In this document: piece by piece, positions 1 to 64,000 of the stretch
How positions within the stretch are numbered: the first letter of the stretch is position 1
Layout of the letters: every line of letters starts with the position of its first letter
From: an uncultured bacterium
Lineage (GTDB): Bacteria > Eisenbacteria > RBG-16-71-46 > CAIMUX01 > WJJG01
NCBI GenBank assembly: GCA_964654025.1
Contig: CAZZIF010000002.1
Coordinates: 883-64,882 of the forward strand
Direction of reading: 5' to 3'
Length of the DNA stretch: 64,000 bases
Notes under the pieces: generated by a model
Told to the model about the DNA's origin: nothing
The model's input: the letters and a program-made list of their open reading frames with translations, nothing else
The model's database searches: none
Position numbers and translations under genes: made by a program

Positions 1-510
1 GATCCAGTGTTGCCGTGCGGTTCGTCGAGATAGCTCTCGATGCCTTGATACTAAACTAAGTTCGGCGTCCGAATCAAGTCCTCTCGCGAAGTTTTCGTCA
101 GATTTTCGACGGCCGCTCACCGGGGCGTTGCGCCGGTCGGCTAGGGCACGGCGCCGTCTCCGATAACTAACCTATTTTCAATGGATTGGCGATTTGGACC
201 GCCACAAGGGACATGTCGATCTGCGGGCAGCGGACCGCCCTCTCAGGGCCGCCGCCTCCTCCTCCCCGTGGACACCCGACCTGCTCCCGAGGGGGTGGGG
301 GGACGGGATTGTCACGAGCAGAGCGAGATCTGGGCCACGCGTCGGGTTGACAAGCCGCAGTATCAATGAGTAATTTGTGCATAGTTCGTTCGGTGTCCGC
401 ACAAAGATGAGCATAGAGCACCAGCTGCTATCTCGCGCATGAGACGACTGCCGGTCAGTGTCATGCGAGCGGCTTGAGACGAACCGTCGCAGGTGAGAGG
501 GAGGGATCGG

Positions 511-1587
511 ATGACCTGGATGAGAATGATCTACTCGGTCTGGGCCGCCCTGCTGGTCGGTCTCGTCCCTCTTTTCGGTACAACGCAGGCCCTGGAGGGG
601 CGCGCCGGGGTAGAGCAGGGTTTGACCGGTGGTGGTGCGGCCGGTGACACGCATGCTGTCGAGCGGAGGCCGATGGTATCAGGCCGCGACGGCCACGGGT
701 TGGGGAAGGCCATCTGTTACGGGCCATACCGGGATGGACAGCGTCCGGGTGGCCCCACACCCACGGCGGCTCAGATCGCCGAGGACCTGCGCTTGATGCA
801 GCCTCATTGGCGCCTGATTCGTCTCTATGGGTCGAGTGAGTTCGGACGTCGCGTTCTCGAAGGGATTCACCTGAATGACCTCGACATGGAGGTGATGCTC
901 GGAGTCTGGATCGCGCCGGAGAGGACGCGGGATGAAGGTGACGCCGAGTCTCAAACCGATGCCGAGGCTGTCGCCGCCAACCGCCGCGAAATCGATGCGG
1001 CCATTGCCTTGGCGAAGGAGTATCCCCATCTGGTCGTGGCGGTCTGCGTGGGCAACGAGACGCAGGTGTCGTGGTCGGCCCATCGGCTCCCGGTTGACGA
1101 TCTCATCCGCGCCATCCGTGAGGTACGTGCCAAGGTGATGGTTCCTGTGACCACGGCGGACGACTACCAGTACTGGCTGACACCGGAGAGTCGAAGGCTG
1201 ACGCGGGAGATCGACTTCATCACCCTTCACGCTCATCCGCTCTGGAATGGCCAGCAGCTAGACGAAGCTCTACCCTGGTTGGACAGACAGGTGGCCGCCG
1301 TGCAGGCGGTGCATCCTGAAACGGCATTGATCATCGGCGAGACCGGCTGGGCCACCGACAAATCTGGCGAAGGAGAACAGGCCCGCCTCATGCGCGGCGA
1401 GACTGGGGAGGCCGAGCAGGCCAGGTTCTATGCGGCGGCACAGGTCTGGGCCTCGCAAGCGGGCCTTCTCACCTTCTACTTCGAAGCCTTTGACGAGAAC
1501 TGGAAGGGTGGCGCCGATCCGCACGATGCGGAGAAGCACTGGGGCTTCTTCCGCGCCGACCGAACGCCCAAGCTCGCTCTTCAGTGA
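511..1587 (+). CDS. Secreted glycoside hydrolase, GH17-like (beta-1,3-glucanase/glucosidase fold)
   Basis: ORF track 493..1587 (GTG). The ATG at 511 has a GGGAGGG RBS 6 nt upstream and is followed by a signal-peptide-like hydrophobic N-terminus. The protein has an ICYGPY...RLYG...VCVGNET motif (the VGNE catalytic Glu of GH17) and a second acidic motif LIIGETGW. Confidence 0.65.
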   Translation: MTWMRMIYSVWAALLVGLVPLFGTTQALEGRAGVEQGLTGGGAAGDTHAVERRPMVSGRDGHGLGKAICYGPYRDGQRPGGPTPTAAQIAEDLRLMQPHWRLIRLYGSSEFGRRVLEGIHLNDLDMEVMLGVWIAPERTRDEGDAESQTDAEAVAANRREIDAAIALAKEYPHLVVAVCVGNETQVSWSAHRLPVDDLIRAIREVRAKVMVPVTTADDYQYWLTPESRRLTREIDFITLHAHPLWNGQQLDEALPWLDRQVAAVQAVHPETALIIGETGWATDKSGEGEQARLMRGETGEAEQARFYAAAQVWASQAGLLTFYFEAFDENWKGGADPHDAEKHWGFFRADRTPKLALQ

Positions 1588-1690
1588 GCGGAAGAACGCG
1601 ATCCACGGGGGGAATCGGCGGCCCGATCGCGACGCCGCACACCCCGATGCGGACCGCGCCGTAGCCAGGCTGTCCATCGCGGGCGCACGG

Positions 1691-3178
1691 CTATCGCAGC
1701 CACCCGCGTCCGGATGCGTCCCGGCGCAGAAGGAGGCACGAGCCTTCGGTGAAGGCGGCGATCCGGCGTTCGAGGCCGTCGCCCATCCCGCTGTCGCCCG
1801 TCGAGCTGTTGCCGTAATCGTCAGCGACTGACGCCGGCACAGAGAGCGGACTGTCGTTGTGTACGACCAGACGGGCGCGGGCCTCCTGTTGTGTCAGCAG
1901 CACCTTGCGGACGTCCTGCGAGAAGATCGATACCACGCCGCCCGGGGGATGCGCGTTGAGACGCTCCAACCCCCGCAACACGCCCCGATAGGTTTCCAGA
2001 ACGACAACCGGGCCGAAGGCTTCCCGGGTGAGGAGCGGATGGTCGTCGGGCACCTTCGCCAAGACGGCGGGTGACAAGAGACTGCCGTTACGGTCTGGGG
2101 GGATCAGGACACGTGCCTCGAGCGCGCTGGCCCGCTCAATCCACTCGAGCACACGATCCGCCTGGGCGGCATCGATGAGTGGACCACTGTGCACGGCTTC
2201 GCCGGCAGGGTCACCGGTGGCCATCTCGCTCGCGACGACCTGCAAGAAGCGGTCGTAGAACCGGCTCGCGATGCGCTCATGGATGAGAATCCGTTGCACG
2301 GATGCGTGAAGCTGCCCGGCGCAGGCGAAGGCGGACGGGGCCAGGGCCGTGGCGGCCGCCTCGGCATCCGCGTCGGATTCGACGAGAGCTGAGGGAAGGC
2401 CGCCCAACGATGCGACCAGTCGACGGCCGGCCTGACGGCGGAGCATCCGGCCGACCTCCACACTCCCGTTGAACGAGACCACTCCCGGGCGCTGGTCCTC
2501 CACCAGGACGGCGGCATCCTCGGCCTGGGCCGGGGTGACCACCACCGTCCCGGGCGGTACGCCGGCCGCCAGCGCGATCCGGCCCAGTTGAAGCGCTGAA
2601 ATGGGGGTCTTGCTGGACGGCTTGACCAAGATCGAGCAGCCGGCCGCCAGCGCCGAAGCGAGTTCGCGTGCGGGAACTCCCAGAGGCTCGCTGAATGGAC
2701 AGATCGACACAACCGGTCCCAGGGGGCGGCGCTGCGCGAGTCCGAGCCGGTGTTCGGTCTGCAGCGTACCGTCGAGTTGACGAAGTCCGCCCGGACGGGA
2801 TGCTGCCAACTCGCCGGCTCTGCGCAGCGTCGCCACGGTCTGGATGACTTCCTCGCGCGCGTAGCGTAGCGGCTTGCCGGCCTCCTCGACCAGAGTGTGC
2901 ACCAGCGCATCGAAGCGATCCTCGACGCCGCTTGCCATGGCGCGCAGCCAGCCCGCGCGCTTGTGGCCCGGCTGGCGCGCAAAGGCCGGGAACGCCCGGT
3001 GCACAATATCCAGTCCATGTTCGAGAAGCCGGGGGTCGGCATGGTGGATCTCAGCCACGATGTGCTGATCGAACGGACTGCGGACCACCTTCGGTTCTCC
3101 GGCGCCCGGGCGCTCATCGTCGAGGATGAGCCCGAAGCACGTGGGGCCAGGGCTGAAATCCGAAGTGGTCTGTTGCAC
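1691..3178 (-). CDS. Aldehyde dehydrogenase family protein (NAD(P)+-dependent)
   Basis: The ORF track extends to 3307. ALDH homology begins near a GTG at 3178..3176, which has an AGGAGG RBS 6 nt upstream. ALDH family-like motifs EEAGKP, FSEPLG, VSFNGS and EAFGPV are present. The ORF-track N-terminal extension runs through an intergenic tandem-repeat array and is not supported. Confidence 0.85.
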   Translation of the reverse strand: MQQTTSDFSPGPTCFGLILDDERPGAGEPKVVRSPFDQHIVAEIHHADPRLLEHGLDIVHRAFPAFARQPGHKRAGWLRAMASGVEDRFDALVHTLVEEAGKPLRYAREEVIQTVATLRRAGELAASRPGGLRQLDGTLQTEHRLGLAQRRPLGPVVSICPFSEPLGVPARELASALAAGCSILVKPSSKTPISALQLGRIALAAGVPPGTVVVTPAQAEDAAVLVEDQRPGVVSFNGSVEVGRMLRRQAGRRLVASLGGLPSALVESDADAEAAATALAPSAFACAGQLHASVQRILIHERIASRFYDRFLQVVASEMATGDPAGEAVHSGPLIDAAQADRVLEWIERASALEARVLIPPDRNGSLLSPAVLAKVPDDHPLLTREAFGPVVVLETYRGVLRGLERLNAHPPGGVVSIFSQDVRKVLLTQQEARARLVVHNDSPLSVPASVADDYGNSSTGDSGMGDGLERRIAAFTEGSCLLLRRDASGRGWLR

Positions 3179-3266
3179 GGGGAGCCTCCTAGGTGAGGTT
3201 TCGGCTGCTGGGCGGTCTCTCCCCAACGCAAATGCGCGTGCGCAGGTGAAGCCGCCCGCAGCCCCG

Positions 3267-3410
3267 TACGCCGGCATGCCGCTGCATGCGGCTGCGTACG
3301 CCGGCATGCGGCTGCGTGCAGCGGCGTGTGGCGGTCTACGGCGGCGTGCAGCGGCGTGTGGTGGCCTACGGCGGTGTGTGGCGGTCTACGGCGGCGTGCA
3401 GCGGCGTGCG
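3267..3410. repeat. Tandem repeat array, ~30-bp unit (GTACGCCGGCATGCSGCTGCRTGCRGCKGC-like) x ~5 with internal 15-bp sub-repeat
   Basis: Direct reading of 3267-3410, immediately 5' of the ALDH start on the minus strand. Confidence 0.8.
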
Positions 3411-3751
3411 GCCAAGCTGCTAACGGCCGGAGGTGGTGTAGATTGAGCGGCGGGTTGCCGATGCATGGCGTAGGTGGTTCGCTCGAGCATCAGAAGGAGC
3501 TTTCCAGGCGAGTGATCGGCATTGCGGAGCCAGGTGCGCAGGGCGTACCCTTGTTCTCTTGCGCTGAAGTTCGAGCGATGCTCGGACACAGCGAGCGATG
3601 GAGCCGGCTTCCCGGGCGAGCGGTTCGGGCGACGCTGTCAGGATGGACGAAGATGGACAAAGATGGACGATGATCGATGATGATCGACGGAGCTTGGATG
3701 TGCCCAGGGAACCTGAGCTGAGCATAGAGAGCCCTATTAAGGAGTAGGTCG

Positions 3752-4705
3752 ATGGGATTCTTAGATCAGTTGTTTGGCAGAAAGAGTTCAGAGCCAGCGA
3801 AGCGGCCCATCATTCGGCCGACGGGTGTGGGGGCGCCGCATCCGAAGCCGCCGTTCGATGAACTCAATAACTACATCATCGTGATCCTCGATAGCTGCCG
3901 GTACGACTCCTTCATGGCAGCCAAGCCGAAGGTCATCACGAAGCTCGGCGAGGTCGAGCAACGCTGGAGCTACGCCTCCTGGACCGGTCCGTCCCACTAC
4001 AATCTGCTCATGGGATTGCTGCCGCATACCAGTCCGGCACACGTCTACGCATCCGACTACTACAAGGAAGATTTCTTGCGATTCAATGAGCGTCTTGGGG
4101 CCGCGGGAATCGAGTTCAGCAGCTTCGTGCCGCATCTGTTCTTTCCAACCTACCTGCGCAACACACTGGGCTACTTCACCCACGCGAAGGTGTCGCTCCC
4201 GGTGCTCAATCCCAAGACCGCTATCAACAAGGACTTCGACTCCTTCAAGTTGATGGACAAGCACAACGACATGAACGCGATGCTCGATGAGTTGACCTTC
4301 TCCACCGAGCGGCCGTCGTTCTACCTCCTGAATGTGGGTGAGACGCACTATCCATATGCCCGGCCCACCGAACCGAAGAACGAGTGGCCCCGCCTGAGTG
4401 GTGTTCACGGCGTCTTCAAGCATCTGGACGACGCGGTGATCGACGGTCAGCTCAAAGAAGACCAGAAGACCGAGCCGTTCTTCGATCAGGAGAAGCTCGA
4501 TATCCTTCGCGGCCGTCAGATCGATACGGTGCAGTACCTCGAAAGCGTTTTCGAGCGCCTCTACGACATGGTGCCGAAGAACACCTACATCACCGTGACC
4601 GCCGACCACGGCGAACTCTTTGGTGAGAAAGGCTACTTCGGACACGGCCCGATCCAGCACGACAAGGTGTTCGAGGTCCCGTTCTTGGAAGGGAAGATCC
4701 GTTAG
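3752..4705 (+). CDS. Alkaline-phosphatase-superfamily metalloenzyme (sulfatase/phosphodiesterase-like), cytoplasmic, function unknown
   Basis: AAGGAG RBS before the ATG at 3752. IIVILDSCRYDSF (metal-ligand Asp/Ser region) and TVTADHGELFGEKGYFGHG (AP-superfamily DHG motif). GC content is visibly lower (~55%) than neighbours. No signal peptide. Confidence 0.5.
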   Translation: MGFLDQLFGRKSSEPAKRPIIRPTGVGAPHPKPPFDELNNYIIVILDSCRYDSFMAAKPKVITKLGEVEQRWSYASWTGPSHYNLLMGLLPHTSPAHVYASDYYKEDFLRFNERLGAAGIEFSSFVPHLFFPTYLRNTLGYFTHAKVSLPVLNPKTAINKDFDSFKLMDKHNDMNAMLDELTFSTERPSFYLLNVGETHYPYARPTEPKNEWPRLSGVHGVFKHLDDAVIDGQLKEDQKTEPFFDQEKLDILRGRQIDTVQYLESVFERLYDMVPKNTYITVTADHGELFGEKGYFGHGPIQHDKVFEVPFLEGKIR

Positions 4706-4766
4706 AGAAGACAACGACTAGAGAAAGCACCGACTAGAGACGGCAACGGCTAGAGAAAGCAACGAC
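4703..4766. repeat. 16-bp tandem repeat x4 (TAGAGAARSCAMCGRC); first unit contains the TAG stop of the upstream gene
   Basis: Direct reading; units at 4703, 4719, 4735, 4751. Confidence 0.85.
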
Positions 4767-4844
4767 CTGTCTCACCAGGGGTCCCGGGATCTTACTGGAC
4801 CATCCTGCCTCACCAGCTCAGTTTGGCGATCGCACGGGATTGTC

Positions 4845-6785
4845 CTATCGCACCACGGCGACCTTGGTCGTGGCTGATCGTCCCTCCGCGTTCCGGGCCA
4901 GTATCAGGTAGGTGCCGGCGGGAACGTCGTGAGCTTCGATCCGGAAAGCAGTGTCCGTGCCGGCTCGCGGCTGACAATGTGTCGAGCGCAACAACCTTCC
5001 CGACGCATCCAGCAGCATGAGCTGGACCCGGCCAGCAGAGTGCGATGCCCCGGACTCCAGAACGCCTTGGATCCAGTTCGTGGAAGGGCCGCAGGATGCG
5101 GCGCGAAGCGTGAAGGTGGCGGGGTCAGCAACGGATACCTGTTCAGAGCGGATCCCCGGAGCCGAACTCATCGAACTGCCGGTACCCTCGATGAGCGTGA
5201 CCCACTGATCGACCAGCCCTCCCCAGGTAGAGGCGTTCCAGTACTCGATGGAGCCGCACGGCCAGCGGACCTCGACTTCCGCTACCTCCTCACGGGAACC
5301 GAGGCCGAAGTGCACCGGATGCATGTTCATCGTTTGGTCCGACGAGGTCGTTTCGACCTGCCGGATGCCCGACCGCCCATCGGGATAGATGAGACTGACC
5401 TGTGCGCCGGCCGCCGTCAGACCGCAGCTCACACCATCACCGCGCAACTCGACCACCATCCAGTGGTGCTCGCTGCTCAACTCGTCCAGATCGTTGCGGA
5501 ACAGATGCTTGCCGTTGTATTCGCCCGACCCGCCGGCGAAGAAGAGGTCGACATCGCCGTCGCGGTCGTAGTCGGCGACCCCAAACCCCTCGATGTTGCG
5601 AAACACCGTGCTCGTGGTGAGACCGTATTCGTCATTGGCGTAGTGGAAACGCCCGTAGTTCTCGGGTCCCTCATTGATATAGAGCCAGGCCGGTCCCCCG
5701 TACCAGGTGGAGCCGAAGAGATCCAGGTCGCCGTCGTTGTCGATATCCGCCCAAAGGGTGTTATGCCATTCCATCCGATTGCCCCAGATGCCGGTCTGGC
5801 CTTCGTCGAAGCCGTTGATCAACTCGACGAATGTGCCATCCCCCTCATTCCGGTAGATCGCGAGCCAGCCGTGGATGTTCGCGACGGCGAGATCGAAGTC
5901 GCCATCGTTGTCAAAATCTCCCCAGGACGCGCCGCTTGCCAAGCCGATCCCGTACTCGCCGTGAGGCTCGATGGCCACGCCCGCCGCGGTGGCAACGTCG
6001 GTGAAGTGACCGGTGCCATCGTTCTGCCAAAGAAAGTTCTCCCAGGACGGATCGGCCCAGTCGACACCGTAGCAAGGCACGAAGATATCCATATCGAAGT
6101 CCTGGTCGTAGTCACAGGCAACGACGGATCGTGAATGACGCTCACCCGCCGGCTCGAGCAACTCGGGAATGGTCCCGCCCGTCACATCCGTGAATACCTC
6201 GCCGCCGTCGGCCTCGAAGAGATGGTCATGGGTGCGTCCGTATTCCGGCGCCCAGTTGCCGAAGGTGGCTTGGTAGACCTCGCAGTAGGCATCACCGTCG
6301 GTATCGACAAAGACCGGCATCGTCGCGCGGGTGTATTCGGGCGCGGTGTAGTAGGCATGATGGGAGAAGGTGAAGTCGGGCGCGCCCGAGTTCTCGAAGT
6401 AGTAGGAGGTGCGTGGGTTGCCTGGTGTGGAATGGGGATCGGCTCCCTGGATACAATCCAGATCGCCATCGTTGTCCGCGTCCGCCCACGACGCACGCAG
6501 AAAATTCGTACCCTCCGGTGGTAGGAGCCCATTGCCCGTCGTGAGTGAGAAGGTCCCGTCGCCGTTGTTCTTGAAAAGAACATCGCGGCTGATGTGAATG
6601 TCAGGCCAACCGTCGTTGTTGTAGTCCGGCCACGAAACACCGTTCGATCCGCCGATGTGCGCGGGCTGCATGCCGAGCGCTTCTTCGGTGACCTCCGTGA
6701 AGATCGCCTTCGCGGTCGTGGTCAGCAAGAAGGTCGCCAGGCAACCCAGGCAGATGGTTGACAGGGAACGAGACATGCATTTCAT
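4845..6785 (-). CDS. Secreted FG-GAP/VCBS-repeat protein with ASPIC/UnbV domain and C-terminal T9SS (Por) sorting domain
   Basis: ATG at 6785 with a GGAGAGG RBS; signal peptide MKCMSRSLSTICLGCLATFLLTTTAKA. Multiple DxDxDGxxD FG-GAP motifs and EVRWPCGSIEYW (UnbV/ASPIC). C-terminal ~80 aa end in GTYLILARNAEGRSATTKVAVVR, typical of a T9SS CTD. Confidence 0.7.
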   Translation of the reverse strand: MKCMSRSLSTICLGCLATFLLTTTAKAIFTEVTEEALGMQPAHIGGSNGVSWPDYNNDGWPDIHISRDVLFKNNGDGTFSLTTGNGLLPPEGTNFLRASWADADNDGDLDCIQGADPHSTPGNPRTSYYFENSGAPDFTFSHHAYYTAPEYTRATMPVFVDTDGDAYCEVYQATFGNWAPEYGRTHDHLFEADGGEVFTDVTGGTIPELLEPAGERHSRSVVACDYDQDFDMDIFVPCYGVDWADPSWENFLWQNDGTGHFTDVATAAGVAIEPHGEYGIGLASGASWGDFDNDGDFDLAVANIHGWLAIYRNEGDGTFVELINGFDEGQTGIWGNRMEWHNTLWADIDNDGDLDLFGSTWYGGPAWLYINEGPENYGRFHYANDEYGLTTSTVFRNIEGFGVADYDRDGDVDLFFAGGSGEYNGKHLFRNDLDELSSEHHWMVVELRGDGVSCGLTAAGAQVSLIYPDGRSGIRQVETTSSDQTMNMHPVHFGLGSREEVAEVEVRWPCGSIEYWNASTWGGLVDQWVTLIEGTGSSMSSAPGIRSEQVSVADPATFTLRAASCGPSTNWIQGVLESGASHSAGRVQLMLLDASGRLLRSTHCQPRAGTDTAFRIEAHDVPAGTYLILARNAEGRSATTKVAVVR

Positions 6786-6953
6786 GATGTCCTCTCCTCG
6801 GAAGCTGTCCGGTCGCCATTTCCCACGATGATGACAGTGGGATTCTAGCACAGATGACTACCAGGGTGGAGAGGAGAGCCGGTCGCCTGCAGCGGCAGAG
6901 CGGTTGTGCTGCTGCCGATGCCGGTACGGTCCGCTACTGGCTCCTGCCGCCGG

Positions 6954-7127
6954 TTACGGACCCCGGGATCGCGTTGCCAAGCCGGCGATGAGCGAGACAA
7001 TGAAGACCACCAGGAAGATGAAGAAGAGGACCTTGGCAATGGCCGCCGCGCCTGCTGCAATGCCGGTGAAGCCGAACAGGGCGGCGATCAGAGCAACGAT
7101 GAAGAAGATCAAAGCCCAACGTAGCAT
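6954..7127 (-). CDS. UPF0391/DUF1328 family small membrane protein (57 aa)
   Basis: Not in the ORF track (<60 aa). Minus-strand translation [50 protein letters not shown]... matches the conserved UPF0391 pattern. AAAGGAG RBS upstream of the ATG at 7127. Confidence 0.6.
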
Positions 7128-7225
7128 CCTAGGCTCCTTTCGTGATCACGCAGTTTTTCCAGCCCAGATGTGTTCACGCGTCGCGATCTCAAAACCGGCG
7201 CTCGGCCAGGGGGGGGGAAGAGCCG

Positions 7226-7666
7226 TCATGGCTGGACGGCTTTCTCCAGATTCGTGATGCCGGATTCGATCTTGGCCATTTCCTCGAACAGCTGCGTCCG
7301 GAGCGGGTCGCGGCTCTCCACTGTCACCCTCCGGAGTTGGGCATAGCGGCTCTCGCTCAGTTTGTACTGACGCTCCAGTTCATCGAGCATCTCCCGCCAC
7401 GCATCCGCCTGAGGAAGGTCGCCCTGCTGCCGGATCTGGTCCCTCAGCTCCTCGATCCGCTCCGCCATTCGGTCGAGTTGATCCTGGAGATCCTGCACTT
7501 GCACGGGATGGACGGAGGGGCTCGATGGGTCATCCGAAGGTTCGTCTACTTGTCCCGCGGACTGGCCGGCGGTGTCGTTGTCGTCACCGCCGCATCCCAC
7601 GCCGAGGTGGGCGAACACAACGACCGCCAGGGCGTGAAGCACAACAACCATGTGAGCCTTGTTCAT
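7226..7666 (-). CDS. Lipoprotein, coiled-coil, unknown function
   Basis: Signal peptide plus lipobox (HLGVGCGG). The C-terminal half is charged and helical. GAGGTG RBS. Confidence 0.5.
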   Translation of the reverse strand: MNKAHMVVVLHALAVVVFAHLGVGCGGDDNDTAGQSAGQVDEPSDDPSSPSVHPVQVQDLQDQLDRMAERIEELRDQIRQQGDLPQADAWREMLDELERQYKLSESRYAQLRRVTVESRDPLRTQLFEEMAKIESGITNLEKAVQP

Positions 7667-7935
7667 AACAGCACCTCTAGCAGTAAAAACGCATGCACCT
7701 GTAACACCTGAAGTACCTGAGGCATTTGAAGCACCAGAAGCATTCGCGGTTCACCCCGATCACGGGGCTTCCTCGGTGTCCCGGGTGCGACTGTGCCTAC
7801 GGGGCCCGATGCGCCGAAGACACGCTAGGACCGTAGTGGCCGGCGCGAGCGCGCGGCATAGGGGATGTCCCGGTGTGGTCGTGGGGACCACATCGCTGCC
7901 AGGTCTGGGGCGGAGCGTTCGCTATCGTCAGCATT

Positions 7936-8024
7936 CGGAGCCAGCCGGAGCCATCTGGGACCATCCGGAGCCATCCGGAGTCATCCGGAGTCATCCGGAG
8001 TCATTCAGAGTCATTCAGAGTACG
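7936..8024. repeat. 10-bp tandem repeat (GGAGYCATYC) x ~9
   Basis: Direct reading. Overlaps the 3' end/stop of the NlpC/P60 gene on the minus strand. Confidence 0.85.
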
Positions 8025-8518
8025 CGGCGAGCCATCCAGAAGACCTCGCGCCAATAGGGAGTGTCGATGTTGGAGATCGTGACCCCGCGTTGCCCGCTCG
8101 AATGCACGAACTCTCGTTGACCGAGGTAGATGCCTACGTGGCGACTGCCCGAGCGCCGCTTGAAGAAGACCAGATCGCCGGGAAGCAGATCCGGTCGACT
8201 GATCTTCATGCCGACCTCCACCTGTGTCTTGGTCGTCCGGGGCAGACGGCGGCCGAAGTGGTCGGCGAATACGCGCACCACCAGACCGGAGCAATCGACG
8301 CCACCGCGGCTCATCCCGCCCAAGCGGTAGGCTGTGCCCAGCCAGGGGACGACCGCCTCGCGGAGTTTCTTCTCGACCGCGCTGGCAGTTGCGGCGACCG
8401 CCGGATCACTGGCGGGGTGGCGGGGGGGCGGTGCGCTGGGTCCACAGCCGTTCATCAACAGGCCTCCTGACAAGGTCAAGGCCAGTATGAAGAGAAGTCG
8501 ACTTCGGGCTCGATTCAT
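8015..8518 (-). CDS. NlpC/P60 (C40) family cell-wall peptidase lipoprotein
   Basis: Lipoprotein signal (LLMNGCG). Conserved GTAYRLGG...GVDCSGLV catalytic-Cys motif and downstream His. Confidence 0.75.
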   Translation of the reverse strand: MNRARSRLLFILALTLSGGLLMNGCGPSAPPPRHPASDPAVAATASAVEKKLREAVVPWLGTAYRLGGMSRGGVDCSGLVVRVFADHFGRRLPRTTKTQVEVGMKISRPDLLPGDLVFFKRRSGSRHVGIYLGQREFVHSSGQRGVTISNIDTPYWREVFWMARRVL

Positions 8519-8591
8519 GGGCTTGATCCGGTTTCATCGTGGCCGCCGAGGCTACGCCACACGTGCTCTCTCCAATCCTAGTCCATTCGAC

Positions 8592-11500
8592 CTACCGGGG
8601 TATAGGGGGGTAGGGCGGCGCCTCGGGCATGGGCCTCGGGTCGTCTTCGATGAGCCTGCGCAGATGCTCGATCGCCCGATCCAGCTGCGCGTCTTCCCCT
8701 TCGAATGCCGCGTGGGGCAGGTTGTCCACCACGATGTCCGGTTCCACGCCGTGCCCCTCGATGAGCCACTCACCCTCCGGTCCATACACCCCGAACTCGG
8801 CCGCGGTGACAATCCCATGGTCGACCAGCCGGTTGCTGCTCGTGAGCCAAACCTCACCACCCCACGTGCGCGTCCCAATGATCTTGCCCAGCCCCAGGCG
8901 GCGGAACCCTTCGGCCAGCGCTTCGCCATCAGATTGCGTGTACTCGTCCACCAGGATCACCATGTGGCCCCGGAAGGCGTACTGCATGTTCGAATAGGGT
9001 TCTCCCGTTCGCGGCTGCCAGTACATCCATGCCCGCCGAAGCAGCTTCCCCAGGATCCAGCTGTCAATGTTGCCGCCGGTATTGTGGCGAGCATCGATGA
9101 TGAGCCCCTGGCGGTTGAAGACCGGGTAGAACTCCCTCACCCAGTCGCCCATGTCCTGGCGGCCCATCGAGCGCAGGTGGACATAGCCGATCGTTCCCTC
9201 ACCAGCCTCCTCTACCCTCTCGCGACGCGTCAGCTCCCACTCGTCGTAGCGCAAGTCCCATTCCGAGCGCACCGGAATGGGCTCGACAATGACGTCACGG
9301 ATCGTGCGATCGCCGGGAGAGCGAACCTGGAGCCGCACGTCGCGCCCGGCCTGGTTGTGAAGTAGAGCCCCCACATGAGGCGCCTCGAGCGTCGGGACAC
9401 CATTGAGCGTGAGGATCACATCGCCTTCCGCAATGCCCACGCCCGGACGCGTGAGCGGTCCCCGTTCATCGGGCCGGTCGGGATCGGTTCGGTAGATGCG
9501 CTCGACGCGATAGCCTCCCTCCTGGGGCGAGCGGACCAAGACGGCGCCGAGCGAGCCCAACGGTGGTGGGTTGTCCGCTTCGCGATGATCGCCACCGTAG
9601 ACCCACGTGTGCAGCGTGCCGAGTTCGCTGGCCATCGCGGCCTGCAGATCACTCAGCTCTTCCCGGGTCGTGACCCGGGCGACCAAGGGCAGGTACTTCT
9701 CGAGAGTGGCGTTCCAGTCGAGACCGCGCATTTCCGGGTCCCAGAAGTAGTCGCGTTGGAGGCGCCAGGACTCGATGAACATCTGCTTCCACAGCTCGTG
9801 CGGCCGGATTGTAAAGGTGAGATCGGTCAAGTCCACACGATCCGCGGAGCGATCGGGCTCTTGGCCGGCCTGCGCATCCGTGACGAAGAACGCATCGTCC
9901 TCCCGGATCATGATTCGCTTGCCATCGCTCGACAAAACGTAGCCGGTGGCAGCCGGGGAGAGCACGGTCTTGGCCGTGTCCGGGTCTCCGATCTCCATGG
10001 TGACGAGCGCGCCCTTACCCCAGGAAGGCCCAGCATGTCTCATCCAGAAGAGGCGGGAGCCGGCGACGGAGAGCCGGGAGTAGTTGCCGGGCGGTACGGG
10101 CACCTTCTGCAGATGGGCCTCGATTGCCTCGAGTTCGATCGCGATCGGCCCCGGGGCGGCGTCGGGTTTGGCGTTGGCTCTAGCGGTGCGTTCCTCCGAC
10201 CCGCTACCCGACCCACTACGCATCCGGCTGCCCATCCGGCTGCCCGTTCCGTTGCGCGCTCCGTTGCCCGTTCCACAGCCTGCTCCGCCGTCCGTTCCGC
10301 CGTCTGCCGTGCCGGCCGCGCTGCCGACGGACAGCTCGTCCGGTTCCCGGAACGGTGAGCGAAGATCGGATTGGAGTGGCAGCATGTAGATCTCGGTTTG
10401 ATCGGGGAAGTAAGGGTCCGGCTGGCGGCTTCCCCACGGGCCGTAGACCTCCGAGACGAAATGCCGGTTCGATAAGAAGTAGATCCACTCACCCTTGGGG
10501 TCGAACCGGCCGCTCCAGCTGTCGTAGCGATCCGTCGTGATGGGCCGGGTCTCGCCGCGCTCCACGCTGTAGAGGTGGATCTGGCCAAACGAAGTCTCGG
10601 CGTTCTTCGAGTAGACGAGCCAGCGGCTATCCGGCGACCAGCTCGCCTCTTCCAGACCAGCGTGGGGAGCGCTGTCGATCAGGGTGTTCTCGCCGGTCTC
10701 GAGATCGTGAAGCCAGATCTGTCGGTCGTGATCGGTATAGGCGAGGTAGCGTCCGTCTGGTGAGACGGTGCCGCGCAGGCGCAGGACTTCCCCATCATCG
10801 GTCAACTGCTCCGGTTCTTCCATGCCATCGGCCGCATAGCGCCACCATTCCACCTCGCCGCTGGCGTCCGAGAGCGTGAAAATGTGCCGGCCATCGGGAC
10901 CGAACATGGCCTGCCGGCAGCGGATGTCCTTGCGCCGGGTCACCTCGACGAGGCGGCCCGGTCCGGTGGGAACGACGAACACCTGGCCATAGATCGTGAG
11001 CACCAGACGGTCTCCATCCGGCGAAATGGCGGCATGGGACAGGTGCTCGAGCGGCTCTTCCACCCAGCGTTCGCGTTTCTGATCGAAGTCACTGCTGAGC
11101 ACGATCGGAAGCCGGCGCGTGGCATCCTCGGCGATGTCGTACAGGTACAGGTCCGCTCCGAGCTGGTAGGCAATGCGACCGCTGGAGAGCGAAGGGGACT
11201 TGACCTCCCAGCCGTCATGATGGGTGTGTTGGCGGAGATCGCGCCCGTCTGGAAGCATCGACCAGATGTTCAGGGTAGCGTCCCGATCGGAGACGAAATA
11301 GACCCGGCCCTCCCAGCACATGGGGTCGCGACTCGTTCCCGGGTAGGAAGCGGTGAGCGCAAGCGCTTCTTCATCGCCCAAGCGATAGCGCCACAGATTC
11401 TGCGCGGTCCCGCCGCGGTAGTACTTCGTGTGGCTGCCGTGAAAGGCGAGTCGTGTGAAGAAGAGCACCTCCCCATCGGGGTCGAAGCAGCCTTGGGCGG

Positions 11501-12059
11501 CCTGCGCCAGCGGAATCCGTTCCACATCATGGGATGCCAGGTCCAGGAGGGCGAGCTGGGTGTTCGGAAGACACGAGAACTTGCGTGTGCTGTAGAGCAG
11601 GCGCCCGTCGGGGGCCCAGCCCTGTACTCTGGCTCGTTCGCCCTCGAAGGTCCGCCGAACCGGCAGGCCCCCCGCGAGCGGCATGGTGTAGACCTCCGAG
11701 GCGCCCTCATAGCGTCCAGTGAAGGCCAAGGTGCTGCCATCGGGCGAGATTGCCGGATGGGATTCCTCTTCCAGGTGAGTGGTCATACGCCGGGCGGGCG
11801 CCGAAGAGTCGATCTGCCACTGCCACAGGTCACCCTCGGCAGCGAAGACCAAGGTGTCGCCGTACAGGGCCGGGTAGCGGTAATACCCGGTGGGGGCGGC
11901 CATCGGGACGGTGGCGGTGCCACAGACGGCCAGAAGAAGGACCACGGCGACAACCGTCATGGCCGGCCAAGAGCCAGCCGGCGACCATGGGCGTTCCGCG
12001 CGGCATCGTAACTGGTATCCGTGGCGCCAGGGTGCTCGATCTTGGCGGGTAGCGGACAT
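8592..12059 (-). CDS. Tricorn protease homolog (beta-propellers + PDZ + S41 peptidase domain), with an internal Gly/Ser/Thr-rich insertion
   Basis: 1155 aa. N-terminus YRYPALYGDTLVFAAEGDLWQ and HPAISPDGSTLAF (tricorn beta-propeller). C-terminal RHNTGGNID and GHGVEPD (S41). AAGGAG RBS 6 nt before the ATG at 12059. Low-complexity insert GSAAGTADGGTDGGAGCGTGNGARNGTGSRMGSRMRSGSGSGS maps to ~10180-10330. Confidence 0.8.
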   Translation of the reverse strand: MSATRQDRAPWRHGYQLRCRAERPWSPAGSWPAMTVVAVVLLLAVCGTATVPMAAPTGYYRYPALYGDTLVFAAEGDLWQWQIDSSAPARRMTTHLEEESHPAISPDGSTLAFTGRYEGASEVYTMPLAGGLPVRRTFEGERARVQGWAPDGRLLYSTRKFSCLPNTQLALLDLASHDVERIPLAQAAQGCFDPDGEVLFFTRLAFHGSHTKYYRGGTAQNLWRYRLGDEEALALTASYPGTSRDPMCWEGRVYFVSDRDATLNIWSMLPDGRDLRQHTHHDGWEVKSPSLSSGRIAYQLGADLYLYDIAEDATRRLPIVLSSDFDQKRERWVEEPLEHLSHAAISPDGDRLVLTIYGQVFVVPTGPGRLVEVTRRKDIRCRQAMFGPDGRHIFTLSDASGEVEWWRYAADGMEEPEQLTDDGEVLRLRGTVSPDGRYLAYTDHDRQIWLHDLETGENTLIDSAPHAGLEEASWSPDSRWLVYSKNAETSFGQIHLYSVERGETRPITTDRYDSWSGRFDPKGEWIYFLSNRHFVSEVYGPWGSRQPDPYFPDQTEIYMLPLQSDLRSPFREPDELSVGSAAGTADGGTDGGAGCGTGNGARNGTGSRMGSRMRSGSGSGSEERTARANAKPDAAPGPIAIELEAIEAHLQKVPVPPGNYSRLSVAGSRLFWMRHAGPSWGKGALVTMEIGDPDTAKTVLSPAATGYVLSSDGKRIMIREDDAFFVTDAQAGQEPDRSADRVDLTDLTFTIRPHELWKQMFIESWRLQRDYFWDPEMRGLDWNATLEKYLPLVARVTTREELSDLQAAMASELGTLHTWVYGGDHREADNPPPLGSLGAVLVRSPQEGGYRVERIYRTDPDRPDERGPLTRPGVGIAEGDVILTLNGVPTLEAPHVGALLHNQAGRDVRLQVRSPGDRTIRDVIVEPIPVRSEWDLRYDEWELTRRERVEEAGEGTIGYVHLRSMGRQDMGDWVREFYPVFNRQGLIIDARHNTGGNIDSWILGKLLRRAWMYWQPRTGEPYSNMQYAFRGHMVILVDEYTQSDGEALAEGFRRLGLGKIIGTRTWGGEVWLTSSNRLVDHGIVTAAEFGVYGPEGEWLIEGHGVEPDIVVDNLPHAAFEGEDAQLDRAIEHLRRLIEDDPRPMPEAPPYPPIPR

Positions 12060-12132
12060 GGACAGCTCCTTCTTGGGATCATGGAAGGTTCGGGTCGCCG
12101 GGGATTCTAACGCAGGACCGTAGAGCGGTCAT

Positions 12133-12210
12133 CTGCAGAGAGGCAGCCGGCGGAGAGGCCACCCGCAGTGAGGCAGCCCGCGGTGAGTCCCCCGCGGGGA
12201 GGCCCTCCGC
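12133..12210. repeat. Degenerate ~15-bp tandem repeat (GWGAGGCMSCCSGCG) x ~5 in divergent intergenic region
   Basis: Direct reading between the tricorn start (12059, -) and the MATE start (12350, +). Confidence 0.6.
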
Positions 12211-12349
12211 CGACGCCGGGCGGCTGCCCACCGGTCGTAGCCATGCCCCCCCGCGCATCCGGCTAGCCGTTGCCGGTACGGATTGCTATAGTGTGCCGGC
12301 TTTGCTTGATACGCACAGGCAATCCTCCAGGCAGAAGGAAGAACACCCC

Positions 12350-13735
12350 ATGGCCCGCGTCGCTGATCGCGTCGCTCCTCGCACCGCCAAAGCGTACGAT
12401 CACACGGAAGGTTCGATCATCGGATCGATTCTGCGTATGGGTGTTCCCTCGATGATCGGGTTCGCGTTGGGGAACATCTATGATCTGGTCGACATGTACT
12501 GGCTTTCGCGACTCGGGCCCGGACCGGTGGCGGCGATCACGATCCTGAGCCCACTCCTGTGGGTGGTTCATTCGGCCAACATGATCGTGGGCGCCGGATC
12601 GGTGGCGATCATCTCCCGCCGCTACGGCGAGAAGAACCCGTTGCAAACGGCGCTGGCCATCCGCGAGACGATCCTGCTCAAGTGGATCGCGGCGATCGCG
12701 TTCGGTCTGCTGGGCTATGCCAGCGCACCACTGGTGATGCGCTGGCTGGGCGCCGAAGGCAGTGTGCTCGACCAGGCGGTCATCTATGGACGGATCATCT
12801 TCCTGGGATTGGGCTTCAATTTCGCAACCTACTCGGTGTTCACCGCCATGCGCGGGATCGCCAATCCCAACCTCGCCATGGGGCTGATGATATCGTTGAA
12901 CGTGCTCAACATGCTGCTCGATCCGGTTCTCATCTTCGGGTGGTGGATCTTCCCCGCCCTGGGAGTGGCTGGCGCCGCGTGGGCTTCGGTCATCTCCTAC
13001 GCGCTCTCCTTTTCGGCGGGCATGCTGCTGCTCTCGTCGGGCCGGACGAACGTCCGGCTGAGCCAGACGAACCGCCGGCCCATTCAGTGGGCCATCATGG
13101 GCAGCATTCTGAAGATCGGGACCCCTTCGGCCATTGGATCAGTGTCCTTCTCTCTGGCACGCACGGTTGTGATGCCCCTGGTAGCCCTCTTCGGGACGGG
13201 CGTCCTGGCAGCCTACGGTGTGGTGACCCGCGTATCTGCCTTCGGCATCATGCTGCTGGTGGGCATTGGGCTCGGTCTGTCCGCTCTGATCGGCCACAAC
13301 CTGGGGGCCGGCAAACGTGAGCGCGCCGAGCGAACCGCCCACCAGGCGATTCTTCTCTCCGTCGGCATCATGATTGGAATGGGGCTGCTCTGTTTCGTCG
13401 GCGCCGAGTTCATCATGCGCCGTTTCTTCGATGAACCCGAGATCGTGGCCCACGGGGTCTCCTTCCTGCGCATTCTGGCCGTCGGCTTTCCCTTCCTGGG
13501 CATTCACTTGGCGGTGGAGAATGTCTACAGCGGGGTCGGGGAGAATCGACCCGCGATGACGGTGAACATTCTTCATTCCTGGGTGCTCGAGGTCCCGGTG
13601 ATCTATCTCTTCGTCAAGGTGTTCGAGTGGGGGCCGGACTCGATCTGGTGGGCCTTCACGGGAGCATCGATTGTCTCGGCGGCAGGCTACTACCTCTATT
13701 TCCGGCGGGGCCGCTGGCTCGATGTCAAGGTGTAG
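12350..13735 (+). CDS. MATE family efflux transporter
   Basis: 12 predicted TM helices. MATE N-terminal motif ILRMGVPSMIGFALGNIYDLVDMYWLSRLG. GAAGGAAG upstream of the ATG at 12350 (the ORF-track start at 12293 has no RBS). Confidence 0.85.
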   Translation: MARVADRVAPRTAKAYDHTEGSIIGSILRMGVPSMIGFALGNIYDLVDMYWLSRLGPGPVAAITILSPLLWVVHSANMIVGAGSVAIISRRYGEKNPLQTALAIRETILLKWIAAIAFGLLGYASAPLVMRWLGAEGSVLDQAVIYGRIIFLGLGFNFATYSVFTAMRGIANPNLAMGLMISLNVLNMLLDPVLIFGWWIFPALGVAGAAWASVISYALSFSAGMLLLSSGRTNVRLSQTNRRPIQWAIMGSILKIGTPSAIGSVSFSLARTVVMPLVALFGTGVLAAYGVVTRVSAFGIMLLVGIGLGLSALIGHNLGAGKRERAERTAHQAILLSVGIMIGMGLLCFVGAEFIMRRFFDEPEIVAHGVSFLRILAVGFPFLGIHLAVENVYSGVGENRPAMTVNILHSWVLEVPVIYLFVKVFEWGPDSIWWAFTGASIVSAAGYYLYFRRGRWLDVKV

Positions 13736-13763
13736 CCGGAAGGGGGCCCCCTGGGGCGGTACA

Positions 13764-14783
13764 TCAGATCACGTGGACTAAGGCCAGGTCCTCTTCCTCC
13801 ATCTCATCCGCAGAATCCGCAAACGCCGGTTGCTTGCCCAGCCTACGCAGCGTCTCCTCGATGCGGTCCGCGCGGCCCCAGTCGCACCACTCCATGCCGG
13901 TCAGGGGCAAGACGACGGTGCGCTGGTGGGCTCGCGCAAGGATGTGCCTCGAAAAGCAGTGTTGCGGCAAGGTCGTGTAGGCCTGCTGGAGGAAGCTGCG
14001 CGCCCGCCGCGCGGTACCGGGGCGTACATGGACGATCCGCAGCAGTCGGCGCAGCGTGTCGAATGGATCGATGAGGGTGGGATACCAGGCGCGCCCCAGC
14101 GACCAAAGCGTTCGGGCGGCCGTGATGGTGATCATCGTGTTCCACAGCGCTCCGTTGCGGTAGAGATCGCGGGCCTCTGATGGCGGCGGCTTCTCGATGA
14201 ACTGCCGGACTGCGCGCAGACTCCGCGTTCCACGCCGGGACACAACTTGGGAACCCGGCACGATCCAACCGTAGTCGCTCTCGGCGCGGTCGGCGGGAGC
14301 GCCGGCCAGGAGGATGCGGTCCGGTGCGGAATGGGCCGTCGCGATCGCTTCCCACATGGTGCGGACGAATGTGCCTTCGGGGTGGACGTAGTGGTCCGAT
14401 GGCATCAGGACCACGATCGCCTGGGGATCGCGCGCCAAGATGTGAGCCAGCGCGAGGTAGACGCCCGCGGCCGTGCCGCGATTGCGCGGTTGGCGGATCC
14501 AGTGCCCCGGTTTGGGCTGCCGGACTGCGTCGGACAGGTACCGTTCATGTTCTGGGGCGATGACGGTGACCATGCGCTCAGCGGGAACCATCTTCCGGGC
14601 CCGATCCAGGGTGTGCTGAAGCATCGAGCGCTTCCCCACGAAGGTACAGTACTGCTTGGGGCGTGGCTCGCCGAGCCAGGCCTCGATCGTGCTCGTCAAC
14701 CGCTGGCCGTCTCCGCCGGCCAGTACGACCGCCCACGTGCGCCGGCGCGCACGGTGGGTCCCGAGCTGGTGAAGCTGAATCAT
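13764..14783 (-). CDS. Sugar-phosphate nucleotidyltransferase (mannose-1-phosphate guanylyltransferase-like, no isomerase domain)
   Basis: VVLAGGDGQRLTS (the NTP_transferase G-rich loop) and PKQYCTFVGKRSMLQHTLDRA resemble ManC/GDP-mannose pyrophosphorylase. Confidence 0.6.
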   Translation of the reverse strand: MIQLHQLGTHRARRRTWAVVLAGGDGQRLTSTIEAWLGEPRPKQYCTFVGKRSMLQHTLDRARKMVPAERMVTVIAPEHERYLSDAVRQPKPGHWIRQPRNRGTAAGVYLALAHILARDPQAIVVLMPSDHYVHPEGTFVRTMWEAIATAHSAPDRILLAGAPADRAESDYGWIVPGSQVVSRRGTRSLRAVRQFIEKPPPSEARDLYRNGALWNTMITITAARTLWSLGRAWYPTLIDPFDTLRRLLRIVHVRPGTARRARSFLQQAYTTLPQHCFSRHILARAHQRTVVLPLTGMEWCDWGRADRIEETLRRLGKQPAFADSADEMEEEDLALVHVI

Positions 14784-14944
14784 CGGGGCTCCTCGCTGAA
14801 TGTGTTCTTCCTCGTCCTTGAGTCACATGCAGCCATGATGCGAGACCAGCTCGAAGGTCTCCATCGGGAGCGCGCGGTTGCGGTGCTCAGGTGATCCCCG
14901 ACCACGCTTTTTCGAGGAATAGCCCCCGCTGGTCAGCAGCCAGT

Positions 14945-15036
14945 GAGGTTCGCGGTGGTGAGCAAGCGAGGTGCGCGGTGGTGAGCAAGCGAGGTGCGCG
15001 GTGGTGAGCCAGCGAAGGTTCCCGGTGGTGAACCGG
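14945..15036. repeat. 23-bp tandem repeat (GAGGTGCGCGGTGGTGAGCAAGC) x4
   Basis: Direct reading in the divergent intergenic region between 14783 (-) and 15189 (+). Confidence 0.85.
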
Positions 15037-15188
15037 CCATGAGCCCGGGTCAAGAGCCAGCTGCGGATCGGAACTCCCCCGATTGTTCGTGCCCGTTTCC
15101 CTGGGCAGCCTGAGCAAGTGAAGCGTGGGGCGATTCGCGTCCCCTGGAAACGGAATGTGGTCGGGTGCCGACGGGTGGGAGGACTCGA

Positions 15189-16403
15189 ATGGACGTGCAC
15201 GATCTGGTCCGCAGTCTGCGTCAAGATGCCGAAACCAAGATCATCTTGCTCGTTTCCGACGGTTTGGGCGGCCTCTCCGAACGCCCGGAAGGAGGGCCGA
15301 CGGAGCTCGAAGCGGCCGAAACCCCGCACCTGGATGAGATGGCGGCCCAGGGAAGTTCGGGTCTGCTGCAACCGGTCTTGCCGGGCATCACGACCGGTAG
15401 CGGGCCGGGACACCTCGCGCTCTTCGGCTACGATCCCCTCCGCTACGTGATCGGACGCGGCGTGCTTTCCGCCCTGGGCGCCGGATTCGACCTTCGGCCA
15501 GGCGATGTCGCCGCCCGCGGAAATTTCTGCACCGTGGACGAGCAGGATGCGATCATAGACCGGCGGGCGGGGCGCATTTCTACCGAGGTAGCCAGGGAGC
15601 GCATCGAGCTACTGCGCACGTGCGAACTCGAGAATGTCGAGCTGTTTGTCGAGCCAGTGCGCGACTACCGGTTCACGCTGGTTCTGCGGGGTGAAGATCT
15701 GGGGGCGGAGATCAACGATACCGATCCCCAGAAGACCGGCCTGACACCGCGGGTGCCCGAGGGCCGAGACGATGCGTCGAAACGCACCGCCGAACACTTG
15801 AGAGGCTTCTTGCGACATGCGCGTGAGAAGCTGCACGATGACTCCCCGGCCAACATGGTCGTCCTGCGAGGCTTTTCGAAGCTGCCGGATTGGCCCACTT
15901 TCGGAGACATCTACGGGCTGAAGGCGTGCGCCATCGCAACCTACCCGATGTACCGGGGTCTCGCCCGATTGCTGGACATGCAGGTCGTCGTGGGCGAGGA
16001 TGCCGATCTGGGCGGCCAGGTCGATGCCCTCATCGAGGCCTGGCATTCGTTCGACTTCTTCTTTCTTCACTACAAGGATACCGATAGCCGGGGCGAAGAC
16101 GGAGACTTCCGGGCCAAGGTCGGGGAAATCGAGAAACTGGATGCGAGCATCGGCGCCGTCCGCTGCCTGGCCCCGGATGTCATGATGGTGACCGGGGATC
16201 ACAGCACGCCCAGCCGGCTGCGCAGTCACAGCTGGCATCCCGTGCCCCTCGTGATGACGAGTGAGGCTTGCCGTGTAGACGGCTGCACGCGCTTCGGCGA
16301 GACCGAATGTGGTGAACGGGGTGGTCTGGGACACTTCGAAGCGAAACACCTGATGACCCTGGCCATGGCGCATGCCGGGAGGCTGGCCAAGTACGGGGCT
16401 TGA
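15189..16403 (+). CDS. apgM: Cofactor-independent phosphoglycerate mutase, archaeal-type (ApgM family)
   Basis: GGGAGG RBS 6 nt before the ATG at 15189. ILLVSDGLGG metal/Ser region and DHSTP motif near the C-terminus, typical of the ApgM/phosphonopyruvate decarboxylase-related family. Confidence 0.8.
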   Translation: MDVHDLVRSLRQDAETKIILLVSDGLGGLSERPEGGPTELEAAETPHLDEMAAQGSSGLLQPVLPGITTGSGPGHLALFGYDPLRYVIGRGVLSALGAGFDLRPGDVAARGNFCTVDEQDAIIDRRAGRISTEVARERIELLRTCELENVELFVEPVRDYRFTLVLRGEDLGAEINDTDPQKTGLTPRVPEGRDDASKRTAEHLRGFLRHAREKLHDDSPANMVVLRGFSKLPDWPTFGDIYGLKACAIATYPMYRGLARLLDMQVVVGEDADLGGQVDALIEAWHSFDFFFLHYKDTDSRGEDGDFRAKVGEIEKLDASIGAVRCLAPDVMMVTGDHSTPSRLRSHSWHPVPLVMTSEACRVDGCTRFGETECGERGGLGHFEAKHLMTLAMAHAGRLAKYGA

Positions 16404-16662
16404 GATGCGCATGGGTGAGCACATGGATGTGGAGTCTCAGAGCAGAATCTCAGACCATTGGACGGAACGATCTTCTTCTGGATGAGGGAATCCCTTGGTG
16501 CGGTATGGGGTCCAACCCGGATTGCGTTACCCGCGTGAGACGTGTGGAGTACCGCATCTCGAGGGGCACCACGCGCGCCCGAGCGCACGGGGATACCGCC
16601 AGGCAACCGGAGACCTGGCCGCGAGTGTAGGCATGCCGCGTCACGGAGGTCCTGTGTATTCA

Positions 16663-17640
16663 ATGATGAAGGAGACAATCGAGCTTGCGCGCCCACGGCA
16701 GGTCGCGGTCGTGGGCGCCACGGGACCGACGGGCCGGCACCTCGTGGAGCATGTCCGCAAACGTGGCCACGCCGTGCTCGCGATCTCGCGCTCGGAGGGG
16801 AACCTGAAGCGTTGCTTTGGCGGCAGGAACGTCCGCACGGCCGTTTCGGACGCCGCCGACCGCTCGTCTCTAGGCCAGACGGTGGCAGGATCGGACATCG
16901 TCGTCGATTGCATCGGATTGCCACCGGATCGCATGCAAGACCACCCGAAGATCGCCCAGGCCATCGCCGAGGCGGCCGACGACGTCGGCGCCCGGGTGGT
17001 GCAGATCTCGAGCTTCTGGTCATTCCTGCCGCTCGAGCGCGAGCCTCTCGACGAGACCCATCCGCGCGTGGGGGGCAGCGAGTATTCGATGGCGCGCAGG
17101 GAAGCCGAAGATGTCATGCTCGAAGCCAAAGCGGCGGTTGTTCACCTTCCGGACTTCTTCGGGCCCTGGGTGCACTCGAGCACGTTGCAGCGAGCCCTGG
17201 AGGAAGCTGTCCAAGGCAAGCCGATCATGTGCATCGGGCCGAGCGAGAACCACCGGGAGTACATCTTCGTCCCCGATGCCATGAAACTGGTCACCGATCT
17301 CATGGAACATGACGAAGCCTATGGTGAATCATGGGTATTCCCGGGGTCAGGACCGCTGAGTATGAAAGATGCCGCCCGCATCGCGGGACGGCATCTGGGG
17401 CGCGATCTGAAGGTCCGCGCCGCACCCGGATGGCTGCTCAAGGCGATGAGTCCGTTCTCACAGGACTTGAAGGCCTTCCGTCCCATGCTTGATGACTACG
17501 TCCGGCCCATCACCTACAGCGGGCAGCGTCTTCGTGATCTACTCGGTGCGGTGGAGATCACACCCTACGACGAAGCGATCCGCATCACCCTGGACTGGCT
17601 GCGTGACCGGGAGACGGCCGACGAAGTCGCTGCGAGCTAG
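16663..17640 (+). CDS. NAD(P)-dependent epimerase/dehydratase (atypical SDR / NmrA-like)
   Basis: VAVVGATGPTGRHLV Rossmann motif. The ATG pair at 16663 with GGAGG upstream supports a shorter start than the ORF track. Confidence 0.7.
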   Translation: MMKETIELARPRQVAVVGATGPTGRHLVEHVRKRGHAVLAISRSEGNLKRCFGGRNVRTAVSDAADRSSLGQTVAGSDIVVDCIGLPPDRMQDHPKIAQAIAEAADDVGARVVQISSFWSFLPLEREPLDETHPRVGGSEYSMARREAEDVMLEAKAAVVHLPDFFGPWVHSSTLQRALEEAVQGKPIMCIGPSENHREYIFVPDAMKLVTDLMEHDEAYGESWVFPGSGPLSMKDAARIAGRHLGRDLKVRAAPGWLLKAMSPFSQDLKAFRPMLDDYVRPITYSGQRLRDLLGAVEITPYDEAIRITLDWLRDRETADEVAAS

Positions 17641-17695
17641 TTCCGGCATGCCGAGATGCGGCGCGATGCGACCCGGCCCGACGTCCACTGCTGGG

Positions 17696-18253
17696 TCACG
17701 ACTGCGTCACCCGTACGGTCGTGGCCTGGGGACCCTCCAGGGCCTGTGCTTCGGCGAACGCTACCGGTGTGCCAATGCTCAGCGCATCGAACTCTTCGTT
17801 GAGCACGCTATTGCGATGGAAGTAGATCTCCCGGCCGTCGACGGTCTTGATGAATCCGTAGTCCTTGTCCGGATAGATCTGGCTCACGAGGGCTTGGGCC
17901 TGCTGCTCCGGATGGACCTTGATCTCGCCCCGCTGCCGCTCGACGATCTCCGTGACCCGCCGGCGCGCCGTATCGAATGCCCGCCGAATGACGGTCTCGA
18001 CGGGTTCGTGCATCTGTCCCTGGCCGGGCTCGCGCGATACGACGATCTCGTGCCCCGGCGGGATTTGCATGTTCACACGGACGCGGTAGGAAGAACCGGC
18101 GTCCTGGTGGGCTTGCGGCTTTTCGATGGCCACCCTGCAACTGGTGAGGTAGTCACAAACCTGCTCGAGCTTGCCGACTTTCTCCTCGACGAGCGCGACC
18201 AGATGCGGATCTCGGCGGAGATTGCGGAAGCTGAGTTCCAGCGGGACCTGCAT
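17696..18253 (-). CDS. Ribosome-hibernation-factor-like (HPF/RaiA/YfiA) domain fused to a C-terminal cold-shock (CspA-like) domain
   Basis: AGGAGG RBS 6 nt upstream of the ATG at 18253. The N-terminus MQVPLELSFRNLRRDPHLVALVEEKVGKLEQ resembles the sigma-54 modulation/HPF fold. The C-terminus DYGFIKTVDGREIYFHRNSVLNEEFDALSIGTPVAFAEAQALEGPQATTV resembles the CSD RNP motifs. The ORF-track N-terminal extension runs into a repeat array. Confidence 0.55.
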   Translation of the reverse strand: MQVPLELSFRNLRRDPHLVALVEEKVGKLEQVCDYLTSCRVAIEKPQAHQDAGSSYRVRVNMQIPPGHEIVVSREPGQGQMHEPVETVIRRAFDTARRRVTEIVERQRGEIKVHPEQQAQALVSQIYPDKDYGFIKTVDGREIYFHRNSVLNEEFDALSIGTPVAFAEAQALEGPQATTVRVTQS

Positions 18254-18264
18254 GCGTGCCTCCT

Positions 18265-18360
18265 GTGGATTGTGGCTGTGGATTCGGGCAGTGGATTCGG
18301 GCGGTGGGTTCGGGTCCTCGGTTCGGGTCCTCGGTTCGGGTCGTGGGATCGCGTCGTGGG
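18265..18360. repeat. Degenerate 13-bp tandem repeat (GTGGRTTCGGGYS) x ~8 in the shared 5' region of the HPF-CSD gene and treZ
   Basis: Direct reading. Confidence 0.8.
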
Positions 18361-18740
18361 TTCGCACCGCGGGCCGAGGCCGGCAACGCGCTGGGCGGAT
18401 CGACCTGGCCGCCCTATCATTTCCCACCGCCAGAACATGACCTCAAGATAGCCTTGCCCATCGCGCGGCTCCCACGGGAGAAATCCCATCCGGAGCTTCC
18501 GGAGAATCCTTACTTTGGCCATTGGCGGGGTCGAAGCTCGTCCAGGTGACTAGGACGTTCGAAGGAACTGTCGTACGATGGAGCCGGCGACGGGCTGGAC
18601 GGCGACGGGCTGGACGACGCGGGTTGGTCGCCGGGTTGGTCGACGAGCGGTTCGACGATTTGTTCGGCGTGCTGGCTGGTAGGCCGGTCGATGCCAACAG
18701 AGACAGGGACAGGCCGAGGCTGAGAATAGGAAGACCAAGG

Positions 18741-20597
18741 ATGGTGGAAACGCAACACAAGCACAGTTCGCCTTTTGGTGCGGAGATTCGTCCTGACGGC
18801 CAGGTTCGGTTTCGACTGTGGGCACCCGATCTCACCTCCGTAACGCTCGTTCTCGAGCCGCGCGGCCGAGAGACCATCAGGCTTCCGCTCGACTCCGCTG
18901 GCGAGGGGTGGTTCGAGGTCCTGAGTTCGGTGGTGGGTGCCGGCGATCGCTATCGCTTTCGCCTCCCAGACGGGCTGGAGGTTCCCGACCCGGCGTCTCG
19001 ATGGCAGCCCGAGGGAGTCCATGGACCGAGCGAGATCGTCGATCCCCTGGCCTACCGATGGACCGCCACGAACTGGCAAGGTCGCCCTTGGGAAGAGCTC
19101 GTTCTGTACGAACTGCACGTCGGGACCTTCACGCCGCAAGGCACCTTCGCCGCCGCGGCCGAGCAGCTACCCCGGCTCGCCGATCTTGGCGTGACCGGAA
19201 TCGAGCTGATGCCGGTGGCCGCGTTTCCGGGAAAGCGGAACTGGGGCTACGATGGAGTGCAACCGTTCGCTCCGGCCGATTCCTACGGAACTCCCGACGA
19301 CCTCAAGGCCCTGGTCGACGCCATCCATGCACACGGCATGGCCGCCATGCTCGACGTGGTCTACAACCACTTCGGACCCGAGGGCAATTATCTGCACTGC
19401 TACGCGAAGCCCTTCTTCACGTCGCGCTATGAGACCCCGTGGGGAGCGGCCATCGACTTCGAAGGTCCGCAGAGCGAAGTGGTGCGGCAATTCTTCATCC
19501 AGAACGCTCTCTTCTGGCTGGAGGAGTACCGGTTCGATGGCCTGCGGCTCGATGCAGTCCACGCCATCACGGACCACTCCCGGCCGGACATCCTCGAGGA
19601 ACTGGCCGCGCGAGTCCATCGCGGGCCCGGCGCCGAGCGGGAGGTGCATCTGGTTCTGGAGAACGACAACAACGAGTCGCACTATCTGAAGCGCGCGGCC
19701 GACGGCCGGCCCCTCCAGTTCGTAGCGCAGTGGAACGACGACATCCACCACGCCTTTCACTGTCTGTTGACCAGCGAGAAGGAGGGATACTACCAGGACT
19801 ACGCCTCCGATCCCCTCAGCCATCTGGGACGTTGTCTTAGCGAGGGGTTTGCGTATCAGGGCGAGGCCTCTGCCTTCCGAGACGGCGAGACGCGCGGTGA
19901 GAGAAGCGGGCATCTCCCGGCCTCGGCATTCGTCTCCTTCGTACAGAACCATGACCAGATCGGCAATCGAGTCTTCGGCGAACGGCTGACGACCTTGTGT
20001 GAGCCGCGAGCGCTTCAGGCAGCCACGGTCGTTCTTCTGCTGGCCCCATCGGTGCCGCTGATTTTCATGGGAGAGGAGATTGGTTGCCGCCGGCCGTTCC
20101 TGTTCTTCTCCGACTTCGGCCCCGACCTGGCCGGCCGCGTGACGGAGGGCCGTCGCCGTGAGTTCGCCTCGTTTCCAGAGTTCGCTGATCCGGAAGCGGT
20201 CGGGCGGATTCCCGACCCCCAAGATCCGGCCGTGTTCGGGCAGGTAGTGATCGATTGGCGGCAATCCGGGCGGGGAGTGGCGGCGCACTGGGAAGCGTTC
20301 TACAAACACTATCTGGAGATCCGTCGACGCGACCTGGTGCCGCGGCTGCCGAACATGCCGGGCGACCGATCCGAGTGGCGCCGACTCGGTGACCGGGCGC
20401 TGGAAGCCAAGTGGACGCTCGGCGATGGGAGCCGACTGTGCCTGCTCGCCAATCTGGGCGAAGAGGCCGTCGATGGCCAGCAGCCCTCGGGCAGGTTGAT
20501 CGCCGACTTCCACCTGCAATCGGCTCCCAGCGAATCGACCGTCCGGCTCCCCGGATGGTCGGTCGGTGTGTATCTGGACGAGCGGGAGACACCGTAG
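18741..20597 (+). CDS. treZ: Malto-oligosyltrehalose trehalohydrolase (GH13)
   Basis: N-terminal FGAEIRPDGQVRFRLWAPDLTSVTLVL (TreZ CBM48 start). GH13 catalytic regions GYDGV, GLRLDAVHAI, ENHDQ. The ATG at 18741 is preferred over the ORF-track start. Confidence 0.85.
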   Translation: MVETQHKHSSPFGAEIRPDGQVRFRLWAPDLTSVTLVLEPRGRETIRLPLDSAGEGWFEVLSSVVGAGDRYRFRLPDGLEVPDPASRWQPEGVHGPSEIVDPLAYRWTATNWQGRPWEELVLYELHVGTFTPQGTFAAAAEQLPRLADLGVTGIELMPVAAFPGKRNWGYDGVQPFAPADSYGTPDDLKALVDAIHAHGMAAMLDVVYNHFGPEGNYLHCYAKPFFTSRYETPWGAAIDFEGPQSEVVRQFFIQNALFWLEEYRFDGLRLDAVHAITDHSRPDILEELAARVHRGPGAEREVHLVLENDNNESHYLKRAADGRPLQFVAQWNDDIHHAFHCLLTSEKEGYYQDYASDPLSHLGRCLSEGFAYQGEASAFRDGETRGERSGHLPASAFVSFVQNHDQIGNRVFGERLTTLCEPRALQAATVVLLLAPSVPLIFMGEEIGCRRPFLFFSDFGPDLAGRVTEGRRREFASFPEFADPEAVGRIPDPQDPAVFGQVVIDWRQSGRGVAAHWEAFYKHYLEIRRRDLVPRLPNMPGDRSEWRRLGDRALEAKWTLGDGSRLCLLANLGEEAVDGQQPSGRLIADFHLQSAPSESTVRLPGWSVGVYLDERETP

Positions 20598-20663
20598 ACG
20601 AGTGGGAAACATCGCCGACGAGCGGGAGACGGAGACACCGTAGACGAGCGGGAAGCACCGTGG
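20578..20663. repeat. ~20-bp tandem repeat (GACGAGCGGGAGACACCGTA) x4 spanning the treZ stop codon and the treZ-malQ/treY spacer
   Basis: Direct reading. Confidence 0.85.
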
Positions 20664-20675
20664 AGAGGAGCGCAC

Positions 20676-23600
20676 ATGGACCGAGAAGCACTCGCGGCAC
20701 TGGCCGATCGGGCCGGGATCGAGCCGGAGTACTGGGACATCCGTGGTCAAAGGCACCAGATCACCGATGGAACGAAGCTCACCTTGTTGCGGGCCATGGG
20801 GCTTCCGGTCGCTGATGAGGGTGACCTGCGCCGGGTGCTGACGGAATGGGATGATGCGATCTGGCTTCGCGGGATCCAACCGGTGCTCGTCAAGACGGGC
20901 GGTGATGCCCCGATCGAGGTGGATCTGCACTGGCCGGTGGAAGCGCTGGAGCAGACCGTCGTCTGGACATTACAAGAGGAAGGCGGCATCCGCCATCAGG
21001 ATCGATTCGTACCGGCCGGGTTGGAAATGGTCGCGGAACGCACGATCCGTGGACGACCGTTCGTCCGATTGAGGCTACGCATCCACGCCAGCACGGCACT
21101 TGGGTATCACACCCTGTGGATTGAACCCGAGGAAGCGTCTGAAGCGTCCAATGCAACGTACGACGATCCTCCGGCAGGCGCATCAGAACGGCCTCCCAAG
21201 AGCGCTGCCGAGAGTGTCCAGAGCATGCGGCTCATCGTCGCCCCGACAGCTTGTTACATTCCCCCGGGCATGAGCGACGAGGATCGGGTGTGGGGACCGG
21301 CGGTGCAGCTCTATGCCCTGCGATCGGTGCGCAACTGGGGTGCCGGCGATTTCAGCGACCTGACCGTCCTTCTCGAACTCGCGGCCGAGCAAGGGGCTGG
21401 AATGGTCGGTCTCAATCCCCTACACGCCCTCTTCCCTCACGATCACACCCGGCGTAGTCCGTATAGTCCCTCCAGCCGGCGTTTCCTGAATACATTCTAC
21501 ATCGACGTCGAAGCGGTACCGGAGTTCAGGGAGTGCGAAGCCGCTCGCCGTCTGGTCGGCGAGCCTCGCTTCCAGGCACAGCTGCTCTCCCTTCGCGAGG
21601 CCGAGTTCGTGGACTTCGCGGCGGTGTCGAGCGCGAAGCGTTCCGTCTTGGAACGTCTCTACGAGGAGTTTCGCAACCGGCACGTGGCCAACAGCACCGC
21701 CCGTGCGGAAGCCTTCCGCGCCTATCAAGTCCGCGGGGGACACCGTCTCTGGCAGCACGCGGTCTATGAGGCCTTGTCCGAACACCTTCACGCGAAGGAT
21801 CCACACCTCTGGGGGTGGCCGGTATGGCCCGAGGCATACCGTGACCCGGACGGCGCCGCGGTACTGGCCTTCGCCCAGGAAAATCACGCCCGCGTGGAGT
21901 TCTTCCAGTACCTGCAGTGGGTCGCCCAGGAGCAGTTCGCCGGCGCGGGACGGCGATCCTTGGATTTGGGACTGAAGGTCGGGTTGTATGAGGATCTCGC
22001 GATCGGGGTCGACATCGGTGGGCTCGATACCTGGTTGGATCAGAGCCTGTATGCGCTCGATGCCCGCATCGGGGCCCCCGCGGATGACTTCAACCCGGAA
22101 GGGCAGGAGTGGGGTTTGCCGCCGATGATCCCGCATCGGCTGCGTGCGACCGGGTACCAGCCGTTCATCGAGGTGCTGCGCGCCAACATGCAGCACGGCG
22201 GCGTGCTCCGAATCGATCACGTCATGGGTTTGATGCGCCTGTTCTGGGTTCCGTCGGGCGAGAAGCCGACTCACGGCGCCTACGTGCGCTACGCGCTATC
22301 CGACCTGCTCGCGGTCCTGGCGCTGGAAAGCCAACGGAACCACTGCATGGTGGTGGGGGAGGACCTCGGCACCGTCGATGATCGCGTGCGAGATGCGATG
22401 GGGCCGGCGCAGATCCACGCCTACCGGGTCTTCTACTTTACGAAGGGCGAAGACGGGGCCTTCCGGCTTCCGGAGAATTATCCTTCTCAGGCGCTGGTCA
22501 CGGTGAGTACCCATGACTTGCCCACCCTTCCCGGCTACTGGGAGGGCCGCGACATCCATGTGCGCGGGGAGCTGGATCTCTATCCGGACCCGGCCACCGA
22601 AGAGGAACAGGTTCTCACGCGCGGGCAGGACCGCACCCGCATCATGGTGTCCTTGTCGAAAGCGGGATTGTTGCCCAAGGGCACCGGACTCGACGCCGCG
22701 CTTCTGCCGGACCTGCCCGACAGCTTGATCCAGGCCATCCATGCCTATCTGGCGCGAACACCGTCTCGCATGATGACCTTCCAGTTCGAGGATGTGATGG
22801 GTCAGCTCGACCAGGTGAACTTCCCCGGAACCGTCGACGAGCATCCGAACTGGTGCCGGAAGCTCCCGATCACCCTCGAGGCGATTGGTGAGGACCCACG
22901 CTGGACGGGGCTCACCGAGGTCCTCCGGCGGGAGAGGGGCATGGGACGCGTGGCCGCGGACCGGGAAGATGAGGTCCAGCGAACGGGACCGGATGCCCTG
23001 GTCCCCCGCGCGACCTACCGTTTGCAAATGAACCGGCGCTTCACCTTCGACGATGCCGCGCGCCTGGTTCCGTACTTGAAGCGGCTCGGCATTAGCCACT
23101 GCTATCTGTCGCCGGTGTTGAAAGCGCGCCCGGGCAGTCTGCACGGCTACGACATCATCGACCACAACGAACTCAATCCCGAGATCGGCGGACGGGGGGC
23201 CTTCGATCATCTGGTGCACGTGCTTCATCAGCATCAGATGGGCCTGATCCTGGACATGGTGCCGAACCACATGGGCATCGGCTGGGACAATCCATGGTGG
23301 TACAACGTGCTCGAGAACGGACCCGCCTCACCCTACGCCGGTTTCTTCGACATCGACTGGCAGCCGGTCAAGCCGGAACTGCATGGCAAGGTGCTGCTGC
23401 CCGTTCTGGAAGATCACTATGGGCTGGTCTTGGAGCGGGGCCTCCTGAAGGTGATTTTCGACGCCGGAACCGGTGAGTTCACCCTGGGCTACCATGACCA
23501 TCGATTTCCGCTGGATCCGCGAACCTATCCCACCCTCTTGACCCATGGGATCGAGCGATTGCAGCAGGAGCTGGGAGCCGAAGATCCGAACCTTCACGAG

Positions 23601-25988
23601 CTGCAGACGCTCATCGATGCTCTCACCAACCTGCCGGACCGACATGAGACCGAGAGCGAGAAGATTGCCGTCCGCCTGCGCGATCAAGAGGTCCTCAAGC
23701 GTCACCTCGTTCGAATCTGCGCGGTGAATGAAAGCATTCTCCGATTCGTGCATGCGGTGGTGGAGGTCTTCAACGGGCGGAAAGGGCACCCGGGCAGCTT
23801 CGACCGGTTGGACGCGTTGCTGGCCCACCAAGCCTATCGCCTGGCGTTCTGGCGCGTCGCTTCTGACGAGATCAACTACCGGCGCTTCTTCGATATCAAC
23901 GATCTGGCCGGGCTGTCGATGGACAATCCGGAGGTTTTCGACCGAACCCACCGGCTGGTGATGGAATGGATCAGCCAGGGGAAGGTCCAGGGACTCCGCA
24001 TCGATCACCCCGATGGACTGCGGGATCCGTTGGACTACTGTCGCCGGCTACAGGAGGCGGCCCGTGTGGCGCGCGGACCCCGCGGAGGACGGAGAACCAT
24101 AAACCCATCCACCGGGTGTGACAATCCTTCGTGCGAGCCCGAAGCGGTCTACATTGCCCTCGAGAAGATCCTGATCGGGGACGAGCAGTTGCCCCAGGAC
24201 TGGCCCGTGCATGGAACCACCGGGTACGAGTACGCGTCTGCGGCGACCGGAATGCTGATCGATCAGAGTGCCGAAGCAGCTCTGGAGCGCATCTACAATC
24301 GGTTCGTTGGCCGCAAGACCGAGTTCGCCGAGTTGCTCTACCGCTGCAAGAAGATGATCGTTCACGGGCCTCTGGCCAGTGAACTCAACGTCCTTGCCAC
24401 GGATCTGAACCGGATCGCAGAGTCCGATCGTCACACGCGCGATTTCACGCTCAGCCGCATCAAGGAGGCGTTGGCGGAAGTCGTCGCCTGCTTCCCCGTT
24501 TACCGAACCTATGTCACCGGACGGGGCGTGAGCCCAGAGGATCGCCGGTACGTCGACCAGGCCATCGCCGAGGCCCGGATGCGTTCTCAAGCGATCGATG
24601 TCAGTATCTACGACTTCATCGCCCGCATGCTGCTGCTCGACTTCACCGAGCGCACACCCGAAAGCGTGCGATCTTCGGCGACGCGCTTTGCGATGAGTTT
24701 TCAGCAGTACACGGGACCGGTCATGGCCAAGGGCATGGAGGACACCGCATTCTACGTCTTCTACCGGCTTCTCTCGCTCAATGATGTGGGGAACGATCCC
24801 ACACGGTTCGGGCGGTCGGTGGCCGAATTCCACGAGCGCAACCGGGATCGGGCTCAAGATCGGCCCCATGCCCTCTTGAGCAACTCGACACACGATCATA
24901 AGCGCAGTGCGGACGTGCGGGCGCGAATCAATGTCCTCTCGGAAGTCCCCGACCGCTGGCAAGCGTGCGTGTCTGGCTGGAATCGAATGAACCGCAGTCA
25001 CAAGCGCCGAGTGGCGGGCCTGTTCGCGCCGACGAAGAATGACGAGTACGCCTTCTATCAGACGCTGATCGGCGTCCATCCCGCGGGCGCCCTCACCGGA
25101 GATCAGATCGACACATTCCGTGAACGTATCGAGCGCACCATGATCAAGTCCGTGCGTGAGGCGAAGGTGCACAGCAGCTGGATCAATGTCAATCCGGCCT
25201 ATGAGGATGCAACGTTATCCTTCGTCCGCGCAGTTCTGGCCGATGATCGCGAGGACGGCTTCCTGGCTGACTTCAGAAGGTTCCAAAGCAAGGTTGCGTT
25301 TTTCGGTATGCTGAATGGTCTGGCCCTCACGTTGCTCCAGCTCACTGTCCCCGGCGTGCCGGACATCTATCAAGGAGACGAACTGTGGCGCTACTCCCTG
25401 GTCGATCCCGACAATCGGCGCCCGGTGGACTTCGCGTTGCGCCAGCGGATGCTGCGAGAACTCGACCAGCAGCAACGCGAGCCGTCCCTTTCGCAAGACG
25501 AATCAAGTGGCGATTCGGAAGCCTCGGAAGCCGATGCCGCATCCGTCCCGGCACTCGCGCGAACGCAGGATCTCTTCTCGTCTTTGTCGGACGGACGGGC
25601 CAAACTATACGTGCTCAGCCGGGTGTTGAGGCTACGCGCTCAATTGCCGGAGCTGTTCAGCTCGAGCGAGTATGAGGCGCTCGCGGTTCGGGGGAGCCTG
25701 GCCGATCACGCCTGCGCCTATCTTCGGCGTCATGGAGAGCGGGCGATGATCGTCATTGTGCCGCGTCTGTGCGCCAAGCTCCTGGACTTCACACCGGGAC
25801 GGATGCCGGTCGGCGAAAAGGTGTGGGGTGATACGTGGATCGAGCTGGCGAGGCCTGAGGCCGGGCGCGTCCTTCGCCACGTCCTGACCCGTGAGACGCT
25901 GGAACCGGGTCAGGGTGACCAGTCGGGGAGGATTCCGATGGGTGAGGCCCTCCGGTCGATTCCGGTCGGCCTCTTCTTGTGCGAATAG
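20676..25988 (+). CDS. treY: Bifunctional 4-alpha-glucanotransferase (GH77, MalQ-like N-terminal half) / malto-oligosyltrehalose synthase (TreY, C-terminal half), 1770 aa
   Basis: Continuous ORF with a GGAGAGGAG RBS. Residues 1-~760 carry the MalQ N-terminus ALADRAGIEPEYWDIRGQ and the GH77 core. Residues ~770-1770 begin ATYRLQMNRRFTFDDAARLVPYLKRLGISHCYLSPVLKARPGSLHGYDIIDH, the TreY start and GH13. Confidence 0.85.
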   Translation: MDREALAALADRAGIEPEYWDIRGQRHQITDGTKLTLLRAMGLPVADEGDLRRVLTEWDDAIWLRGIQPVLVKTGGDAPIEVDLHWPVEALEQTVVWTLQEEGGIRHQDRFVPAGLEMVAERTIRGRPFVRLRLRIHASTALGYHTLWIEPEEASEASNATYDDPPAGASERPPKSAAESVQSMRLIVAPTACYIPPGMSDEDRVWGPAVQLYALRSVRNWGAGDFSDLTVLLELAAEQGAGMVGLNPLHALFPHDHTRRSPYSPSSRRFLNTFYIDVEAVPEFRECEAARRLVGEPRFQAQLLSLREAEFVDFAAVSSAKRSVLERLYEEFRNRHVANSTARAEAFRAYQVRGGHRLWQHAVYEALSEHLHAKDPHLWGWPVWPEAYRDPDGAAVLAFAQENHARVEFFQYLQWVAQEQFAGAGRRSLDLGLKVGLYEDLAIGVDIGGLDTWLDQSLYALDARIGAPADDFNPEGQEWGLPPMIPHRLRATGYQPFIEVLRANMQHGGVLRIDHVMGLMRLFWVPSGEKPTHGAYVRYALSDLLAVLALESQRNHCMVVGEDLGTVDDRVRDAMGPAQIHAYRVFYFTKGEDGAFRLPENYPSQALVTVSTHDLPTLPGYWEGRDIHVRGELDLYPDPATEEEQVLTRGQDRTRIMVSLSKAGLLPKGTGLDAALLPDLPDSLIQAIHAYLARTPSRMMTFQFEDVMGQLDQVNFPGTVDEHPNWCRKLPITLEAIGEDPRWTGLTEVLRRERGMGRVAADREDEVQRTGPDALVPRATYRLQMNRRFTFDDAARLVPYLKRLGISHCYLSPVLKARPGSLHGYDIIDHNELNPEIGGRGAFDHLVHVLHQHQMGLILDMVPNHMGIGWDNPWWYNVLENGPASPYAGFFDIDWQPVKPELHGKVLLPVLEDHYGLVLERGLLKVIFDAGTGEFTLGYHDHRFPLDPRTYPTLLTHGIERLQQELGAEDPNLHELQTLIDALTNLPDRHETESEKIAVRLRDQEVLKRHLVRICAVNESILRFVHAVVEVFNGRKGHPGSFDRLDALLAHQAYRLAFWRVASDEINYRRFFDINDLAGLSMDNPEVFDRTHRLVMEWISQGKVQGLRIDHPDGLRDPLDYCRRLQEAARVARGPRGGRRTINPSTGCDNPSCEPEAVYIALEKILIGDEQLPQDWPVHGTTGYEYASAATGMLIDQSAEAALERIYNRFVGRKTEFAELLYRCKKMIVHGPLASELNVLATDLNRIAESDRHTRDFTLSRIKEALAEVVACFPVYRTYVTGRGVSPEDRRYVDQAIAEARMRSQAIDVSIYDFIARMLLLDFTERTPESVRSSATRFAMSFQQYTGPVMAKGMEDTAFYVFYRLLSLNDVGNDPTRFGRSVAEFHERNRDRAQDRPHALLSNSTHDHKRSADVRARINVLSEVPDRWQACVSGWNRMNRSHKRRVAGLFAPTKNDEYAFYQTLIGVHPAGALTGDQIDTFRERIERTMIKSVREAKVHSSWINVNPAYEDATLSFVRAVLADDREDGFLADFRRFQSKVAFFGMLNGLALTLLQLTVPGVPDIYQGDELWRYSLVDPDNRRPVDFALRQRMLRELDQQQREPSLSQDESSGDSEASEADAASVPALARTQDLFSSLSDGRAKLYVLSRVLRLRAQLPELFSSSEYEALAVRGSLADHACAYLRRHGERAMIVIVPRLCAKLLDFTPGRMPVGEKVWGDTWIELARPEAGRVLRHVLTRETLEPGQGDQSGRIPMGEALRSIPVGLFLCE

Positions 25989-26115
25989 ACGGCCCGGCCC
26001 CTACTCGGGCTCCCCTCTGCGGCACTGTCCGCATGGGAAATTGTCGGCAACGATGTGCACCGCGGTGGAAGGAACCCCCCTGGGCGGAGGGAACTCCCTG
26101 AAAGGAAGGAGCTGC

Positions 26116-26886
26116 CTAACGGGAAGTGTACCCACCGTCGATGACCAGTTCGCTGCCGGTCACGAACTTGGCTTCATCCGAAGCCAGATAGACCACACCG
26201 TAGGCGATATCCTCCGGTTCGCCTACGTGGCCGATGGGGTGCTGAGCATCCAGGGTTTGCCGAAATTCCTCAACGCTCTGCGAGGACCTCTCGGCGAGAT
26301 CTTCTACCAATGGCGTCCAGATGTATCCCGGGTGCACCGAGTTCACGCGAATGTGTTCCTTGGCATAGAGCAATGCGTCGGTCTTGGTCATCAACCGCAC
26401 AGCCCCCTTGGAGGCATGGTAGGGCGGGATGTCGGGCGCCCCGATGATTCCGTAGATGGACGATAGGTTGATGATCGATCCGGCGCCTGCCGATCGCATG
26501 TGTGCGATCGCGTGTTTGGTGCACAGGAAGACGCCCTTGACGTTGACATCCAGAACCTTGTCCCAGTCTTCGACCGATAGTTCATCGGTGGGTTGATCGG
26601 CGCCGGCGATGCCCGCGTTGTTGACGAGAATGTGGAGGCCCCCGAACTGCTTCACAACGTCATCGGTGACGCTCTTCACGGAGTCTTCGGAGGCGACATT
26701 CATGTTCCAGAACTTCGCGGTGCCGCCGTTGGTGTTGATCGCCTCGGCCACCTTCTGGCCTTCATCATCAAGGATGTCGGTGACCGCCACCTTGGCGCCT
26801 TCTTTGGCCAGTTGTTCACAGCACGCCTTGCCGATTCCCAGCGCGCCCCCGGTGACCAAAGCGACCTTGCCTTCGAGCCTTTGCAT
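26116..26886 (-). CDS. Short-chain dehydrogenase/reductase (SDR; glucose-1-dehydrogenase/3-oxoacyl-ACP-reductase-like)
   Basis: GGGAGG RBS before the ATG at 26886. TGGALGIGK cofactor motif, NNAG, and a YxxxK active site. The 277-aa ORF-track N-terminal extension is unsupported. Confidence 0.85.
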   Translation of the reverse strand: MQRLEGKVALVTGGALGIGKACCEQLAKEGAKVAVTDILDDEGQKVAEAINTNGGTAKFWNMNVASEDSVKSVTDDVVKQFGGLHILVNNAGIAGADQPTDELSVEDWDKVLDVNVKGVFLCTKHAIAHMRSAGAGSIINLSSIYGIIGAPDIPPYHASKGAVRLMTKTDALLYAKEHIRVNSVHPGYIWTPLVEDLAERSSQSVEEFRQTLDAQHPIGHVGEPEDIAYGVVYLASDEAKFVTGSELVIDGGYTSR

Positions 26887-27211
26887 GAATGCCTCCCGTT
26901 TCCTTCTGCACGTGCAAGAAGTCATGTGATCGACGCACATCACTCTAAGACCACTGCGTGTCACCGGATACCAGGGAGATACTGGCGTGGCGACCGTTCG
27001 TTTCCGTCCTCGTGCGTGGGGGCACTCCCCAGGAGATCCCCGGTGGGATGCGATGCGGTAAGAGTGGATTGCCCGGTGTCCTCGTGAACGGTGATGCGCT
27101 ATTGAATGGAGTATCCGGTAGCCAGATAAGTGCCGCCGACAGGGCGGGTACAATCGATTTGTGGCCGACGAACACAATGGGGTGACGACCTTGAAGCGAC
27201 GCGAGGGACCA

Positions 27212-28795
27212 ATGGTGGAACGACGGATCGCAAAGAAGCGCGGACGAGAGGTCCAGTTGCTGGGCCTGCTTGTCATCGGCAGCCTCGGGCTTCTTGCCGG
27301 ACCAGCCCGAATCGGTGACCTCGGACCTGCGGCGAGTCTGGGGTTCGTGGCCACTGCGCAGACCGCAAACCAGCCAGAGCGCGCCAGCGCAGATCCCAGC
27401 TTGGACCAGCCTCTTGACGAGGTGGCTCCGGATCTGCGCATCCGCAGAAACGTCGAGCGCGCGTTGTCGGCAACCTGGGCGGTTCCCGCTGACAGCATCG
27501 CGACGGCGGTTGCGGATGGAATCGTGACGCTTTCGGGCTCGGTGCCCCATCTGCTGGCCAAGGACCAGGCGACACGGGCGGCCGAGGCCGTGCGTGGGGT
27601 TCGCGCCATCGTGAACCGCGTGGAGGTGCGGCCCCTTGCCCGCAGCGACGCCTTTTTGAGGGAACGGATTTCGAGGGCGTTGGCGGCGGATCCGGTGGTG
27701 GAGGCCGAGGACATCACGGTGGACGTCCTTCACGGTGAGGTCACCCTTTCTGGACCAGTGGGCTCCATAGTGGAGCAGCGCGCGGCGGTCCAGGCGGCCA
27801 AACGAATCGTAGGCGTGCTGGGTGTTCGCAATCTGCTTGACCTGGTCCCCGAACTGGATCGGCCCGATGAACGCATCGAGGAGGAAGTCAAACGCCGCCT
27901 GCGCTACGACGCGCTCGTGGTTGCCGATCGGATCGCGGTCGACGTCGAGGGCGGACATGTTCGTCTGTCGGGTCGGGTGCCCTGTGCTGCAGAGCGTAGG
28001 CGCGCCGAGACGGATGCCTCGGTCCCCGGCGTGCGATCCGTCCATGTAGAAGATCTGGTCGTGGATCCAGACATGGATCGCGCGTTCATGCACCGTGCGG
28101 ATCTGGTTGCCTCAGACTCTCCGAGTCTGGCAGAGGCCCCCAGTGACGAGGAGATCGAGCAGGCGATTGTCGCGTCGCTGTTTCAGGATCCACGGATCGG
28201 TGTGGATTTGATCGAAGTCGAGGTCGACGAAGGCGTCGCCTTTCTGCAGGGACAGGTCGAGCGACCGCGCGAAGTGCGTCTGGCTGAAGAGAACGCACGT
28301 CATACAGTGGGGGTCCTGGCGGTCAGGAATCACTTGAGCGTACGGCCGCCTCAGCGTCCCTCCGACCGGCAGCTCCAGGGCGCCGCCGAGGAAGCGCTCC
28401 AGGCGAATGCCTATGTGAACGGCGACTCGATCGAGGTGGCCGTCCATGGAGGGCTCATCTATCTGTTCGGCACAGTGGCCGATCATGGAACGGTTCGCGA
28501 GGCCATTGAAGTTCTGGAAAGCGTGCCCGGGGCGGTCGCGGTACTCAATAACCTGCGGGTTCTTCGCAACGGATCCGAGATGTCCGACGAAGAGCTGCGC
28601 AAGCGGGTGCAGTGGTTGATCGAGGGGTCGGCGCTGATCAAGGCGGATGAGGTCGTGGTCCTGTCCAATACCGGAACGGTCAGTCTCCGGGGTGATGTTC
28701 AGACCTGGACGGGGCGCGCCGTCGCGGAGGATCTGGCCTACCGGGCGGGTGCGCTCAGCGTCATCAACCGTCTGCAGGTGAGCGGTACCCGGTAA
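27212..28795 (+). CDS. Multi-BON-domain protein (OsmY-like), secreted/periplasmic
   Basis: Six or more BON repeats (pattern I..AL......V.V.V..G.V.LSG.V). N-terminal hydrophobic segment. The start at 27212 is uncertain. Confidence 0.65.
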   Translation: MVERRIAKKRGREVQLLGLLVIGSLGLLAGPARIGDLGPAASLGFVATAQTANQPERASADPSLDQPLDEVAPDLRIRRNVERALSATWAVPADSIATAVADGIVTLSGSVPHLLAKDQATRAAEAVRGVRAIVNRVEVRPLARSDAFLRERISRALAADPVVEAEDITVDVLHGEVTLSGPVGSIVEQRAAVQAAKRIVGVLGVRNLLDLVPELDRPDERIEEEVKRRLRYDALVVADRIAVDVEGGHVRLSGRVPCAAERRRAETDASVPGVRSVHVEDLVVDPDMDRAFMHRADLVASDSPSLAEAPSDEEIEQAIVASLFQDPRIGVDLIEVEVDEGVAFLQGQVERPREVRLAEENARHTVGVLAVRNHLSVRPPQRPSDRQLQGAAEEALQANAYVNGDSIEVAVHGGLIYLFGTVADHGTVREAIEVLESVPGAVAVLNNLRVLRNGSEMSDEELRKRVQWLIEGSALIKADEVVVLSNTGTVSLRGDVQTWTGRAVAEDLAYRAGALSVINRLQVSGTR

Positions 28796-28955
28796 GGGAA
28801 CTACCCCTTGACCCGCACCAGGGAATCCCCGATGGCGTGGTGGCCGGTGTGTGGCGCATGGTTGCTCGAGGTCGATCTTGGCATAGGTGCGGCGAAGCTG
28901 CCACTTCCGATTGGGGTGGGGGCGCCGTGCCGCCATCGAATGAGGAGAGTAGTCG

Positions 28956-29177
28956 ATGGATATAACAATTGATCGTGAGGAATGTACGTCGTGCGAAGTG
29001 TGTTGGAATGCGTGTCCTGAGGTGTTTCAACAGAACGACGACGACTCGTGGAGCGAGATCGTCGACAAACACCGCATGGATGGTGATCCGAGTCATGGTG
29101 AAGTAAGCGAGGATCTGGCCGATTGCGTTCGGGAGGCGGCCGAAGGCTGTCCGGTAGAGATCATCCATGTGTCCTAG
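28956..29177 (+). CDS. Small 4Fe-4S/3Fe-4S ferredoxin
   Basis: CTSCEVCWNACP...C cluster-binding pattern. GAGGAG RBS. Confidence 0.7.
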   Translation: MDITIDREECTSCEVCWNACPEVFQQNDDDSWSEIVDKHRMDGDPSHGEVSEDLADCVREAAEGCPVEIIHVS

Positions 29178-29327
29178 GGCACGGGTTCCAATGCACGGGT
29201 TCCAATGCACGGGTTCCAATGCACGGGTTCCAAAGTACGGCGTCGAGGAGGGGTATCGCAGGGTGCATGTCGGCCGACATGGGCTCCGTTCCCGATTCGA
29301 CATCCGTACATCTAGAGGGAGAAGGGG

Positions 29328-29714
29328 ATGACAGAATACCACGAGCCGTTTGATGTTCTGCCCGAAGGTGTGCGGAACATCCACCGGGCCCTGCGGAGCT
29401 TGATCGAAGAGGTGGAGGCCATCGACTGGTATCACCAGCGGGTCGCCGTCACGCAGGATGCGGCCCTGCGGGCGGTCTTGGCTCACAATCGCGACGAAGA
29501 GATCGAACATGCCTGCATGGCGCTGGAATGGCTGCGCCGGAACATGGATGGATGGGATGGAGAGTTGCGTGAGTATCTTTTCACCGACAAGGACATCGTC
29601 GCGACCGAGAGTGCCGGTGACGGCGGTCATGATGGTGAGAGCGCCGAAGCGGCCGATGACGACCGAGCCTCGCAGGATCTAGGCATTGGTGGCCATAGGA
29701 AGGAGAAGGATTGA
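29328..29714 (+). CDS. Encapsulated ferritin-like protein (EncFtn/Flp cargo) with C-terminal targeting peptide
   Basis: HEPFDVLPEGVRNIHRALRSLIEEVEAIDWYHQR...HNRDEEIEHACMALEWLRR matches the EncFtn metal-binding helices. C-terminal DLGIGGHRKEKD resembles the SLGIGSL cargo-loading motif. Confidence 0.75.
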   Translation: MTEYHEPFDVLPEGVRNIHRALRSLIEEVEAIDWYHQRVAVTQDAALRAVLAHNRDEEIEHACMALEWLRRNMDGWDGELREYLFTDKDIVATESAGDGGHDGESAEAADDDRASQDLGIGGHRKEKD

Positions 29715-30511
29715 TGGATCTGCTGAAACGCGCGCAGGCGCCCGTGACCGAGGAAGCCTGGGAACAGATCGAGGAAGAGACGCGGCGGACGCTCAAGGCC
29801 AACCTGTCCGCCCGGTGGCTCATGGACGTGGAAGGACCGCATGGGCCGGAGTTCGCTGCGCTGAACCTGGGCCGGATGGCTGTGCCGGAAAACCAGTCCA
29901 AGGAGGCCGTCCGTTACGGACTTCGGCAGGTCCAGCCGCTGATCGAGCTGCGGGCATCATTTACCCTCGATCAGTGGGAACTCGACAACGCGTCCCGTGG
30001 GGCGGAGGACGTCGATCTCGACCCCGCGGCCGACGCCGCCCGTGAGATGGCTCACTTCGAAGAACGAGCCATCTATGAAGGCTTACCGGAAGCCGGGATT
30101 ACCAGCCTGCGACAGGCCTCGGTGCATTCGGCGATCAAGCTCGGGGCCGAAGGCCTGAAGTATGCCGAGCCGATCAGCAAAGGGCTGGTGACGCTGCGTC
30201 AGGCGGGCATTGATGGCCCGTATGGTCTGGTGCTCGGGCCGAAGCCCTACGAGCGACTTGCTGCGGTCGGCCGGTCTTGCCCGACGATGCAGCACATCGA
30301 GCACTTGATTGGCGGCCCGCTTCTGCTCAGCCCAGTTCTCAAGGGCGGATTCCTGATATCCATGCGGGGAGGGGATTTCCAGCTGGTTCTGGGGCTGGAC
30401 GCATCACTGGGGTGGGAGTCGCACGAGGGCGGTTCGGTGACGCTGTTCTTGACCGAATCGTTCACCTTCCGGACCCTCGAGCCCCGCGCGGTGGTTCCCT
30501 TCGTGGAGTAG
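29714..30511 (+). CDS. Family 1 encapsulin nanocompartment shell protein (HK97-fold)
   Basis: The ATG overlaps the EncFtn stop (TGATG). MDLLKRAQAPVTEEAWEQIEEE...VEGPHG, LIELRASFTLDQWELDN and ERGGDFQLVLG...LTESFTF align along the full length with the Thermotoga maritima encapsulin (MEFLKR..., LIELRATFTLDLWELDN, ERGGDFKLILG..ITETFTF). Confidence 0.85.
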   Translation: MDLLKRAQAPVTEEAWEQIEEETRRTLKANLSARWLMDVEGPHGPEFAALNLGRMAVPENQSKEAVRYGLRQVQPLIELRASFTLDQWELDNASRGAEDVDLDPAADAAREMAHFEERAIYEGLPEAGITSLRQASVHSAIKLGAEGLKYAEPISKGLVTLRQAGIDGPYGLVLGPKPYERLAAVGRSCPTMQHIEHLIGGPLLLSPVLKGGFLISMRGGDFQLVLGLDASLGWESHEGGSVTLFLTESFTFRTLEPRAVVPFVE

Positions 30512-30599
30512 ACCCGGTCCCATGCCGTGACGTGGTCCGCGCTAGTGTCTGCCAGTTCCCGCTGGTCGCCACCAGTCCCCCCAGTCCCCCCAGTCCCCA

Positions 30600-31562
30600 C
30601 TAGTTCCCACCTGTGGAGGTCATATCGGCATGGATGCGTTCGACGTCCGAGCGCCGGCACAGCTCGGTGCCGGGCGTCATCACCGCTGCTGCGCCCGCTG
30701 CGATGCCGAAGCGGACGGCGGAGGACAGATCGTTGCCGCGGGCCAGCCCCAGAACGATGCCGCCTACCATGCTGTCACCCGCGCCCACCTTGCTCTGGAT
30801 CCGGACGGAAGGCGCCCCCATGCGTTCGGCCGCCCGCTCCGTCACGAGTAGCGCGCCCCCGCGTCCCAAGGAGACGACCACCACCACGGCCCGGGCCTCG
30901 CCGATGAGTTCGCGGGCCGCAGCCTCGATGGCCTTCTCATCGCCGAGCTCACGGCCGGCCAGCGCCTCGAGTTCGGCCAAGTTCGGCTTGATCAGATACG
31001 CGCCCTCCGCCAAGGCTTGACGCAAGGGCTCGCCCTTGGTATCGACCACGAAACGCGATCCCGGCGGCAACCCTTGGCTCAAGCGAGCATAGTAGTCGTC
31101 CGGGACGCCGGGCGGGAGACTCCCGCTGGCCACGACATAGCAGGTTTCATTCTCATCGAGTGCCTTCTTGACCTCGCCCAACGTTCCATCGAGCATCCGG
31201 CTGGCTTCCTCGGCCGAAACATCCGCTCCCGGCATCACCAGGCGATACTGTGAGCCACTGGATTCATCGAGCAGATGGATGTTCTCCCTGGTCGTGGCAT
31301 CGAGGGCCACGCGCCGGTGAGAGAGTCCCGCTCCCTCGAGCAGTTGGGCCAGCCGCGCGGCCGTATCCCCTCCGCCGGCCCAGACCGCACGCGCGGTTCC
31401 ACCAAGCTCGTGTACCACCCGGGCCACGTTGATCCCGCCTCCGCCCGGTTGCCGACGAACCGAATGACAGCGGAGCTTCTTCTCGGGAGTGACGTGGGCC
31501 GCCCGGCAACTGCGGTCCAAACTCGCATTGATCGTGCTCGTGACGATGATGGATCTGGGCAT
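30600..31562 (-). CDS. PfkB-family carbohydrate kinase (1-phosphofructokinase/tagatose-6-P kinase-like)
   Basis: AAGGAG RBS. GGKGINVARV-type N-terminal motif (GGGGINVARVV). C-terminal GAGDSMVGG ATP-binding motif. Confidence 0.8.
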   Translation of the reverse strand: MPRSIIVTSTINASLDRSCRAAHVTPEKKLRCHSVRRQPGGGGINVARVVHELGGTARAVWAGGGDTAARLAQLLEGAGLSHRRVALDATTRENIHLLDESSGSQYRLVMPGADVSAEEASRMLDGTLGEVKKALDENETCYVVASGSLPPGVPDDYYARLSQGLPPGSRFVVDTKGEPLRQALAEGAYLIKPNLAELEALAGRELGDEKAIEAAARELIGEARAVVVVVSLGRGGALLVTERAAERMGAPSVRIQSKVGAGDSMVGGIVLGLARGNDLSSAVRFGIAAGAAAVMTPGTELCRRSDVERIHADMTSTGGN

Positions 31563-31851
31563 CGCATTCTCCTTTCAGCGCGACAGTAGCGGGGCCGATG
31601 ACTGGGAGCCGTCGGGCAGTGGCAGGAGGAGGCGCCCGGGAAGGTGCCGGTCTGTGGGGGCGGGGTGGCCCCTAGCCGGCTCGGGGCCACCGTATGGGGA
31701 ATGGCCCCATGGAGATGACCGGGCTTGCCCCAACTGCTTCTCGTCCATCATCGCAAGCATTCGTCGCATCTCCTGTTTACAATCTTATTGAAACAATCAA
31801 AATGGAATCTCCGATATCGATTCCGGAGCCCGCGTCTTTCGGAGCCCCTAC

Positions 31852-33429
31852 ATGTATGACGACATTGGCGAACACCTCAAGCCCGCCGTCCTTTTGATCT
31901 CTGACAGGAGCCGAGCGAGCCGACCGGTCCACTCCGTGCTGGAGCATCGAGGAATCAATATCCACGAGTGCCGGTCCATGCAGGAACTCGTCGAACGGAT
32001 GGCCAGCGGTAGCGGTCCGGTGGTTCTATCGGTGCCCGAACTCAATGCCGAGGACGCCGAGCTTCTTCTCAAGGAGCTGCGATCACAGCCCTACTGGTCG
32101 GACGTTCCCGTGATCTTGCTAGAGTCGGGGGCGACTTCGGTCGTGCCGGAAGAACTACGGAGGCAGCGGGGCACCACATTCCTGAAGCAGCCGATCGAGG
32201 ACGAGGTTCTCACCGGGGTCGTGCAGACCGCGATCGAAACCCGTCTCCGCCAGCTTCAGGTCCGAGATTTGCTGCTTCATCTCGAAGACCTCCATCAGAA
32301 GGCCGCGGTCAGGGCTCGTCATCTCCAGCATCTCTCGATGAAGCTCGCCACGGCTGAACATGACGAGCGCACGCGCATTGCCGGGGTCATCCACGACGAG
32401 TTCCAGCAGCTCCTGGTCGCAGCCCGCATGCGATTGGGGAGCCTTCAGGGGATTCAGGATGGTGGCGGCATGGCCGAGATGGCCGAAGCTTGCCGCGAGG
32501 TCGACGAGCTCTTGCGGGAAGCGATTCAGTCGGCACGTGGCTTGACACGCCAGCTGTCGCCGCCCGTACTGCGTCATGGAGGTTTGAGGGCGGCACTGAG
32601 CTGGTTGATCCAGACGTCGCGGGACCGCCACGATCTTCGCATCGACGCCGAGATCGCCCCGGCGGCGGATGAACTCGACCGGTCGATTCAACTGTTCATG
32701 TTCGAAGCCGCGCGTGAGTTGATCTTCAACGTCGTCAAGCACGCCAATACGCTCCGGGCGAGTCTCGACCTCAAGGTGACCTGTGAGAATGCCCTCCTAT
32801 CGGTCAAGGATGATGGGAGCGGATTCGATCCGAGCATCGTCGGGAACGACGCGGAGGCGCCGCAGGGATTGGGTTTGTTCGGCATTTCCGAGCGCGCGGC
32901 GCTGCTGGGAGGAAACCTGCACGTCCAATCGCATCCTGGAGGTGGGTGCGAAGTCGACCTTGCGATCCCGTTGGCCGTGCAGCCCAAGGTGAGCAAGGGG
33001 ACCTTTGCGACAGCCATCGATCCGGAGTTCGACCCAGGTCAGGAAGATGATTCCAGCGCGGTCGATGGTCGCAAGCGGGTCCTCGTCGTCGATGATCACC
33101 GGATCGTCAGACAGGGCATTGCTTCGATGCTTGCCCACCACGAGGACATCTTGGTCATTGGTGAGGCGTCGGACGGGCAGGAAGCCCTCGAGAAGGCGCG
33201 CGCCCTCAAACCTGATGTCATCCTCATGGACGTATCCATGCCGGGAATGAACGGGATCGACGCCACCCGCGCCATCCGCAACGAGATGGACGAGATTGAC
33301 ATCATCGGCCTGTCCATGTTCGAGATGGAGGAAATCGGACAGCAGATGCTGGATGCGGGCGCGCGATGTTATCTACCGAAGAGCGGTCCCGCGCAGGCGT
33401 TGCTCGAGGAAATCCGCTTTGCACGCTAG
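31852..33429 (+). CDS. Hybrid sensor histidine kinase: N-terminal (pseudo)receiver, HisKA_3 dimerisation/phosphoacceptor, HATPase_c, C-terminal REC domain; no membrane or obvious sensor domain
   Basis: HDERTRIAGVIHDEFQQLL (HisKA_3 H-box, NarX/DosS type). GLGLFGISERAALLGGNL (G2 box). C-terminal RVLVVDDHRIVRQGIASML...DVILMDVSMPGMNGI (REC with D-MP motif). AT-rich promoter-like region upstream (31760-31850). Confidence 0.75.
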   Translation: MYDDIGEHLKPAVLLISDRSRASRPVHSVLEHRGINIHECRSMQELVERMASGSGPVVLSVPELNAEDAELLLKELRSQPYWSDVPVILLESGATSVVPEELRRQRGTTFLKQPIEDEVLTGVVQTAIETRLRQLQVRDLLLHLEDLHQKAAVRARHLQHLSMKLATAEHDERTRIAGVIHDEFQQLLVAARMRLGSLQGIQDGGGMAEMAEACREVDELLREAIQSARGLTRQLSPPVLRHGGLRAALSWLIQTSRDRHDLRIDAEIAPAADELDRSIQLFMFEAARELIFNVVKHANTLRASLDLKVTCENALLSVKDDGSGFDPSIVGNDAEAPQGLGLFGISERAALLGGNLHVQSHPGGGCEVDLAIPLAVQPKVSKGTFATAIDPEFDPGQEDDSSAVDGRKRVLVVDDHRIVRQGIASMLAHHEDILVIGEASDGQEALEKARALKPDVILMDVSMPGMNGIDATRAIRNEMDEIDIIGLSMFEMEEIGQQMLDAGARCYLPKSGPAQALLEEIRFAR

Positions 33430-33480
33430 AGGAAAGGGCGCCCAAGGGCGCCAAGGGGCGCCGAAGGACTCCAAAGGGCG

Positions 33481-34539
33481 CTAGACGGATGCTTCTTGGC
33501 GCTCATCACGTTGTGCCGAACCGGCGCCGCGCCGGCCCAGCATGTACTTGGCGAGATCGACCACCCGACACACATATCCCCACTCATTGTCGTACCAGGC
33601 GAGGACCTTGACGCTGTGCGAGCCTACCGTCTTGGTGGAAGGGAGGTCCACCAAAGCCGAGTACTCGCTGCCGACGATGTCAGCGGAGACCAGCTCGTCG
33701 CCGGTGGTGCCGAGGACCCCCCGAAGCTTGTCACGGCCCTCTCCCTCGAGAAACACCCGATGAACGGCATCGGTGTCGGTCTCGCGCCTCGTATGCACGA
33801 CAAGATCTACGATGGACCCATCGGCCACCGGCACCCGCATGGCCATCCCATCCATGCGCCCCTCGAGTTGAGGCAGGACATCAGCGATGGCTGTCGCTGC
33901 CCCGGTTGTGGTAGGGATGATCGAAATGGCGGCAGCGCGGCCTCGGCGATGTTTCTTGCTGGGGGAGTCGACCAGCGACTGGGAGTTCGTGTAGGCGTGG
34001 ACCGTCGTCATGAGGCCGCTCTCGATGCCAAAGGCCTCGTCCAAGAGCATGGCGACCGGGGCTAGACAATTGGTTGTGCAGGATCCATTCGAGACGATAT
34101 CGTGTTTCTCGTGATCGTAGATGTCCTCATTGACACCCATGCAAATCGTCGCATCCGGTTTGGGGCTCTTGCCGGGGGCCGTAATGACGACCTTTGTGGC
34201 GCCGGCTTCGAGATGCTGCGCCGCCTCGTCGCGGGTGCGGAAGATGCCGGTAGCTTCCACGACAAACTCCACCTCGAGTTGCGCCCAAGGTAACTCGGTG
34301 GGTTTGGCCTTGTTCAGGTAGGCGATCTTGCGGTCACCCCAATGCAACGTATCGCCCTTCCCATGAATCAGAACTTCAGGGTCAGGATAAATCGAGTCGT
34401 GTTTGCAGAGATAGGCGATTTCTTCAATTCCCGCGATGTCGTTGACGGCCACGACCTCGAGAGACTCTTGCGCCATCATCTGGCGCAGGGTGAGCCGACC
34501 CATGCGACCCATTCCGTTGATGGCAACTCGTGTACTCAC
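33481..34539 (-). CDS. gap: Type I glyceraldehyde-3-phosphate dehydrogenase
   Basis: GTG start at 34539 with an AGGGAGGA RBS 5 nt upstream, giving MSTRVAINGMGRMGR. NAD motif. SCTTNCLAP catalytic Cys. Confidence 0.85.
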   Translation of the reverse strand: MSTRVAINGMGRMGRLTLRQMMAQESLEVVAVNDIAGIEEIAYLCKHDSIYPDPEVLIHGKGDTLHWGDRKIAYLNKAKPTELPWAQLEVEFVVEATGIFRTRDEAAQHLEAGATKVVITAPGKSPKPDATICMGVNEDIYDHEKHDIVSNGSCTTNCLAPVAMLLDEAFGIESGLMTTVHAYTNSQSLVDSPSKKHRRGRAAAISIIPTTTGAATAIADVLPQLEGRMDGMAMRVPVADGSIVDLVVHTRRETDTDAVHRVFLEGEGRDKLRGVLGTTGDELVSADIVGSEYSALVDLPSTKTVGSHSVKVLAWYDNEWGYVCRVVDLAKYMLGRRGAGSAQRDERQEASV

Positions 34540-34877
34540 ATCGTCCTCCCTTGCGATGGATGGCGTACGATTGCGATCCATTCAGCCAATGTCTTGGGAC
34601 CGTAGATACCGATGGGCTCACGTTCCATCGGGCGATCGGTCGCACGCGCTTGGAGGCAATGGCCCTTGGGCGACTGGGGATGTTTCCGAGAGTCCGCCTG
34701 GAACAGGCACGATGGGGTGGTCTCCCCACGACGCATTGGCGGAAGAACCCACGCCGCAACGGCAGTCGACCGGGTGGGGTGGCGACGCGTCGGGTGATAA
34801 ACAGATTCTAGACAATCGTTGGCGGCCACGGACAACGAACGATGGAGAAGCAAATCCGCCCACCTGGAGGTTGACCA

Positions 34878-36068
34878 ATGACCATCATGGATCCAATTCC
34901 GGACCGAGAGGGTGTTCTCGATCTATTGCGCGACTCGGGCTGGCCGCGCCTGTCGATCTACATGCCGACCGGCCGACCCGGGTCGGAAGCGCAGAAGAAC
35001 CAGATTCGGTTCAAGAACCGCATCCAGGAGGCCGCTGGCGGCCTCATTGCCGGCGGCATGAGAACTCGCCAAGTCCAAGACTTCCTGGCGCCGATCCGCG
35101 CCATGATCGACGATCAGCGATTCTGGCGGTATCAGGCCGACGGTCTGTGCATGTTTCAAAGCCCGAACTCACTGCGCTACTTCCGTCTGCCGCGAAGAGT
35201 GCCCGAGTTGACCGTGGTTTCGAAGAGCTACCACATCAAGCCTCTCCTCCCGCTCTGGAGCGATCAGATGCGTTGCTACCTCCTGTCGGTGGACCTTCGC
35301 GAGGTCGATCTGTTCGAGGTCGATGCTCTTGGATTGCGGCAGGTCCAATCGAACGACGATCTGCCCGAGGGCATCGAGGAGTTCCGACCCGATGAAGGCG
35401 ACAATGGGGGCCTGCAATGGCACACCGGAGGGGAGGGTGAGCGTGCCACGGCGGGCACGCCCGGCGAAACCGGCCCCATCTACCATGGTCATGGTCGCGG
35501 CAAGGATGCCTCACTCGAGAAGGAACGCATCTTGGCCTACCTGCGAGAGGTCGAAGACGTGGTCACCCGGCGGGTGGCCGGCTCCGAGGTCCCGCTCATT
35601 CTAGCGGGCGTGGAGTATCTTCTCCCTCTATATCGAGAGGCGAATCACTATCCGCACGTGCTGCCGGCGGATCTGCCGGTCAATACCCGCGAGATGAGCG
35701 AGGACGATCTTCATCAGGAAGTCTTGAGGCTCATGCAACCACTTCAAGAGCAGCGGCGTGATGAGCTCCTCGAGCGCTACCGGACGATGCGACCACGGCA
35801 GCGAACCTCTCGTGGCATCAAGGATGTCCTGGTGGCCGCCACAGCCGGCAGGGTGGATACGCTCTGGGCTCAGGGAGAGGCCTACTGCTGGGGACGATAC
35901 GATCCCGCGACCACCCAGGTAGACATCCACGCACGTCAGCATCCATACGATGAGGACCTGGTCAACACGGCGGCGGTTGAGGCGCTCAAGACCCAGGCGC
36001 AGGTGCTATTGGCCGAACCGGAGCAGATGCCGGAAGAGGGCAAGGTGGCAGCTCTGCTGCGCTATTAG
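34878..36068 (+). CDS. Bacterial archaeo-eukaryotic release-factor-like (baeRF/Rv2629-like) family protein, putative
   Basis: N-terminal LDLLRDSGWPRLSIYMPT, then LCMFQSPNSLRYFRLP and CYLLSVDLREVDLFEV. These resemble the conserved N-terminal blocks of eRF1-like bacterial families (M. tuberculosis Rv2629 type). The call rests on pattern recognition only. Confidence 0.45.
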   Translation: MTIMDPIPDREGVLDLLRDSGWPRLSIYMPTGRPGSEAQKNQIRFKNRIQEAAGGLIAGGMRTRQVQDFLAPIRAMIDDQRFWRYQADGLCMFQSPNSLRYFRLPRRVPELTVVSKSYHIKPLLPLWSDQMRCYLLSVDLREVDLFEVDALGLRQVQSNDDLPEGIEEFRPDEGDNGGLQWHTGGEGERATAGTPGETGPIYHGHGRGKDASLEKERILAYLREVEDVVTRRVAGSEVPLILAGVEYLLPLYREANHYPHVLPADLPVNTREMSEDDLHQEVLRLMQPLQEQRRDELLERYRTMRPRQRTSRGIKDVLVAATAGRVDTLWAQGEAYCWGRYDPATTQVDIHARQHPYDEDLVNTAAVEALKTQAQVLLAEPEQMPEEGKVAALLRY

Positions 36069-36127
36069 CTCCGCTATTAGCTGCGCTACCAGCCGCGCTA
36101 CTCGCTGCCCACTAACTGTTCCGCCGG

Positions 36128-36439
36128 CTACTCCCAAGGCGCGGTGCGCTGCCGCGTCGCACCACGCAAGTGGGTGCGAAGCACGTTCTCTTCCCGAGGA
36201 TCGCCGACCACATGGAAGAGCTGGTCGGCGACATGGATGTCGGCTACGATCGTGCGCGTCGTATCCTTCGCCGGCGGCGATCGAAAGAGAATGCGTACCG
36301 GAGCCGAGGCGAGCGCGTCGGCTTCCAGCGAAGCCGACATCTCTTCATTGACGGGCAATCCGTCCGCGTCCACGACATCGAATCCCACTGTGCGTACCGA
36401 GTTCAGCAGCTCGATGAACTCCATGTTGGTTTCGGTCAT
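36128..36439 (-). CDS. Hypothetical small protein (103 aa)
   Basis: AAGGGGGA RBS 4-5 nt upstream of the ATG at 36439. No recognisable family. Confidence 0.35.
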   Translation of the reverse strand: MTETNMEFIELLNSVRTVGFDVVDADGLPVNEEMSASLEADALASAPVRILFRSPPAKDTTRTIVADIHVADQLFHVVGDPREENVLRTHLRGATRQRTAPWE

Positions 36440-36467
36440 CTAGTCCCCCTTCGAGTGCTGGATGGTG

Positions 36468-36836
36468 CTATGCGAGCCCCTCTAAGACCCATTGACGGGC
36501 GGCTTGCTTCTCGTCCATGTCATACCGTCGGCTTTCCGTGCCCGCCAGTGGCTGGACGAGCTGCGAAAGGTCTGGAAGCCAGTTCTGTTCGCTGACGACG
36601 GCGAGCCGCTCGATTTCACCGTAGTGGCGCAGCTCCAGTTTGAGTTCCTCCCAGAAGGCGCTGGCGGACCAGCCTTGGAAGTCATGCAGTTCCAACAAGA
36701 CACGGATGCGACCGTATCGCTTCACGAGGCGGCTGATCTGCGCTGCCAGGTGATCCAGGTCGGGCTTGGCGAGCTTTCCGTAGACGTGGATGCGCAGGAC
36801 CCGTCCGTGATTGAGTTCCTTCATCCAGAGGCTCAT
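36468..36836 (-). CDS. STAS/SpoIIAA-like domain protein
   Basis: GGGAGGG RBS before the ATG at 36836. LRIHVYGKLAKPDLDHLAAQISRLVKRYGRIRVLLELHDFQGW follows the STAS_2 (SpoIIAA-like) pattern. Confidence 0.5.
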   Translation of the reverse strand: MSLWMKELNHGRVLRIHVYGKLAKPDLDHLAAQISRLVKRYGRIRVLLELHDFQGWSASAFWEELKLELRHYGEIERLAVVSEQNWLPDLSQLVQPLAGTESRRYDMDEKQAARQWVLEGLA

Positions 36837-37054
36837 GGGTGTTCCCTCCCTCTCTTGCCGTGACGCACCTTGTCCCATCCGGGTGGGCACAGTCCCAAAG
36901 GCGAGGTCAGTCTAGAACGGCGGAGGAAGAGGGCAAATGGGAGCTGTTCTGAGGGCAGCGTGGGAGGGCTCCCGATATTCCGCGCCAGAGTGTGCTTCGT
37001 AGGCTGTGCATGAAGTTCAGGCCGCATGTGCATCGCCCTCCGATGCAACACGAT

Positions 37055-37110
37055 GGCCCCATGACGGTGGCCCGATGATGACGGCCCCATCACGATGGCT
37101 CCATGAAAGC
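37055..37110. repeat. ~15-bp degenerate tandem repeat (GATGGCCCCATSACG) x3 immediately upstream of ppsA
   Basis: Direct reading. Confidence 0.6.
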
Positions 37111-37123
37111 ACACGGAGCAGAT

Positions 37124-39559
37124 ATGCAGAAGAGCGAGGCAACCATGACCTCTACGAAGCAAGGCGGGAAGTCTCGTCGCCGGGAAGAAAGCTACGTTCG
37201 TTGGCTCCAGGACCTGAGCAATGACGACGTCGAACAAGTGGGCGGCAAGAACGCATCGCTTGGCGAGATGCTGCGGTCCTTGAAGAAAGAAGGCGTGCGG
37301 GTGCCGAACGGCTTCGCCACCACGGCGCACGCCTATCGAGAGTTCCTGACACACAACGACCTGGAGGAGGAGATTCGGTCACGGCTCGAGGGACTGGCTC
37401 CGGACGAGTCGGATCTCGTGAAGGTGGCGCGTGGGGTCCGCCGACTCTTCTCGCGTGCCGAGTTTCCGCAAGCAGTGCGTTCGGCCATCGAGCAAGCCTA
37501 CCAGGAGCTGTCAGAAACCTACGATACCAGCGATGTCGATGTCGCCGTTCGCAGCAGCGCCACCGCGGAGGATTTGCCTGAGGCGAGCTTCGCGGGACAG
37601 CAAGAGACCTACTTGAACGTCTCCGGAGCGGAGGATCTTCTCGATGCCTGCCGGGACTGCTACGCCTCCCTGTTCACCGCCCGGGCGATCGCCTACCGCG
37701 CCGAAAAAGGCTTCGATCACCTCGAGGTAGCCCTATCGGTGGGCGTGCAGAAGATGGTCCGGGCCGACCGCGCGGGGGCCGGCGTGATGTTCTCGATCGA
37801 CACCGAGACCGGCTTTCCGGATGTGGTCGTGATCAACGCGGCCTGGGGCCTCGGCGAAAACGTGGTTCAAGGAGCGATCACGCCGGACGAGTACCGCGTC
37901 TTCAAGCCCCCGCTGGAAGAAGACGGATTTGTGCCGATCATCGAGAAGAGCCTTGGAGAGAAGCAGAAGAAGATCATCTATGCGAGCGGCAACGGCCAGA
38001 CGATCAAGAATGTCGACACGCCCAAGAAGGAGCGACGCTCGTTTGTCCTCACGAATGAAGACATCCTCACCCTGGCGCGCTGGGCAGTCGCCGTCGAGAA
38101 GCACTATCAGAAGCCGATGGACATGGAGTGGGCCAAGGACGGGGACTCGGGCGATCTCTACATGGTGCAAGCCCGTCCCGAGACGGTTCAGTCGCAGCGG
38201 ACCGGACAGGCACTCAGCACCTACCGGCTCAAGGAACGAGGCGAGGTGCTCGTCACCGGACTGGCGATTGGGGAAGCGATTGCCGCCGGAAAGGTGTCGA
38301 ACATCGGCAACCCGCACGAGGCGGAGGGTTTCGAGGATGGCAGCATTCTGGTTACCGAGATGACCGATCCGGACTGGGTGCCCGTCATGAAGCGCGCCGC
38401 GGGGATCATTACCGACCATGGGGGGCGGACGAGCCATGCCGCCATTGTCAGCCGCGAGCTCGGTCTGCCAGCGCTGGTCGGATGCGAGAACGCGACCGAG
38501 CGGCTGGCTGACGATGACGAGGTCACGCTGTCGTGCGCAGAGGGGGAACGAGGCAAGGTGTTTCGCGGGAAGCTCGACTTCGAGGTCGAGGAACTCGACC
38601 TGTCCGACCTCCCGGAGGTGGGCCCGCGGATCATGATGAACATCGCCAGTCCCGCCGCGGCCTTGCGCTGGTGGCGCCTGCCGGCCAAGGGCGTGGGCCT
38701 GGCTCGCATGGAGTTCATCATCAACAACGTGATCAAGGCGCACCCGATGGCATTGCTGCACTACGACGAGCTCGAGGACAAACAAGCACGCCGGGACATT
38801 GCGGAGCTGACGAGCGCCTATGACGATCGTGGGGAGTACTTCATCGACAACCTCGCGCGCGGCATCGCCCGGCTGGCGGCTTCACAGTATCCCGAGCCCG
38901 TGATTGTGAGAATGAGCGATTTCAAGTCGAATGAGTACGCCGATCTGATCGGAGGGAAGCAGTTCGAACCCGACGAGGAGAATCCCATGTTGGGCCTGAG
39001 GGGTGCCGCACGGTACTACAGCGAGCAGTACCGCGAGGGATTCGCTCTGGAATGCCGGGCCATTCGCCGGGTACGTGAGGAGATCGGTCTGCGAAACGTA
39101 GTCATCATGATCCCTTTCTGCCGCACGCCGGAGGAAGCCGATCGCGTCCTCGAGGTCCTGGCCGAGAACGGACTCGAGCGGGGCAAGGACGGCCTCGAGA
39201 TTTACGTCATGATCGAGATCCCGTCGAACGTCGTGCTGGCCGAGGAGTTTGCCGAACGTTTCGACGGCTTCTCGATCGGCAGCAACGATCTCACGCAGCT
39301 CATCCTGGGCGTCGACCGAGACTCGGCTGCTCTCAGGGAGCTCTTCGACGAACGCCATCCGGCGGTCAAACGGTCCATCGCCGATCTCATCGAGCGTGCC
39401 CACCGAAAGGGCACTAAGGTCGGCATCTGCGGGCAAGCGCCCAGTGACCATCCGGGATTCGCCAGGTTCCTGGTGGAGTCGGGCATCGATTCGATCTCGT
39501 TGAATCCCGACAGCGTCGTGTCGGTGATCCGGGAAGTGGCCGAACTCGAAGGCAGGTAG
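37124..39559 (+). CDS. ppsA: Phosphoenolpyruvate synthase (pyruvate, water dikinase)
   Basis: VGGKNASLGEM ATP-grasp motif, phosphohistidine domain, PEP-utilising C-terminal domain. Start uncertain among the ATGs at 37103, 37124 and 37145. Confidence 0.85.
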   Translation: MQKSEATMTSTKQGGKSRRREESYVRWLQDLSNDDVEQVGGKNASLGEMLRSLKKEGVRVPNGFATTAHAYREFLTHNDLEEEIRSRLEGLAPDESDLVKVARGVRRLFSRAEFPQAVRSAIEQAYQELSETYDTSDVDVAVRSSATAEDLPEASFAGQQETYLNVSGAEDLLDACRDCYASLFTARAIAYRAEKGFDHLEVALSVGVQKMVRADRAGAGVMFSIDTETGFPDVVVINAAWGLGENVVQGAITPDEYRVFKPPLEEDGFVPIIEKSLGEKQKKIIYASGNGQTIKNVDTPKKERRSFVLTNEDILTLARWAVAVEKHYQKPMDMEWAKDGDSGDLYMVQARPETVQSQRTGQALSTYRLKERGEVLVTGLAIGEAIAAGKVSNIGNPHEAEGFEDGSILVTEMTDPDWVPVMKRAAGIITDHGGRTSHAAIVSRELGLPALVGCENATERLADDDEVTLSCAEGERGKVFRGKLDFEVEELDLSDLPEVGPRIMMNIASPAAALRWWRLPAKGVGLARMEFIINNVIKAHPMALLHYDELEDKQARRDIAELTSAYDDRGEYFIDNLARGIARLAASQYPEPVIVRMSDFKSNEYADLIGGKQFEPDEENPMLGLRGAARYYSEQYREGFALECRAIRRVREEIGLRNVVIMIPFCRTPEEADRVLEVLAENGLERGKDGLEIYVMIEIPSNVVLAEEFAERFDGFSIGSNDLTQLILGVDRDSAALRELFDERHPAVKRSIADLIERAHRKGTKVGICGQAPSDHPGFARFLVESGIDSISLNPDSVVSVIREVAELEGR

Positions 39560-39636
39560 CCCAGGTGAGTCGCGATCTCATCGATCCGATCGCTCGAAGA
39601 GACACTCTTAGAGAAACTCAAGGAAAGGGGGCCATC

Positions 39637-41169
39637 ATGCAGCTTCACTGCATTGCCAATTGGATATATCACCGAACCGTCGTCTTGACGGTCGCCACGC
39701 TGTTGCTGGCGCTTGCGGGGGCAGCTGGACCGGCTCGTGCGGAGCCGGCATTGACCGATCAGCAAATCACCGATGCGATCGAAGACGAGCTGGCGTATGA
39801 CAAAGCGGTGCCGCTCAATGACATCGATGTTCGCACCACCAACGGGATTGCCGCACTGAGCGGGACGGTTAGCACCCTCCTTGCCAAGGAACGCGCCGCG
39901 CAGCTAGCCGAAACCGTCAAGGGCGTACGATCCGTCGTCAATACGATCGATGTCAAGCCGTACTGGGGTCGCATGGATTGGGAGATCGAGTCCGACGTCG
40001 ACCAAGCCTTGGTCGGCGATCCGGCAACCGAATCCTGGGAGATCGCTGCCGAAGTGCAGAACAAGACGGTCTATCTGTCCGGAACCGTGGATTCGTGGCA
40101 CGAACGGGAATTGGCGGAACGCGTAGCCAAAGGGATCCGCGGAGTCGCGGCCGTCGAGAATGATCTAAGCATTTCGTATGACGAGGAACGTACGGACGCC
40201 GAGATTCGAGCTGAGGTCGAGCACGCTTTGCGCTGGGACGGCCTGGTCGATCACTCCCTGATCGAGGTGGACGTGTCGGCGGGCGAAGTCGAGCTGAGCG
40301 GTAAGGTCGGCAGCGCGGCCGAGAAGCGGCGGGCCGAACGTGATGCGTGGGTCTATGGCACTGAATCGGTCGAGGCCGAGGCGCTCACGGTCGATCCGGC
40401 CGTTCATGATGAAGCCCAGCGCGAACGCGAATACGTCGTGAAGTCCGAGGAGGAGGTTCGTGAGGCCATCAAGGATGCCCTCGTCTATGACCCTCGGGTC
40501 TACTCCTTTGACGTCGATGTCGATGTGACCGGCAGTGCCGTGACCTTGCGCGGGCGAGTCGACAACATGAAGGCCAAGCGGGCGGCGGCTCAGGTGGCAC
40601 GCCGGACGTGGGGAGTAGCGGCCGTCACCAATCGGATTCGCGTGCGCCCCGCAGCGGTTGAGGACACCGAGGTTGCCCGGGACATCGGCAACGCCATCGC
40701 CCGTGACCCTTACATTGAGCGCTACGAAATCGACGTTGATGTCACGAATGGCACGGCCCGGCTCTCCGGAACGGTCGACTCCTACTTCGAGAAGGCCCGA
40801 GCCGAGGATATTGCCGTCCGGACCAACGGGGTGTCCGAGGTGCGCAACGGTCTCGAGGTCGACTACCCGGAATCGTGGATTGCCTATGATCCGTATGTCT
40901 ACGATTACTATCCGTATGATTACACATGGTATGACTACGCGCCCTACGTGACGTTCAGGTCCGATCGCGAGATTCGGCAGGACATTGAAAACGAGTTCTG
41001 GTGGAGCCCTTTCGTCGACGGCGATGATGTGACCGTCACGGTCGAGGACGGCGTAGCGACATTGACCGGAGAGGTGGACAGCTGGTCTGAACGACTCGAC
41101 GCCACCGAGAACGCGTTCGAGGGTGGTGCGGTCTGGGTCGACAATAACCTGATGGTGGAATCGCGGTGA
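39637..41169 (+). CDS. Multi-BON-domain protein (second paralog), secreted
   Basis: AAGGGGG RBS. Signal peptide MQLHCIANWIYHRTVVLTVATLLLALAGAAGPARA. About 7 BON repeats. Probably co-transcribed with ppsA (the gap is under 80 bp). Confidence 0.7.
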   Translation: MQLHCIANWIYHRTVVLTVATLLLALAGAAGPARAEPALTDQQITDAIEDELAYDKAVPLNDIDVRTTNGIAALSGTVSTLLAKERAAQLAETVKGVRSVVNTIDVKPYWGRMDWEIESDVDQALVGDPATESWEIAAEVQNKTVYLSGTVDSWHERELAERVAKGIRGVAAVENDLSISYDEERTDAEIRAEVEHALRWDGLVDHSLIEVDVSAGEVELSGKVGSAAEKRRAERDAWVYGTESVEAEALTVDPAVHDEAQREREYVVKSEEEVREAIKDALVYDPRVYSFDVDVDVTGSAVTLRGRVDNMKAKRAAAQVARRTWGVAAVTNRIRVRPAAVEDTEVARDIGNAIARDPYIERYEIDVDVTNGTARLSGTVDSYFEKARAEDIAVRTNGVSEVRNGLEVDYPESWIAYDPYVYDYYPYDYTWYDYAPYVTFRSDREIRQDIENEFWWSPFVDGDDVTVTVEDGVATLTGEVDSWSERLDATENAFEGGAVWVDNNLMVESR

Positions 41170-41271
41170 GCCATCGCGGTGAGCCCGAACGTCGGGCGTC
41201 ACCGGAGTCCCGGCGAATCTGAGTGAGAAGGAGGGCGGACCCGAACGCGGTTCGGGTCCGCTATTAATGGG

Positions 41272-41781
41272 TCAGCCGAGAACTCGTAGCGCAGCGTCGA
41301 TGAACTCTGGAAGGTCATGCGGATTCCGGCTCGAAATCATGTTGCGATCGCGGACCACCGGCTGGTCCTTGACGATCGCACCTGCATTCTCCATGTCCTT
41401 CCGGATGGATGTATATCCAGTCACCGTTCGGCCGTTCAGCACATCAGCGGTAATCAAGAGCTGCGGAGCGTGGCAAATCAGGAAGACAGGCTTGTCGGCC
41501 TCCACGAACTCCCGCACGAAGGAGACGACCGGTTCATGAACCCGGAGCCGATCCGGTGAGTAGCCTCCGGGAATGAACAGGGCATCGTATTCGGTTGGAT
41601 CTGCGTCGGCGATGTTCAGATCGATCAGAACCGATTCTTGATTTCGCTTCCCGATGACTTTATCACCGGTCTTGAGTCCGATGTGGGTCAATGTGTGACC
41701 CGCCTCTCGGAAGCTGTTGGCGGGGCGGGTGTATTCAGAGTCTTCGAAGAGATGGTCGACAAGTACGGCGATAGTGGCCAT
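41272..41781 (-). CDS. DJ-1/PfpI family protein (class I glutamine amidotransferase-like; deglycase/protease)
   Basis: AGGAGG RBS 6 nt before the ATG at 41781. AIVKD...FLICHAPQLL nucleophile-elbow Cys and DALFIPGG motif. Confidence 0.8.
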   Translation of the reverse strand: MATIAVLVDHLFEDSEYTRPANSFREAGHTLTHIGLKTGDKVIGKRNQESVLIDLNIADADPTEYDALFIPGGYSPDRLRVHEPVVSFVREFVEADKPVFLICHAPQLLITADVLNGRTVTGYTSIRKDMENAGAIVKDQPVVRDRNMISSRNPHDLPEFIDAALRVLG

Positions 41782-41815
41782 GCGTGTCCTCCTGGTTCTG
41801 GTTCCACGGCGGCTA

Positions 41816-42217
41816 TCAGGCCACCGGCAAGGCCAGAGGCTTCGATGACTGCCACAGGCCGTGGATGTTGCAAAGACTGGTAGCAAAAAGCGTCCCCGGC
41901 TTGTCGGTCTTGAATGATACCTGGACCTCGTGATGCGTGTAGACCCCGCTCGTATCGGGACCGTCCACGGATTCGCCATGTGCCTGGAATGCCGTGTGGG
42001 CGATTTCATAGGGGAACGGAGCATCCTCGGGATGGAAGTACACCTTGATCCACCGAATGTGATGAGCGGTCTCGTTCGGATGCGCGACTTCTTTCCCAAG
42101 GGTGACCGTGATCGGGAAGTACTGCCCCTTCTCTACTTCCTCCGGTACTTCTATCACCGGCACGTGTTTCTCGGTCTTCCAGTCATCGGTTTGATAGAGC
42201 TTGCAGATGTCTGCCAT
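41816..42217 (-). CDS. Superoxide reductase (desulfoferrodoxin ferrous-iron-binding domain)
   Basis: KHVPVIEV, HHIRWI and CNIHGLWQS (the SOR iron ligands His/His/Cys/His). GGAGGAGG RBS. Confidence 0.8.
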   Translation of the reverse strand: MADICKLYQTDDWKTEKHVPVIEVPEEVEKGQYFPITVTLGKEVAHPNETAHHIRWIKVYFHPEDAPFPYEIAHTAFQAHGESVDGPDTSGVYTHHEVQVSFKTDKPGTLFATSLCNIHGLWQSSKPLALPVA

Positions 42218-42658
42218 GGGCTGGCCTCCTCCATGTCGTCTGTGTGTACTGCTCGGGTGAACCGCCTATTGCACGGAGCACCGGGTATTCGCACTGGTGG
42301 CAATCCGGGCCTGCCGGGGTGGGAGGGGCGGAACGGGAGTGATGGTGCACAGGGATCGAGTACTCCCGTTCCACCCCATGGGTTGGGGGATGAGCGTAGC
42401 AGAAGCGTAGGGCGTGCGGCCGGCGTGCGGAGCCAAACAGCCGCACGATCTACGAAACTACTTGATCGTGACGATGCTTCGATCGCGCGACCCCGCTTTC
42501 TTCATCGTGACCGCCCTTCTATGCCTATCGATGTCTTGCGCTTGGCGGCAGTATCCTCGATGGAGAATGCCGCTCGCCATCGGGGAACAGCCGGTCAGGG
42601 CTTCGGGTAGATCGCCAGGTCGGACCAGGGGTTGATTCCGTCTCTGGTGTGACGCGAG

Positions 42659-43816
42659 CTAGGCCGCTAGACCTCGTGGCAGCTCTGCGTCGCCCTCCAG
42701 GTCCAGCTTCACGGAGAGGAAGCGCAACAGGTCCTTCAACGCCAGCATCCCGAGCAACTTGTCACCCTCGGCGACGATCAGGCGGCCGGCTTGGTTACGG
42801 TTCATCTTCTCGAGTGCCTTGACCGCATCGGTGTGGGGCGCGATCGTATTGCTGTCCGAACAGGGTTGCGCCGCATCTCCAACCCGATAGCGACTCCACT
42901 CCTCGCGGGGGATCTCCTTGACGTTCCGGGTTGTGATGCAACCGACCAGACGTTCCTGATCCACTACCGGATATAGTTTGTAGTGATGGCGGTAGACGTA
43001 GTCCTCCACGAACTCTCCAATCGAAAGGGACGAGGATACGGACACGGGAGACCCTTTCATGAAGCGGCGTACCTCCTCGCCCTGCAATGCAATACGAATC
43101 AAGAGCTGCTGGTAGCTGTTCTTGGCGACCGAGCGGATGAAGAATCCGATCAGGATCCACCACAATCCCCCGATTGGGTTCATGAACAGCAGGTTGACTA
43201 CACCCAAGCCCACGAGCAATAGCCCGAAGCCGGCCCCAACGCGAGAGGCGATGCGGGTCGCCTCCCGTAGGTTGCCCTTCTTCTTCCAAATCAGGGCACG
43301 GAGCACCCGGCCTCCGTCGAGGGGATAGCCGGGAATCATATTGAAGACGACCAGCACACCATTGATGTATCCGATCCAGCGCAGCACGGCGGTCACCGGT
43401 TGGGACCATCCCCATGAGGTCCCGAGGGTGGCCAGCCCCAGGAAGACGCCCAGGACGAGGACACTGGCCAAGGGCCCGGCGATGGCCATCTTCAGCTCGG
43501 CCATCGCGCTAGGGGGTTCGTCAGACATCTCCGCCACCCCACCAAACAAAAACAGCGTGATGCCCTTCATGGGAAGGCCCGATCCGCGGGCCACCAAGGA
43601 GTGGGACATCTCATGGAAGACGATCGATAGGAACAAGCCGGCCGCGGCGGCCAGCCCCATGAGTCCATACTGCCACCCGCTCAGTCCTTCGACCTGCTGC
43701 GGAAACACTCCACCGGCCAGCGACCAGACAACGAGCGCGAGGATCAGAAGCCAGCTGAGATCAATGCGCACGGCGAAGTCGAACAGTGTGAATAGCGTGT
43801 ATCGCTTACCGAACAT
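42659..43816 (-). CDS. Site-2-protease-family M50 zinc metalloprotease with C-terminal CBS pair
   Basis: AGGAGG RBS before the ATG at 43816. HEMSHSLVAR (HExxH) with GGVAEM. Multiple TM helices. The C-terminus has 2 CBS domains (VSVSSSLSIGEFVEDY..., LVGCITTRNV...). Confidence 0.8.
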   Translation of the reverse strand: MFGKRYTLFTLFDFAVRIDLSWLLILALVVWSLAGGVFPQQVEGLSGWQYGLMGLAAAAGLFLSIVFHEMSHSLVARGSGLPMKGITLFLFGGVAEMSDEPPSAMAELKMAIAGPLASVLVLGVFLGLATLGTSWGWSQPVTAVLRWIGYINGVLVVFNMIPGYPLDGGRVLRALIWKKKGNLREATRIASRVGAGFGLLLVGLGVVNLLFMNPIGGLWWILIGFFIRSVAKNSYQQLLIRIALQGEEVRRFMKGSPVSVSSSLSIGEFVEDYVYRHHYKLYPVVDQERLVGCITTRNVKEIPREEWSRYRVGDAAQPCSDSNTIAPHTDAVKALEKMNRNQAGRLIVAEGDKLLGMLALKDLLRFLSVKLDLEGDAELPRGLAA

Positions 43817-44257
43817 GGGCGACCTCCTAGACTGGCCTCCTGGGCTGTCCTCTTGGCGGTGGTGAGTTGCGGACTCGCATACACAATCACGCACCGTGAG
43901 TGTCAGGAGCAACCGGGCGGCCTCCCGGCTGGCGTCTAGGATCTGGCCCGAGGGCAACCAGGTTCGAGAAGTGTGATGGTGGGGAGACGTCCTCGTGAAG
44001 TCGTTGGCGGTGGGGAAGTCCCGTGCCATGGGGGATTCCCCGAAATTTCCGTGTGCGGGTTGCTAAGTGCTGTAGTTTAGGCGCATTCATTGGCACCTCG
44101 CTTAGCTGTTCTTGGTTTGTTTGCAGTCACCGGCTATACTGCGGGCACTGACCAAGAGCATGGGCCGGGCGAGGCTGAGGGGTGTTCTGAGCAATGCGTT
44201 ATCAGATCCGGTAGACGTTCTTCAGCTCTTGCGGACTGCTCGGTAGGGGAGGAAAGC

Positions 44258-44920
44258 ATGACCACGAATATTCAGAACCGCACCAAGGTGTTACTCGTCG
44301 ACGATCATCCGATCGTTCGCCGGGGACTGGCGAAGCTGTTGGGAGAACGTCCCAATATCGACATCTGTGGCGAGGCCGACGGGGCCGCGCAGGCACTCGA
44401 TCATATCGCCAAGGACCGGCCGGACCTGATCATCATCGACATTTCGCTCAAGGATGTCGGCGGCATCGAGCTGATCAAACAGATCCGTGCCCTGGATAGC
44501 GAGATCAAGCTCATGGTGTGCTCTATGCACGACGAGAACCTGTATGCCGAAAGAGTGCTTCAAGCGGGCGCCCTGGGCTATGTCAACAAGGAGACTGCCA
44601 CCGAGCGCATCTTCGACGCCATCGAACAGGTCATGGCCGGCAGGGTCTATCTCAGCCCCGAGATGTCCGAGCAACTTCTCAGCCGCATGGTGGGCGGGGA
44701 GCCAAACACGGACAAGACCTCCATCGAAACACTGTCGGATCGTGAGCTCGAGGTGTTCGAGCTGATCGGGCGGGGATTGACGACGCGGCAGATCGCCGAG
44801 CGGCTGTGCCTGAGCGTCAAGACGATCGAGACCTACCGAGAGAACCTGAAGATCAAACTGAACCTTACGAACAGCCCCATGTTGATTCGTGCCGCGGTTC
44901 AGTGGCTCGAAACGCGCTAG
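44258..44920 (+). CDS. NarL/FixJ (LuxR)-family response regulator
   Basis: GGGGAGGA RBS. REC domain KVLLVDDHPIVRRGL...DLIIIDISL. C-terminal HTH LuxR domain LSDRELEVFELIGRGLTTRQIAERLCLSVKTIETYR. Confidence 0.85.
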   Translation: MTTNIQNRTKVLLVDDHPIVRRGLAKLLGERPNIDICGEADGAAQALDHIAKDRPDLIIIDISLKDVGGIELIKQIRALDSEIKLMVCSMHDENLYAERVLQAGALGYVNKETATERIFDAIEQVMAGRVYLSPEMSEQLLSRMVGGEPNTDKTSIETLSDRELEVFELIGRGLTTRQIAERLCLSVKTIETYRENLKIKLNLTNSPMLIRAAVQWLETR

Positions 44921-44975
44921 TGGCACGGCGGCCTCTCTCACGGCGTCTCAAGAGCCGGCTTCGAGATCTCCGGTG

Positions 44976-45179
44976 TCACTCACGGACATCGTGAACGAGA
45001 ATGGCCTGGCTCGGGCATTCGGCCGCCACCGCCACGCAATCGGTCTCGAGTTCGGCCGGCACCTTGTCGACCAAGACGGTGGCCTTCTTGCTGCCCTCCT
45101 GGAACCGGAAGATGCTCGGCAAGCGCATGACGCATATGCCGGCGCCTGTACATTTGACCTGATCTACTTCAACTCGCAT
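44976..45179 (-). CDS. Small ferredoxin (single [3Fe-4S]/[4Fe-4S] cluster, FdxA-like)
   Basis: AAGGA RBS before the ATG at 45179. MRVEVDQVKCTGAGICVMRLPSIF...DCVAVAAECPSQAI cluster-binding pattern. Confidence 0.65.
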   Translation of the reverse strand: MRVEVDQVKCTGAGICVMRLPSIFRFQEGSKKATVLVDKVPAELETDCVAVAAECPSQAILVHDVRE

Positions 45180-45246
45180 GGTTTGTTCCTTTCCAAGCAC
45201 ACGGCGTCTCCCAAGCACTCGTTCCTTCCCAAGCGGATGACCGCGG

Positions 45247-47706
45247 TCAGTCCGAGAGATGGGATACGGCAACCGTCTGCCCATGGCTATTGGTTTCATC
45301 CGGCCGCAGACTGAATTCCGCGGTGTCACCGGCACACAGCTCCGCTTCCTCCTGATGACACGCAACGCGGATCGTCCCGGTTCCCATCTCTCGCGCGGTG
45401 ATTCTCAGCTCGTCCCGAGACAGCACCACGACGAGGGAATGTTTTCGGTAGCGTAGGGTCATTCGCAGGCAATCGATGCCGATCGGCAGCGCCGGATTGA
45501 ACCACAGCGCGTCCCCTCGTGTTTCGAGCCCCGTGTAGTTGCGCTGCACGAGATCGACCGTGCCCGCCATGGCGCCGAGATGGATTCCCTCCGGTGTCGT
45601 TCCCCCCTGGATGTCGCTGAGATCGGCATCGAGCGCCTCGCTGAATAACTTCCAGGCCCGTTCACGATCCGACCGTGCCAGCACCCACGCATGAACCACG
45701 TGGCTGAGCGTGGAGCCATGCGGGGTCCGTTTCAAGTAGTACGTGACATTGGCGGGGATCATATCCGGGTGCCACGTGATGCCAAGCCGGGTGAACATCT
45801 CTTCGAGTTCCTCGGCCGAAAACAGATAGAAGAGCATGAGCACATCGGCCTGCTTGGAGACCTTGTAAGCATTGGGCGTGTCGCCTTCGGCCTCCAGAAT
45901 GCGGTCCAAGCGTTGGATGTTGCCGTACTTCTCCCGGTAGCCGTCCCAATCGAACTCCTTGAGGTCGAAGTATCCTTCGAACTGGCTGATGATCCCCTCC
46001 TCGGAAATCACGACGCGCAGTTTCCGGCTGATCTCATCCCAGGCCTCGATTTCGCTCTCGTCGATCCGAAGCAGCTCGCGCAGGGTCGAAAGGCGCTCCT
46101 CCGGAAGAATCTCCAGCAACTCCAGCGCTCGGCAGAGAACCCACGACGCCATGACATTGGTGTAGGCGTTGTTGTCGAGGCCGGGTTCGGGCGTATCCGG
46201 AAGCCGGTCGTGATACTCGTCCGGGCCCATGACCTTGCGAATTTCGTAACAGTCGAAGGTGCTGTTGTAGGTGGCCAAGCTGGCGAAGAGACGGGCGATC
46301 TCCAAGATCATCTCGGCGCCGATCCAGCTCAAGAACTCGCGGTCATCGGTGACCTGATAGTGCTGCCAGACGTTGTAGGCGATGGACGCGTTGACGTGCC
46401 TCTGGAGATGAGTATTGTCCGGCAGCCAGCGCATCGACCTCGGATTGAGGTGAAGCACCTGGCTCTCTTCGCGGCCGTCACTCCCGCTCTGCCAGGGATA
46501 GAGGGCGCCTTGGAAGCCTTCCCGCTGGGCCGCCGCCCGGGCTTCGGAGAGCCGCCGGTACCGGTAGCCGAGCAGCGCGCGCGTTATCTCCGGCATGCGA
46601 AGGTTGAGCGTAGGGAAGATGAACATCTCGTCCCAGAAAATGTGGCCTCGGTAAGCCTCCCCGTGAAGACCTCTGGCCGGGACACCCACATCGAGTCCCA
46701 TGATGTTGGGCGACGCCGTCTGAAGGATGTGAAACAAATGCAGGTGCAGAACCAGCGATGTGTGGGAGGCCTGTTCTTCATCAGGTCCTTCGAGAGCCAG
46801 GTCGAAGCGCTGCCACAGATGGTACCAGAGACCGGCATGCCGGCGCGCCAGCGACTCGAAGTGCTCGGCGCGATCGAGCTCCTTGACGGCAGCCAGACCG
46901 CATTCGGAGATGGCTGGATCCCGAGAGGTATAGAGCGCTACGGTCTTCTCGATCGTGATCGGATGGCCCTCGGCTGCCCGGCAGTCGAAGAACTGAGCAA
47001 CATAGGCATCTTCACCGGCTGCCGTGACGGGAGGGGGCACCTGGCGTCCCTGGCATTCCACGCGGGTGCGGGCCGCCTGGACGATCTCGATGTGGGACTG
47101 GTTCGTGCGTACCCGCAGGAGCATGCCGCCGTTGATGGCACGGGCCTCCAAGGGCTCCAGGTGGCGACTCTCCAGCGGCCGGTAACGAGCGACATTGTCG
47201 TTGATGACACGTCCATCGAGCGCTGATCGGATCTGAATCGTTCCCGACCAGTTTTCGGGAAGCAGCGTTGCCTCCAGAGCTGCCAGATGTGGGCTGTCCA
47301 TGTGGACGAGCCGCCGCGAGCGATACTGCGACACCCGCCCCTCCCGGTCGCGAAAGCGAATGTTCCGCTGCAGGATGCCGCGTTTGAGATCGAGTTGCTG
47401 GTGATAGTCCAGGAGTTCGACGCGGCGGAAGTCGATCCAGTCTTCTCCCGCTACCCGGAGAGAGAGGGGGAGCCAGTTGGGCATGTTGACCAGGTCTTCG
47501 TTTTCGACCTTGTGATGAGCGATTTCGGTTTCGCGCCGGTTGTAGCCGCCCGCCAAGTAGGTGCCGGGATAGTGCACATCGTCGGCTCGGGTCTCCTCCC
47601 CTGCGCCACGCGTTGCGAAGTAGCCATTGCCGAGGGTGCAGAGCGCTTCGCGTAAGCCCTCTTGCTCGGGGGCGAAGCCTTCATAGCTCAGATGCCAGAT
47701 TGACAA
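45247..47706 (-). CDS. Glycoside hydrolase family 65 phosphorylase (trehalose / trehalose-6-phosphate / kojibiose phosphorylase-like)
   Basis: TTG start at 47706 with a GGGAGG RBS, overlapping the stop of the upstream gene by 19 nt. N-terminus WHLSYEGFAPEQEGLREALCTLGNGYFATRGAGEE is the GH65 N-terminal signature. Central (alpha/alpha)6 domain. Confidence 0.8.
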   Translation of the reverse strand: MSIWHLSYEGFAPEQEGLREALCTLGNGYFATRGAGEETRADDVHYPGTYLAGGYNRRETEIAHHKVENEDLVNMPNWLPLSLRVAGEDWIDFRRVELLDYHQQLDLKRGILQRNIRFRDREGRVSQYRSRRLVHMDSPHLAALEATLLPENWSGTIQIRSALDGRVINDNVARYRPLESRHLEPLEARAINGGMLLRVRTNQSHIEIVQAARTRVECQGRQVPPPVTAAGEDAYVAQFFDCRAAEGHPITIEKTVALYTSRDPAISECGLAAVKELDRAEHFESLARRHAGLWYHLWQRFDLALEGPDEEQASHTSLVLHLHLFHILQTASPNIMGLDVGVPARGLHGEAYRGHIFWDEMFIFPTLNLRMPEITRALLGYRYRRLSEARAAAQREGFQGALYPWQSGSDGREESQVLHLNPRSMRWLPDNTHLQRHVNASIAYNVWQHYQVTDDREFLSWIGAEMILEIARLFASLATYNSTFDCYEIRKVMGPDEYHDRLPDTPEPGLDNNAYTNVMASWVLCRALELLEILPEERLSTLRELLRIDESEIEAWDEISRKLRVVISEEGIISQFEGYFDLKEFDWDGYREKYGNIQRLDRILEAEGDTPNAYKVSKQADVLMLFYLFSAEELEEMFTRLGITWHPDMIPANVTYYLKRTPHGSTLSHVVHAWVLARSDRERAWKLFSEALDADLSDIQGGTTPEGIHLGAMAGTVDLVQRNYTGLETRGDALWFNPALPIGIDCLRMTLRYRKHSLVVVLSRDELRITAREMGTGTIRVACHQEEAELCAGDTAEFSLRPDETNSHGQTVAVSHLSD

Positions 47707-49283
47707 AGATCTGCCTCCCTCATCGTCTTGTGCAATTCATCCAGGAAGTGGCGGACGGCGTAGGGATCCTGTAACAGATATTGGGCGTGGGTTTCATGAG
47801 GGCCACCCATGACGGCGATTGCGAGTCCCCTCTCCGAGAGAGCCCCGAAGGCGTCTTCGTCGGTGACGTCATCGCCGATGTAGAGGGGAACCGCCCGGGC
47901 CTCGTCCAGATGCTGCACATCGAGAATCCAGTGGACCGCGCGTCCCTTGTCCCACGGGATGTTGGGTCCGAGGTCGAAGACCTTGCGTCCCCGCGAGACC
48001 CGCAGTTGCGGAATCTCGTCGGTGATCGCGCTGACCTCGGCGGCGATGACCGGAATCAGGCCGGGATCGACCTGGCGCACATGGATTGCGATAGAGTAGC
48101 TCTTGCGCTCGAGTTCTGCGCCCGCCACGCGGCCTACGAGGCTGCGGAGTTTCTGCTCGGCCTCCTCGAGCTTCGGCAAGGTCGCCTGGGCATCGTCCTG
48201 GACGAAGGTCTCTCCCTTCGGCCCTTCGATCTCGAAGCCGTGGCTGCCGGCGTACCACAGGTTCTCGAGCCCGACGCGCCGCTTCACGTCTTGAAGGTCA
48301 CGGCCGCTGACCACGGCAGTGGGAACGCATTGCGCGAGGGTCGCCATGCTCCTGCGCGTCGCCTCGGGTAGGTCCGCCTGGTTGGGATCGTCCACAATCG
48401 GCGAAAGGGTGCCGTCGAAATCGAGAAAGACCGCCAGCTGGCGGTTCCCCAGCTTCTGGGGGAGTGAGTGCAGTAGACGTATCGCGTCCGGCAAAGCGGC
48501 TTTCCGCCGCTGGGGGCCCTGCTTCTTGGGATGGGTCATCTTCACGTCGCCCAGGTCATTGACGACGACATCCGCGCCACCATCGTGAAGATCCTGGTGA
48601 TTGGCATTGCGCGCCACGCCGAGCACGCAGCCGAATCCCCCCCGGTGGCCCGCCGCTACGCCCGACACGGCATCCTCAATCACGATAGCCCGGGCAGGCG
48701 AGACCGACAGGCGCCGAGCGGCCTCCAAGAAGGTGTCGGGTTGCGGCTTGCCGGCCAGACTCTGGCGTTCGGCTTCGACACCATCGACGATGACCTCGAA
48801 GAGGTGATCGAGGTGGGCCGCCTCGAGCAGGGCCCGGGCGTTCTTGCTTGACGAGACCAGGCCGAGGTGGATGCCCCGTTTCTTGGCCTCGTTGAAGAAG
48901 TCGACGGAACTATCGTAGCGCTCCACCCCATCGCGCTGAATTCGCTCGCGGAACTTGCGGTTCTTGTCGTTGCCGATCCCGCAGACCGTCTCACGATCCG
49001 GTAGATCCTCCGGCGAACCCCAGGGCAGCTTGATACCGCGGGAGTCCAGGAAGGACTTGACACCCTCGTAGCGGGGCAGTCCGTCCACGTAGCGCAAGTA
49101 GTCGTGGCGGGGATCGAAGGGATCCTGCGCCTCACCGGTCTTGCCTGAATACTTCGCCAGGAACTCATCGAAGGCGTCCTTCCAGGCCGCCGCGTGGACC
49201 GTCGCCGAACGGGTGACGACGCCGTCGAGATCGCTGATGATGGCATCATAGCGATCCGGCAGGACGATCATCTCTGCAATCAT
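47688..49283 (-). CDS. otsB: Fusion protein: beta-phosphoglucomutase-like HAD domain (N-terminal) + trehalose-6-phosphate phosphatase OtsB domain (C-terminal)
   Basis: AAGGGGG RBS before the ATG at 49283. N-terminal DAIISDLDGVV...GKPQPD (HAD motifs I-III, PgmB-like). C-terminal AVFLDFDGTLSPIVDDP...YIGDDVTDEDAF (T6PP motifs). An in-frame His-rich repeat region upstream (to 49493) leaves an alternative longer start open. Confidence 0.75.
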   Translation of the reverse strand: MIAEMIVLPDRYDAIISDLDGVVTRSATVHAAAWKDAFDEFLAKYSGKTGEAQDPFDPRHDYLRYVDGLPRYEGVKSFLDSRGIKLPWGSPEDLPDRETVCGIGNDKNRKFRERIQRDGVERYDSSVDFFNEAKKRGIHLGLVSSSKNARALLEAAHLDHLFEVIVDGVEAERQSLAGKPQPDTFLEAARRLSVSPARAIVIEDAVSGVAAGHRGGFGCVLGVARNANHQDLHDGGADVVVNDLGDVKMTHPKKQGPQRRKAALPDAIRLLHSLPQKLGNRQLAVFLDFDGTLSPIVDDPNQADLPEATRRSMATLAQCVPTAVVSGRDLQDVKRRVGLENLWYAGSHGFEIEGPKGETFVQDDAQATLPKLEEAEQKLRSLVGRVAGAELERKSYSIAIHVRQVDPGLIPVIAAEVSAITDEIPQLRVSRGRKVFDLGPNIPWDKGRAVHWILDVQHLDEARAVPLYIGDDVTDEDAFGALSERGLAIAVMGGPHETHAQYLLQDPYAVRHFLDELHKTMREADLCQSGI

Positions 49284-49295
49284 GATGGGACCCCC

Positions 49296-49379
49296 TTCAT
49301 GGGCGCCTTGATGGGTGCCTTCATGGGCGCCTTCATGGACGCCTCCATGGGCGCCTCCATGGGCGCCTCCATGCGCGGC
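49296..49379. repeat. 12-bp tandem repeat (TTCATGGGCGCC) x7; in frame with the downstream (minus-strand) otsB-like ORF it would encode (H/A)xGA His-rich repeats
   Basis: Direct reading. Confidence 0.85.
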
Positions 49380-49698
49380 CGGTCGGATCCTCCCGCGCTT
49401 GTTCGAAGAAAGATCCAGCCCCCGCGATCGGGTAGTCGATGCGTTGACGCTAAGCCCAGTCCAGGCAGGCAACAACGGGGGGCGGCCTTGCATGGCACTG
49501 GGGGATCACCCCACCCGTGGGATCGGGAGTGGTGGGAGAGGGAATCGGTTCATCTCGTATGGGCTACCCGAACGAGAGCGCGCATCCTGGGTGTGACGCA
49601 TCGTTGGCCGGCCATGAAGACGCAGCCCGAAGACGCAGTCCGAAGACGCAGTCCCATGTCCGACCATGATCCATGGACGTGAACCAAAGGAGGCCAAG

Positions 49699-50136
49699 GT
49701 GAGCAAGCGCAAGGCGACTGCCCGGTGGCAGGGTAACCTTCGAGATGGTCAGGGGACGATCAGCCTGCAGAGCGGTGCCTTCGAGGGGACCTACGACTTC
49801 CCCTCCCGATTCGAGTCGGGTCCGAATACCAATCCGGAAGAACTGATCGGCGCCGCTCTCGCCGGATGCTATGCCATGGCCTTCACCGGAGTGGCCGAAC
49901 AGCACGGACACTCGCCCCGTGATGTCAACGTGGAGGCCGAGGTCACACTCGAGCGGGGTGAGGAAGGATTCGCGGTTTCGTCGATTCGCTTGTATGTGAA
50001 TGCGGTGGTTCCGGACCTCGAGAAGAAGGATTTCGAGCGGTTTGCAGGCCAGGCCAAGGACTCGTGTGTGATTGCCAAGGCCCTGCGAGGGGTGGAGATT
50101 GAACTCCGAACGTCGTTGAAGGAATCGGCGCAGTAG
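49699..50136 (+). CDS. osmC: OsmC-family peroxiredoxin
   Basis: GTG start with an AAAGGAGG RBS 5 nt upstream. ARWQGNLRDGQGTIS...NPEELIGAALAGCYAMAF aligns with E. coli OsmC, including the conserved Cys pair. Confidence 0.8.
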   Translation: MSKRKATARWQGNLRDGQGTISLQSGAFEGTYDFPSRFESGPNTNPEELIGAALAGCYAMAFTGVAEQHGHSPRDVNVEAEVTLERGEEGFAVSSIRLYVNAVVPDLEKKDFERFAGQAKDSCVIAKALRGVEIELRTSLKESAQ

Positions 50137-50188
50137 TCAGGTGGCGGCTGTGTTCCTAAGATTCGTGCCGCCCTTCGCGGGCCCGCGG

Positions 50189-51133
50189 CTAGTCTTCCAG
50201 AACCACCCGGCCTGAAACCAAGTCCAACAGCTCTCCGGTGATGGCCTGTTGGCGTTGCTGGTTGTGCTGCTGGGTGAGATCGTCCAAACGGTCCTCGATG
50301 TCTTGCTCGGCCGCCTGCATCGACGTCAACCGACTCGCCTGCTCACTGGCCGCCGACTCGGCCAGTGCGCGGAACATGGTGACGAACAGGTACTGCCGGA
50401 TGAGACCTGCGAGAAGCCGGTCCCGGTTCATGCGTGCGATCGGAAGTGAACGAGAGTGCCACGGACGGTTGACGAGATGCCGCAGATGAGACAGGTCCAG
50501 GGGCCAGAGGGTCGTCTCCTCCGGGCGGTATCGGGAGGCCGAGAGGCGCCGGTTGTGGAAGAGGCGAATGCGCTGGATGGCGTGTTCGCTTCGCCATCGT
50601 TCGGCCTGGACGAGAGCCTCGCCGGCTTGCCGGGCGATGCCCTCGGCCTGCGGGGGCACGTCGACGCGGCGGCTCACCCTCAGGCCGGCATCTTGGAGTC
50701 GGGCGGCGACCCGCTCTCCGATCGCCAAGATCCTCGGGCGGGTATCGTCGGTATCTTCGGGTTCGGAGGGACCACCGCCGCCGTCGCCGGCCTTCGGATT
50801 CCCGGCCGTCGACTCAGCATCGCGAGCCAGCTTCTCGATAGCCAGCGAGGCGATATCGTCATTGAACTGCCCGCACATTCCCTGATCCGATCCGATCACG
50901 ATCGCGGCCGTCTCCCGGCCGAGGGGAGTCAGCACTTCCTTCAGTTTCGCGTCCGAGTTTCGCAGCGCAACCTGAAGGGCCAGATCAATCGCCTGCCCCC
51001 ACTCCCCCACGGCGTCGGCCGCGTGCTCGTATTGCCGGATACTGGCGGCAGCGAGGGCCTTCATGCTCTTGACGACCGAATGGAGGTCCTTCGTGCGCTC
51101 GATGCGTCGCTGAAGTGCTCCGAGGGTTTGCAT
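50189..51133 (-). CDS. atpG: N-ATPase (F-type) gamma subunit
   Basis: Gamma N- and C-terminal coiled-coil motifs (RRIERTKDLHSVVKSMKALAAAS, ...ITGELLDLVSG). Contains an acidic ~35-aa insertion (GNPKAGDGGGGPSEPEDTDD). Confidence 0.8.
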   Translation of the reverse strand: MQTLGALQRRIERTKDLHSVVKSMKALAAASIRQYEHAADAVGEWGQAIDLALQVALRNSDAKLKEVLTPLGRETAAIVIGSDQGMCGQFNDDIASLAIEKLARDAESTAGNPKAGDGGGGPSEPEDTDDTRPRILAIGERVAARLQDAGLRVSRRVDVPPQAEGIARQAGEALVQAERWRSEHAIQRIRLFHNRRLSASRYRPEETTLWPLDLSHLRHLVNRPWHSRSLPIARMNRDRLLAGLIRQYLFVTMFRALAESAASEQASRLTSMQAAEQDIEDRLDDLTQQHNQQRQQAITGELLDLVSGRVVLED

Positions 51134-51142
51134 GGACGTACC

Positions 51143-52741
51143 TCATCCACGTTTCTTCAGGATCGACCGGGCCGCGTCCAAGAACGCCTGGCGGTCCTCA
51201 TCCAAGAGCTTCTCCCCGTCCCGGATGCGTTGACTCTGGTCTGCGAGCTTCCCGGGAACCGTGTCTTGGATCTCGCCCAGGACCTCACCCACCTGCTCGG
51301 TGGGCACCGAGTCGAAGAGCCCCTCGTTGAGGGACAGTAAGACGGCGATCTGCTCCGGGACGGTGCGTGGGTGATACTGTGGTTGCTTGAGCACTTCACG
51401 CACCCGGCGGCCTCGCGCCAACGTGGCCTTGGTTTCCTCGTCGAGTCGTGTTCCGAACCGGGCGAAGGACTCCAGCTCTTCGAACTGCGAATACGCCAGG
51501 CGGAGATCTCCCGCAACGGCCCGGTACGCGTCCAGCTGGGCCTTGCCGCCCACGCGTGAGACCGACTTGCCGACATCGACCGCCGGCAAGACGCCTCGTT
51601 GCTGTAGGGTGGGCGAGAGGTAGATCTGCCCATCAGTGATCGAGATCAGGTTCGTGGGGATGTAGGCCGAGATGTTCTGCGCTTGCGTCTCGATGATCGG
51701 CAGGGCCGTTACCGAACCACCGCCCTCCCGATCGCGGAGATGGGTGGCACGTTCGAGCAATCGCGCGTGGACGTAGAAGATATCACCGGGATAGGCTTCA
51801 CGAGCCGGCGGTCGACGCAGAAGCAGGGAGAGTTCCCGGTAGGCCCGGGCGTGCCGGGTGAGATCGTCGAAGACCACCAGTGCATCTTGGCCTTGATCCA
51901 TGTAGTACTCAGCCATGCTCATCGCCGCGTAGGGCGCCACGTACTTGAGACCGGGGGGCTCGTCGCCACCTGCGAAGACGACCGTGCAGGTGTCGAACGC
52001 TCCGTGGGATCGCAAATCGTCGACGACTCGGGCCACGGCCGTGCCGCGCAGGCCGATGGCGCAGTAGATGCATCGAACCTGGGTATCCCGCTGATTGAGG
52101 ATCGCATCGATCGCGATGGCGGTCTTGCCGGTGCGGCGATCCCCGAGAATCAGCTCCCGTTGTCCACGGCCAACCGGAATGAGCGCATCCACGACCCTCA
52201 GTCCAGTCTGCAGCGGAACCGAGACGGGCGCGCGATCGAGGATCTCCGGCGCCGATCGTTCGATTGGACGCCGCTCCTCGGTCTCCACGGGCCCCTGGCG
52301 GTCGAGCGGCCGCCCGGTTGGATCGATGACGCGCCCCAACAGCTTATCGCCCACGGGTACATCCACAACACGGCCCGTCCGCCGAACGATCGATCGCGAC
52401 CCAATCTCGTCCCAGGCATCCAGGAGGGCAATGCCGACCCGGTTGGGCTTCAGCGTGAGGGCCATGCCGCGGAAGCCGCCCTCGAAATGAAGCAGCTCCT
52501 GGGAGCCCACGTGGGGAAGCCCGTCGGCATCGGCGACGCCACGTCCCACCTGCAGAACGGTGCCGACCTCCTCGATGTCCAGCCGGGCAGGCTGGTCCTG
52601 CAGGGTTTGCTCTACCGCGGAGGCCACATCTTCAAGCACGCCTTCGAGCACGCCTTCGAGCGCGCCTTCAAGCGTGCCTTCAGGCACGGCTTCAGGCACG
52701 TCTGCAAGACCGTGCCGGTTGGTGCTGTTTGGGGCCGTCAT
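51143..52741 (-). CDS. atpA: N-ATPase (F-type) alpha subunit; N-terminus carries an in-frame 12-bp x7 tandem repeat encoding (VPEA/TLEG/VLEG) repeats
   Basis: P-loop [15 protein letters not shown]. Repeat at 52631-52714 inside the CDS. Confidence 0.85.
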
Positions 52742-53628
52742 CGGACTTGCTCCCGCTGCTTCTCCGGCGCGCTTGGCTCGTCTTGCTCGCCCGATTCCCC
52801 TTCTCCTTCCTCACGGTCAGGGTTACCGCGGGTCGCCGGGTGATCCAAGAGTCCCACGAGGTTCTCCTCGAGTCGATCCAGGTGATGATCGAGACTCCAG
52901 GCCAACCGATGTCCGCCCGCCGATAGCTCGAGACCGCAGAGGAGATCGTCGTCCTCGGTCGCGTGGATCTCGACCTGCATGTCGAGGCGCCCTTCGACCG
53001 CCTCCTGAAGTCTCTTGCCAGCATCATCCGATAGAGCGTGCGAGCTTCGAACATGGAGTGTCCCGTCGTTGTCGCGCACCGCCTTGGCAAGAGGCTTCGT
53101 CTTCTCCTCGTCGAGAGCCTCGAGTTTCTCGATCAAGGTGGAGACGATCTGAGCATGGAGTTCCTGGTCGGCGAGCTCGTGCAGCGCGTGACGACTCACG
53201 GCGCAGACCTGCCGGCCCGACTCTCTCCGGAGAGCCTTCAGGAAGTCGCCGCGCTCGCGCTCGAGGCTTTGGACCCAACGCTGCCGTCGGGCCTGGATGT
53301 CATCGCGCAGTCGGCGCGATTCTTCCGCATGCTGCTTCTCAGCCTTCTCCCGAGCGGATCGGAGGATTGCCTGCCGTTCGCCTTCGAGCTCCTCCTTCTG
53401 TCGCCGCAACTCCGCCTGGCGCCGTTCGGCCGCTTTCTCCTTCTCCTGGGCTTCGTCGAGGTGTTCGGCGATGCGCCGTTCGCGCGCATCCATGGCGGCG
53501 ACGATGCGGTCGTACAGGAAGTGCTTCAAGAGCAGCACCAGGATCACGAAGTTGACAATCTGGGCTCCGAATGTGAACCAATCAATCTGCACGGCAAGCC
53601 GTCCTATTGTTGAGTGAAGTGACTCCAA
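52738..53628 (-). CDS. atpF: N-ATPase subunit b (long, 296 aa; possibly b/delta-like)
   Basis: Single N-terminal TM helix, then a long charged coiled-coil ([28 protein letters not shown]). Start uncertain; as called it overlaps the 3' end of atpE by ~25 nt. Confidence 0.55.
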
Positions 53629-53873
53629 AATGGATTGGCGAAGATCAGGATGATCGCCACCACGAAGCAGTAGATGGCGGTCGACTCGATCATCGCCATC
53701 CCTACGAAGAGGGTTCGCGTGATCGTGTTCGATTCATCCGGTTGCTGTGCGATGGCGGCGAGCGCCCGAGCGAGTGCACGCCCCTCACCGAGGGCCGGAC
53801 CGATCGATCCGATCGCGATCGTGAGTCCGGAGATGATGATCGATCCGAGAGCTACGAGGTCCGCGCTTTCCAT
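53604..53873 (-). CDS. atpE: N-ATPase subunit c with complete Na+-binding signature
   Basis: 89 aa, two TM helices. Helix 1 has Q (AQQPDE). Helix 2 has [23 protein letters not shown], matching the Ilyobacter tartaricus E65-S66-T67...Y70 Na+ ligands ([21 protein letters not shown]). Confidence 0.8.
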   Translation of the reverse strand: MESADLVALGSIIISGLTIAIGSIGPALGEGRALARALAAIAQQPDESNTITRTLFVGMAMIESTAIYCFVVAIILIFANPFWSHFTQQ

Positions 53874-53933
53874 GAGTCCTTCTCCTGATTGGCCATTCGG
53901 TGGTAGCGGCGCCCGGTGCCGGCCACGCCGTGG

Positions 53934-54605
53934 CTAGTTGTCCTGTATTCTCGAGGCCGAGGCGATGTAGACCATCGCGAGCACGGCGAAGATGTAAGCG
54001 TGAATCTGTCCAATGAGCAGTTGCAGGGCCTGCATCACCGCCGGGAAGATGACCGGCACGACGGTCAGCAAGACGGCCACGATCAGCGTGCCGCTCATGA
54101 CGTTGCCGAACAGACGCACGGCCAGCGCGAGCGTTCGCGATAGCTCCCCGATCACGTGGAAGGGGAGCATCAGGGCAGAGGGCCTCACGTAGTGTGCCAG
54201 GTACCCTCTGAGGCCGCTGCGAGCAATGCCATAGGCCGGCACTGCCACGAATACGCACGCCGCCAGCGCACCGGTCGTCGACAGGGAGCCGGTCGGGGCA
54301 TGGTAGCCGGGAACGATGCTCAGGAAATTGGCCAGTGAGATGAACAGGAAGAGCGTACCCAGGAAAGGGAGATACCGAGCCGTCTTGCCACTGGTCACCT
54401 CCCGGATCTGATCCTGCATGTAGCTCACCACGGCCTCGAGCATCATCTGCCAGCGCGAGTAAGGTGGTTGCGAGGTGATTCGCCGGGTGACCAGCTGGGC
54501 CATCCCGACCAGCAGGAGCATCACGACCCAGGTGAAGACCAGGGTCGCATTGAGCGCAACCGGCCCCAGCTGGACGATGACGATACTGTCTGGGTTGATT
54601 TCCAT
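53934..54605 (-). CDS. atpB: N-ATPase subunit a
   Basis: Five TM helices. Conserved stator Arg in LAVRLFGNVMSG. Confidence 0.8.
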   Translation of the reverse strand: MEINPDSIVIVQLGPVALNATLVFTWVVMLLLVGMAQLVTRRITSQPPYSRWQMMLEAVVSYMQDQIREVTSGKTARYLPFLGTLFLFISLANFLSIVPGYHAPTGSLSTTGALAACVFVAVPAYGIARSGLRGYLAHYVRPSALMLPFHVIGELSRTLALAVRLFGNVMSGTLIVAVLLTVVPVIFPAVMQALQLLIGQIHAYIFAVLAMVYIASASRIQDN

Positions 54606-54644
54606 ACCATACCCTTTGGGTGTTGTTTGCGAACTGGATGACGA

Positions 54645-54941
54645 TCAGAGCCTTCCCACGAGGATGCCCTTCTTGGGGCCCAGGCGGCGGATCAGAATCG
54701 TTCGCGCGGCGATGAACCCAGCCAATGACGCCAGGACCGCCGGCCAGCCCCAGTGGATCGCCAGCAGCGAAATCACATAGATCGCAACCGAGAAACGCAC
54801 GAGCAGGGCCAGGACCGTCAGTGCGGTCGGCCAACGGGTGTGAGGCAGGCGGTGCGTCATCCACCACAGGACGCTGAAGTAGAATGCGCCCAGGGCTAGC
54901 CCCGCGATCAGCGACAGAATGACTTGGCCGACTACAGACAT
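54645..54941 (-). CDS. atpR: N-ATPase accessory membrane protein AtpR
   Basis: 98 aa, 3 TM helices with a conserved Arg. Positioned between atpQ and atpB as in N-ATPase operons. Confidence 0.55.
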   Translation of the reverse strand: MSVVGQVILSLIAGLALGAFYFSVLWWMTHRLPHTRWPTALTVLALLVRFSVAIYVISLLAIHWGWPAVLASLAGFIAARTILIRRLGPKKGILVGRL

Positions 54942-55020
54942 GATGGTCTGCGTACTCCCTTCTCCGAAATGCGTTCGGCGCGGCCGCCCTCGCCGACCCG
55001 GTGCGATCTGCGGACTCGCG

Positions 55021-55423
55021 CTACCGTGATTCCTGACGGTTCTGGATGCGTTCGGCTTCGCCTCCGCCTTCCGATGGGGGCGGTCCCTGCCCGGTTGCGG
55101 GCGAATCGTCCCGATGGATCTGTTCTCGTTCGCGGCGCACCCAGAACCATGCGTTTAGGCAGCCCAGGGTCACGCCGATGATCATGAACGTCAGCGTCCA
55201 GGAAACGGAGGTGCCTGAATGGCCTTGTTGGGCATCGAGCCAGAGTCCTACCACGATGCCGATCACCGTAGGGATGGCCACGGACCAGCCGACGATGCCG
55301 AAGGTCCCCAACCCGAACCACAGGCTGTGCTCCTTCTGCTTTGCGGCGCGCATTTTGCGCCGACGTTTCCGCTCGGCGGCCTGGCGGAAGCGCTTGGCCC
55401 CGGGCTCCATTCGGGGAGCGGGC

Positions 55424-55431
<8 letters not shown>
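55021..55431 (-). CDS. atpQ: N-ATPase accessory membrane protein AtpQ (AtpZ/AtpI-like)
   Basis: 136 aa. Basic N-terminus then 2-3 TM helices. Position after atpC is characteristic of atpDCQRBEFAG. Confidence 0.5.
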
Positions 55432-59194
<3,763 letters not shown>

Positions 59195-59277
59195 GACCGG
59201 CACTCGGGGCGGAGAGGTCCCCGAAGAAGGACAGGGAGCGAAGGATGGCGGTAGATGCGGATGGCTGAGGAGGAATC

Positions 59278-61332
59278 ATGCCCGGGCAGAAGACGACCAA
59301 GGGGGAGCGTGTAAATGAGATGACGAAGAAGGAGGCCCAAAAGCGAGCCAAAGAGCTTCGCGAGGAGGTCTCCCATCATGATTTCCTCTACTACGTCAAG
59401 AATGATCCGGAGATCTCCGATGCCGCCTACGACCGGCTCAAGGGCGAGTTGGAGAAGATCGAAGAACGATTCCCGGATCTGGTGACTGCGGACAGCCCAA
59501 TGCAGCGAACCGGGGGGGAACCGCAAGAGCAGTTCGGGACCGTCACGCACGAGACACCGATGTTGAGCTTGCAGGCGGTTCCGGACCGGGAGGGGTTCGA
59601 GTCCTTCTACGAGCGCACTTGTGACGATCTGGGCGAGGAGAAGGTGACGCTGGTCGGGGAGCCGAAGTACGACGGCGTGAGCGTGGAGCTGATCTACGAA
59701 AACGGCCAACTCGAAACGGGATCCACGCGTGGAGATGGTCGGGAAGGGGAGGACATCACCCCGAACGTCAAGACGATTCCGCAGGTCTTGTTGAATCTGA
59801 GGCAACCCAAGAACGCTTCCCGCCCACGACACCTCGTCGTCCGGGGCGAAGTGTACATGGAGAAGGAGGCGTTCCGCGACTTCAACGACCGACAGGAGGA
59901 GGCCGGAAAGAAGACATTTGCCAATCCACGAAATGCAGCGGCCGGAAGCCTGAGGCAGCTGGATCCCAAGATCACTTCGGAACGTCCCCTGCAGGTCTAC
60001 TTCTGGGAGATTGCCGCCTCTTCGAGTTCCCGGCCGGCGACCCATTGGGAATGTCTCGACCTGCTCGCTCGCCTCGGACTGCGAACCAACGAGTACGCCC
60101 AGCGATGTGAAGATCAGCAAGAAGCCATCGACTGGCAGGCGGACATGGCGAACCGGCGCCAGGGGCTGCCCTTCGAGATCGATGGCTGCGTTTTCAAGGT
60201 CGACCGGCTGAAGGCCTACGACTCCCTTGGTACGCGAGCCGCCAATCCCCGCTGGGCGGTGGCGTGGAAGTTCCCGCCCGCGCGGGAGTCCAGCCGCATC
60301 AAGGAGATCGAGGTCCAGGTGGGCCGAACCGGAGCGCTGACACCGGTGGCGGTTCTCGAGCCGATCTCGATTGGCGGCGTGAAGGTGAGTCATGTCTCGT
60401 TGCACAATCAGGATGAGATCGATCGGCTGGATGTCGCCGAGGGCGACACCGTGTTGGTCGAACGGGCTGGGGATGTCATTCCCCACGTCGTCAAGGTGAC
60501 GAAACGCAAGGGCGGGAAACGCAGTACGTATCGGTTGCCCAAGAAGTGCCCGGTTTGCCATGGCGACGTCGTCAGGCCCGAAGGCGATGCGATTGCCCGG
60601 TGCACCAATCCCTCGTGCCCTGCGCGGATCGAGCAGAGCCTGTTGCATTTCGCTTCCTCCGAAGCACTCGACATCGATGGTCTGGGCGAGAAGGTTGTGC
60701 ATCAACTCCTGGAAGCCGGATTGGTGTCGGATCTGAGCGAGCTATTCAGTCTGAAGAGCAAGGACCTCGAGAAGCTCGAACGAATGGGACCCAAACGGGC
60801 GGAGAATGTGATTCAGTCGATCGAGGAGGCCCGGACGAAGGCCACCTTGCCTCGGTTGATCTACGGTCTGGGCATCCCGCATGTGGGACGGGCGTTCGCC
60901 GGCGATCTGGCGGCTGCCTTCGGGTCACTCGAGGCGCTGGCGGAGGCCTCGGAAGAAGACCTGCTCGAGCAGGAAGGCATGGGACCGACCAGGGCGCAGG
61001 CCATCGCGGGTTGGTTCGATAACAAACAGAATCACAAACTCGTTCACAAGCTGAAGAAACAGGGCCTCGATCCCCGGTTCTCCCAGAAGAAGGGCGCCCT
61101 CGCCGGGAAGGTCGTCGTCTTCACCGGCGGCCTCGATGCGATGTCCCGGGATGAGGCGAAAGAGGCGGTACTCGAACAAGGGGGCAAGGCGACCGGCAGT
61201 GTATCAGGGAACACCGATCTGCTCGTGGCCGGCGCCGATCCGGGCGACACCAAGATGGAGAAGGCCCGCGACGAGGATGTCAAGGTCATCGGTGAGGGAG
61301 AGTTCCTCGATCTGATCGGAGAGGAGCGGTAG
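59278..61332 (+). CDS. ligA: NAD+-dependent DNA ligase
   Basis: GAGGAGG RBS 5 nt before the ATG at 59278. KYDGVSVELIYENG adenylation Lys. OB fold, Zn finger (CPVCHGDV...C..PSCPA), HhH and C-terminal BRCT. Confidence 0.9.
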   Translation: MPGQKTTKGERVNEMTKKEAQKRAKELREEVSHHDFLYYVKNDPEISDAAYDRLKGELEKIEERFPDLVTADSPMQRTGGEPQEQFGTVTHETPMLSLQAVPDREGFESFYERTCDDLGEEKVTLVGEPKYDGVSVELIYENGQLETGSTRGDGREGEDITPNVKTIPQVLLNLRQPKNASRPRHLVVRGEVYMEKEAFRDFNDRQEEAGKKTFANPRNAAAGSLRQLDPKITSERPLQVYFWEIAASSSSRPATHWECLDLLARLGLRTNEYAQRCEDQQEAIDWQADMANRRQGLPFEIDGCVFKVDRLKAYDSLGTRAANPRWAVAWKFPPARESSRIKEIEVQVGRTGALTPVAVLEPISIGGVKVSHVSLHNQDEIDRLDVAEGDTVLVERAGDVIPHVVKVTKRKGGKRSTYRLPKKCPVCHGDVVRPEGDAIARCTNPSCPARIEQSLLHFASSEALDIDGLGEKVVHQLLEAGLVSDLSELFSLKSKDLEKLERMGPKRAENVIQSIEEARTKATLPRLIYGLGIPHVGRAFAGDLAAAFGSLEALAEASEEDLLEQEGMGPTRAQAIAGWFDNKQNHKLVHKLKKQGLDPRFSQKKGALAGKVVVFTGGLDAMSRDEAKEAVLEQGGKATGSVSGNTDLLVAGADPGDTKMEKARDEDVKVIGEGEFLDLIGEER

Positions 61333-61441
61333 CTACCGAAGACATGCGCCCCCCGGTGCCATCGGCTGGTCCGAGGGACAGGAACAGCTGAGGACAAGAC
61401 GCAACCTTCAAGAGGGTTGCACGATCACAGGAGTTGACCGT

Positions 61442-62569
61442 ATGAAGACAAATGCTCTGCAGGAGCTTCGCAAGCTGGGCCAGGGTATCTGGCTGGATTA
61501 TTGGCACCGCGGGATGCTGGAGGATGGTGAGTTTCAGCGGCTGCTGACCGAAGATGGCATCACCGGCGTGACGACAAACGCGAGCTTGTTTCAGCAGGCG
61601 TTGGCCGAAGGCGAGGTCTATGGAGCTGCCATGGACGGCCTGGCGGCTCTGGATCTGCCGGCCGAGGAGATCTACCGCCGGCTGGTGGTCGAAGACGCGC
61701 AAGCGGCAGCCGACCTTCTGGAACCGATCCACGCGCAAAGCGATGGACGGGATGGCTATGTGTGCCTGGCGGTGAATCCGCAGCTGACACATGACAGCGA
61801 CGCGACGACCGCGGATGCTCTCGATCTGTGGACGCGTGTGAAACGGCCGAATCTCATGATCAAGGTTCCCGCGACCGATGCCGGCCTGCTCGCGATTCGT
61901 CATCTCACGGCCGAAGGAGTGAATACGAACGCAACCCTGATTTTCGATCCCGATCGCTACGAACAAGCCGCCGAAGCGTACGTGAGCGGCTTGCAGGCCC
62001 GCTTGCAGCGGAGCGAGTCGATCCGGGGAATCACCGGCGCCGCCAGCGTGTTGGTTGGCCGGATCGACCTGCGAATCGATGCCATGATACGTGAAGGGAT
62101 CGGACAGAACCCCGATCGGACTGAGCTGGCCGGCAAGCTTGAAGGGAGTGTCGGCATCGCCGTTGCCCGGCAGAGTCTCTTGTTTCACAAGCGCATCTTC
62201 GACGAGGAGCCCTTCCGCCGGCCGGCCAGTGCGGGTGCCACCCCCCAGCGCTTGGTGTGGGCCAGCACGGGGCCCAAGTCTGCCCGGTACGACGAGCACA
62301 AGTATGTCGATGCGCTGGTGGGGGCCGACACGATCGTGGCGATGCACCCGGCCACACTCGATTCCTATCGCGAGCGGGGCAAGCCCGCGCGTCGCCTGGA
62401 GGAGACCCTTGACCAGGCGCGTTATTGCCTCGATCAGATGCCGGCGGCCGACATCGACTTGTCGGCCGTCGGCCGGAGTCTGGAGAACGAGGGCATCCGC
62501 GCGTTTGCGACGGCGCGCCAGGTCACCTTGCAGCAGATCGAGGCCCGGCGGGAATCGGCCGCCCGGTGA
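61442..62569 (+). CDS. tal: Transaldolase (long actinobacterial/cyanobacterial-type)
   Basis: GIWLDYWHRGML...GVTTNASLF and the Schiff-base Lys in NLMIKVPAT. Confidence 0.8.
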   Translation: MKTNALQELRKLGQGIWLDYWHRGMLEDGEFQRLLTEDGITGVTTNASLFQQALAEGEVYGAAMDGLAALDLPAEEIYRRLVVEDAQAAADLLEPIHAQSDGRDGYVCLAVNPQLTHDSDATTADALDLWTRVKRPNLMIKVPATDAGLLAIRHLTAEGVNTNATLIFDPDRYEQAAEAYVSGLQARLQRSESIRGITGAASVLVGRIDLRIDAMIREGIGQNPDRTELAGKLEGSVGIAVARQSLLFHKRIFDEEPFRRPASAGATPQRLVWASTGPKSARYDEHKYVDALVGADTIVAMHPATLDSYRERGKPARRLEETLDQARYCLDQMPAADIDLSAVGRSLENEGIRAFATARQVTLQQIEARRESAAR

Positions 62570-62666
62570 TGTTCGCGCCCGTCATCTCGCGCGGCCTGCG
62601 TGGTGTGTGGCTGGCATGATCGGGTGGCCGTCCCGCTGCTGGTCGGGTTGTGGATCTCTGCCGGAC

Positions 62667-63218
62667 CTAGGAGTCGTTCATGAAGAGCTGGTCTCCTCCC
62701 TCGGCCTTGGCATGACAGGGCATGCACCCGGTGTCCGAGTCCTTTCCGACCAGCCCCGCGAGCGGCACGCCCTGCTCGTTCGTGTCGAGTGTGCCGTCGG
62801 CCTGATACTTGACATAGAACCAGTCGGGGCCCTGCAGATTGTAATGTTCGTCGCGCTGAACCATTACGGTGACGGCCATGAGGAATTCGTCGGGGCGGTT
62901 CGACACGGTCTGGATCGAGGCGTTCTCGCCGCCGAAGTTGTCCTTCACGATGACGTGATAAGCGTCATCACCAACGTGGACGTAGTTGTAGTACATACGA
63001 AGAAACTGCCCGTGAGGCGAGGTCCCGGGATAGACGTCCGAGGCGAGCGGCCAATCCTGATAGCCCTGCATGGCCTCCCACAAGTTCTCGGCGAAGCTGA
63101 TGCTCTTGGCGTCGCCATAAGCCTCCTCTTCCTGCGTGCAAGCGACGCCAATCGTGATTGCCAACGCAATCACCAGCAGCACGCTCGGACAGTAGACTTT
63201 TCGAAGTCTCGCTTGCAT
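62667..63218 (-). CDS. Putative cytochrome P460 / cytochrome c'-beta family protein (single CxxCH haem c)
   Basis: AAGGAGG RBS 6 nt before the ATG at 63218. Signal or lipoprotein-like N-terminus. CMPCH haem-binding motif close to the C-terminus and ~180-aa size are typical of P460. Confidence 0.45.
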   Translation of the reverse strand: MQARLRKVYCPSVLLVIALAITIGVACTQEEEAYGDAKSISFAENLWEAMQGYQDWPLASDVYPGTSPHGQFLRMYYNYVHVGDDAYHVIVKDNFGGENASIQTVSNRPDEFLMAVTVMVQRDEHYNLQGPDWFYVKYQADGTLDTNEQGVPLAGLVGKDSDTGCMPCHAKAEGGDQLFMNDS

Positions 63219-63884
63219 ACCAACCTCCTTCTGGCACTGGGGCGTGTGGCGGTGGGGACTCAAGGTGGATGGCTTCGTCATGTGCGCGCCCATCACCCAG
63301 ATCCACCGCACGGCCTTTGTCGTCCTCTTACTTTGCAGAGGTTTTCCGCACGGGCAATCAGGGTATGTCCCCGTCGAGGGTTCGGGAAGAATTTGGGTGG
63401 GGGAACTCCCGAGGCAGGGAACCGCAGGGATCCCGATTGTGCCCGGCCGGCTCCTCCCGCACGATGCGCCTGTCATGGACGCCACAAGCCATGGCGCATC
63501 GGATCCTCGAGAGGGAAACGGGAGTTCCTCCGTGACGCACACAGGGCGCCTGCCCTGGCCCCGACTCACGTTTCCTGAGGAAGCGGCGCAATGCCGCAAC
63601 GCGTGCCCGGCCGGTTCGATAAGAGATCGCACCCGAATGCTCTCTCGCTGACCACCCGACCGGCCGGGCCCCGCCCCCCTTCCTCAGACGACGGGCTCAG
63701 TCCGCCTCCAGGTCCTTCTCCGCTGCCCGGTCCGGAAAGAGGTGGATTCGTTCCAGGTCGAGGTTCAAGCCGACCGGGACCTCCCCGGGATCACGGTCCG
63801 CCAGCACCAGCAAGCCCTGTCTACCGATATCCACGTGCAGGAGAAAGCCAGTTCCCAAGTTCTCCACAACGCGGACCTTCCCCC

Positions 63885-63968
63885 GAATCTTGCCTCGCTC
63901 GGGCGGAATCTTGCCTCGCTCGGGCGGAATCTCGGCTCGCTCGGGCGGAATCTCGCCTCGCTCGGGCG
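63885..63968. repeat. 21-bp tandem repeat (GAATCTYGSCTCGCTCGGGCG) x4
   Basis: Direct reading near the window end. Confidence 0.85.
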
Positions 63969-64000
63969 CGAGTACACGGATGTGTTCCGGACGGATGCCG

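Follow-up and report, generated by a model that had tools for sequence, protein, structure and literature searches.

What are the many short tandem-repeat arrays that lie between the genes of this uncultured bacterium, and why do so many occur in one stretch of DNA? The first-pass annotation of the window, meaning the whole 64,000-nucleotide stretch analysed here, had counted at least 11 arrays, roughly one per 6 kb, and judged this to be far above expectation. Using TRF with a criterion that was fixed across all sequence sets (period ≥7, ≥2.5 copies, score ≥50), all 11 were recovered within a few bases of their annotated coordinates, together with eight more, giving 19 arrays. The additions, alike in kind, are 3642-3689, 18585-18642, 29179-29240, 30554-30610, 33433-33481, 36056-36108, 45185-45234 and 49616-49654. 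The high density was confirmed and its figure revised to 2.97 per 10 kb, i.e. one per 3.4 kb. Dinucleotide shuffles of the window (n = 50) held a mean of 0.04 arrays and a maximum of 1, and the comparison DNA, about 2.1 Mb of other prokaryotic sequence in total, held 0.07–0.5 arrays per 10 kb. Specifically, 80 unrelated genome loci (1.5 Mb) gave 0.18 per 10 kb, which splits into 0.07 outside Acidobacteriota and 0.44 in Acidobacteriota-labelled loci, and 69 metagenome loci (0.59 Mb) gave 0.51. Relative to other genomes the window is enriched 16- to 40-fold, and relative to shuffles about 75-fold, an excess restricted to non-coding DNA. The 19 arrays consist of contiguous head-to-tail units within the ~7–100 nt range of VNTR/minisatellite loci, mostly 10–23 nt long (some 9 nt, some compound 20/30), in 2.8–7.3 copies, or up to ~15 under a 10-nt reading of 3258-3412; the longest is under ~160 nt, and nearly half of the window's intergenic spacers contain an array of their own. 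The arrays are probably locally born minisatellite/VNTR tracts, produced by a lineage-specific regime of duplication and slippage and confined by selection to unconstrained DNA. Unstable DNA of this kind is already known, and the arrays are an extreme example of it, not a new regulatory system.

The position of the arrays relative to genes is the first line of evidence. About 94% of array bases fall in the ~12% of the window that is non-coding, as judged by our own gene map, which combines ORFs and Pfam matches with gene calls on relatives' contigs where present and in which a few starts are uncertain. Arrays are found in spacers of three kinds, divergent, convergent and intra-operon, and frequently adjoin or include a stop codon or start region. 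About half lie 5' of genes or between divergently transcribed genes, many lie no more than 10–60 nt from start codons or within divergent promoter spacers, and 10 touch or come after a stop codon. The earlier claim of overlap with stop codons was borne out, as the TAG at 4703-4705, the treZ TAG at 20595-20597 and the NlpC/P60 stop at 8015-8017 all lie within arrays; stops of the ferredoxin, HK-RR, GAPDH, baeRF and PfkB genes are also in contact with arrays. The description of the arrays as intergenic or stop-overlapping fits most of them, the exception being a 21-nt x 4 in-frame coding array on the minus strand (63885..63968) that encodes a 7-aa repeat, (PPERG[EK]I)n, as part of a TOBE domain (Pfam TOBE_2 E = 1e-6); the ORF, for an ABC-ATPase, extends past the end of the window. 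Within the Tricorn protease gene, two adjacent in-frame 12-nt x 2 repeats occur on the minus strand (10196..10245), at a site where the relative L091 carries a 12-nt x 4.8 array. Both clear intragenic arrays preserve the reading frame, and periods that are multiples of three make up 13 of 21 in coding sequence, a bias, versus 10 of 23 in non-coding sequence, where there is none.

The second line of evidence is variation among relatives, which were independent assemblies from other samples (NCBI MAG, Logan, ENA; L085, L091/L081, L094 and L095). Relatives at 97% and 91% nucleotide identity were used, with ~24 kb of the window compared at 97% and ~31 kb at 91%. An array was present at all 15 comparable window sites, the other four of the 19 lying outside the relatives' contigs, and copy number differed at these orthologous loci, as is characteristic of VNTRs. 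When lengths were compared among strains, a check that the first-pass annotation had proposed, they differed from the 91% relative in 10/10 arrays and from the 97% relatives in 7/10 pairings, with three equal, and the differences were often about whole units. Against L085, mismatch reached 9.1% in arrays, 3.6% in other spacer and 1.8% in coding sequence, and indel events per kb were 22.8, 2.6 and 1.5, respectively, so that the indel rate is elevated relative to the flanks, again as in VNTRs. The arrays are the fastest-evolving sequence compared, and their units diverge faster than the spacer around them. The suggestion that they are phase-variation tracts holds in this weak sense of variable copy number only.

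The same comparison bears on whether the arrays are assembly artefacts or translated, repetitive extensions of proteins. The window is probably a metagenome-assembled contig, some arrays lie within long ORFs of high-GC sequence, and those at 52630 and 63885 are in frame with the downstream gene. However, arrays recur at the same sites in the independent assemblies, every array is shorter than ~160 nt, the majority of periods are not multiples of three, and homologue lengths and family models put both starts and stops of genes outside the arrays, save for 63885 and possibly 52630. Scarcely any probability attaches to either reading.

Individual arrays illustrate the variation, beginning with those in divergent spacers or upstream of genes. 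Between the aldehyde dehydrogenase start and the divergent 3752 gene lies a compound 10/20/30-nt array of ~15 x 10 nt (3258..3412; alternative start 3272), the ortholog of which is 20 nt shorter in L085 and 28 nt shorter in L091. A 10-nt x 4.8 array with unit GATGGACGAA (3642..3689), 63 nt upstream of the 3752 start, has equal length in L085 and one unit fewer in L091. The 10-nt x ~9 array with unit CATCCGGAGY (7932..8040), upstream of the 146-aa gene 7226-7666 on the minus strand, holds the NlpC/P60 stop in its degenerate end and lacks one unit in L085 and 43 nt in L091. The divergent Tricorn/MatE spacer contains a 15-nt x 4.5 array (12135..12203) that is 29 nt shorter in L085 and 16 nt longer in L091, and the divergent NTP-transferase/apgM spacer contains a 23-nt x 4 array (14938..15031), of equal length with 9 substitutions in L085 and minus one unit in L091. 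Two arrays share one divergent spacer: a minus-strand 13-nt x ~8 array (18263..18364), which ends ~10 nt upstream of the HPF-CSD start (~18253, fixed by a 185-aa gene call on L091) and has three units fewer in L091, and a 15-nt x 2.9 + 12-nt x 1.9 array (18585..18642), ~100 nt upstream of the treZ start (~18741) and 29 nt shorter in L091. In the divergent SpoIIAA-like/PpsA spacer, a 14-nt x 4.1 array (37050..37106) stands ~40 nt upstream of the likely PpsA start (37145), which is backed by an NCBIfam model.

Other arrays follow or contain stop codons, a placement that bears on the proposal that they do the work of intrinsic terminators or insulators where a GC-rich genome has no U-tract terminators. 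At 4703..4766 (plus strand), in a convergent spacer, the TAG of the 3752-4705 gene forms the first 3 nt of every unit of a 16-nt x 4 array, which has ~2 copies in L085 and ~8 in L091. A 9/10-nt C-rich array (30554..30610) in the convergent encapsulin/PfkB spacer overlaps the PfkB stop, its L081 ortholog having the unit TGGTCCCCGC. A 10-nt x 4.9 array with unit AAAGGGCGCC (33433..33481) covers 48 nt of the 51-nt gap that separates the HK-RR stop from the GAPDH stop and folds well (z = -3.3) because of its GGCGCC palindrome, and a plus-strand 12-nt x 4.4 array (36056..36108) contains the TAG of a baeRF-family gene. The premise that canonical U-tract terminators are lacking is consistent with the data, as 38 terminator-like sites were found in the window versus ~33 expected from shuffles, which is no enrichment. 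Besides the 10 arrays associated with stop codons, significant folding (z < -2.5 on at least one strand) in 5 of the 19 would suit a terminator role. Nevertheless, the other 14 fold no better than shuffles (mean z = -0.9), and only 3 of the 38 terminator-like matches overlap arrays (33433, 4703 and 52630), all of them weak; apart from these, the GC-rich hairpin followed by a U tract that marks an intrinsic terminator at a gene's 3' end is not seen in the arrays. Furthermore, the C/G content of the transcribed strand is inconsistent with rut sites, arrays lie as often 5' of starts as after stops, and neither their sequence nor their copy number is conserved. Substitution for terminators or insulators is therefore very unlikely.

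Repeated units could also serve as iterons recognised by proteins that bind DNA or RNA, for example local regulators or a nucleoid protein sensitive to periodicity. Several periods (10–12 and 20–23 nt) are near one or two helical turns, and three units hold 6-bp palindromes (TCCGGA once, GGCGCC twice). Yet the units have no k-mer in common beyond shuffled expectation, the palindromes are no more frequent than the 3.8 expected from shuffles, and the sole link found by a repeat search across arrays was between two RBS-derived arrays (75% over 24 nt). Periods form a continuum between 9 and 38 nt, a separate protein would be required for every array, and unit sequences diverge faster than neighbouring spacer, with an unrelated unit in the same spacer of a distant relative. 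A binding-site function of this kind, as the first-pass annotation had raised, is most improbable. The arrays resemble CRISPR arrays, REP/BIME elements and plasmid iterons in being short repeated non-coding DNA. The copies are contiguous without spacers, and Pfam scans of selected larger ORFs across the window matched no Cas family, therefore the arrays are not CRISPR. Nor are they REP elements, since the units are not palindromic, most arrays folding no better than shuffles, and do not form a dispersed family of the MIRU/STRR/REP type with one consensus at many loci; the first-pass annotation had excluded CRISPR and seen no obvious hairpin-forming REP elements, and both points stand. Similarly, no replication initiator appeared among the Pfam matches of selected larger window ORFs, and in the absence of a replication gene, an origin context and a common unit the arrays are unlikely to be replication iterons.

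Local birth can be followed at a minus-strand 12-nt x 7 array (49294..49377) with minus-strand unit CGCCCATGRAGG (GGAGG-N5-ATG), which ends 10 nt upstream of the HAD/trehalose-phosphatase start (49283). The array has 7 units in the window, 6 in L095 and 5 in L094, and in the 81%-identical L093 the 12-nt stretch is single-copy between conserved flanks; the array was therefore born from local 5'UTR sequence. At 20577..20661 (plus strand), a 20-nt x 4 array ends 15 nt before the MalQ-TreY ATG and differs from L081/L091 by a 6-nt and a 1-nt indel. A local origin, as read from the sequence, is shown by its unit 1, which is the last six codons of the native treZ tail plus the TAG; the TreZ tail is of normal length relative to 45 homologues. 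The plus-strand 14-nt x 4.4 array at 29179..29240 starts 1 nt after the ferredoxin TAG, upstream of EncFtn, and has one unit fewer in both L081 and L082. At 45185..45234 (minus strand), an 18-nt x 2.8 array, also present in L094, takes up 50 nt of the 67-nt spacer that separates the GH65 stop from the start of a 67-aa ferredoxin. In the atpF/atpA spacer of the N-type ATPase operon, a minus-strand 12-nt x 6.6 array (52630..52708) is in frame with atpA, whose start region it overlaps; position 3 of the TIGR03324 model aligns to residue 34 of the atpA ORF, within the array. At 41160..41185 (plus strand), two perfect copies of a 13-nt unit span the TGA that ends the second BON-domain gene and represent a proto-array.

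Turnover extends beyond unit number. L091 has 22-nt x 3.4 and 16-nt x 5.9 arrays at sites that are single-copy in the window, and more distant relatives have different arrays or none. The Tricorn/MatE spacer holds 9-nt and 23-nt arrays in L086 that are unrelated to the window's unit although the flanks are conserved, and no array in relatives at 62–68% protein identity (L089, L083). At the place of a 13-nt x 3 array (49616..49654), ~45 nt upstream of the likely OsmC start, the L093 spacer carries an unrelated 13-nt x 3 array. Such recurrence in the same spacer with different units, seen across relatives at 70% protein identity, could reflect a hotspot or selection for having an array there.

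These observations suggest how locally born tracts may arise. A 10–30-nt piece of any local spacer sequence would be duplicated head to tail, sometimes taking in a gene's last codons and stop, or its ribosome-binding site and start codon, and the array would then gain or lose whole units by slipped-strand mispairing or unequal exchange. We infer that slippage is the mechanism, and that this lineage either forms arrays unusually fast or is unusually biased toward gaining them. Selection would remove any array that interfered with a coding sequence or a conserved regulatory element. Arrays would therefore accumulate in unconstrained parts of spacers, with their limits set precisely by stop codons, start codons, Shine-Dalgarno sites or conserved leader elements, and within genes in-frame versions alone would survive. 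No common sequence-specific function would be involved; any effect on expression, through altered spacing, extra SD-ATG copies or longer UTRs, would be a by-product that might now and then be useful. One counterpoint is that a purely genome-wide rise in duplication might leave an excess of two-copy in-frame repeats in coding sequence, and none was found, nascent two-copy repeats there being no commoner than in other genomes. The excess of arrays may instead reflect expansion of existing repeats, or targeting to non-coding DNA.

A more active role would make the arrays adaptive tuning or contingency elements, in which gaining or losing units changes how promoters are spaced, how long UTRs are or how many SD-start modules are present, and which would give heritable, reversible expression variation of stress genes (trehalose, HPF, encapsulin, OsmC, N-ATPase). 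Copy number varies among near-identical relatives, many arrays lie 10–60 nt from starts or in divergent promoter spacers, and a distant relative keeps arrays, with different units, in the same spacer. Moreover, each unit at 49294 adds a copy of a GGAGG-N5-ATG module, and the frame opened by this module closes in an ATGA that overlaps the real start, an overlap shared by the single-copy uORF of L093. The SD-like motifs and start codons that the 49294 and 52630 units place by real starts are compatible with a translational role. Arrays are, however, equally common in convergent stop-stop spacers without promoter or RBS (33433, 36056, 30554, 4703), share no common design and evolve fastest of all sequence compared, and the organism is free-living in sediment, whereas known contingency loci belong to a host-adapted setting. 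Adaptive tuning is accordingly considered unlikely. It is similarly doubtful that a distinctive replication or repair state, for which weak flap or single-strand-exonuclease processing and a slippage-prone polymerase are candidate causes, has made 10–30-nt tandem amplification dominant in intergenic evolution and is exploited to provide genome-wide tunable spacers. If true, multiplied SD-start modules and uORF leaders before stress genes would amount to a contingency-like strategy in a free-living sediment bacterium.

Among known systems, the closest likeness to these minisatellite tracts is offered by the VNTR loci of MLVA typing (Mycobacterium tuberculosis ETR/QUB, Yersinia pestis, Ralstonia, Xanthomonas), which are likewise head-to-tail, ~9 nt to tens of nt in unit length, mostly intergenic and imperfect, with whole-unit copy-number differences among close strains. 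VNTR loci number tens per genome in typed pathogens, whereas here they occur once per 3.4 kb and in nearly half of spacers, in an uncultured environmental lineage with complete array turnover within the clade. The treZ/malQ-treY, ferredoxin/EncFtn and atpF/atpA arrays resemble MIRU in lying within operons, over the upstream stop and close to the next start. MIRU, however, are one dispersed sequence family with 40–100-nt units, and each array here has an unrelated, locally derived 10–23-nt unit. Contingency loci of Haemophilus, Neisseria and Campylobacter also change unit number by slippage near promoters and starts, but their units are of 1–8 nt, act on frame or spacing in an on/off manner and belong to host-adapted bacteria. 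Units here are of 10–30 nt, and half follow stop codons. Enrichment of tandem repeats between genes is general among prokaryotes (PMC12418385), and Planctomycetota frequently show structural variants in intergenic tandem repeats (PMC9426551). As in the window, those repeats concentrate just outside start and stop codons and are rare in coding sequence, and their indel variants were put down to polymerase slippage (PMC12418385; PMC9426551). Those studies describe a trend across genomes or a phylum; the window is an extreme local case, in which birth, expansion and loss of arrays are resolved at individual spacers.

Tandem Repeats Finder (TRF), applied throughout with a single array criterion (period of at least 7, at least 2.5 copies, score of at least 50), detected 19 arrays in the 64-kb window, corresponding to 2.97 per 10 kb. 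All 11 arrays of the first-pass annotation were found again at essentially the same coordinates, together with eight further arrays of the same type, named here, like the others, by their start positions in the window (3642, 18585, 29179, 30554, 33433, 36056, 45185 and 49616). Copies within an array are contiguous and imperfect (70–100% match), with units of 9–23 nt, some compound 20/30-nt readings, and about 3 to 7 copies, reaching about 15 when 3258–3412 is read as 10-nt units. By comparison, 50 dinucleotide-preserving shuffles of the window yielded a mean of 0.04 arrays per shuffle (maximum 1), and 80 loci from unrelated genomes (1.5 Mb) yielded 0.18 arrays per 10 kb, with 0.07 in the non-Acidobacteriota and 0.44 in the Acidobacteriota-labelled loci of this set. 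The 69 metagenome loci (0.59 Mb) obtained by a scan with the protein of the 3752 gene (3752–4705) are mostly from unrelated lineages and served as a second baseline only; they gave 0.51 arrays per 10 kb, these arrays being few and their periods often multiples of 3. Set against the shuffles and the other loci, the enrichment of the window is therefore real, and its size had been underestimated at roughly one array per 6 kb, the true value being one per 3.4 kb. In addition, the Acidobacteriota-labelled loci (L064, L036, L079 and 19 others, of Terriglobales type) carry about six times more 8–25-nt tandem arrays than the other sampled bacteria. Individual loci among them reach about 2 arrays per 10 kb, with AT-rich units, and may represent a weaker version of what is seen in the window.

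The arrays were placed on a gene map built from ORFs with Pfam and NCBIfam matches, corrected by homologue lengths and by gene calls on the contigs of relatives; the latter supplied a 146-aa gene (7226–7666, minus strand) and a 67-aa ferredoxin (44976–45179). On this map, 1235 of the 1314 array bases fall in non-coding DNA, which makes up roughly 12% of the window; there, arrays account for about 16% of all bases and occur at least once in 16 of the approximately 36 spacers of 28 nt or more. Every spacer orientation holds arrays: divergent (Aldedh/3752, Tricorn/MatE, NTP-transferase/apgM, HPF/treZ, SpoIIAA-like/PpsA and HAD-TPP/OsmC, HAD-TPP being a trehalose-phosphatase), convergent (3752/FG-GAP, encapsulin/PfkB, HK-RR/GAPDH and baeRF/hyp), and co-directional or intra-operon (NlpC/146-aa gene, treZ/malQ-treY, ferredoxin/EncFtn, GH65/ferredoxin and atpF/atpA). 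Some small spacers consist almost wholly of array, which takes up 48 of the 51 nt at 33433 and 50 of the 67 nt at 45185. The overlaps with stop codons described for the 3752 gene, treZ and the NlpC gene hold, and further such overlaps are present. The exception to an intergenic position is 63885–63968 (minus strand), whose 21-nt units encode (PPERG[EK]I)n in frame within the TOBE_2 domain of an ABC-ATPase ORF. The array at 52630, between atpF and atpA, shares the atpA reading frame, overlaps the region in which the atpA family model begins, and may be translated.

Relatives were obtained as independent assemblies by protein searches and contig look-ups. The best named hits were to Latescibacteria (68%) and, at 53–56%, to Gemmatimonadota and Eisenbacteria, which gives no more than a hint of the taxonomy; among the matches listed for TreZ, homologues were 50–60% identical. 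They include L085 (ENA ERZ10759785, about 97% nucleotide identity over window 1–16164), L094 and L095 (ENA, 97% around 41.5–50.1 kb), L091 and L081 (one 31.8-kb contig of GCA_964573295.1, about 91% over 1–30587) and L093 (a Logan assembly, 81% around the HAD-TPP gene). More distant loci are L086, L087 and L097 (GCA_964417675.1 and a JGI sediment metagenome, 64–70% protein identity), L083 (GCA_964585945.1, 68%) and L089 (GCA_964612295.1, 62%). Of the 19 window arrays, 15 were compared, and all of these are matched by an array at the orthologous position in the 91–97% relatives; 33433, 36056, 37050, 52630 and the coding array 63885 lie outside the fetched contigs and hence outside this comparison. 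The presence of arrays in independent assemblies excludes the reading that they are an assembly artefact. The comparison of copy number among strains proposed in the first-pass annotation revealed that most arrays differ: length changed in all 10 comparable arrays of the 91% relative and in 7 of 10 pairings with the 97% relatives, often by about whole units. Relative to the window, array 3258 is shorter by 20 nt in L085 and 28 nt in L091, and 7932 by 10 and 43 nt, respectively; 12135 is 29 nt shorter in L085 and 16 nt longer in L091. Arrays 3642 and 14938 have equal length in L085 and are 10 and 25 nt shorter in L091, and 45185 has equal length in L094. Reductions of 39 nt at 18263 and 29 nt at 18585 were found in L091, and of 15 nt at 29179 in L081. 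Array 4703 comprises about 2 units in L085, 4 in the window and about 8 in L091, and 49294 comprises 5 in L094, 6 in L095 and 7 in the window.

Between the window and L085, arrays displayed 9.1% mismatches, part of which may reflect shifts in alignment register, and 22.8 indel events per kb, compared with 3.6% and 2.6 in other spacer DNA and 1.8% and 1.5 in coding sequence. The ranking is identical in the 91% relative, and arrays are therefore the least conserved sequence of the region. Downstream of array 4703 (window 4766–4870), about 110 nt present in L085 (10689–10792) and L091 (17241–17336) are absent from the window, and a 38-nt array of 2.5–2.8 copies in these relatives corresponds to about 1.5 copies in the window. 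The neighbouring FG-GAP/ASPIC-UnbV gene (4845–6785, minus strand) encodes 521 aa in L085 (9149–10714) and 646 aa in L091 (15263–17203), and its window–L085 alignment is broken into rearranged blocks, which suggests that internal repeat units may have been gained or lost.

At the end of treZ, the first unit of array 20577 is the native gene end (codons DERETP plus TAG), and the TreZ tail has normal length when compared with 45 homologues. Similarly, the 16-nt unit of array 4703 opens with the gene's own TAG, and a perfect 13-nt duplication at 41160–41185, spanning the stop codon (TGA) of the second BON gene, is a two-copy proto-array. The clearest case of local array birth is the HAD-TPP leader, where L093 has a single copy (CCCATATGGAGAGG), with flanks on both sides that align well to those of the window, and the window lineage carries 5–7 tandem 12-nt copies of CGCCCATGRAGG at the same site. 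L091 holds two arrays at sites that are single-copy in the window, one with 3.4 copies of a 22-nt unit at the stop of HPF-CSD and one with 5.9 copies of a 16-nt unit; its Tricorn gene contains an in-frame 12-nt array of 4.8 copies, the window site being two 2-copy repeats. In the Tricorn/MatE spacer, the flanks are conserved between the window and L086 (ACTATAGCA towards MatE, CAGATGACCG and AAGGAGCTGTC-ATG towards Tricorn), and the arrays in the interior are unrelated. Per locus, array density declines with distance from the window, with 5.2 arrays per 10 kb in L091, 3.7 in L085, 3.0 in the window, 2.75 in L081, 2.5 in L094, 1.8 in both L086 and L093, 0.7 in L097 and 0 in L083 and L089.

The simplest account of all observations is lineage-specific tandem duplication and slippage on local sequence, filtered by selection. 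Local sequence would be tandemly duplicated and then undergo slippage, under a regime particular to the lineage, and selection would let arrays persist only in unconstrained sequence. Array edges would be set by stop codons, Shine-Dalgarno or start sites and conserved leader elements, and inside genes only in-frame arrays would appear. Periods are divisible by three in 10 of 23 non-coding cases (no bias) versus 13 of 21 weak two-copy repeats inside genes. We infer slipped-strand mispairing or unequal exchange as the mechanism, and likewise infer any reason behind the high rate. To probe for a genome-wide mutational burst, nascent duplications in coding sequence were counted; they showed no excess over other genomes and surpassed codon shuffles by only about 2 sd. 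Coding sequence thus lacks an excess even of two-copy repeats, so the factor particular to this lineage may lie in how existing repeats expand rather than in commoner initial duplication. In model organisms, deficiencies in flap processing or single-strand exonucleases raise such duplications. Comparison with sister genomes without arrays could help to trace why the rate is high, and the lineage is a possible natural model for the birth and death of bacterial minisatellites.

The exclusion of CRISPR stands, as copies have no spacers between them and the Pfam-scanned ORFs gave no match to Cas families. A motif common to the units was rejected, no k-mer being shared beyond chance. A function as protein- or RNA-binding iterons is disfavoured by the lack of a shared motif and by rapid divergence. 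The units show no palindrome excess (3 with a palindrome of at least 6 bp versus 3.8 expected), and hairpin formation in RNA or DNA was rejected as a general property: just five arrays fold clearly better than shuffles, and the mean z is −0.9 versus −0.03 for random window segments. REP elements were accordingly discounted, as in the first reading. That arrays substitute for terminators or insulators is likewise disfavoured, with position, weak structure and rapid divergence all against it. Within window 1–60000, neither canonical sigma-70 promoter matches (9 versus about 10 expected from shuffles) nor hairpin-plus-U terminator matches (38 versus about 33) were enriched, and the lineage probably uses other signals. 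No tRNAs were found in the window, and Rfam gave no match at gathering thresholds across the window or at E ≤ 1 in 49250–49700.

For the subset of arrays adjoining starts, contingency-like adaptive tuning may apply. Each unit of 49294 forms GGAGG-N5-ATG, the reading frame starting at such an ATG terminates in an ATGA shared with the true start, the single-copy uORF of L093 has the same overlap, and the units of 52630 carry GAAGG and in-frame GTG codons; arrays are nevertheless equally frequent between two stop codons, and nothing about them is conserved, which argues against tuning. The uORF (49283–49310, minus strand; L093 2219–2242), whose ATGA joins its stop to the trehalose-phosphatase start, reads MKGVPS in the window and MERAPP in L093, and its SD-ATG is multiplied by the 12-nt array. 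Upstream lies a non-coding leader of about 170 nt (window 49385–49545, minus strand; L093 2040–2200; L097 about 9790–9930), whose conservation is good in the 81%-identical relative and patchy in a relative of 64% protein identity. It holds a CCCACGGGTGGGG hairpin and a GGAGGATCCG box, has no Rfam match, and may be a cis-regulatory RNA or promoter region.

By every feature tested, namely tandem structure, copy-number polymorphism between relatives and a raised indel rate, the arrays are VNTR/minisatellite DNA, unlike dispersed families of the MIRU, STRR or REP type and unlike CRISPR or terminator sets. Tandem repeats are enriched just outside prokaryotic genes across genomes (PMC12418385), intergenic tandem-repeat indels are frequent in Planctomycetota (PMC9426551), and a few archaea have an over-representation of 6–11-nt tandem repeats between their genes (PMC4060949). 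What sets this window apart is a matter of degree, given the array spacing, the occupation of nearly half of the spacers and the share of non-coding bases, and no new class of regulatory element is revealed. Also unusual is that array birth and loss are clearly resolvable at single spacers. In some environmental lineages, a sizeable intergenic share consists of recent tandem duplications rather than old, slowly drifting sequence. Gene-start prediction in high-GC genomes is affected, since several long ORFs of the window extend across arrays, as is the reading of non-coding conservation, because conserved islands between arrays stand out; such islands, e.g., the trehalose-phosphatase leader, are likely functional. 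Arrays also bear on the assembly of MAGs, since contigs may break at them. The 31.8-kb contig stops about 70 nt past the array that follows encapsulin (L081 10820–10928; window 30554–30610); such arrays might be one source of breaks in short-read assemblies, or the position of this contig end may be a coincidence.

Window 17.7–50 kb encodes HPF fused to a cold-shock domain, treZ, a 1770-aa MalQ-TreY fusion, GH65, the HAD-trehalose-phosphatase, two six-BON-domain proteins, ferredoxin-EncFtn-encapsulin, a baeRF-family protein, OsmC, DJ-1/PfpI and desulfoferrodoxin, a gene content reminiscent of an island for desiccation, osmotic stress or dormancy. This stretch is followed by an N-type (alternate) F1F0 ATPase operon (50189–57206, minus strand), with an alpha subunit above the TIGR03324 cut-off, a gene1/AtpI-like protein and a b subunit whose C-terminal part resembles OSCP. 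Finally, genes for PolX (PHP domain) and NAD-dependent DNA ligase adjoin co-directionally (57461–61332); in L086, the PolX gene lies beside Tricorn instead.

Follow-up and report, generated by a model that had tools for sequence, protein, structure and literature searches.

We consider it quite probable that the gene on the minus strand at positions 17696-18253 of the window (the whole 64-kb stretch of DNA analysed here) encodes a ribosome hibernation factor of the HPFcold class, and that the tandem array preceding it is one of the many fast-evolving intergenic arrays of this lineage. The fusion of a hibernation promoting factor (HPF) domain with a cold-shock domain is a widespread and conserved family that has already been named and structurally characterised.

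Results

An S30AE domain and a cold-shock domain share one reading frame

Translation from the ATG at 18253 gives a protein of 185 amino acids plus a stop codon, with the N-terminus MQVPLELSF and no internal stop. The extent of the coding sequence is further supported by the family alignment A2 and by a full-length match to chain 9 of PDB entry 9T0Z. An exact look-up returned no record for the sequence of this protein. In Pfam profile searches two domains score above their cut-offs. Residues 6-107 (17933-18238, minus strand) match the S30AE/sigma-54-modulation (HPF/RaiA) profile PF02482 (Ribosomal_S30AE) with 38.0 bits against a gathering cut-off of 23.7 (E = 2.9e-9), and residues 122-182 (17708-17890, minus strand) match the profile PF00313 (CSD) with 36.1 bits against a gathering cut-off of 27 (E = 5.9e-9). 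The two are joined by a linker comprising residues 108-121 (17891-17932, minus strand). The first-pass annotation had proposed an HPF/RaiA-type N-terminal domain of about 100 residues fused to a CspA-like, RNP-containing C-terminus, and both halves of this proposal are borne out: the domains lie in a single uninterrupted reading frame and not in separate ORFs, the motif YGFIKTVDGREIYFH occurs in the translated protein, and the cold-shock domain carries an RNP1-like YGFI and an RNP2-like IYFH.

The AF2 model of the protein, built on an alignment of 26 sequences, has a mean pLDDT of 83.6. Disorder is confined to the linker, where residues 111-119 fall below a pLDDT of 50, which we read as flexibility. 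The N-terminal domain is predicted to adopt a beta-alpha-beta-beta-beta-alpha fold, and its comparison with ribosome-bound chains of RaiA, HPF and pY gives TM-scores (relative to the target) of 0.73-0.88 and rmsd values of 1.8-2.8 Å. The C-terminal domain forms a predicted five-strand barrel that compares to CspB, CspA and CspC with TM-scores (relative to the target) of about 0.8-0.85 and an rmsd of about 1.9 Å. As 9T0Z was absent among the matches listed by the Foldseek search of the PDB (library entries to April 2026), this structural comparison was made per domain against other chains.

The protein belongs to the HPFcold family

In a phmmer search against the PDB the best match is chain 9 of 9T0Z (183 aa, 'Ribosome hibernation promoting factor', E = 4.9e-34), which scores far above the single-domain Csp matches. 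The alignment covers residues 1-180 of the query and 6-178 of the chain, and 39% of 173 positions are identical, distributed evenly over both domains and the linker. This chain is Coxiella burnetii CBU_0020, termed 'HPFcold' (PDB 9T0Z and 9TZE; bioRxiv 10.1101/2025.11.08.686982; Nat Commun 2026;17:7049, PMC13392368). Like CBU_0020, the window protein consists of an S30AE N-terminal domain, a short K-x-H-P linker and a cold-shock domain within about 185 residues, and the RNP-like aromatic motifs are conserved in it. It differs by a five-residue insertion (QGQMH) in a loop of the N-terminal domain and by a cysteine at position 33, where CBU_0020 has a serine. The two proteins also differ in origin, CBU_0020 coming from a gammaproteobacterial pathogen and the window protein from an uncultured, deep-branching, high-GC bacterium. 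When LigA was used to place this bacterium, the closest hits with a name shared only about 60% identity and came from Planctomycetota, Brocadiia, Hydrogenedentota and Lentisphaerae.

The fusion had initially been regarded as unusual, a view that we revise. All 120 best homologues (184-215 aa) match the query over its full length, both Pfam domains are recorded for 119 of them, and they come from many phyla, including Zixibacteria, KSB1, Calditrichia, Latescibacterota, Omnitrophica, Eisenbacteria, cyanobacteria, Desulfobacteraceae and others. One metagenome scan yielded at least 580 further HPFcold loci. The architecture is thus conserved among relatives and common well beyond them. An independent survey of how hibernation factors evolved likewise describes HPF-Csp fusions; it lists Csp, SigE and CBS as domains that, attached to an HPF core, take the place of the long-HPF dimerisation domain (Chan et al., bioRxiv 10.1101/2025.11.04.686544). 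The window protein resembles these chimeric variants in having an HPF core that lacks the long-HPF dimerisation domain and carries a Csp stress-protein domain instead; theirs is a comparative survey, whereas the window locus adds only one lineage.

Conservation was assessed over 26 diverse members of the family (alignment A2). Invariant positions include K112, H114, P115 and Q117 of the linker, which make up a K-x-H-P-x-Q motif, and the linker of CBU_0020 has the same KTHPE motif as the window protein. In the cold-shock domain G133, F134, Y144 and F145, corresponding to RNP-like G-F and Y-F-H, are invariant, as are the cysteines C33 and C39.

With short HPF/RaiA (YfiA, pY) and long HPF the window protein shares the fold of the N-terminal domain and the predicted binding site. 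Unlike RaiA it has no C-terminal tail of the RaiA type, and unlike the 100S-forming long HPF it has no dimerisation domain, the cold-shock domain being the only C-terminal domain found. The yfiA model TIGR00741 of NCBIfam gives 12.9 bits with the window protein, against a cut-off of 40.9.

The C-terminal domain in turn resembles single-domain Csp proteins (CspA, CspB, CspE) in its five-stranded OB barrel and its RNP1/RNP2-like motifs, but is part of a 185-aa protein whereas a canonical Csp has about 70 residues. It is very unlikely that the main role of the protein is that of a Csp-like RNA chaperone, an antiterminator or another cold-shock-domain effector and not that of a hibernation factor. 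Against the NCBIfam models the cold-shock domain does weakly resemble CspE, CspA and the retron Se72 effector, and C. burnetii is reported to have lost its dedicated Csp proteins (PMC13392368), which makes a dual role conceivable in that organism. However, the scores lie far below the respective cut-offs. With 27.1 bits against 120 for CspE and 20.6 against 130 for CspA, a canonical CspA/CspE equivalog was rejected. The retron Se72 effector was likewise rejected, as NF038236 scores 29 bits against 82 and the neighbours are an epimerase gene and treZ; no reverse transcriptase or retron features adjoin the HPFcold gene, and no Rfam RNA family was found in the window. Moreover, the S30AE domain is intact and conserved, and the Coxiella homologue engages the ribosome through both domains in its solved structure. 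A hibernation factor thus remains the preferred assignment.

In the CBU_0020 structure the S30AE domain occupies the tRNA cleft of the 30S subunit, where it obstructs both the A site and the path of the mRNA, while the cold-shock domain clamps the anti-Shine-Dalgarno (aSD) 3' end of 16S rRNA, binding the aSD sequence ACCUC; conservation in HPFcold clusters on the aSD-contacting residues, and the authors propose that monomeric 70S ribosomes are protected from RNases without the formation of 100S dimers (Nat Commun 2026;17:7049, PMC13392368). By homology, the S30AE domain of the window protein would sit in the decoding centre of the 30S subunit and block tRNA and mRNA. From there the flexible K-x-H-P-x-Q linker would lead on to the cold-shock domain, which would bind the single-stranded aSD 3' end of 16S rRNA and shield it from RNases. 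The outcome would be an inactive, protected 70S monomer for which the long-HPF dimerisation domain is not needed. Whereas CBU_0020 has been seen on the ribosome, for the window protein we infer ribosome binding in the same manner, the function being transferred from a homologue of 39% identity in a distant phylum.

A 13-nt tandem array abuts the Shine-Dalgarno sequence

The HPFcold start codon is preceded by a Shine-Dalgarno sequence, AGGAGG (18259-18264, minus strand), read directly from the DNA. The first-pass annotation had recognised this site but placed it 6 nt upstream of the gene; the spacer to the ATG, CACGC, measures 5 nt, so that the distance was off by one at most. Among the relatives, AGGAGG is found in L001 and GGGAGG in L003. 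Immediately upstream lies a tandem array of eight 13-nt units (18265-18368, minus strand), in agreement with the roughly eight degenerate 13-bp repeats that had been noted in the 5' region. Listed in register and in mRNA sense (5' to 3'), the units are GGTGCGAACCCAC, GACGCGATCCCAC, GACCCGAACCGAG (twice), GACCCGAACCCAC, CGCCCGAATCCAC, TGCCCGAATCCAC and AGCCACAATCCAC, the last of which directly abuts AGGAGG. TRF reports a period of 13 over 18263-18364 with scores of 69 and 90, 85-87% matches and no indels. In mRNA sense the array is 73% A+C.

Since 13 is not divisible by three, the array is not a coding repeat. This bears on the choice of start codon, because the frame is open from a GTG at 18427 to the HPFcold stop, and a start at this GTG would yield a protein of 243 aa with the repeats translated as an N-terminal extension. 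Such a start is extremely unlikely. The 13-nt period shifts the frame from one unit to the next, and a strong AGGAGG lies 5 nt ahead of the ATG at 18253. Furthermore, 23 of the 25 other aligned sequences start at the aligned M-x-[VILF]-P-L, the exceptions being P0021 with one extra residue and P0006 with an 18-residue extension, and the called genes of the relatives encode 184-185 aa. Based on the out-of-frame period, the homologue starts and the gene lengths in relatives, we do not take the longer ORF to be the gene.

The unit motif CGAAYCCAC has 45 matches in the window compared to 42 expected. It is thus not enriched elsewhere in the window, so that the cluster itself is the signal, and the unit was rejected as a dispersed regulatory motif. 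Comparison with relatives shows that the unit next to the ribosome binding site is shared (CCACAAYCCAC), whereas sequence and number vary among the units further upstream. At the same position the 96% relative (L001, L002) has 3.3 units of ACCCACGATCCGA (13 nt; 58 nt at period 26), and the 86% relative (L003, L004) has 3.7 units of GCCCACAGCAACG together with a separate array of 5.8 copies of an 18-nt unit further upstream. No array was found ahead of the HPFcold gene in the 68% relative (L005). A conserved proximal unit next to such variable distal ones points most likely to an origin of the array in slippage-type duplications that started from the 13 nt preceding the Shine-Dalgarno sequence, with rapid turnover thereafter.

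Tandem arrays near promoters or ribosome binding sites are a classical substrate of phase variation. The copy number indeed differs between the window (8), L001 and L002 (3.3) and L003 and L004 (3.7), as would be expected of a contingency locus for phase or dose variation, in which slippage in unit number tunes the amount of hibernation factor between cells or strains. We nevertheless regard such a role as decidedly improbable. Contigs that encode an identical protein also have identical arrays (L001 and L002, L003 and L004), so no length polymorphism is seen within these populations, and the degeneracy of the units (85-87% matches) slows slippage. In addition, the array lies neither between -35 and -10 elements nor within an ORF, where changes in length switch expression.

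Short tandem arrays appear to be abundant in the lineage

Among 80 other HPFcold loci only one, the metagenomic locus L046, has a strong upstream array, which consists of eight copies of a C-rich 9-nt unit right before the start codon; the L046 contig is full of 7-9-nt repeats in general. Weak upstream arrays are present at L035 and L047. With 79 of the 80 loci lacking a strong array, an upstream array was rejected as a trait of the HPFcold family.

The window, in comparison, is rich in short tandem arrays. TRF (score of at least 40) finds 29 arrays in the 64 kb, compared to 0-4 (about 2) in locally shuffled copies. Their units are unrelated to one another, with periods of 9-30, and about 20 of the 29 sit between ORFs or no more than about 150 nt from an ORF end, on the 5' as well as the 3' sides and also in convergent gaps. 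Strong arrays alone (at least 3.5 copies and a score of at least 60) reach a density per 10 kb of 2.2 in the window, 0.9 in the 96% relatives and 2.0 in the 86% relatives; the density is 0 for the 68-70% relative and 0.24 for the other 80 HPFcold loci. In the relatives with called genes, five of the six intergenic gaps around the HPFcold gene contain an array, compared to three of 12 gaps on another contig (22 kb) from the 96% relative, so that arrays are frequent but not universal.

We also re-implemented the strict criterion of Subirana & Messeguer 2019 (PMC6749651), which identifies three loci in the 64 kb, i.e. about 47 per Mb; in their study only 18 of 119 reference bacteria exceeded 4 loci per Mb. 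The window arrays resemble the prokaryotic intergenic repeats described there for Burkholderia, the cyanobacterial heptamers and Methanosarcina in being short in period, non-coding and scattered, with a density far above that of most bacteria. They differ in that nearly each array has its own unit (period 9-30), in place of one genome-wide heptamer or hexamer family. The best explanation for the array in front of the HPFcold gene is that fast-evolving short arrays abound throughout the lineage and that this is one of them, although the abundance itself needs whole-genome confirmation. This abundance is a more unusual feature of the window than the HPFcold gene, though peripheral to it.

Gene neighbourhood and the putative leader RNA

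Downstream, the HPFcold gene faces a convergent NAD-dependent epimerase/NmrA-like gene (16495-17640, plus strand, from the ORF list; Pfam families read from the L001 and L003 orthologues). Upstream it is divergent to treZ, a malto-oligosyltrehalose trehalohydrolase-like gene (18741-20597, plus strand) whose product starts with MVETQHKH and contains CBM_48, Alpha-amylase and DUF3459 according to the Pfam families of the L001 orthologue; treZ is followed by a gene for a MalQ-TreY fusion. With the epimerase gene only 55 nt from the HPFcold stop and treZ divergent, this arrangement suggests that the HPFcold gene is monocistronic. The repeats had been described as lying in a region shared with treZ, and they do so: the intergenic region measures 487 bp up to the treZ ATG at 18741, with the array about 370 nt from the treZ start. 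A second pair of short arrays is located on the treZ side (18585-18642; TRF, period 15 with 2.9 copies and period 12 with 1.9 copies), and at the equivalent position L001 has an array with a different unit. The 96% and 86% relatives have the same divergent HPFcold/treZ arrangement, which the 68% relative lacks. The proximity of a hibernation factor to trehalose synthesis, both dormancy or stress functions, is suggestive of co-regulation, although its conservation is too narrow to argue from.

Between the two array regions lies a non-repetitive block (18441-18580; alignment A1, columns ~200-350) that is conserved in the window and in the 96% and 86% relatives. A sigma-70 consensus scan returned no sites. 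Conservation points to a candidate HPFcold promoter element TATCTT (18450-18445, minus strand), which follows the pattern TAYNNT and reads TATGCT and TATGGT in relatives, and to a candidate treZ promoter CTAGGAC-N17-TACGAT (18550-18579, plus strand). If these putative elements are indeed the divergent promoters, the whole array would lie within a leader of about 185 nt, probably an A/C-rich and unstructured 5' UTR. The predicted fold of the leader is no more stable than that of shuffled sequences (MFE -68.1 compared to a shuffle mean of -73.95, z = +1.3). A 9-bp long-range pairing of GGCGGUGGG (18431-18423) with CCCACCGCC (18308-18300) is still present in the centroid structure and, by way of a G-U pair, in L001, but was set aside because its 5' arm is absent in L003. 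No Rfam match was obtained in 17600-18800 at E <= 1 or in either threshold mode, and together with the fold statistics this led us to reject a cspA-type 5' UTR thermoregulator or another curated leader RNA. Mimicry of the anti-SD was also rejected as unsupported, the leader containing neither CCUCC nor ACCUC; the only additional SD-like elements are two GAGG, both inside units.

Initiation should be efficient where an unstructured A/C-rich stretch leads up to a strong Shine-Dalgarno sequence. The array might be a cis-regulatory element dedicated to the HPFcold mRNA, providing sites for the protein's own cold-shock domain (autoregulation) or recruiting Csp or S1 as a translation enhancer or stress sensor, comparable to the long cspA 5' UTRs. 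Consistent with this, it abuts the Shine-Dalgarno sequence and is A/C-rich and predicted to be unstructured, the type of RNA bound by cold-shock domains. The retention of an array at this position in the 86-96% relatives, even though its sequence has turned over, and the C-rich array immediately upstream of the unrelated locus L046, leave room for a functional role. Nonetheless, we judge cis-regulation to be unlikely. The units differ in sequence between the window (CGAAYCCAC-type), L001 (ACCCACGATCCGA) and L003 (GCCCACAGCAACG), and none contains CCUCC or ACCUC, the target of the solved cold-shock domain. Such an array is missing from 79 of 80 other HPFcold loci, and the L046 contig is repeat-rich in general. 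Many other genes of the window are likewise flanked, 3' ends included, by arrays of this kind whose units are unrelated, and no cspA-type element is found by Rfam. Membership in the lineage-wide population of arrays therefore remains our preferred reading.

Discussion

HPFcold was already known to be broadly distributed; the locus extends this range by one uncultured high-GC lineage of which few relatives have been sequenced, and leaves the existing knowledge of the family unchanged. HPFcold proteins form a class of hibernation factors that guards the 3' end of 16S rRNA without dimerising ribosomes. The assignment is of use for annotation, as NCBI labels the homologues only as 'HPF/RaiA family ribosome-associated protein' and no dedicated NCBIfam model scores above its cut-off with the HPFcold protein of the window.

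The arrays of this lineage, with a density about ten times that of other loci and with replacement of units at equivalent positions, may be of interest for genome architecture and mutational mechanisms. It is doubtful, indeed rather improbable, that the array in front of the HPFcold gene is a selected, length-tunable, unstructured C/A-rich leader that sets the amount of hibernation factor, possibly via the factor's own cold-shock domain. If true, such a leader would tie repeat instability to the control of dormancy.

Short tandem arrays in the window and its relatives

Short-period tandem arrays (9-30 nt) with mutually unrelated units occur at an unusual density throughout the window, as well as in contigs from its 96% relative (L001, L002) and its 86% relative (L003, L004) and in L091 and L093. 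We count 29 arrays in the 64 kb of the window compared with about 2 in shuffled sequence, examples being those at 3258-3412, 4703-4766, 7932-8040, 14938-15031, 29179-29240, 49294-49377 and 52630-52708. About 20 of the 29 are located at or near ORF ends or in the DNA between ORFs. The excess is common to the 86-96% relatives and absent from the 68-70% relative, and at orthologous array positions the unit differs from one relative to the next.

In the 96% relative an array of 6.6 copies of an 11-nt unit (AGTAGTGACCA, L001:6550-6623) overlaps the stop codon of HPFcold, the gene for the hibernation factor with S30AE and cold-shock domains, and occupies the gap between this gene and a convergent epimerase gene. 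In the window the same gap measures only 55 nt and carries no array, demonstrating that arrays are gained or lost between very close relatives. A 21-nt unit (GAATCTCGCCTCGCTCGGGCG) is present in four copies in the window (63885-63968) and in three in a relative (L091:15837-15899). As the L091 copies fall within a called MalK-like ABC ATPase gene, the unit would there be an in-frame coding repeat of seven amino acids with differing copy number.

Repeats were also seen at an unrelated metagenomic HPFcold locus, L046, where about eight copies of a C-rich 9-nt unit (TCTCCCCCA, L046:1418-1488) lie upstream of the gene and stop about 13 nt 5' of its start codon. Further repeat stretches are found at L046:1353-1397, 2321-2374 and 2432-2530, and elsewhere this contig abounds in repeats of 7-8 nt that are similar to the heptamer repeats of cyanobacteria.

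The HPFcold-treZ intergenic region and the HPFcold protein

Within the conserved block between HPFcold and the divergent treZ gene, positions 18460-18525 harbour the palindrome TCCGGA twice (TCCGGAAGCTCCGGA). The same positions contain a direct repeat, GGATTCTCC ... GGATTTCTCC, which is kept in part in the 86% relative as GGAATTTCC ... GGCATTTCCCC. These elements could represent an operator common to the two divergent promoters. A long-range 9-bp complementarity (GGCGGUGGG/CCCACCGCC; 18423-18431 with 18300-18308, minus strand) connects the start of the putative HPFcold leader with one unit of its repeat array, and this helix is the sole one retained in the centroid fold of the leader. Pairing is kept in L001 through a G-U pair, while L003 is devoid of the 5' arm.

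In the N-terminal domain of the protein, two cysteines six residues apart, Cys33 and Cys39 (window about 18135-18157), are shared without exception by 26 diverse HPFcold sequences. In the Coxiella protein of solved structure (CBU_0020, PDB 9T0Z) the first of these positions is occupied by a serine. A redox or metal role of the two cysteines is conceivable.

Neighbouring genes

Directly 3' of treZ, an ORF of 1770 amino acids (20676-25988, plus strand) joins a 4-alpha-glucanotransferase (MalQ_N, GH77) to a TreY-like alpha-amylase domain; malQ-treY is likewise a single gene in both the 96% and the 86% relatives. The treZ/malQ-treY junction (20577-20661) carries four copies of a 20-nt unit, and the array found there in L001 has the identical unit. 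A 397-residue protein encoded at 34875-36068 (plus strand) matches families 3 and 7 of the bacterial archaeo-eukaryotic release factors (baeRF, E about 1e-33). It is a predicted further protein of translation-related stress or conflict encoded in the window, besides HPFcold.

What the first reader, a model, noticed from the sequence alone, without database searches (positions are those of the whole stretch)
18741..25988. treZ followed by a 1770-aa MalQ-TreY fusion (4-alpha-glucanotransferase + malto-oligosyltrehalose synthase)
A single uninterrupted ORF joins a complete GH77 MalQ-like half to a complete TreY half. Together with treZ this encodes glucan-to-trehalose conversion, with a built-in disproportionating activity that could supply longer maltooligosaccharides from short ones. 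No separate treX (debranching enzyme) is present in the window. The treZ stop lies inside a 20-bp x4 tandem repeat.
Basis: seen in the sequence. Interest (0 to 1): 0.5.

Follow-up and report, generated by a model that had tools for sequence, protein, structure and literature searches.

The report
Known MalQ-TreY fusion beside treZ
The window carries a real two-gene module for making the stress sugar trehalose from starch-like glucans, in which a chain-reshuffling enzyme is fused to the first trehalose-forming enzyme. This fusion is common among bacteria and already has a curated family, so it is ordinary.

Summary
treZ (18741..20597) is followed after 78 nt by one uninterrupted 1770-aa ORF (20676..25988). 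That ORF joins a complete GH77 MalQ (aa 2-754) to a complete long-form TreY (aa 777-1765).

The fusion is not a frameshift artefact. The same single reading frame spans both halves in 59 of 63 independent genome loci that carry both. These come from Gamma- and Betaproteobacteria, Desulfobacterota, Nitrospirota, Holophaga and Eisenbacteria.

The protein matches NCBIfam NF011077 (PRK14507) end to end, 2170.5 bits against a cut-off of 2148. All six catalytic carboxylates are present, and they are conserved in 117-120 of 120 fused homologues.

The gene order treZ-malQ-treY is the one in the Pseudomonas glgA operon, where the genes are separate. The architecture is therefore already known. I found no paper that characterises a natural fusion biochemically.

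No glgX/treX, glgA, glgB, glgC or glgP lies in the 64 kb, although about half of the related loci have glgX directly upstream of treZ.

The 20-bp x4 repeat over the treZ stop is real and is kept in a 94%-identical relative. It is one of 26 short tandem arrays in the window. This lineage has more than ten times the usual density of such arrays, mostly between genes. That lineage-wide excess is the most curious thing seen here.

The parts
18741..20597 (+). treZ, malto-oligosyltrehalose trehalohydrolase (GH13, CBM48 + catalytic domain + DUF3459), 618 aa. GH13 motifs are present: DVVYNH, GLRLD271AVH, VLE307ND, NHD405.
   Evidence: TIGR02402 699.4 bits against cut-off 538.8. Pfam CBM_48, Alpha-amylase and DUF3459. 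PDB 3m07 at 6e-150 and 1eh9/2bhu TreZ structures at about 1e-120. Motif positions.
20577..20661 (.). Tandem repeat of a 20-bp unit, four copies (consensus GACGAGCGGGAAACACCGTA). Copy 1 is the 3' end of treZ, including most of its TAG stop. Copy 3 carries a 6-nt insertion. The array fills most of the 78-nt treZ/malQ-treY spacer.
   Evidence: TRF and sequence. Conserved as four copies in L001. Absent from L082 (20-nt spacer) and L083 (4-nt overlap). No promoter- or terminator-like site in it. RNA fold z = -1.9.
20662..20670 (+). Shine-Dalgarno-like GGAGAGGAG, 5 nt upstream of the ATG of malQ-treY
   Evidence: Sequence. Identical in L001.
20676..25988 (+). malQ-treY fusion gene, 1770 aa, one uninterrupted ORF
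   Evidence: NF011077 matches aa 2-1767 to profile positions 4-1688 of 1693, 2170.5 bits against cut-off 2148.
20679..22937 (+). MalQ half (aa 2-754): MalQ_N beta-sandwich (aa 69-155) and GH77 catalytic domain (aa 210-731). Catalytic D514, E562 and D614 are encoded at 22215-22217, 22359-22361 and 22515-22517. A lineage-specific insert spans aa 151-180.
   Evidence: Pfam. NF008274 708.5 bits. Alignment to E. coli MalQ 4s3p places D448/E496/D548 on D514/E562/D614. These are conserved in 117, 118 and 120 of 120 aligned fusion proteins (this one plus homologues).
22938..23003 (+). Inter-enzyme linker, about 22 aa (RGMGRVAADREDEVQRTGPDALV). Poorly conserved and variable in length.
   Evidence: Family alignment: mean conservation 0.37 and gap fraction 0.24 for aa 751-780, against 0.6-0.9 in the flanks.
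23004..25970 (+). TreY half (aa 777-1765): long-form malto-oligosyltrehalose synthase (GH13). Motifs are DMVPNH (860-865), GLRID1110H, ALE1163K and THD1407. The catalytic codons lie at 24003-24005, 24162-24164 and 24894-24896. Lineage-specific inserts span aa ~1135-1155 and ~1598-1625.
   Evidence: TIGR02401 958.4 bits against cut-off 498.65. NF011087 matches aa 771-1767 to profile positions 6-992 of 996. Alignments to TreY structures 6lcv, 5zcr and 1iv8. These residues are invariant in 120 of 120.

Best explanation
This is a genuine two-gene TreY/TreZ module for making trehalose from linear alpha-1,4-glucan. The amylomaltase MalQ is fused to the N-terminus of TreY.

Shown:
- Both genes are intact and lie on the same strand, 78 nt apart.
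- No promoter- or terminator-like site lies between them.
- malQ-treY has its own ribosome-binding site.
- Both halves of the fusion and TreZ keep all catalytic residues.
- The fusion is an inherited and widespread architecture.

From established enzymology of the three families:
- TreY turns the reducing-end alpha-1,4 bond of a maltooligosaccharide into an alpha,alpha-1,1 bond.
- TreZ then cuts off trehalose, leaving a chain two glucoses shorter.
- MalQ disproportionates maltooligosaccharides.

Inferred:
- As chains shrink to maltose or maltotriose, which are poor TreY substrates, the attached MalQ domain rebuilds them into longer chains plus glucose. More of the glucan then ends up as trehalose.
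- Fusion fixes a 1:1 ratio of the two activities and keeps them close together.
- The fusion arose from the conserved adjacent gene pair malQ-treY in the treZ-malQ-treY order.
- The glucan source and any debranching enzyme must be encoded elsewhere in this genome.
For: - ORF and domain completeness.
- Above the curated cut-off of the full-length fusion model NF011077.
- Catalytic residues map onto those of E. coli MalQ and of the S. acidocaldarius and Arthrobacter TreY structures. They are conserved across 120 aligned fusion proteins.
- TreZ is intact.
- A single open frame spans both halves in 59 of 63 loci from many phyla and independent assemblies. These include the isolates Nitrococcus mobilis Nb-231, Acidithiobacillus ferrivorans and A. 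ferruginosus, and Methylobacillus sp. MM3. Sulfurifustis variabilis also has a fused protein (P0031).
- treZ lies directly upstream in nearly all of these loci.
- The order treZ-malQ-treY with separate genes is documented in P. aeruginosa (PMC8084333), P. fluorescens (PMC6372562) and R. pseudosolanacearum GMI1000.
- P. aeruginosa MalQ was shown to disproportionate maltooligosaccharides down to maltose.
- No terminator- or promoter-like site lies in the spacer.
Against: - No enzyme activity has been measured for this protein. I found no paper that characterises any natural MalQ-TreY fusion.
- In P. aeruginosa, loss of the separate MalQ raised trehalose rather than lowering it. The net direction of MalQ's contribution is therefore not settled.
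- The window holds no glgX/treX, glgA, glgB, glgC or glgP, so the substrate supply is unseen.
- Co-transcription is inferred only from the lack of consensus signals.
Confidence: 0.85

Rival explanations
1. The MalQ half works mainly as a drain or balance valve. It converts maltooligosaccharides to maltose and glucose for other routes such as TreS/Pep2-GlgE or catabolism. The fusion would then partition flux between trehalose and other sinks rather than raise the trehalose yield.
For: In P. aeruginosa, a malQ deletion raised trehalose (0.32 against 0.13%). MalQ together with TreS/Pep2 made maltose-1-phosphate from maltohexaose, bypassing TreY/TreZ (PMC8084333).
Against: No treS, pep2 or glgE lies in the window (one search found no further GH13 genes). 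A covalent 1:1 fusion to TreY, kept across many phyla, is easier to explain if the two activities cooperate than if they compete. None of this evidence is decisive.
Confidence: 0.12
2. The 1770-aa ORF is a sequencing or assembly frameshift artefact that joins two separate genes.
For: Separate adjacent malQ and treY genes do exist: Ralstonia GMI1000, Virgifigura deserti L077 and Pseudomonas.
Against: The same in-frame junction occurs in 59 of 63 independent loci. It also occurs in the close relatives L001 (94%), L082 (78%) and L083 (63%), which come from different samples. The full-length profile NF011077 aligns across the junction. GC3 is uniform at 0.77 across the ORF.
Confidence: 0.01
3. One half is a catalytically dead, glucan-binding pseudo-enzyme, so the protein has a single activity.
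For: None specific. Two or three of the 120 aligned homologues have substitutions at MalQ D514 or E562.
Against: Both catalytic triads and the flanking GH13 and GH77 motifs are intact here and in nearly all homologues. The best-conserved 30-residue blocks include those holding the MalQ catalytic Glu (0.87) and the region just before the TreY nucleophile (0.89).
Confidence: 0.02

Closest known systems
NCBIfam NF011077 (PRK14507), full-length MalQ-TreY fusion proteins, e.g. Sulfurifustis variabilis P0031 (1698 aa), Nitrococcus mobilis Nb-231 (L009), Acidithiobacillus ferrivorans (L024), Methylobacillus sp. MM3 (L028)
   Same: They share the same domain order (MalQ_N, GH77, short linker, long-form GH13 TreY) and an end-to-end profile match above the cut-off. 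treZ lies directly upstream. All catalytic residues are present.
   Different: Identity to named members is only about 47-53%. This protein has three lineage-specific inserts (aa 151-180, ~1135-1155, ~1598-1625), which make it about 50 aa longer. About half of the relatives have glgX immediately upstream of treZ; this locus and its close relatives do not.
Pseudomonas aeruginosa PAO1 glgA operon (glgA PA2165, treZ PA2164, malQ PA2163, treY PA2162, glgX PA2160)
   Same: The gene order treZ-malQ-treY and the three enzyme families are the same. This is the experimentally studied system (PMC8084333).
   Different: malQ and treY are separate genes there, and glgA and glgX belong to the operon. Here malQ and treY are fused, and no glgA or glgX lies within 64 kb.
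Ralstonia pseudosolanacearum GMI1000 megaplasmid glgB-glgX-treZ-malQ-treY
   Same: The gene order is the same. The window protein matches it across 97% of its length at 35.5% identity.
   Different: It is not fused. MalQ is in frame 1 and TreY in frame 3. The 1748-aa ORF seen there is a spurious high-GC open frame without a GH77 match.
Azospirillum ramasamyi plasmid 'treZ' WP_111068116.1 (1868 aa) plus separate treY
   Same: The same three enzymes occur in the same order.
   Different: The fusion partner differs. Mak_N_cap, CBM48-TreZ and MalQ form one protein, and TreY is separate. Gene fusion in this cluster has therefore happened in more than one way.
NCBIfam NF011082/NF011083 bifunctional GlgX/4-alpha-glucanotransferase
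   Same: A GH77 MalQ is fused to a GH13 glucan enzyme of the same pathway neighbourhood (one search lists the partial match).
   Different: The partner there is the debranching enzyme, placed N-terminal to MalQ. Here only the MalQ part matches (481 bits against cut-off 2511), so this protein is not a member.

Membership tests
NCBIfam NF011077 / PRK14507 (fused 4-alpha-glucanotransferase + malto-oligosyltrehalose synthase) | Full-length match to the 1693-position profile at or above the curated cut-off (2148 bits) | tested here: met
   2170.5 bits, aa 2-1767 to profile positions 4-1688
NCBIfam NF011077 / PRK14507 (fused 4-alpha-glucanotransferase + malto-oligosyltrehalose synthase) | Both halves in one polypeptide, with no stop or frameshift at the junction | tested here: met
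   Single ORF 20676..25988. The same arrangement occurs in 59 of 63 related loci.
NCBIfam NF011077 / PRK14507 (fused 4-alpha-glucanotransferase + malto-oligosyltrehalose synthase) | GH77 catalytic Asp/Glu/Asp (E. coli MalQ D448, E496, D548; the residue roles are from my own knowledge of the MalQ structure papers) | tested here: met
   D514, E562 and D614 align to them
NCBIfam NF011077 / PRK14507 (fused 4-alpha-glucanotransferase + malto-oligosyltrehalose synthase) | TreY (GH13) catalytic Asp/Glu/Asp (S. acidocaldarius D228, E255, D443; the residue roles are from my own knowledge) and GH13 regions I-IV | tested here: met
   D1110 and E1163 align to D228 and E255. D1407 was placed by the conserved THD motif. 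All three are invariant in 120 of 120.
NCBIfam NF011077 / PRK14507 (fused 4-alpha-glucanotransferase + malto-oligosyltrehalose synthase) | Both enzyme activities (EC 2.4.1.25 and EC 5.4.99.15) | not testable with these tools
   This needs purified protein. No published assay of a natural fusion was found.
TreY/TreZ trehalose pathway | A TreZ (TIGR02402) encoded with TreY | tested here: met
   699.4 bits against cut-off 538.8. It lies 78 nt upstream on the same strand.
TreX/TreY/TreZ (glycogen-to-trehalose) gene cluster | A debranching enzyme GlgX/TreX encoded alongside | tested here: not met
   No GlgX homologue lies in the 64-kb window. None is next to treZ in L001, L082 or L083. One is present upstream of treZ in about half of the other loci. 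Whether one exists elsewhere in the genome cannot be told.
Pseudomonas-type glgA operon (glgA-treZ-malQ-treY-glgX) | Gene order treZ, malQ, treY | tested here: met
   The order is the same, with malQ and treY fused
Pseudomonas-type glgA operon (glgA-treZ-malQ-treY-glgX) | glgA and glgX in the same cluster | tested here: not met
   tblastn with E. coli GlgA and GlgX finds nothing in the window

The most novel reading that the evidence does not exclude
The 20-bp x4 array that separates treZ from malQ-treY is not inert. It would be one member of a lineage-wide set of fast-changing intergenic tandem arrays. By changing copy number, such arrays would alter spacer length and so tune coupling or relative expression of neighbouring genes. 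Here the array would set the ratio of TreZ to MalQ-TreY.

The evidence shows three things:
- The arrays are more than ten times enriched in this lineage.
- They sit mostly between genes.
- Their positions are conserved while their copy numbers vary.

Nothing shown here links them to expression.
Probability: 0.1. Interest if true: 0.5.

Novelty: already known. Interest (0 to 1): 0.15.

Why it matters
It matters little for discovery. The result confirms that an uncultured lineage can make trehalose from alpha-glucan using a fusion enzyme that annotation pipelines already recognise. The lineage's nearest named relatives are Eisenbacteria and Desulfobacterota MAGs at about 50% identity.

Three minor points have some value:
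- The fusion is a clean 'Rosetta stone' case. It argues that MalQ and TreY cooperate functionally, a point still open after the P. aeruginosa work.
- No natural MalQ-TreY fusion seems to have been assayed. A one-protein route from short maltooligosaccharides to maltooligosyltrehalose could interest makers of trehalose.
- The surrounding window looks like a stress or dormancy neighbourhood. It holds a hibernation-factor/cold-shock fusion, BON-domain proteins, a GH65 gene next to a beta-PGM/trehalose-phosphatase fusion, and an N-ATPase. This fits a protective role for trehalose.

Tried and rejected
1. Stop-codon readthrough giving a TreZ-MalQ-TreY triple fusion. In the window, treZ and malQ-treY share a frame and are separated by one TAG and 26 sense codons. 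In L001 the spacer is 73 nt, so the genes are out of frame and further stops intervene. In L082 the spacer is 20 nt, and in L083 the genes overlap by 4 nt. The shared frame is therefore chance (1 in 3). Rejected.

2. Ralstonia GMI1000 as a studied organism with the fusion. A 1748-aa ORF covers the region, but it has no GH77 match. MalQ and TreY are in frames 1 and 3, so the genes are separate. For the same reason, the '158 plasmid records with at least 80% coverage' cannot be read as a count of fusions.

3. A promoter, terminator or structured RNA in the repeat. No consensus site was found. The fold z-score is -1.9, with 9 of 200 shuffles folding as well. Rfam and tRNA scans of the window found nothing.

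4. Naming the organism from the ATP synthase alpha subunit. It proved to be the 'alternate F1F0' N-ATPase, whose best hits are scattered across phyla. No taxonomic assignment was made. The nearest genome, L001, is labelled only 'uncultured bacterium'.

5. Literature on a characterised natural fusion. Six successful full-text searches found none; one search was a syntax error.

6. A single origin of the fusion. A rough NJ tree of TreY halves, without support values, places unfused TreY in several clades among the fused ones. This suggests repeated gain or loss but is not firm.
Full report
**1. Observation**

The window has a 1770-codon ORF at 20676..25988 on the + strand. It starts at ATG and has no internal stop. 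A GGAGAGGAG ribosome-binding motif lies 5 nt upstream of the ATG.

Upstream on the same strand is an ORF ending at 20597. From ATG 18741 it gives a 618-aa protein.

Tandem Repeats Finder reports an array at 20577..20661, with period 20, 4.0 copies, 69% matches and 16% indels. Read directly, the copies are:
- Copy 1: GACGAGCGGGAGACACCGTA
- Copy 2: GACGAGTGGGAAACATCGCC
- Copy 3: GACGAGCGGGAGAC[GGAGAC]ACCGTA
- Copy 4: GACGAGCGGGAAGCACCGTG

The treZ stop TAG (20595-20597) spans the junction of copies 1 and 2, so copy 1 encodes the TreZ C-terminus DERETP. The unit recurs more often than chance allows: 2 matches at 3 or fewer mismatches, against 0.01 expected.

**2. What the proteins are**

TreZ:
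- It scores 699.4 bits on TIGR02402 (cut-off 538.8) over essentially the whole profile.
- It has CBM48, the GH13 catalytic domain and DUF3459.
- It matches solved TreZ structures at about 1e-120.
- GH13 regions I-IV are intact, with D271, E307 and D405.

The large protein has two complete halves.
- MalQ half:
  - MalQ_N spans aa 69-155 and Glyco_hydro_77 spans aa 210-731 (E 1.4e-113).
  - The E. coli-type MalQ model NF008274 is covered over positions 2-689 of 695.
- TreY half:
  - TIGR02401 is covered over positions 1-834 of 838 by aa 777-1765, at 958 bits.

The curated full-length fusion model NF011077 (PRK14507, 1693 positions) aligns from aa 2 to 1767. The score is 2170.5 bits, just above its cut-off of 2148.

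Catalytic residues are all in place.
- Alignment to E. coli MalQ (PDB 4s3p) puts D448, E496 and D548 on D514, E562 and D614.
- Alignment to TreY structures (6lcv, 5zcr, 1iv8) puts S. acidocaldarius D228 and E255 on D1110 and E1163. D443 falls on D1407 by the conserved THD motif.
- The catalytic roles of these reference residues come from my own knowledge of the structural literature.

In an alignment of this protein with 119 fused homologues, the MalQ residues are kept in 117, 118 and 120 of 120 sequences. The TreY residues are kept in 120 of 120.

The linker of about 22 residues (aa 755-776) is the least conserved segment. Three inserts are specific to this lineage: aa 151-180, ~1135-1155 and ~1598-1625.

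**3. Artefact or real fusion?**

A search of 5.8 billion proteins returned 1322 hits at E <= 1e-10 among the 8000 candidates that were scored. The best 120 are all 1596-1791 aa, and 118 of them carry MalQ_N, GH77 and Alpha-amylase together; the other two lack only a recorded MalQ_N hit. Several are already named '4-alpha-glucanotransferase/malto-oligosyltrehalose synthase' by JGI.

A scan of one genome per species gave 79 loci. For each, I located the MalQ-half and TreY-half tblastn hits and asked whether both lie in one stop-free frame.
- This holds in 59 of the 63 loci that have both halves.
- The fused loci include Nitrococcus mobilis Nb-231, two Acidithiobacillus species and Methylobacillus sp. 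MM3.
- They also include MAGs of Gamma- and Betaproteobacteria, Desulfobacterota, Nitrospirota, Holophaga and Eisenbacteria.
- The close relatives L001 (94% identity), L082 (78%) and L083 (63%) come from separate samples and are fused too.

The frameshift explanation is excluded.

**4. Where the fusion came from**

The typical neighbourhood is glgX-treZ-[malQ-treY], sometimes with glgC, glgB or glgA nearby.

The same order with separate genes is found in three places:
- The P. aeruginosa glgA operon, glgA-treZ-malQ-treY-glgX (PMC8084333).
- P. fluorescens (PMC6372562).
- R. pseudosolanacearum GMI1000, shown here.

Other ways of joining the genes exist. Azospirillum ramasamyi has an annotated 1868-aa 'treZ' that is Mak_N_cap + CBM48-TreZ + MalQ, with a separate TreY. 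NCBIfam also curates GlgX-MalQ fusions.

Eighteen loci have TreY directly after treZ with no malQ between them. In a rough NJ tree these are interspersed among the fused forms. The fusion is thus one outcome of repeated rearrangement in a conserved cluster.

**5. How it most likely works**

- Established for the families:
  - TreY isomerises the reducing-end alpha-1,4 linkage to alpha,alpha-1,1.
  - TreZ releases trehalose and a chain two units shorter.
  - MalQ disproportionates maltooligosaccharides; P. aeruginosa MalQ acts even on maltose.
- Inferred: MalQ rebuilds the short leftovers into TreY substrates, and fusion fixes stoichiometry and proximity.
- Alternative: MalQ siphons chains to maltose and glucose. 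In P. aeruginosa, a malQ deletion raised trehalose from 0.13 to 0.32%. I give this about 0.12.
- The two genes are probably co-transcribed. No promoter- or terminator-like site lies in the spacer.
- The substrate source is unseen. The window has no GlgX, GlgA, GlgB, GlgC or GlgP homologue.

**6. The repeat**

L001 has a four-copy array at the same place. It has point differences, a 1-nt insertion in copy 2 and no 6-nt insertion. L082 has only a 20-nt spacer, and in L083 the genes overlap by 4 nt. The array is therefore a recent tandem duplication of the last 20 nt of treZ.

It is not special to this locus.
- The window holds 26 arrays of period 9-30, or 4.1 per 10 kb.
- L001 has 4.0 and L082 has 6.3 per 10 kb.
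- The 81 other loci have a median of 0, a mean of 0.33 and a maximum of 2.0 per 10 kb.
- At least 16 of the 26 lie mostly in the roughly 12% of the window that is non-coding, several exactly over a start or stop codon.
- Between the window and L001 the arrays keep their positions but differ in copy number. The 23-bp unit has 4.0 against 2.6 copies, and the 13-bp unit has about 8 against 3.3.

**7. Comparison and verdict**

The protein is a member of a curated, widespread family. It passes every membership feature that sequence alone can test. It differs from the textbook TreX/Y/Z cluster and from the Pseudomonas operon only in lacking glgX and glgA nearby.

I found no paper that characterises a natural fusion, so the mechanism beyond domain content remains inference.

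- Novelty: already known.
- Interest: low (0.15).
- The lineage-wide excess of intergenic tandem arrays is the item most worth a separate look.

Noticed in passing
whole window (26 arrays, e.g. 3258-3412, 4703-4766, 7932-8040, 12135-12203, 14938-15031, 18263-18364, 29179-29240, 33433-33481, 36056-36108, 37050-37106, 49294-49377, 52630-52708, 63885-63968); also L001 and L082: Short tandem repeats (period 9-30, 2-7 copies, each with its own unit) are more than ten times denser here than elsewhere. The window has 4.1, L001 4.0 and L082 6.3 per 10 kb, against a median of 0 and a maximum of 2.0 in 81 other bacterial loci. Most lie between genes, several exactly over a start or stop codon. Positions are conserved between the window and L001, but copy numbers differ. 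No function is known.
   Followed up: partly
window 45247-47706 (-) and 47688-49493 (-): A GH65 glycoside hydrolase/phosphorylase (818 aa) lies directly downstream of a 600-aa fusion, overlapping it by 19 nt. The fusion joins a beta-phosphoglucomutase-family HAD domain (TIGR02009, 157.9 bits) to a trehalose-phosphatase domain (TIGR00685, 161.9 bits). From memory, this resembles a split version of the mycobacterial OtsB1 domain set (HAD, GH65, TPP); I did not check that here. A review states that OtsB1's function is unknown (PMC11046441). This is a second trehalose-related module in the window.
   Followed up: partly
window 17696-18253 (-): This gene fuses a ribosome hibernation factor domain (Ribosomal_S30AE) to a cold-shock domain. 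It is transcribed divergently from treZ, and the arrangement is conserved in L082. A 13-bp tandem array (18263-18364) lies immediately upstream of its likely start.
   Followed up: partly
window 27161-28795 (+), 39565-41169 (+), 34878-36068 (+), 37103-39559 (+), 33481-34581 (-): Two proteins each have six BON domains. There is also a bacterial eRF1-like (baeRF family 3/7) protein, a PEP synthase/PPDK-type enzyme and a GAPDH. Together with the trehalose genes, this looks like a stress or dormancy neighbourhood.
   Followed up: no
window 50189-53628 (-): The ATP synthase alpha subunit at 51143-52741 belongs to the 'alternate F1F0' N-ATPase type, according to the names of its homologues. It carries a 12-bp (4-aa) tandem repeat in its N-terminal extension at 52630-52708.
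   Followed up: no
L081 6533-12139 (Azospirillum ramasamyi plasmid NZ_CP029830.1): The annotated 'treZ' is a 1868-aa protein that combines a maltokinase N-terminal cap domain, CBM48-TreZ and a complete MalQ. TreY is a separate gene downstream. This is a different fusion pattern within the same gene cluster.
   Followed up: partly
L084 5826-11072 (Ralstonia pseudosolanacearum GMI1000 megaplasmid): A 1748-aa ORF spans the malQ-treY region, but it is a spurious high-GC open frame. The real MalQ and TreY are in different frames. ORF length alone would wrongly suggest a fusion.
   Followed up: yes

Follow-up and report, generated by a model that had tools for sequence, protein, structure and literature searches.

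The blocks of the DosR regulon of M. tuberculosis have been listed (PMC5309233). In Streptomyces coelicolor, the OsdR/OsdK regulon (SCO0167-SCO0219) is contiguous around its regulator, is autoregulated and includes a PEP-utilising dikinase (SCO0208); OsdR shares 61% identity and 11 of 13 DNA-contact residues with DevR, OsdK has DosT-like sensing residues, and divergent intergenic regions contain the OsdR palindrome AGGGCCGATCGGCCCT at about -80 to -100 (PMC5069765). Balon has been shown by experiment to act as a hibernation factor, and its genes usually reside, according to the searched passages of the source, in stress operons together with RaiA, OsmC, OsmY, Hsp20 and RtcB (PMC10901736); in the searched passages of a further source they adjoin chimeric HPF-Csp genes (bioRxiv 10.1101/2025.11.04.686544).

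The stretch of DNA analysed here (the window, 64 kb) had been described in an initial annotation as a gene-for-gene analogue of the DosR regulon in a non-actinobacterial genome. The latter part of this description was confirmed: the best named relatives of LigA (57-60% identity) belong to Planctomycetota, Brocadiia, Lentisphaerae, Hydrogenedentota and Eisenbacteria, and Actinobacteria are absent among the best 120 LigA matches. The accompanying label "FCB-group-like" is not established, as the LigA matches point equally to PVC phyla. All gene identities listed in the annotation were borne out at their coordinates by Pfam and NCBIfam. They belong to a probable stress-survival/hibernation island reaching from ~26.1 kb to 50.1 kb or beyond (roughly 30 kb), which consists mostly of divergent transcription units and has the trehalose synthesis genes, as proposed, nearby:

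17696-18253, minus strand: HPF (S30AE), fusion with a cold-shock domain (Pfam)
18522-20597: TreZ, upstream of the island
20676-25988: MalQ-TreY fusion, upstream of the island
26116-26886, minus strand: SDR oxidoreductase, glucose-1-dehydrogenase-like (Pfam, NCBIfam, refined start)
27212-28795, plus strand: protein with six BON domains (BON6a), N-terminal hydrophobic segment (Pfam, NCBIfam)
28956-29177, plus strand: single-cluster 4Fe-4S ferredoxin (Pfam, NCBIfam)
29328-29714, plus strand: encapsulated ferritin, EncFtn (Pfam, NCBIfam)
29711-30511, plus strand: family-1 encapsulin (Pfam, NCBIfam)
30600-31562, minus strand: PfkB-family hexose/phosphofructo-kinase (Pfam; TIGR03168 hexose kinase, 285.6 bits, cutoff 216.4)
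31852-33429, plus strand: hybrid histidine kinase, HisKA_3, HATPase_c and C-terminal receiver (Pfam, NCBIfam)
33481-34539, minus strand: type I GAPDH (Pfam, NCBIfam)
34878-36068, plus strand: Balon-type baeRF family 3/7 protein (Pfam, NCBIfam)
36128-36439, minus strand: conserved 103-aa protein, function not assigned
36468-36836, minus strand: SpoIIAA-like/STAS protein (Pfam)
37103-39559, plus strand: PEP synthase (PpsA), equivalog (Pfam, NCBIfam)
39565-41169, plus strand: secreted protein with six BON domains, signal peptide (Pfam)
41272-41781, minus strand: DJ-1/PfpI (Pfam, NCBIfam)
41816-42217, minus strand: neelaredoxin-type superoxide reductase, SOR (Pfam, NCBIfam)
42659-43816, minus strand: M50 metalloprotease, HExxH (HEMSH) and LDG, tandem CBS domains (Pfam)
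44258-44920, plus strand: NarL/GerE-family response regulator, REC and GerE (Pfam)
44976-45179, minus strand: 3Fe/4Fe ferredoxin (Pfam)
45247-47706, minus strand: GH65 (Pfam, NCBIfam)
47688-49283, minus strand: beta-PGM-type HAD and trehalose-6-phosphate phosphatase, HAD-TPP (Pfam, NCBIfam)
49666-50136, plus strand: OsmC-family peroxiredoxin (Pfam, NCBIfam)
50189-57243, minus strand: N-type ATPase operon atpD-C-Q-R-B-E-F-A-G (Pfam)
62667-63218, minus strand: cytochrome P460 lipoprotein

The SDR gene is divergent from that of BON6a, both flanking an operator-like region at 27017, and only 6 nt separate the PEP synthase gene from the BON gene that follows it. The block had been thought to end at 49283; this boundary did not hold, as the N-ATPase operon and further motif-bearing promoters lie beyond it. 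The island possibly extends to 57-63 kb, and the N-ATPase operon is a possible member of the regulon.

The island promoters share a palindrome of about 13-15 bp, TGGGG-N4-6-CCCCA. Of the six divergent promoter regions, five have it in exact form and one as a variant. Each region contains one copy, 100-225 nt 5′ of the flanking start codons, and within the 64-kb window the exact form is restricted to island promoter regions. The sites, together with two near-consensus ones further downstream, are given without strand:

27017-27031: operator-like palindrome TGGGGGCACTCCCCA, SDR-BON6a divergent intergenic region
31695-31709: operator-like palindrome TGGGGAATGGCCCCA, between the pfkB and histidine kinase genes, thus in the upstream region of the latter
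34713-34728: operator-like palindrome TGGGGTGGTCTCCCCA, between the GAPDH and baeRF genes
36961-36975: variant palindrome TGGGAGGGCTCCCGA, between the STAS and PpsA genes
44029-44042: operator-like palindrome TGGGGGATTCCCCG, 5′ of the regulator gene (44258)
49499-49513: operator-like palindrome TGGGGGATCACCCCA, 5′ of both the HAD-TPP operon and OsmC
57371-57385: near-consensus palindrome TGGGGGCAAACCCTA, atpD-PolX divergent intergenic region
63398-63412: near-consensus palindrome TGGGGGAACTCCCGA, ~180 nt 5′ of the cytochrome P460 gene

When all palindromes with 4-mer arms were enumerated without bias, GGGG-N4-6-CCCC ranked first, occurring in five of nine island intergenic regions (2.8 kb) and nowhere in the remaining 61 kb; no exact copy of the palindrome was present in the 56.5 kb of coding DNA scanned. 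A first-order Markov null model built from these island intergenic regions gave a mean of 0.67 regions containing a site, and none of 2,000 simulations reached five. A good site is absent from the upstream regions of SOR-DJ-1 (which has a decayed half-site, TGGGGGATGAGCG, at 42384), of the first ferredoxin gene and of EncFtn, and none was found upstream of the HPF-cold-shock gene. A rigid dimer site would not usually have a spacer of varying length, yet 4 to 6 nt separate the G-arm from the C-arm here; the distance to -10-like hexamers is not constant either (54-125 nt), so that the position of the palindrome points to no particular mode of action.

The palindrome is conserved in four related uncultured genomes. 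In L002, L005, L085, L088 and L089, it occupies homologous places although the sequence around it has diverged. The pfkB-kinase site is conserved in L005 and reads CGGGGGATTCCCCCA in L002, the Balon protein of which is 79% identical to that of the island; at the GAPDH-baeRF site, L002 has TGGGGCGCTCCCCCCA followed by a conserved GCATTGGCGGAAG, and the STAS-PpsA variant is identical in L005 and L002. The site of the regulator gene is conserved in L005, L085, L088 and L089, ~98 nt 5′ of a conserved GCTATACTG, and precedes the gene with M50 as the upstream neighbour as well as with baeRF. Likewise, the site at 49499 is kept 5′ of HAD-TPP in L085 and L088 despite a different divergent neighbour; the genes opposite HAD-TPP comprise OsmC, one for a 201-aa hypothetical protein and one with a PRC domain. 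Where the island has the decayed half-site, L085 has an intact one and an HSP20 gene. The divergent pairing of M50-CBS and regulator is conserved in L005, L085/L086 and the Eisenbacteria locus L090; in an Eisenbacteria MAG, the pair recurs with a Balon gene nearby and a regulator 63% identical. Among 73 more distant regulator homologues (43-54% identical), neither M50 nor Balon is a neighbour and the palindrome is not enriched 5′ of the gene (0.079 versus 0.071 per kb), the single site near a Gimesia homologue being within chance expectation. As many of these homologues carry the KT[IV]ETYR helix, the recognition helix alone does not predict the palindrome.

Of the island ORFs scanned, that of the response regulator alone encodes a recognisable DNA-binding protein. 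The regulator has the residues D15/D16/D61/K111 and the recognition helix KTIETYRENLK. The proposal that it is equivalent to DosR was not sustained: although DevR is its best PDB match (9e-32; VraR, 6e-28), identity to DevR is 34%, only one of three base contacts is kept (K179/K182/N183 of DevR correspond to K/E/T), and its nearest relatives are from Eisenbacteria and Planctomycetota (53-67% identity). The kinase, encoded 11 kb away and not in one operon with the regulator, is a soluble HisKA_3 hybrid, as annotated. It consists of a degenerate pseudo-receiver lacking the phospho-acceptor Asp (about residues 13-123), HisKA_3, HATPase_c and a canonical C-terminal receiver, and no GAF (the haem sensor by which DosS/DosT are defined), PAS or transmembrane segment was found in it. 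Regulator and sensor were recruited independently of the DosR/OsdR systems.

The eRF1-like protein encoded at 34878 is homologous over its full length to Psychrobacter Balon (profile E 1.5e-37 with 8rd8_B; 1.5e-7 with MSMEG_1130) and has neither a GGQ nor a NIKS motif. It is of baeRF/Balon type, as claimed, but of a different subfamily than Rv2629: the model of the Rv2629 family (cutoff 320) gave 26 bits and that of Psychrobacter Balon 109 bits, so that the protein reaches the NCBIfam equivalog cutoff for neither named Balon family; beyond its own lineage, its closest homologues are at most 40% identical. At 77 loci of other phyla with the same subfamily, the commonest neighbours are families of the island; PfkB, GAPDH, PpsA (up to 68% identity), M50-CBS (up to 55%), SOR (63%), HPF-CSD, USP and short HPF recur beside Balon genes of this subfamily in other phyla. 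The gene clustering exceeds chance. The HPF-like gene noted upstream of the island is present, albeit as a fusion with a cold-shock domain; in L016, from another phylum, such a fusion lies directly 3′ of the Balon gene.

HAD-TPP, GH65 and the second ferredoxin are encoded in one operon (minus strand), the first two genes overlapping by 19 nt. Both products are collinear with a fused protein of 1,330 aa (47% and 50% identity), although unfused proteins of ~520 aa occur more often among representatives. The architecture of Rv2006 (OtsB1) we take to be HAD-trehalose phosphatase-GH65; on the level of this presumed architecture, the island matches it module by module and in order, except that two overlapping genes encode what is one protein in Rv2006. 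The pair is, as had been suggested, a family-level counterpart of Rv2006.

From these sequence data, we lean towards a lineage-specific stress/hibernation regulon under two-component control, with the island regulator acting via the palindrome as its operator and, through the site upstream of its own gene, on itself. The regulator would receive its phosphate from a HisKA_3 kinase, for which the soluble hybrid kinase of the island is the best candidate, and would presumably activate rather than repress. In its active form it may switch on ribosome hibernation (Balon homologue) and trehalose turnover (T6P phosphatase/beta-PGM and GH65), reroute gluconeogenesis/glycolysis (PEP synthase, GAPDH, PfkB), and induce iron sequestration and oxidant/electrophile detoxification (encapsulated ferritin, ferredoxins, superoxide reductase, DJ-1, OsmC), envelope/osmotic protection (BON proteins, perhaps the N-ATPase) and the CBS-gated M50 protease. 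As to the signal presumed to be sensed, nothing points to hypoxia, contrary to the hypoxia/dormancy equivalence originally put forward.

A less probable, though appreciable, alternative is that the island is co-regulated by a factor encoded elsewhere, e.g., a global stress regulator, of which the island regulator is a mere target. Motif and regulator are linked by proximity only, distant homologues sharing the helix lack motif enrichment, variable spacer and far-upstream position are unlike typical NarL-family sites, and the near-matches at atpD-PolX and P460 lie outside the block first described. On the other hand, the site precedes the regulator gene in four to five relatives whatever the neighbour, and the scan of island ORFs revealed no second recognisable DNA-binding protein. 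Short palindromes are common targets of GerE-type dimers, and the sites bound by OsdR/DevR are GGG...CCC palindromes at -80 to -100 (PMC5069765).

That unrelated stress and metabolic genes are merely neighbours here, their DosR likeness and the palindrome being coincidental, is improbable. Stress genes do frequently cluster, GGGG-N3-6-CCCC totals nine in the window against a shuffle expectation of 10.5, and island content varies (GAPDH is missing from the homologous position in L005, a 94% relative; L085 has a PRTase gene besides HSP20); yet the exact sites all lie in island promoter regions and persist in relatives with diverged flanks, and the same families recur beside this Balon subfamily in several phyla. 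Even less credible is true orthology with the actinobacterial DosR/DevR (OsdR) regulon, the island having been inherited or transferred with DosRST-type control and hypoxia, NO or CO serving as its signal. The PDB match to DevR, six or seven DosR-regulon families and a likewise G-rich/C-rich palindrome speak for it, but it is largely refuted by the identity of the regulator (34% to DevR, against 61% for OsdR) with its few conserved contacts and its non-actinobacterial kin, by the GAF-less kinase, by the Balon subfamily, by the lack of USP and Hsp20 in the window, and by the DosR box, which is not enriched (29 matches with ≤2 mismatches versus 66 expected). A shared operator-like palindrome, as had been predicted, exists, but not as a DosR box; because the promoters have this motif in common, the annotation, which named the lack of one as grounds for its refutation, is not refuted on that account, nor is it by the homology searches, which bore out the eRF1-like and M50-CBS families.

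Of the "gene-for-gene" analogy, the overlapping effector families and the palindromic motif stand; regulator, sensor, DosR box and USP/Hsp20/nitroreductase do not. In M. tuberculosis, a NarL-family regulator is paired with a HisKA_3 kinase, as is probably the case in the island, and a palindrome with G-rich and C-rich arms is located upstream of many units including the regulator gene, as it is here. Family-level counterparts exist for Rv2629 (Balon), Rv2625c (M50 with HExxH and, as claimed, CBS domains, two in number), Rv2029c (PfkB), Rv2006, Rv2007c (ferredoxin) and Rv0079 (HPF). The operator differs (TGGGG-N5-CCCCA versus TTSGGGACTWWAGTCCCSAA for DosR), as does the sensor, a hybrid kinase with a pseudo-receiver instead of the tandem GAF/haem domains of DosS/DosT. 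The USP, HspX, nitroreductase, Tgs1 and nitrate-respiration genes of the DosR regulon were not found in the window: USP, Hsp20 and nitroreductase families are absent among the ORFs scanned with Pfam, tblastn with USP and Hsp20 queries returned nothing in the 64 kb, and DGAT and nitrate-respiration genes are absent from the Pfam matches. The island genes are contiguous, whereas the DosR regulon is spread over nine blocks, and they additionally comprise encapsulin-ferritin, SOR, DJ-1, OsmC, BON proteins, PEP synthase, GAPDH and N-ATPase.

With OsdR/OsdK, the island shares the contiguous region, the palindrome in divergent intergenic regions and a PEP-utilising enzyme; OsdR is, however, a genuine DevR orthologue and OsdK is DosT-like, neither of which is true of the island proteins, and the USPs, nitroreductase and Nar2 nitrate reductase dominating the OsdR region were not found in the island. 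To the described Balon stress operons, the island adds PfkB, GAPDH, PpsA and M50-CBS as neighbours, a dedicated two-component system and an operator-like palindrome, of which the searched passages of PMC10901736 and bioRxiv 10.1101/2025.11.04.686544 make no mention. The island resembles the DosR and OsdR regulons in having a two-component system, a GGG...CCC palindrome, presumed autoregulation and effector families that overlap with theirs, and it looks like the dormancy regulon of the tuberculosis bacterium in design while not being its orthologue.

The region 27212-49283 had been read in the initial annotation as a gene-for-gene analogue of the DosR dormancy regulon, residing in a non-actinobacterial, FCB-like genome. 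Genes were called from ORFs and codon-position GC and then scanned against Pfam and NCBIfam; every gene identity listed there held at its position. The features most often referred to are as follows:

17696-18253, minus strand, HPF gene (fusion of an S30AE and a cold-shock domain, CSD; 185 aa)
31852-33429, plus strand, HisKA_3 hybrid kinase
34878-36068, plus strand, baeRF family 3/7 protein (Balon homologue)
44258-44920, plus strand, REC-GerE response regulator
45247-47706, minus strand, GH65 protein
47688-49283, minus strand, β-phosphoglucomutase-type HAD domain joined to trehalose-6-phosphate phosphatase in one protein (HAD-TPP)
50189-57243, minus strand, N-type ATPase operon

The island further encodes two small ferredoxins, two six-BON proteins (the first with a hydrophobic N-terminal segment, the second with a signal peptide), an encapsulated ferritin with its family-1 encapsulin, PfkB (TIGR03168, above cutoff), type I GAPDH, PEP synthase, a SpoIIAA-like protein, DJ-1/PfpI, a neelaredoxin-type superoxide reductase (SOR), OsmC, and an M50 protease that has the HExxH motif and a pair of CBS domains. 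Upstream lie genes for TreZ, a MalQ-TreY fusion, and the HPF protein. Position 49283 does not mark the end of the block, as it is followed by OsmC and the complete N-type ATPase operon. That the genome is non-actinobacterial was borne out by LigA (NAD-dependent DNA ligase), none of whose best 120 matches is from Actinobacteria. Matches of its own lineage share 98, 93, 81, and 70% identity, and the next named ones (57-60%) are from Planctomycetota, Brocadiia, Hydrogenedentota, Lentisphaerae, Phycisphaerae, and Eisenbacteria, which does not establish the label FCB-like. G+C is ∼60-66% throughout, and neither integrase nor mobile-element signatures were found in the window; thus, there is no sign of recent transfer. 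Rfam families and tRNAs were not found in the window either.

The regulator (Pfam Response_reg and GerE) belongs to the NarL/FixJ class, and its acidic pocket (D15, D16), phosphoacceptor aspartate (D61), and conserved lysine (K111) are invariant in the alignment. Its likeness to DosR holds insofar as DevR is its best solved relative (9e-32, followed by VraR with 6e-28 and NarL with 1e-26), but identity to DevR is only 34%, and of K179, K182, and N183 of DevR, which we take to be the base-contacting residues, only K179 is kept, the others being replaced by E and T, respectively. The protein is closer to regulators from elsewhere: in the protein database, it is 85-96% identical to orthologues of its own lineage and 63-67% to few others, including one from an Eisenbacteria metagenome-assembled genome (MAG), and it shares 53-60% with many Planctomycetota regulators. 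For comparison, OsdR of Streptomyces, an accepted orthologue, is 61% identical to DevR and retains 11 of 13 DNA-contact residues (PMC5069765). The kinase, which had been likened to DosS/DosT, has only the HisKA_3/HATPase core in common with them. According to Pfam, PDB, and NCBIfam, it consists of a pseudo-receiver, HisKA_3, HATPase_c, and a receiver, the N-terminal domain being receiver-like but degenerate and lacking the acceptor aspartate. Whereas DosS/DosT contain tandem GAF domains, the first of which binds haem, neither GAF or PAS domains nor a membrane segment were found in the kinase. Thus, it contains no haem-sensor domain pointing to hypoxia, NO, or CO as the signal.

A DosR box (TTSGGGACTWWAGTCCCSAA, core GGGACN4GTCCC) was not borne out for the promoters: 29 matches with up to two mismatches were found versus 66.2 expected, and scanning at the same tolerance detected no core at the island's divergent promoter sites. 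As to effectors, six or seven families of the DosR set, which includes PfkB, FdxA, Rv2006, Rv2625c, Rv2629, and Rv0079, are present in the window, but the set also comprises several USPs, HspX/Hsp20, Acg-type nitroreductases, Tgs1, and NarK2/NarX, and no USP or Hsp20 genes, or remnants thereof, were found in the window, including the 441-bp gap between SOR and M50. The likeness of the baeRF protein to Rv2629 extends to the aeRF1-like family (baeRF_family3, 5.6e-33, plus baeRF family7) but not to the Rv2629-type model, on which it scores 26.3 bits (cutoff 320). On the Psychrobacter-type model (AOC03_06830), it reaches 108.9 bits (cutoff 330). The subfamily profile matches Psychrobacter Balon (8rd8_B) over the full length (1.5e-37) and M. 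smegmatis Balon (MSMEG_1130) with 1.5e-7, and both the catalytic GGQ and the stop-codon NIKS motif are absent from the 396-aa protein. Judged from its sequence, it is a separate subfamily outside both named equivalog families. Membership of the island in the DosRST/DosR-regulon family is, therefore, ruled out by the identity of the regulator, the domains of the kinase, the scarcity of DosR boxes, the Balon subfamily, and the lack of USP and Hsp20 in the window. What is left of the proposed analogy is the common effector families and the regulon-like design; regulator, sensor, and operator differ.

A different motif is shared by the promoters. Reading the intergenic regions had drawn attention to palindromes with G4 and C4 arms (TGGGG-N4-6-CCCCA, the putative operator). 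Exact GGGG-N3-6-CCCC occurs in the window as nine overlapping matches, that is, six sites (10.5 matches expected), all in intergenic regions of the island: between SDR and BON6a, pfkB and kinase (two sites), GAPDH and baeRF, M50 and regulator, and HAD-TPP and OsmC. The 56.5 kb of coding sequence contain none, versus ∼9 expected from dinucleotide shuffles, perhaps owing to codon usage or because stray sites are selected against. When all 256 four-base arms were enumerated at all spacings, this palindrome ranked first, being present in 5/9 island intergenic regions and nowhere else; a Markov null trained on the same regions gave a mean of 0.67 regions and reached 5 in none of 2,000 trials. A shared palindrome, which the initial annotation had suggested looking for, is thus present in five of the nine regions, but the motif is not the DosR box. 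A sixth divergent region, between STAS and PpsA, carries the variant TGGGAGGGCTCCCGA. The spacer between the arms varies in length, and no fixed spacing to −10-like hexamers was found (distances of 54-125 nt).

Loci from relatives were retrieved via the Balon and regulator proteins. In L002 (Balon 79% identical), gene order from EncFtn to STAS is unchanged; in L085/L086 (regulator 86% identical), the order is PRTase-DJ1-BON-SOR-HSP20-M50CBS, the intergenic region, the regulator, ferredoxin-GH65-HAD-TPP, a hypothetical gene, and the N-ATPase operon; L005 and L088 were retrieved as well, and in L089, the regulator gene comes after a shorter Balon gene. When these loci were aligned, the palindrome stood out as a conserved block within otherwise poorly alignable intergenic DNA. 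In all five loci, it lies upstream of the regulator gene, with a conserved GCTATACTG following after ∼98 nt. In three loci, it precedes the HAD-TPP operon, whose divergent neighbour is a different one each time. It is also conserved between pfkB and kinase, upstream of baeRF, and between STAS and PpsA. The Eisenbacteria MAG (regulator 63% identical) retains the M50-CBS/regulator pair, behind which lies a Balon gene; motif-like sites are close by.

Island content differs even among close relatives. The GAPDH gene (window 33481-34539) is missing from the 94% relative L005 (L005:3112-3204), a locus of ∼85-90% nucleotide identity to the window. The island of L085 contains an Hsp20 gene between SOR and M50 (L085:7717-8157), and the matching place in the window (42218-42658) is the 441-bp gap, with only a decayed half-site, TGGGGGATGAGCG, at 42384.

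Is the palindrome a general feature of this regulator family? A metagenome scan yielded 80 loci with regulator homologues of 43-54% identity, 73 of which were checked for the motif upstream. It was present in only two and not enriched (0.079 vs 0.071 per kb), which rules out such generality and restricts the link between motif and regulator to the lineage; M50, Balon, or other island families were not found beside these homologues. Gimesia panareensis, a cultured planctomycete (L093; CP036277.1, 1863296-1883961), has a homologue of 55% identity with rhodanese, BON, HSP20, CsrA, and a REC-PAS-HisKA_3 kinase as neighbours. The divergent region preceding the kinase gene contains one exact palindrome, TGGGGGAAATCCCCA, but a single site in 20 kb is inside chance expectation and not statistically significant alone; it is therefore a lead only, although the organism is a possible experimental handle. 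From its proximity, the apparent autoregulation, and the fact that no other DNA-binding protein was recognised among the scanned ORFs of the island, we infer that the regulator binds the palindrome; the lack of enrichment among distant homologues, the chance-level Gimesia site, and the variable spacing keep the claim at that strength. Should the island regulator indeed use the palindrome as its operator, the island would be a compact regulon for dormancy/stress outside Actinobacteria, with nearly all of its units within one stretch of DNA.

Several observations concern the surroundings. The N-ATPase operon (atpD-atpC-atpQ-atpR-atpB-atpE-atpF-atpA-atpG) is of the N type according to Pfam, with AtpR, ATPase_gene1 (AtpQ), and all F-type subunits. 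It directly adjoins the island, an adjacency kept in L085 (L085:16146-20663), and a weight-matrix search gave a near-consensus palindrome at 57371 in the divergent promoter region between atpD and PolX. From there, genes for Pol X (PHP domain), NAD-dependent DNA ligase, and transaldolase run in one direction (57480-62569, plus strand); in L085, LigA and the island are on the same 109-kb contig. Another near-consensus palindrome (63398-63412) lies in a divergent intergenic region ∼180 nt upstream of a cytochrome P460-domain lipoprotein gene (62667-63218, minus strand). No palindrome was found upstream of TreZ, HPF-CSD, or MalQ-TreY, the latter being a 1770-aa protein (20676-25988, plus strand; MalQ is 4-α-glucanotransferase) of the PRK14507 fused type beside TreZ. 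A 103-aa protein without family match (36128-36439, minus strand) is kept in L001-L005 along with the SpoIIAA-like gene. Arrays of short tandem repeats (2-7 copies, period 9-23 bp, the unit differing per array) abut gene starts and stops across the whole window, not the island alone (e.g., 14938-15031, 18263-18364, 29179-29240, 33433-33481, 37050-37106, 49294-49377, 49616-49654, 57259-57298, and 63885-63968), and L002 has its own arrays at similar places, such as upstream of baeRF.

The HAD-TPP and GH65 genes share a 19-nt overlap. HAD-TPP exceeds the cutoffs of TIGR02009 and TIGR00685, and GH65 has its N, middle, and C domains. The module order, β-PGM-type HAD, trehalose-phosphatase, and GH65, is that of Rv2006, which presumably has the architecture HAD-TPP-GH65, but is here split over two genes. 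Both proteins are collinear with a fused 1330-aa protein (P0366; 47 and 50% identity, respectively), and unfused forms of ∼520 aa are commoner than fused ones among representatives. GH65 phosphorylases release β-glucose-1-phosphate, the substrate of β-phosphoglucomutase; together with the trehalose-6-phosphate phosphatase, this suggests, on the basis of family knowledge, that the unit serves turnover of trehalose or trehalose-6-phosphate.

A search of the genome collection with the profile of the Balon subfamily yielded 80 loci; of these, 79 came from other lineages in many phyla and were 31-37% identical. For these loci, the window, and L002, all ORFs lying up to 10 kb from the Balon gene were clustered. 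The most recurrent neighbours, given as numbers of loci (total 81, up to three of them from the window's own lineage), were NarL-type regulators (9), PfkB (7), DJ-1 and M50-CBS (6 each), GAPDH, PEP synthase, USP, and short HPF (5 each), and P-type ATPase (4). Their identity to the window proteins is often high (PpsA 67-68%, SOR 63%, M50 52-55%, PfkB 50%). One locus from another lineage encodes an HPF-CSD fusion (L016:11277-11825; 41% identical) directly downstream of Balon. In the passages searched, published work names RaiA, OsmC, OsmY, Hsp20, and RtcB as usual Balon neighbours (PMC10901736) and describes HPF-Csp chimeras adjoining Balon (2025 preprint; bioRxiv 10.1101/2025.11.04.686544), with no mention there of metabolic enzymes or the M50-CBS protease. 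Several of the neighbouring families are DosR-regulon members, encoded in the blocks Rv2028c-2032 and Rv2623-2631 (PMC5309233), and this effector-family overlap is the real core of the initial impression. The recurrence of PfkB, GAPDH, PEP synthase, M50-CBS, and USP beside Balon in several phyla suggests a functional link, by which ribosome hibernation is tied to sugar-phosphate/trehalose metabolism and a CBS-gated protease. Such a link bears on Rv2006, Rv2029c, and Rv2625c, which belong to the DosR regulon of M. tuberculosis and are still unexplained.

A broader reading, which we put forward with more doubt than conviction, is that a Balon-centred "hibernation toolkit" is a functional module moving across, and kept in, many phyla under differing regulators. 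It would comprise Balon, a chimeric or short HPF, USP, the M50-CBS protease, PfkB, GAPDH, and a PEP-utilising enzyme, to which some lineages would add the trehalose HAD-TPP-GH65 unit; its actinobacterial instance would be DosR blocks 6-8 of M. tuberculosis (Rv2003c-2007c, Rv2028c-2032, and Rv2623-2631). Lineages would have wired the module to non-orthologous two-component regulators, here a NarL-type one predicted to recognise TGGGG-N5-CCCCA. Were this so, Rv2006, Rv2029c, and Rv2625c would work together with ribosome hibernation and would not be a mycobacterial peculiarity.

We read the theme of the island as survival of general, desiccation/osmotic, and oxidative stress, with ribosome hibernation, and not as hypoxia sensing. 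The island yields a testable operator prediction and a neighbourhood pattern across phyla. Compared with the known systems, it resembles a DosR/OsdR-type regulon and has effector families in common with it, but regulator, sensor, and operator are different, making it an example of like effector sets placed under unrelated regulators.
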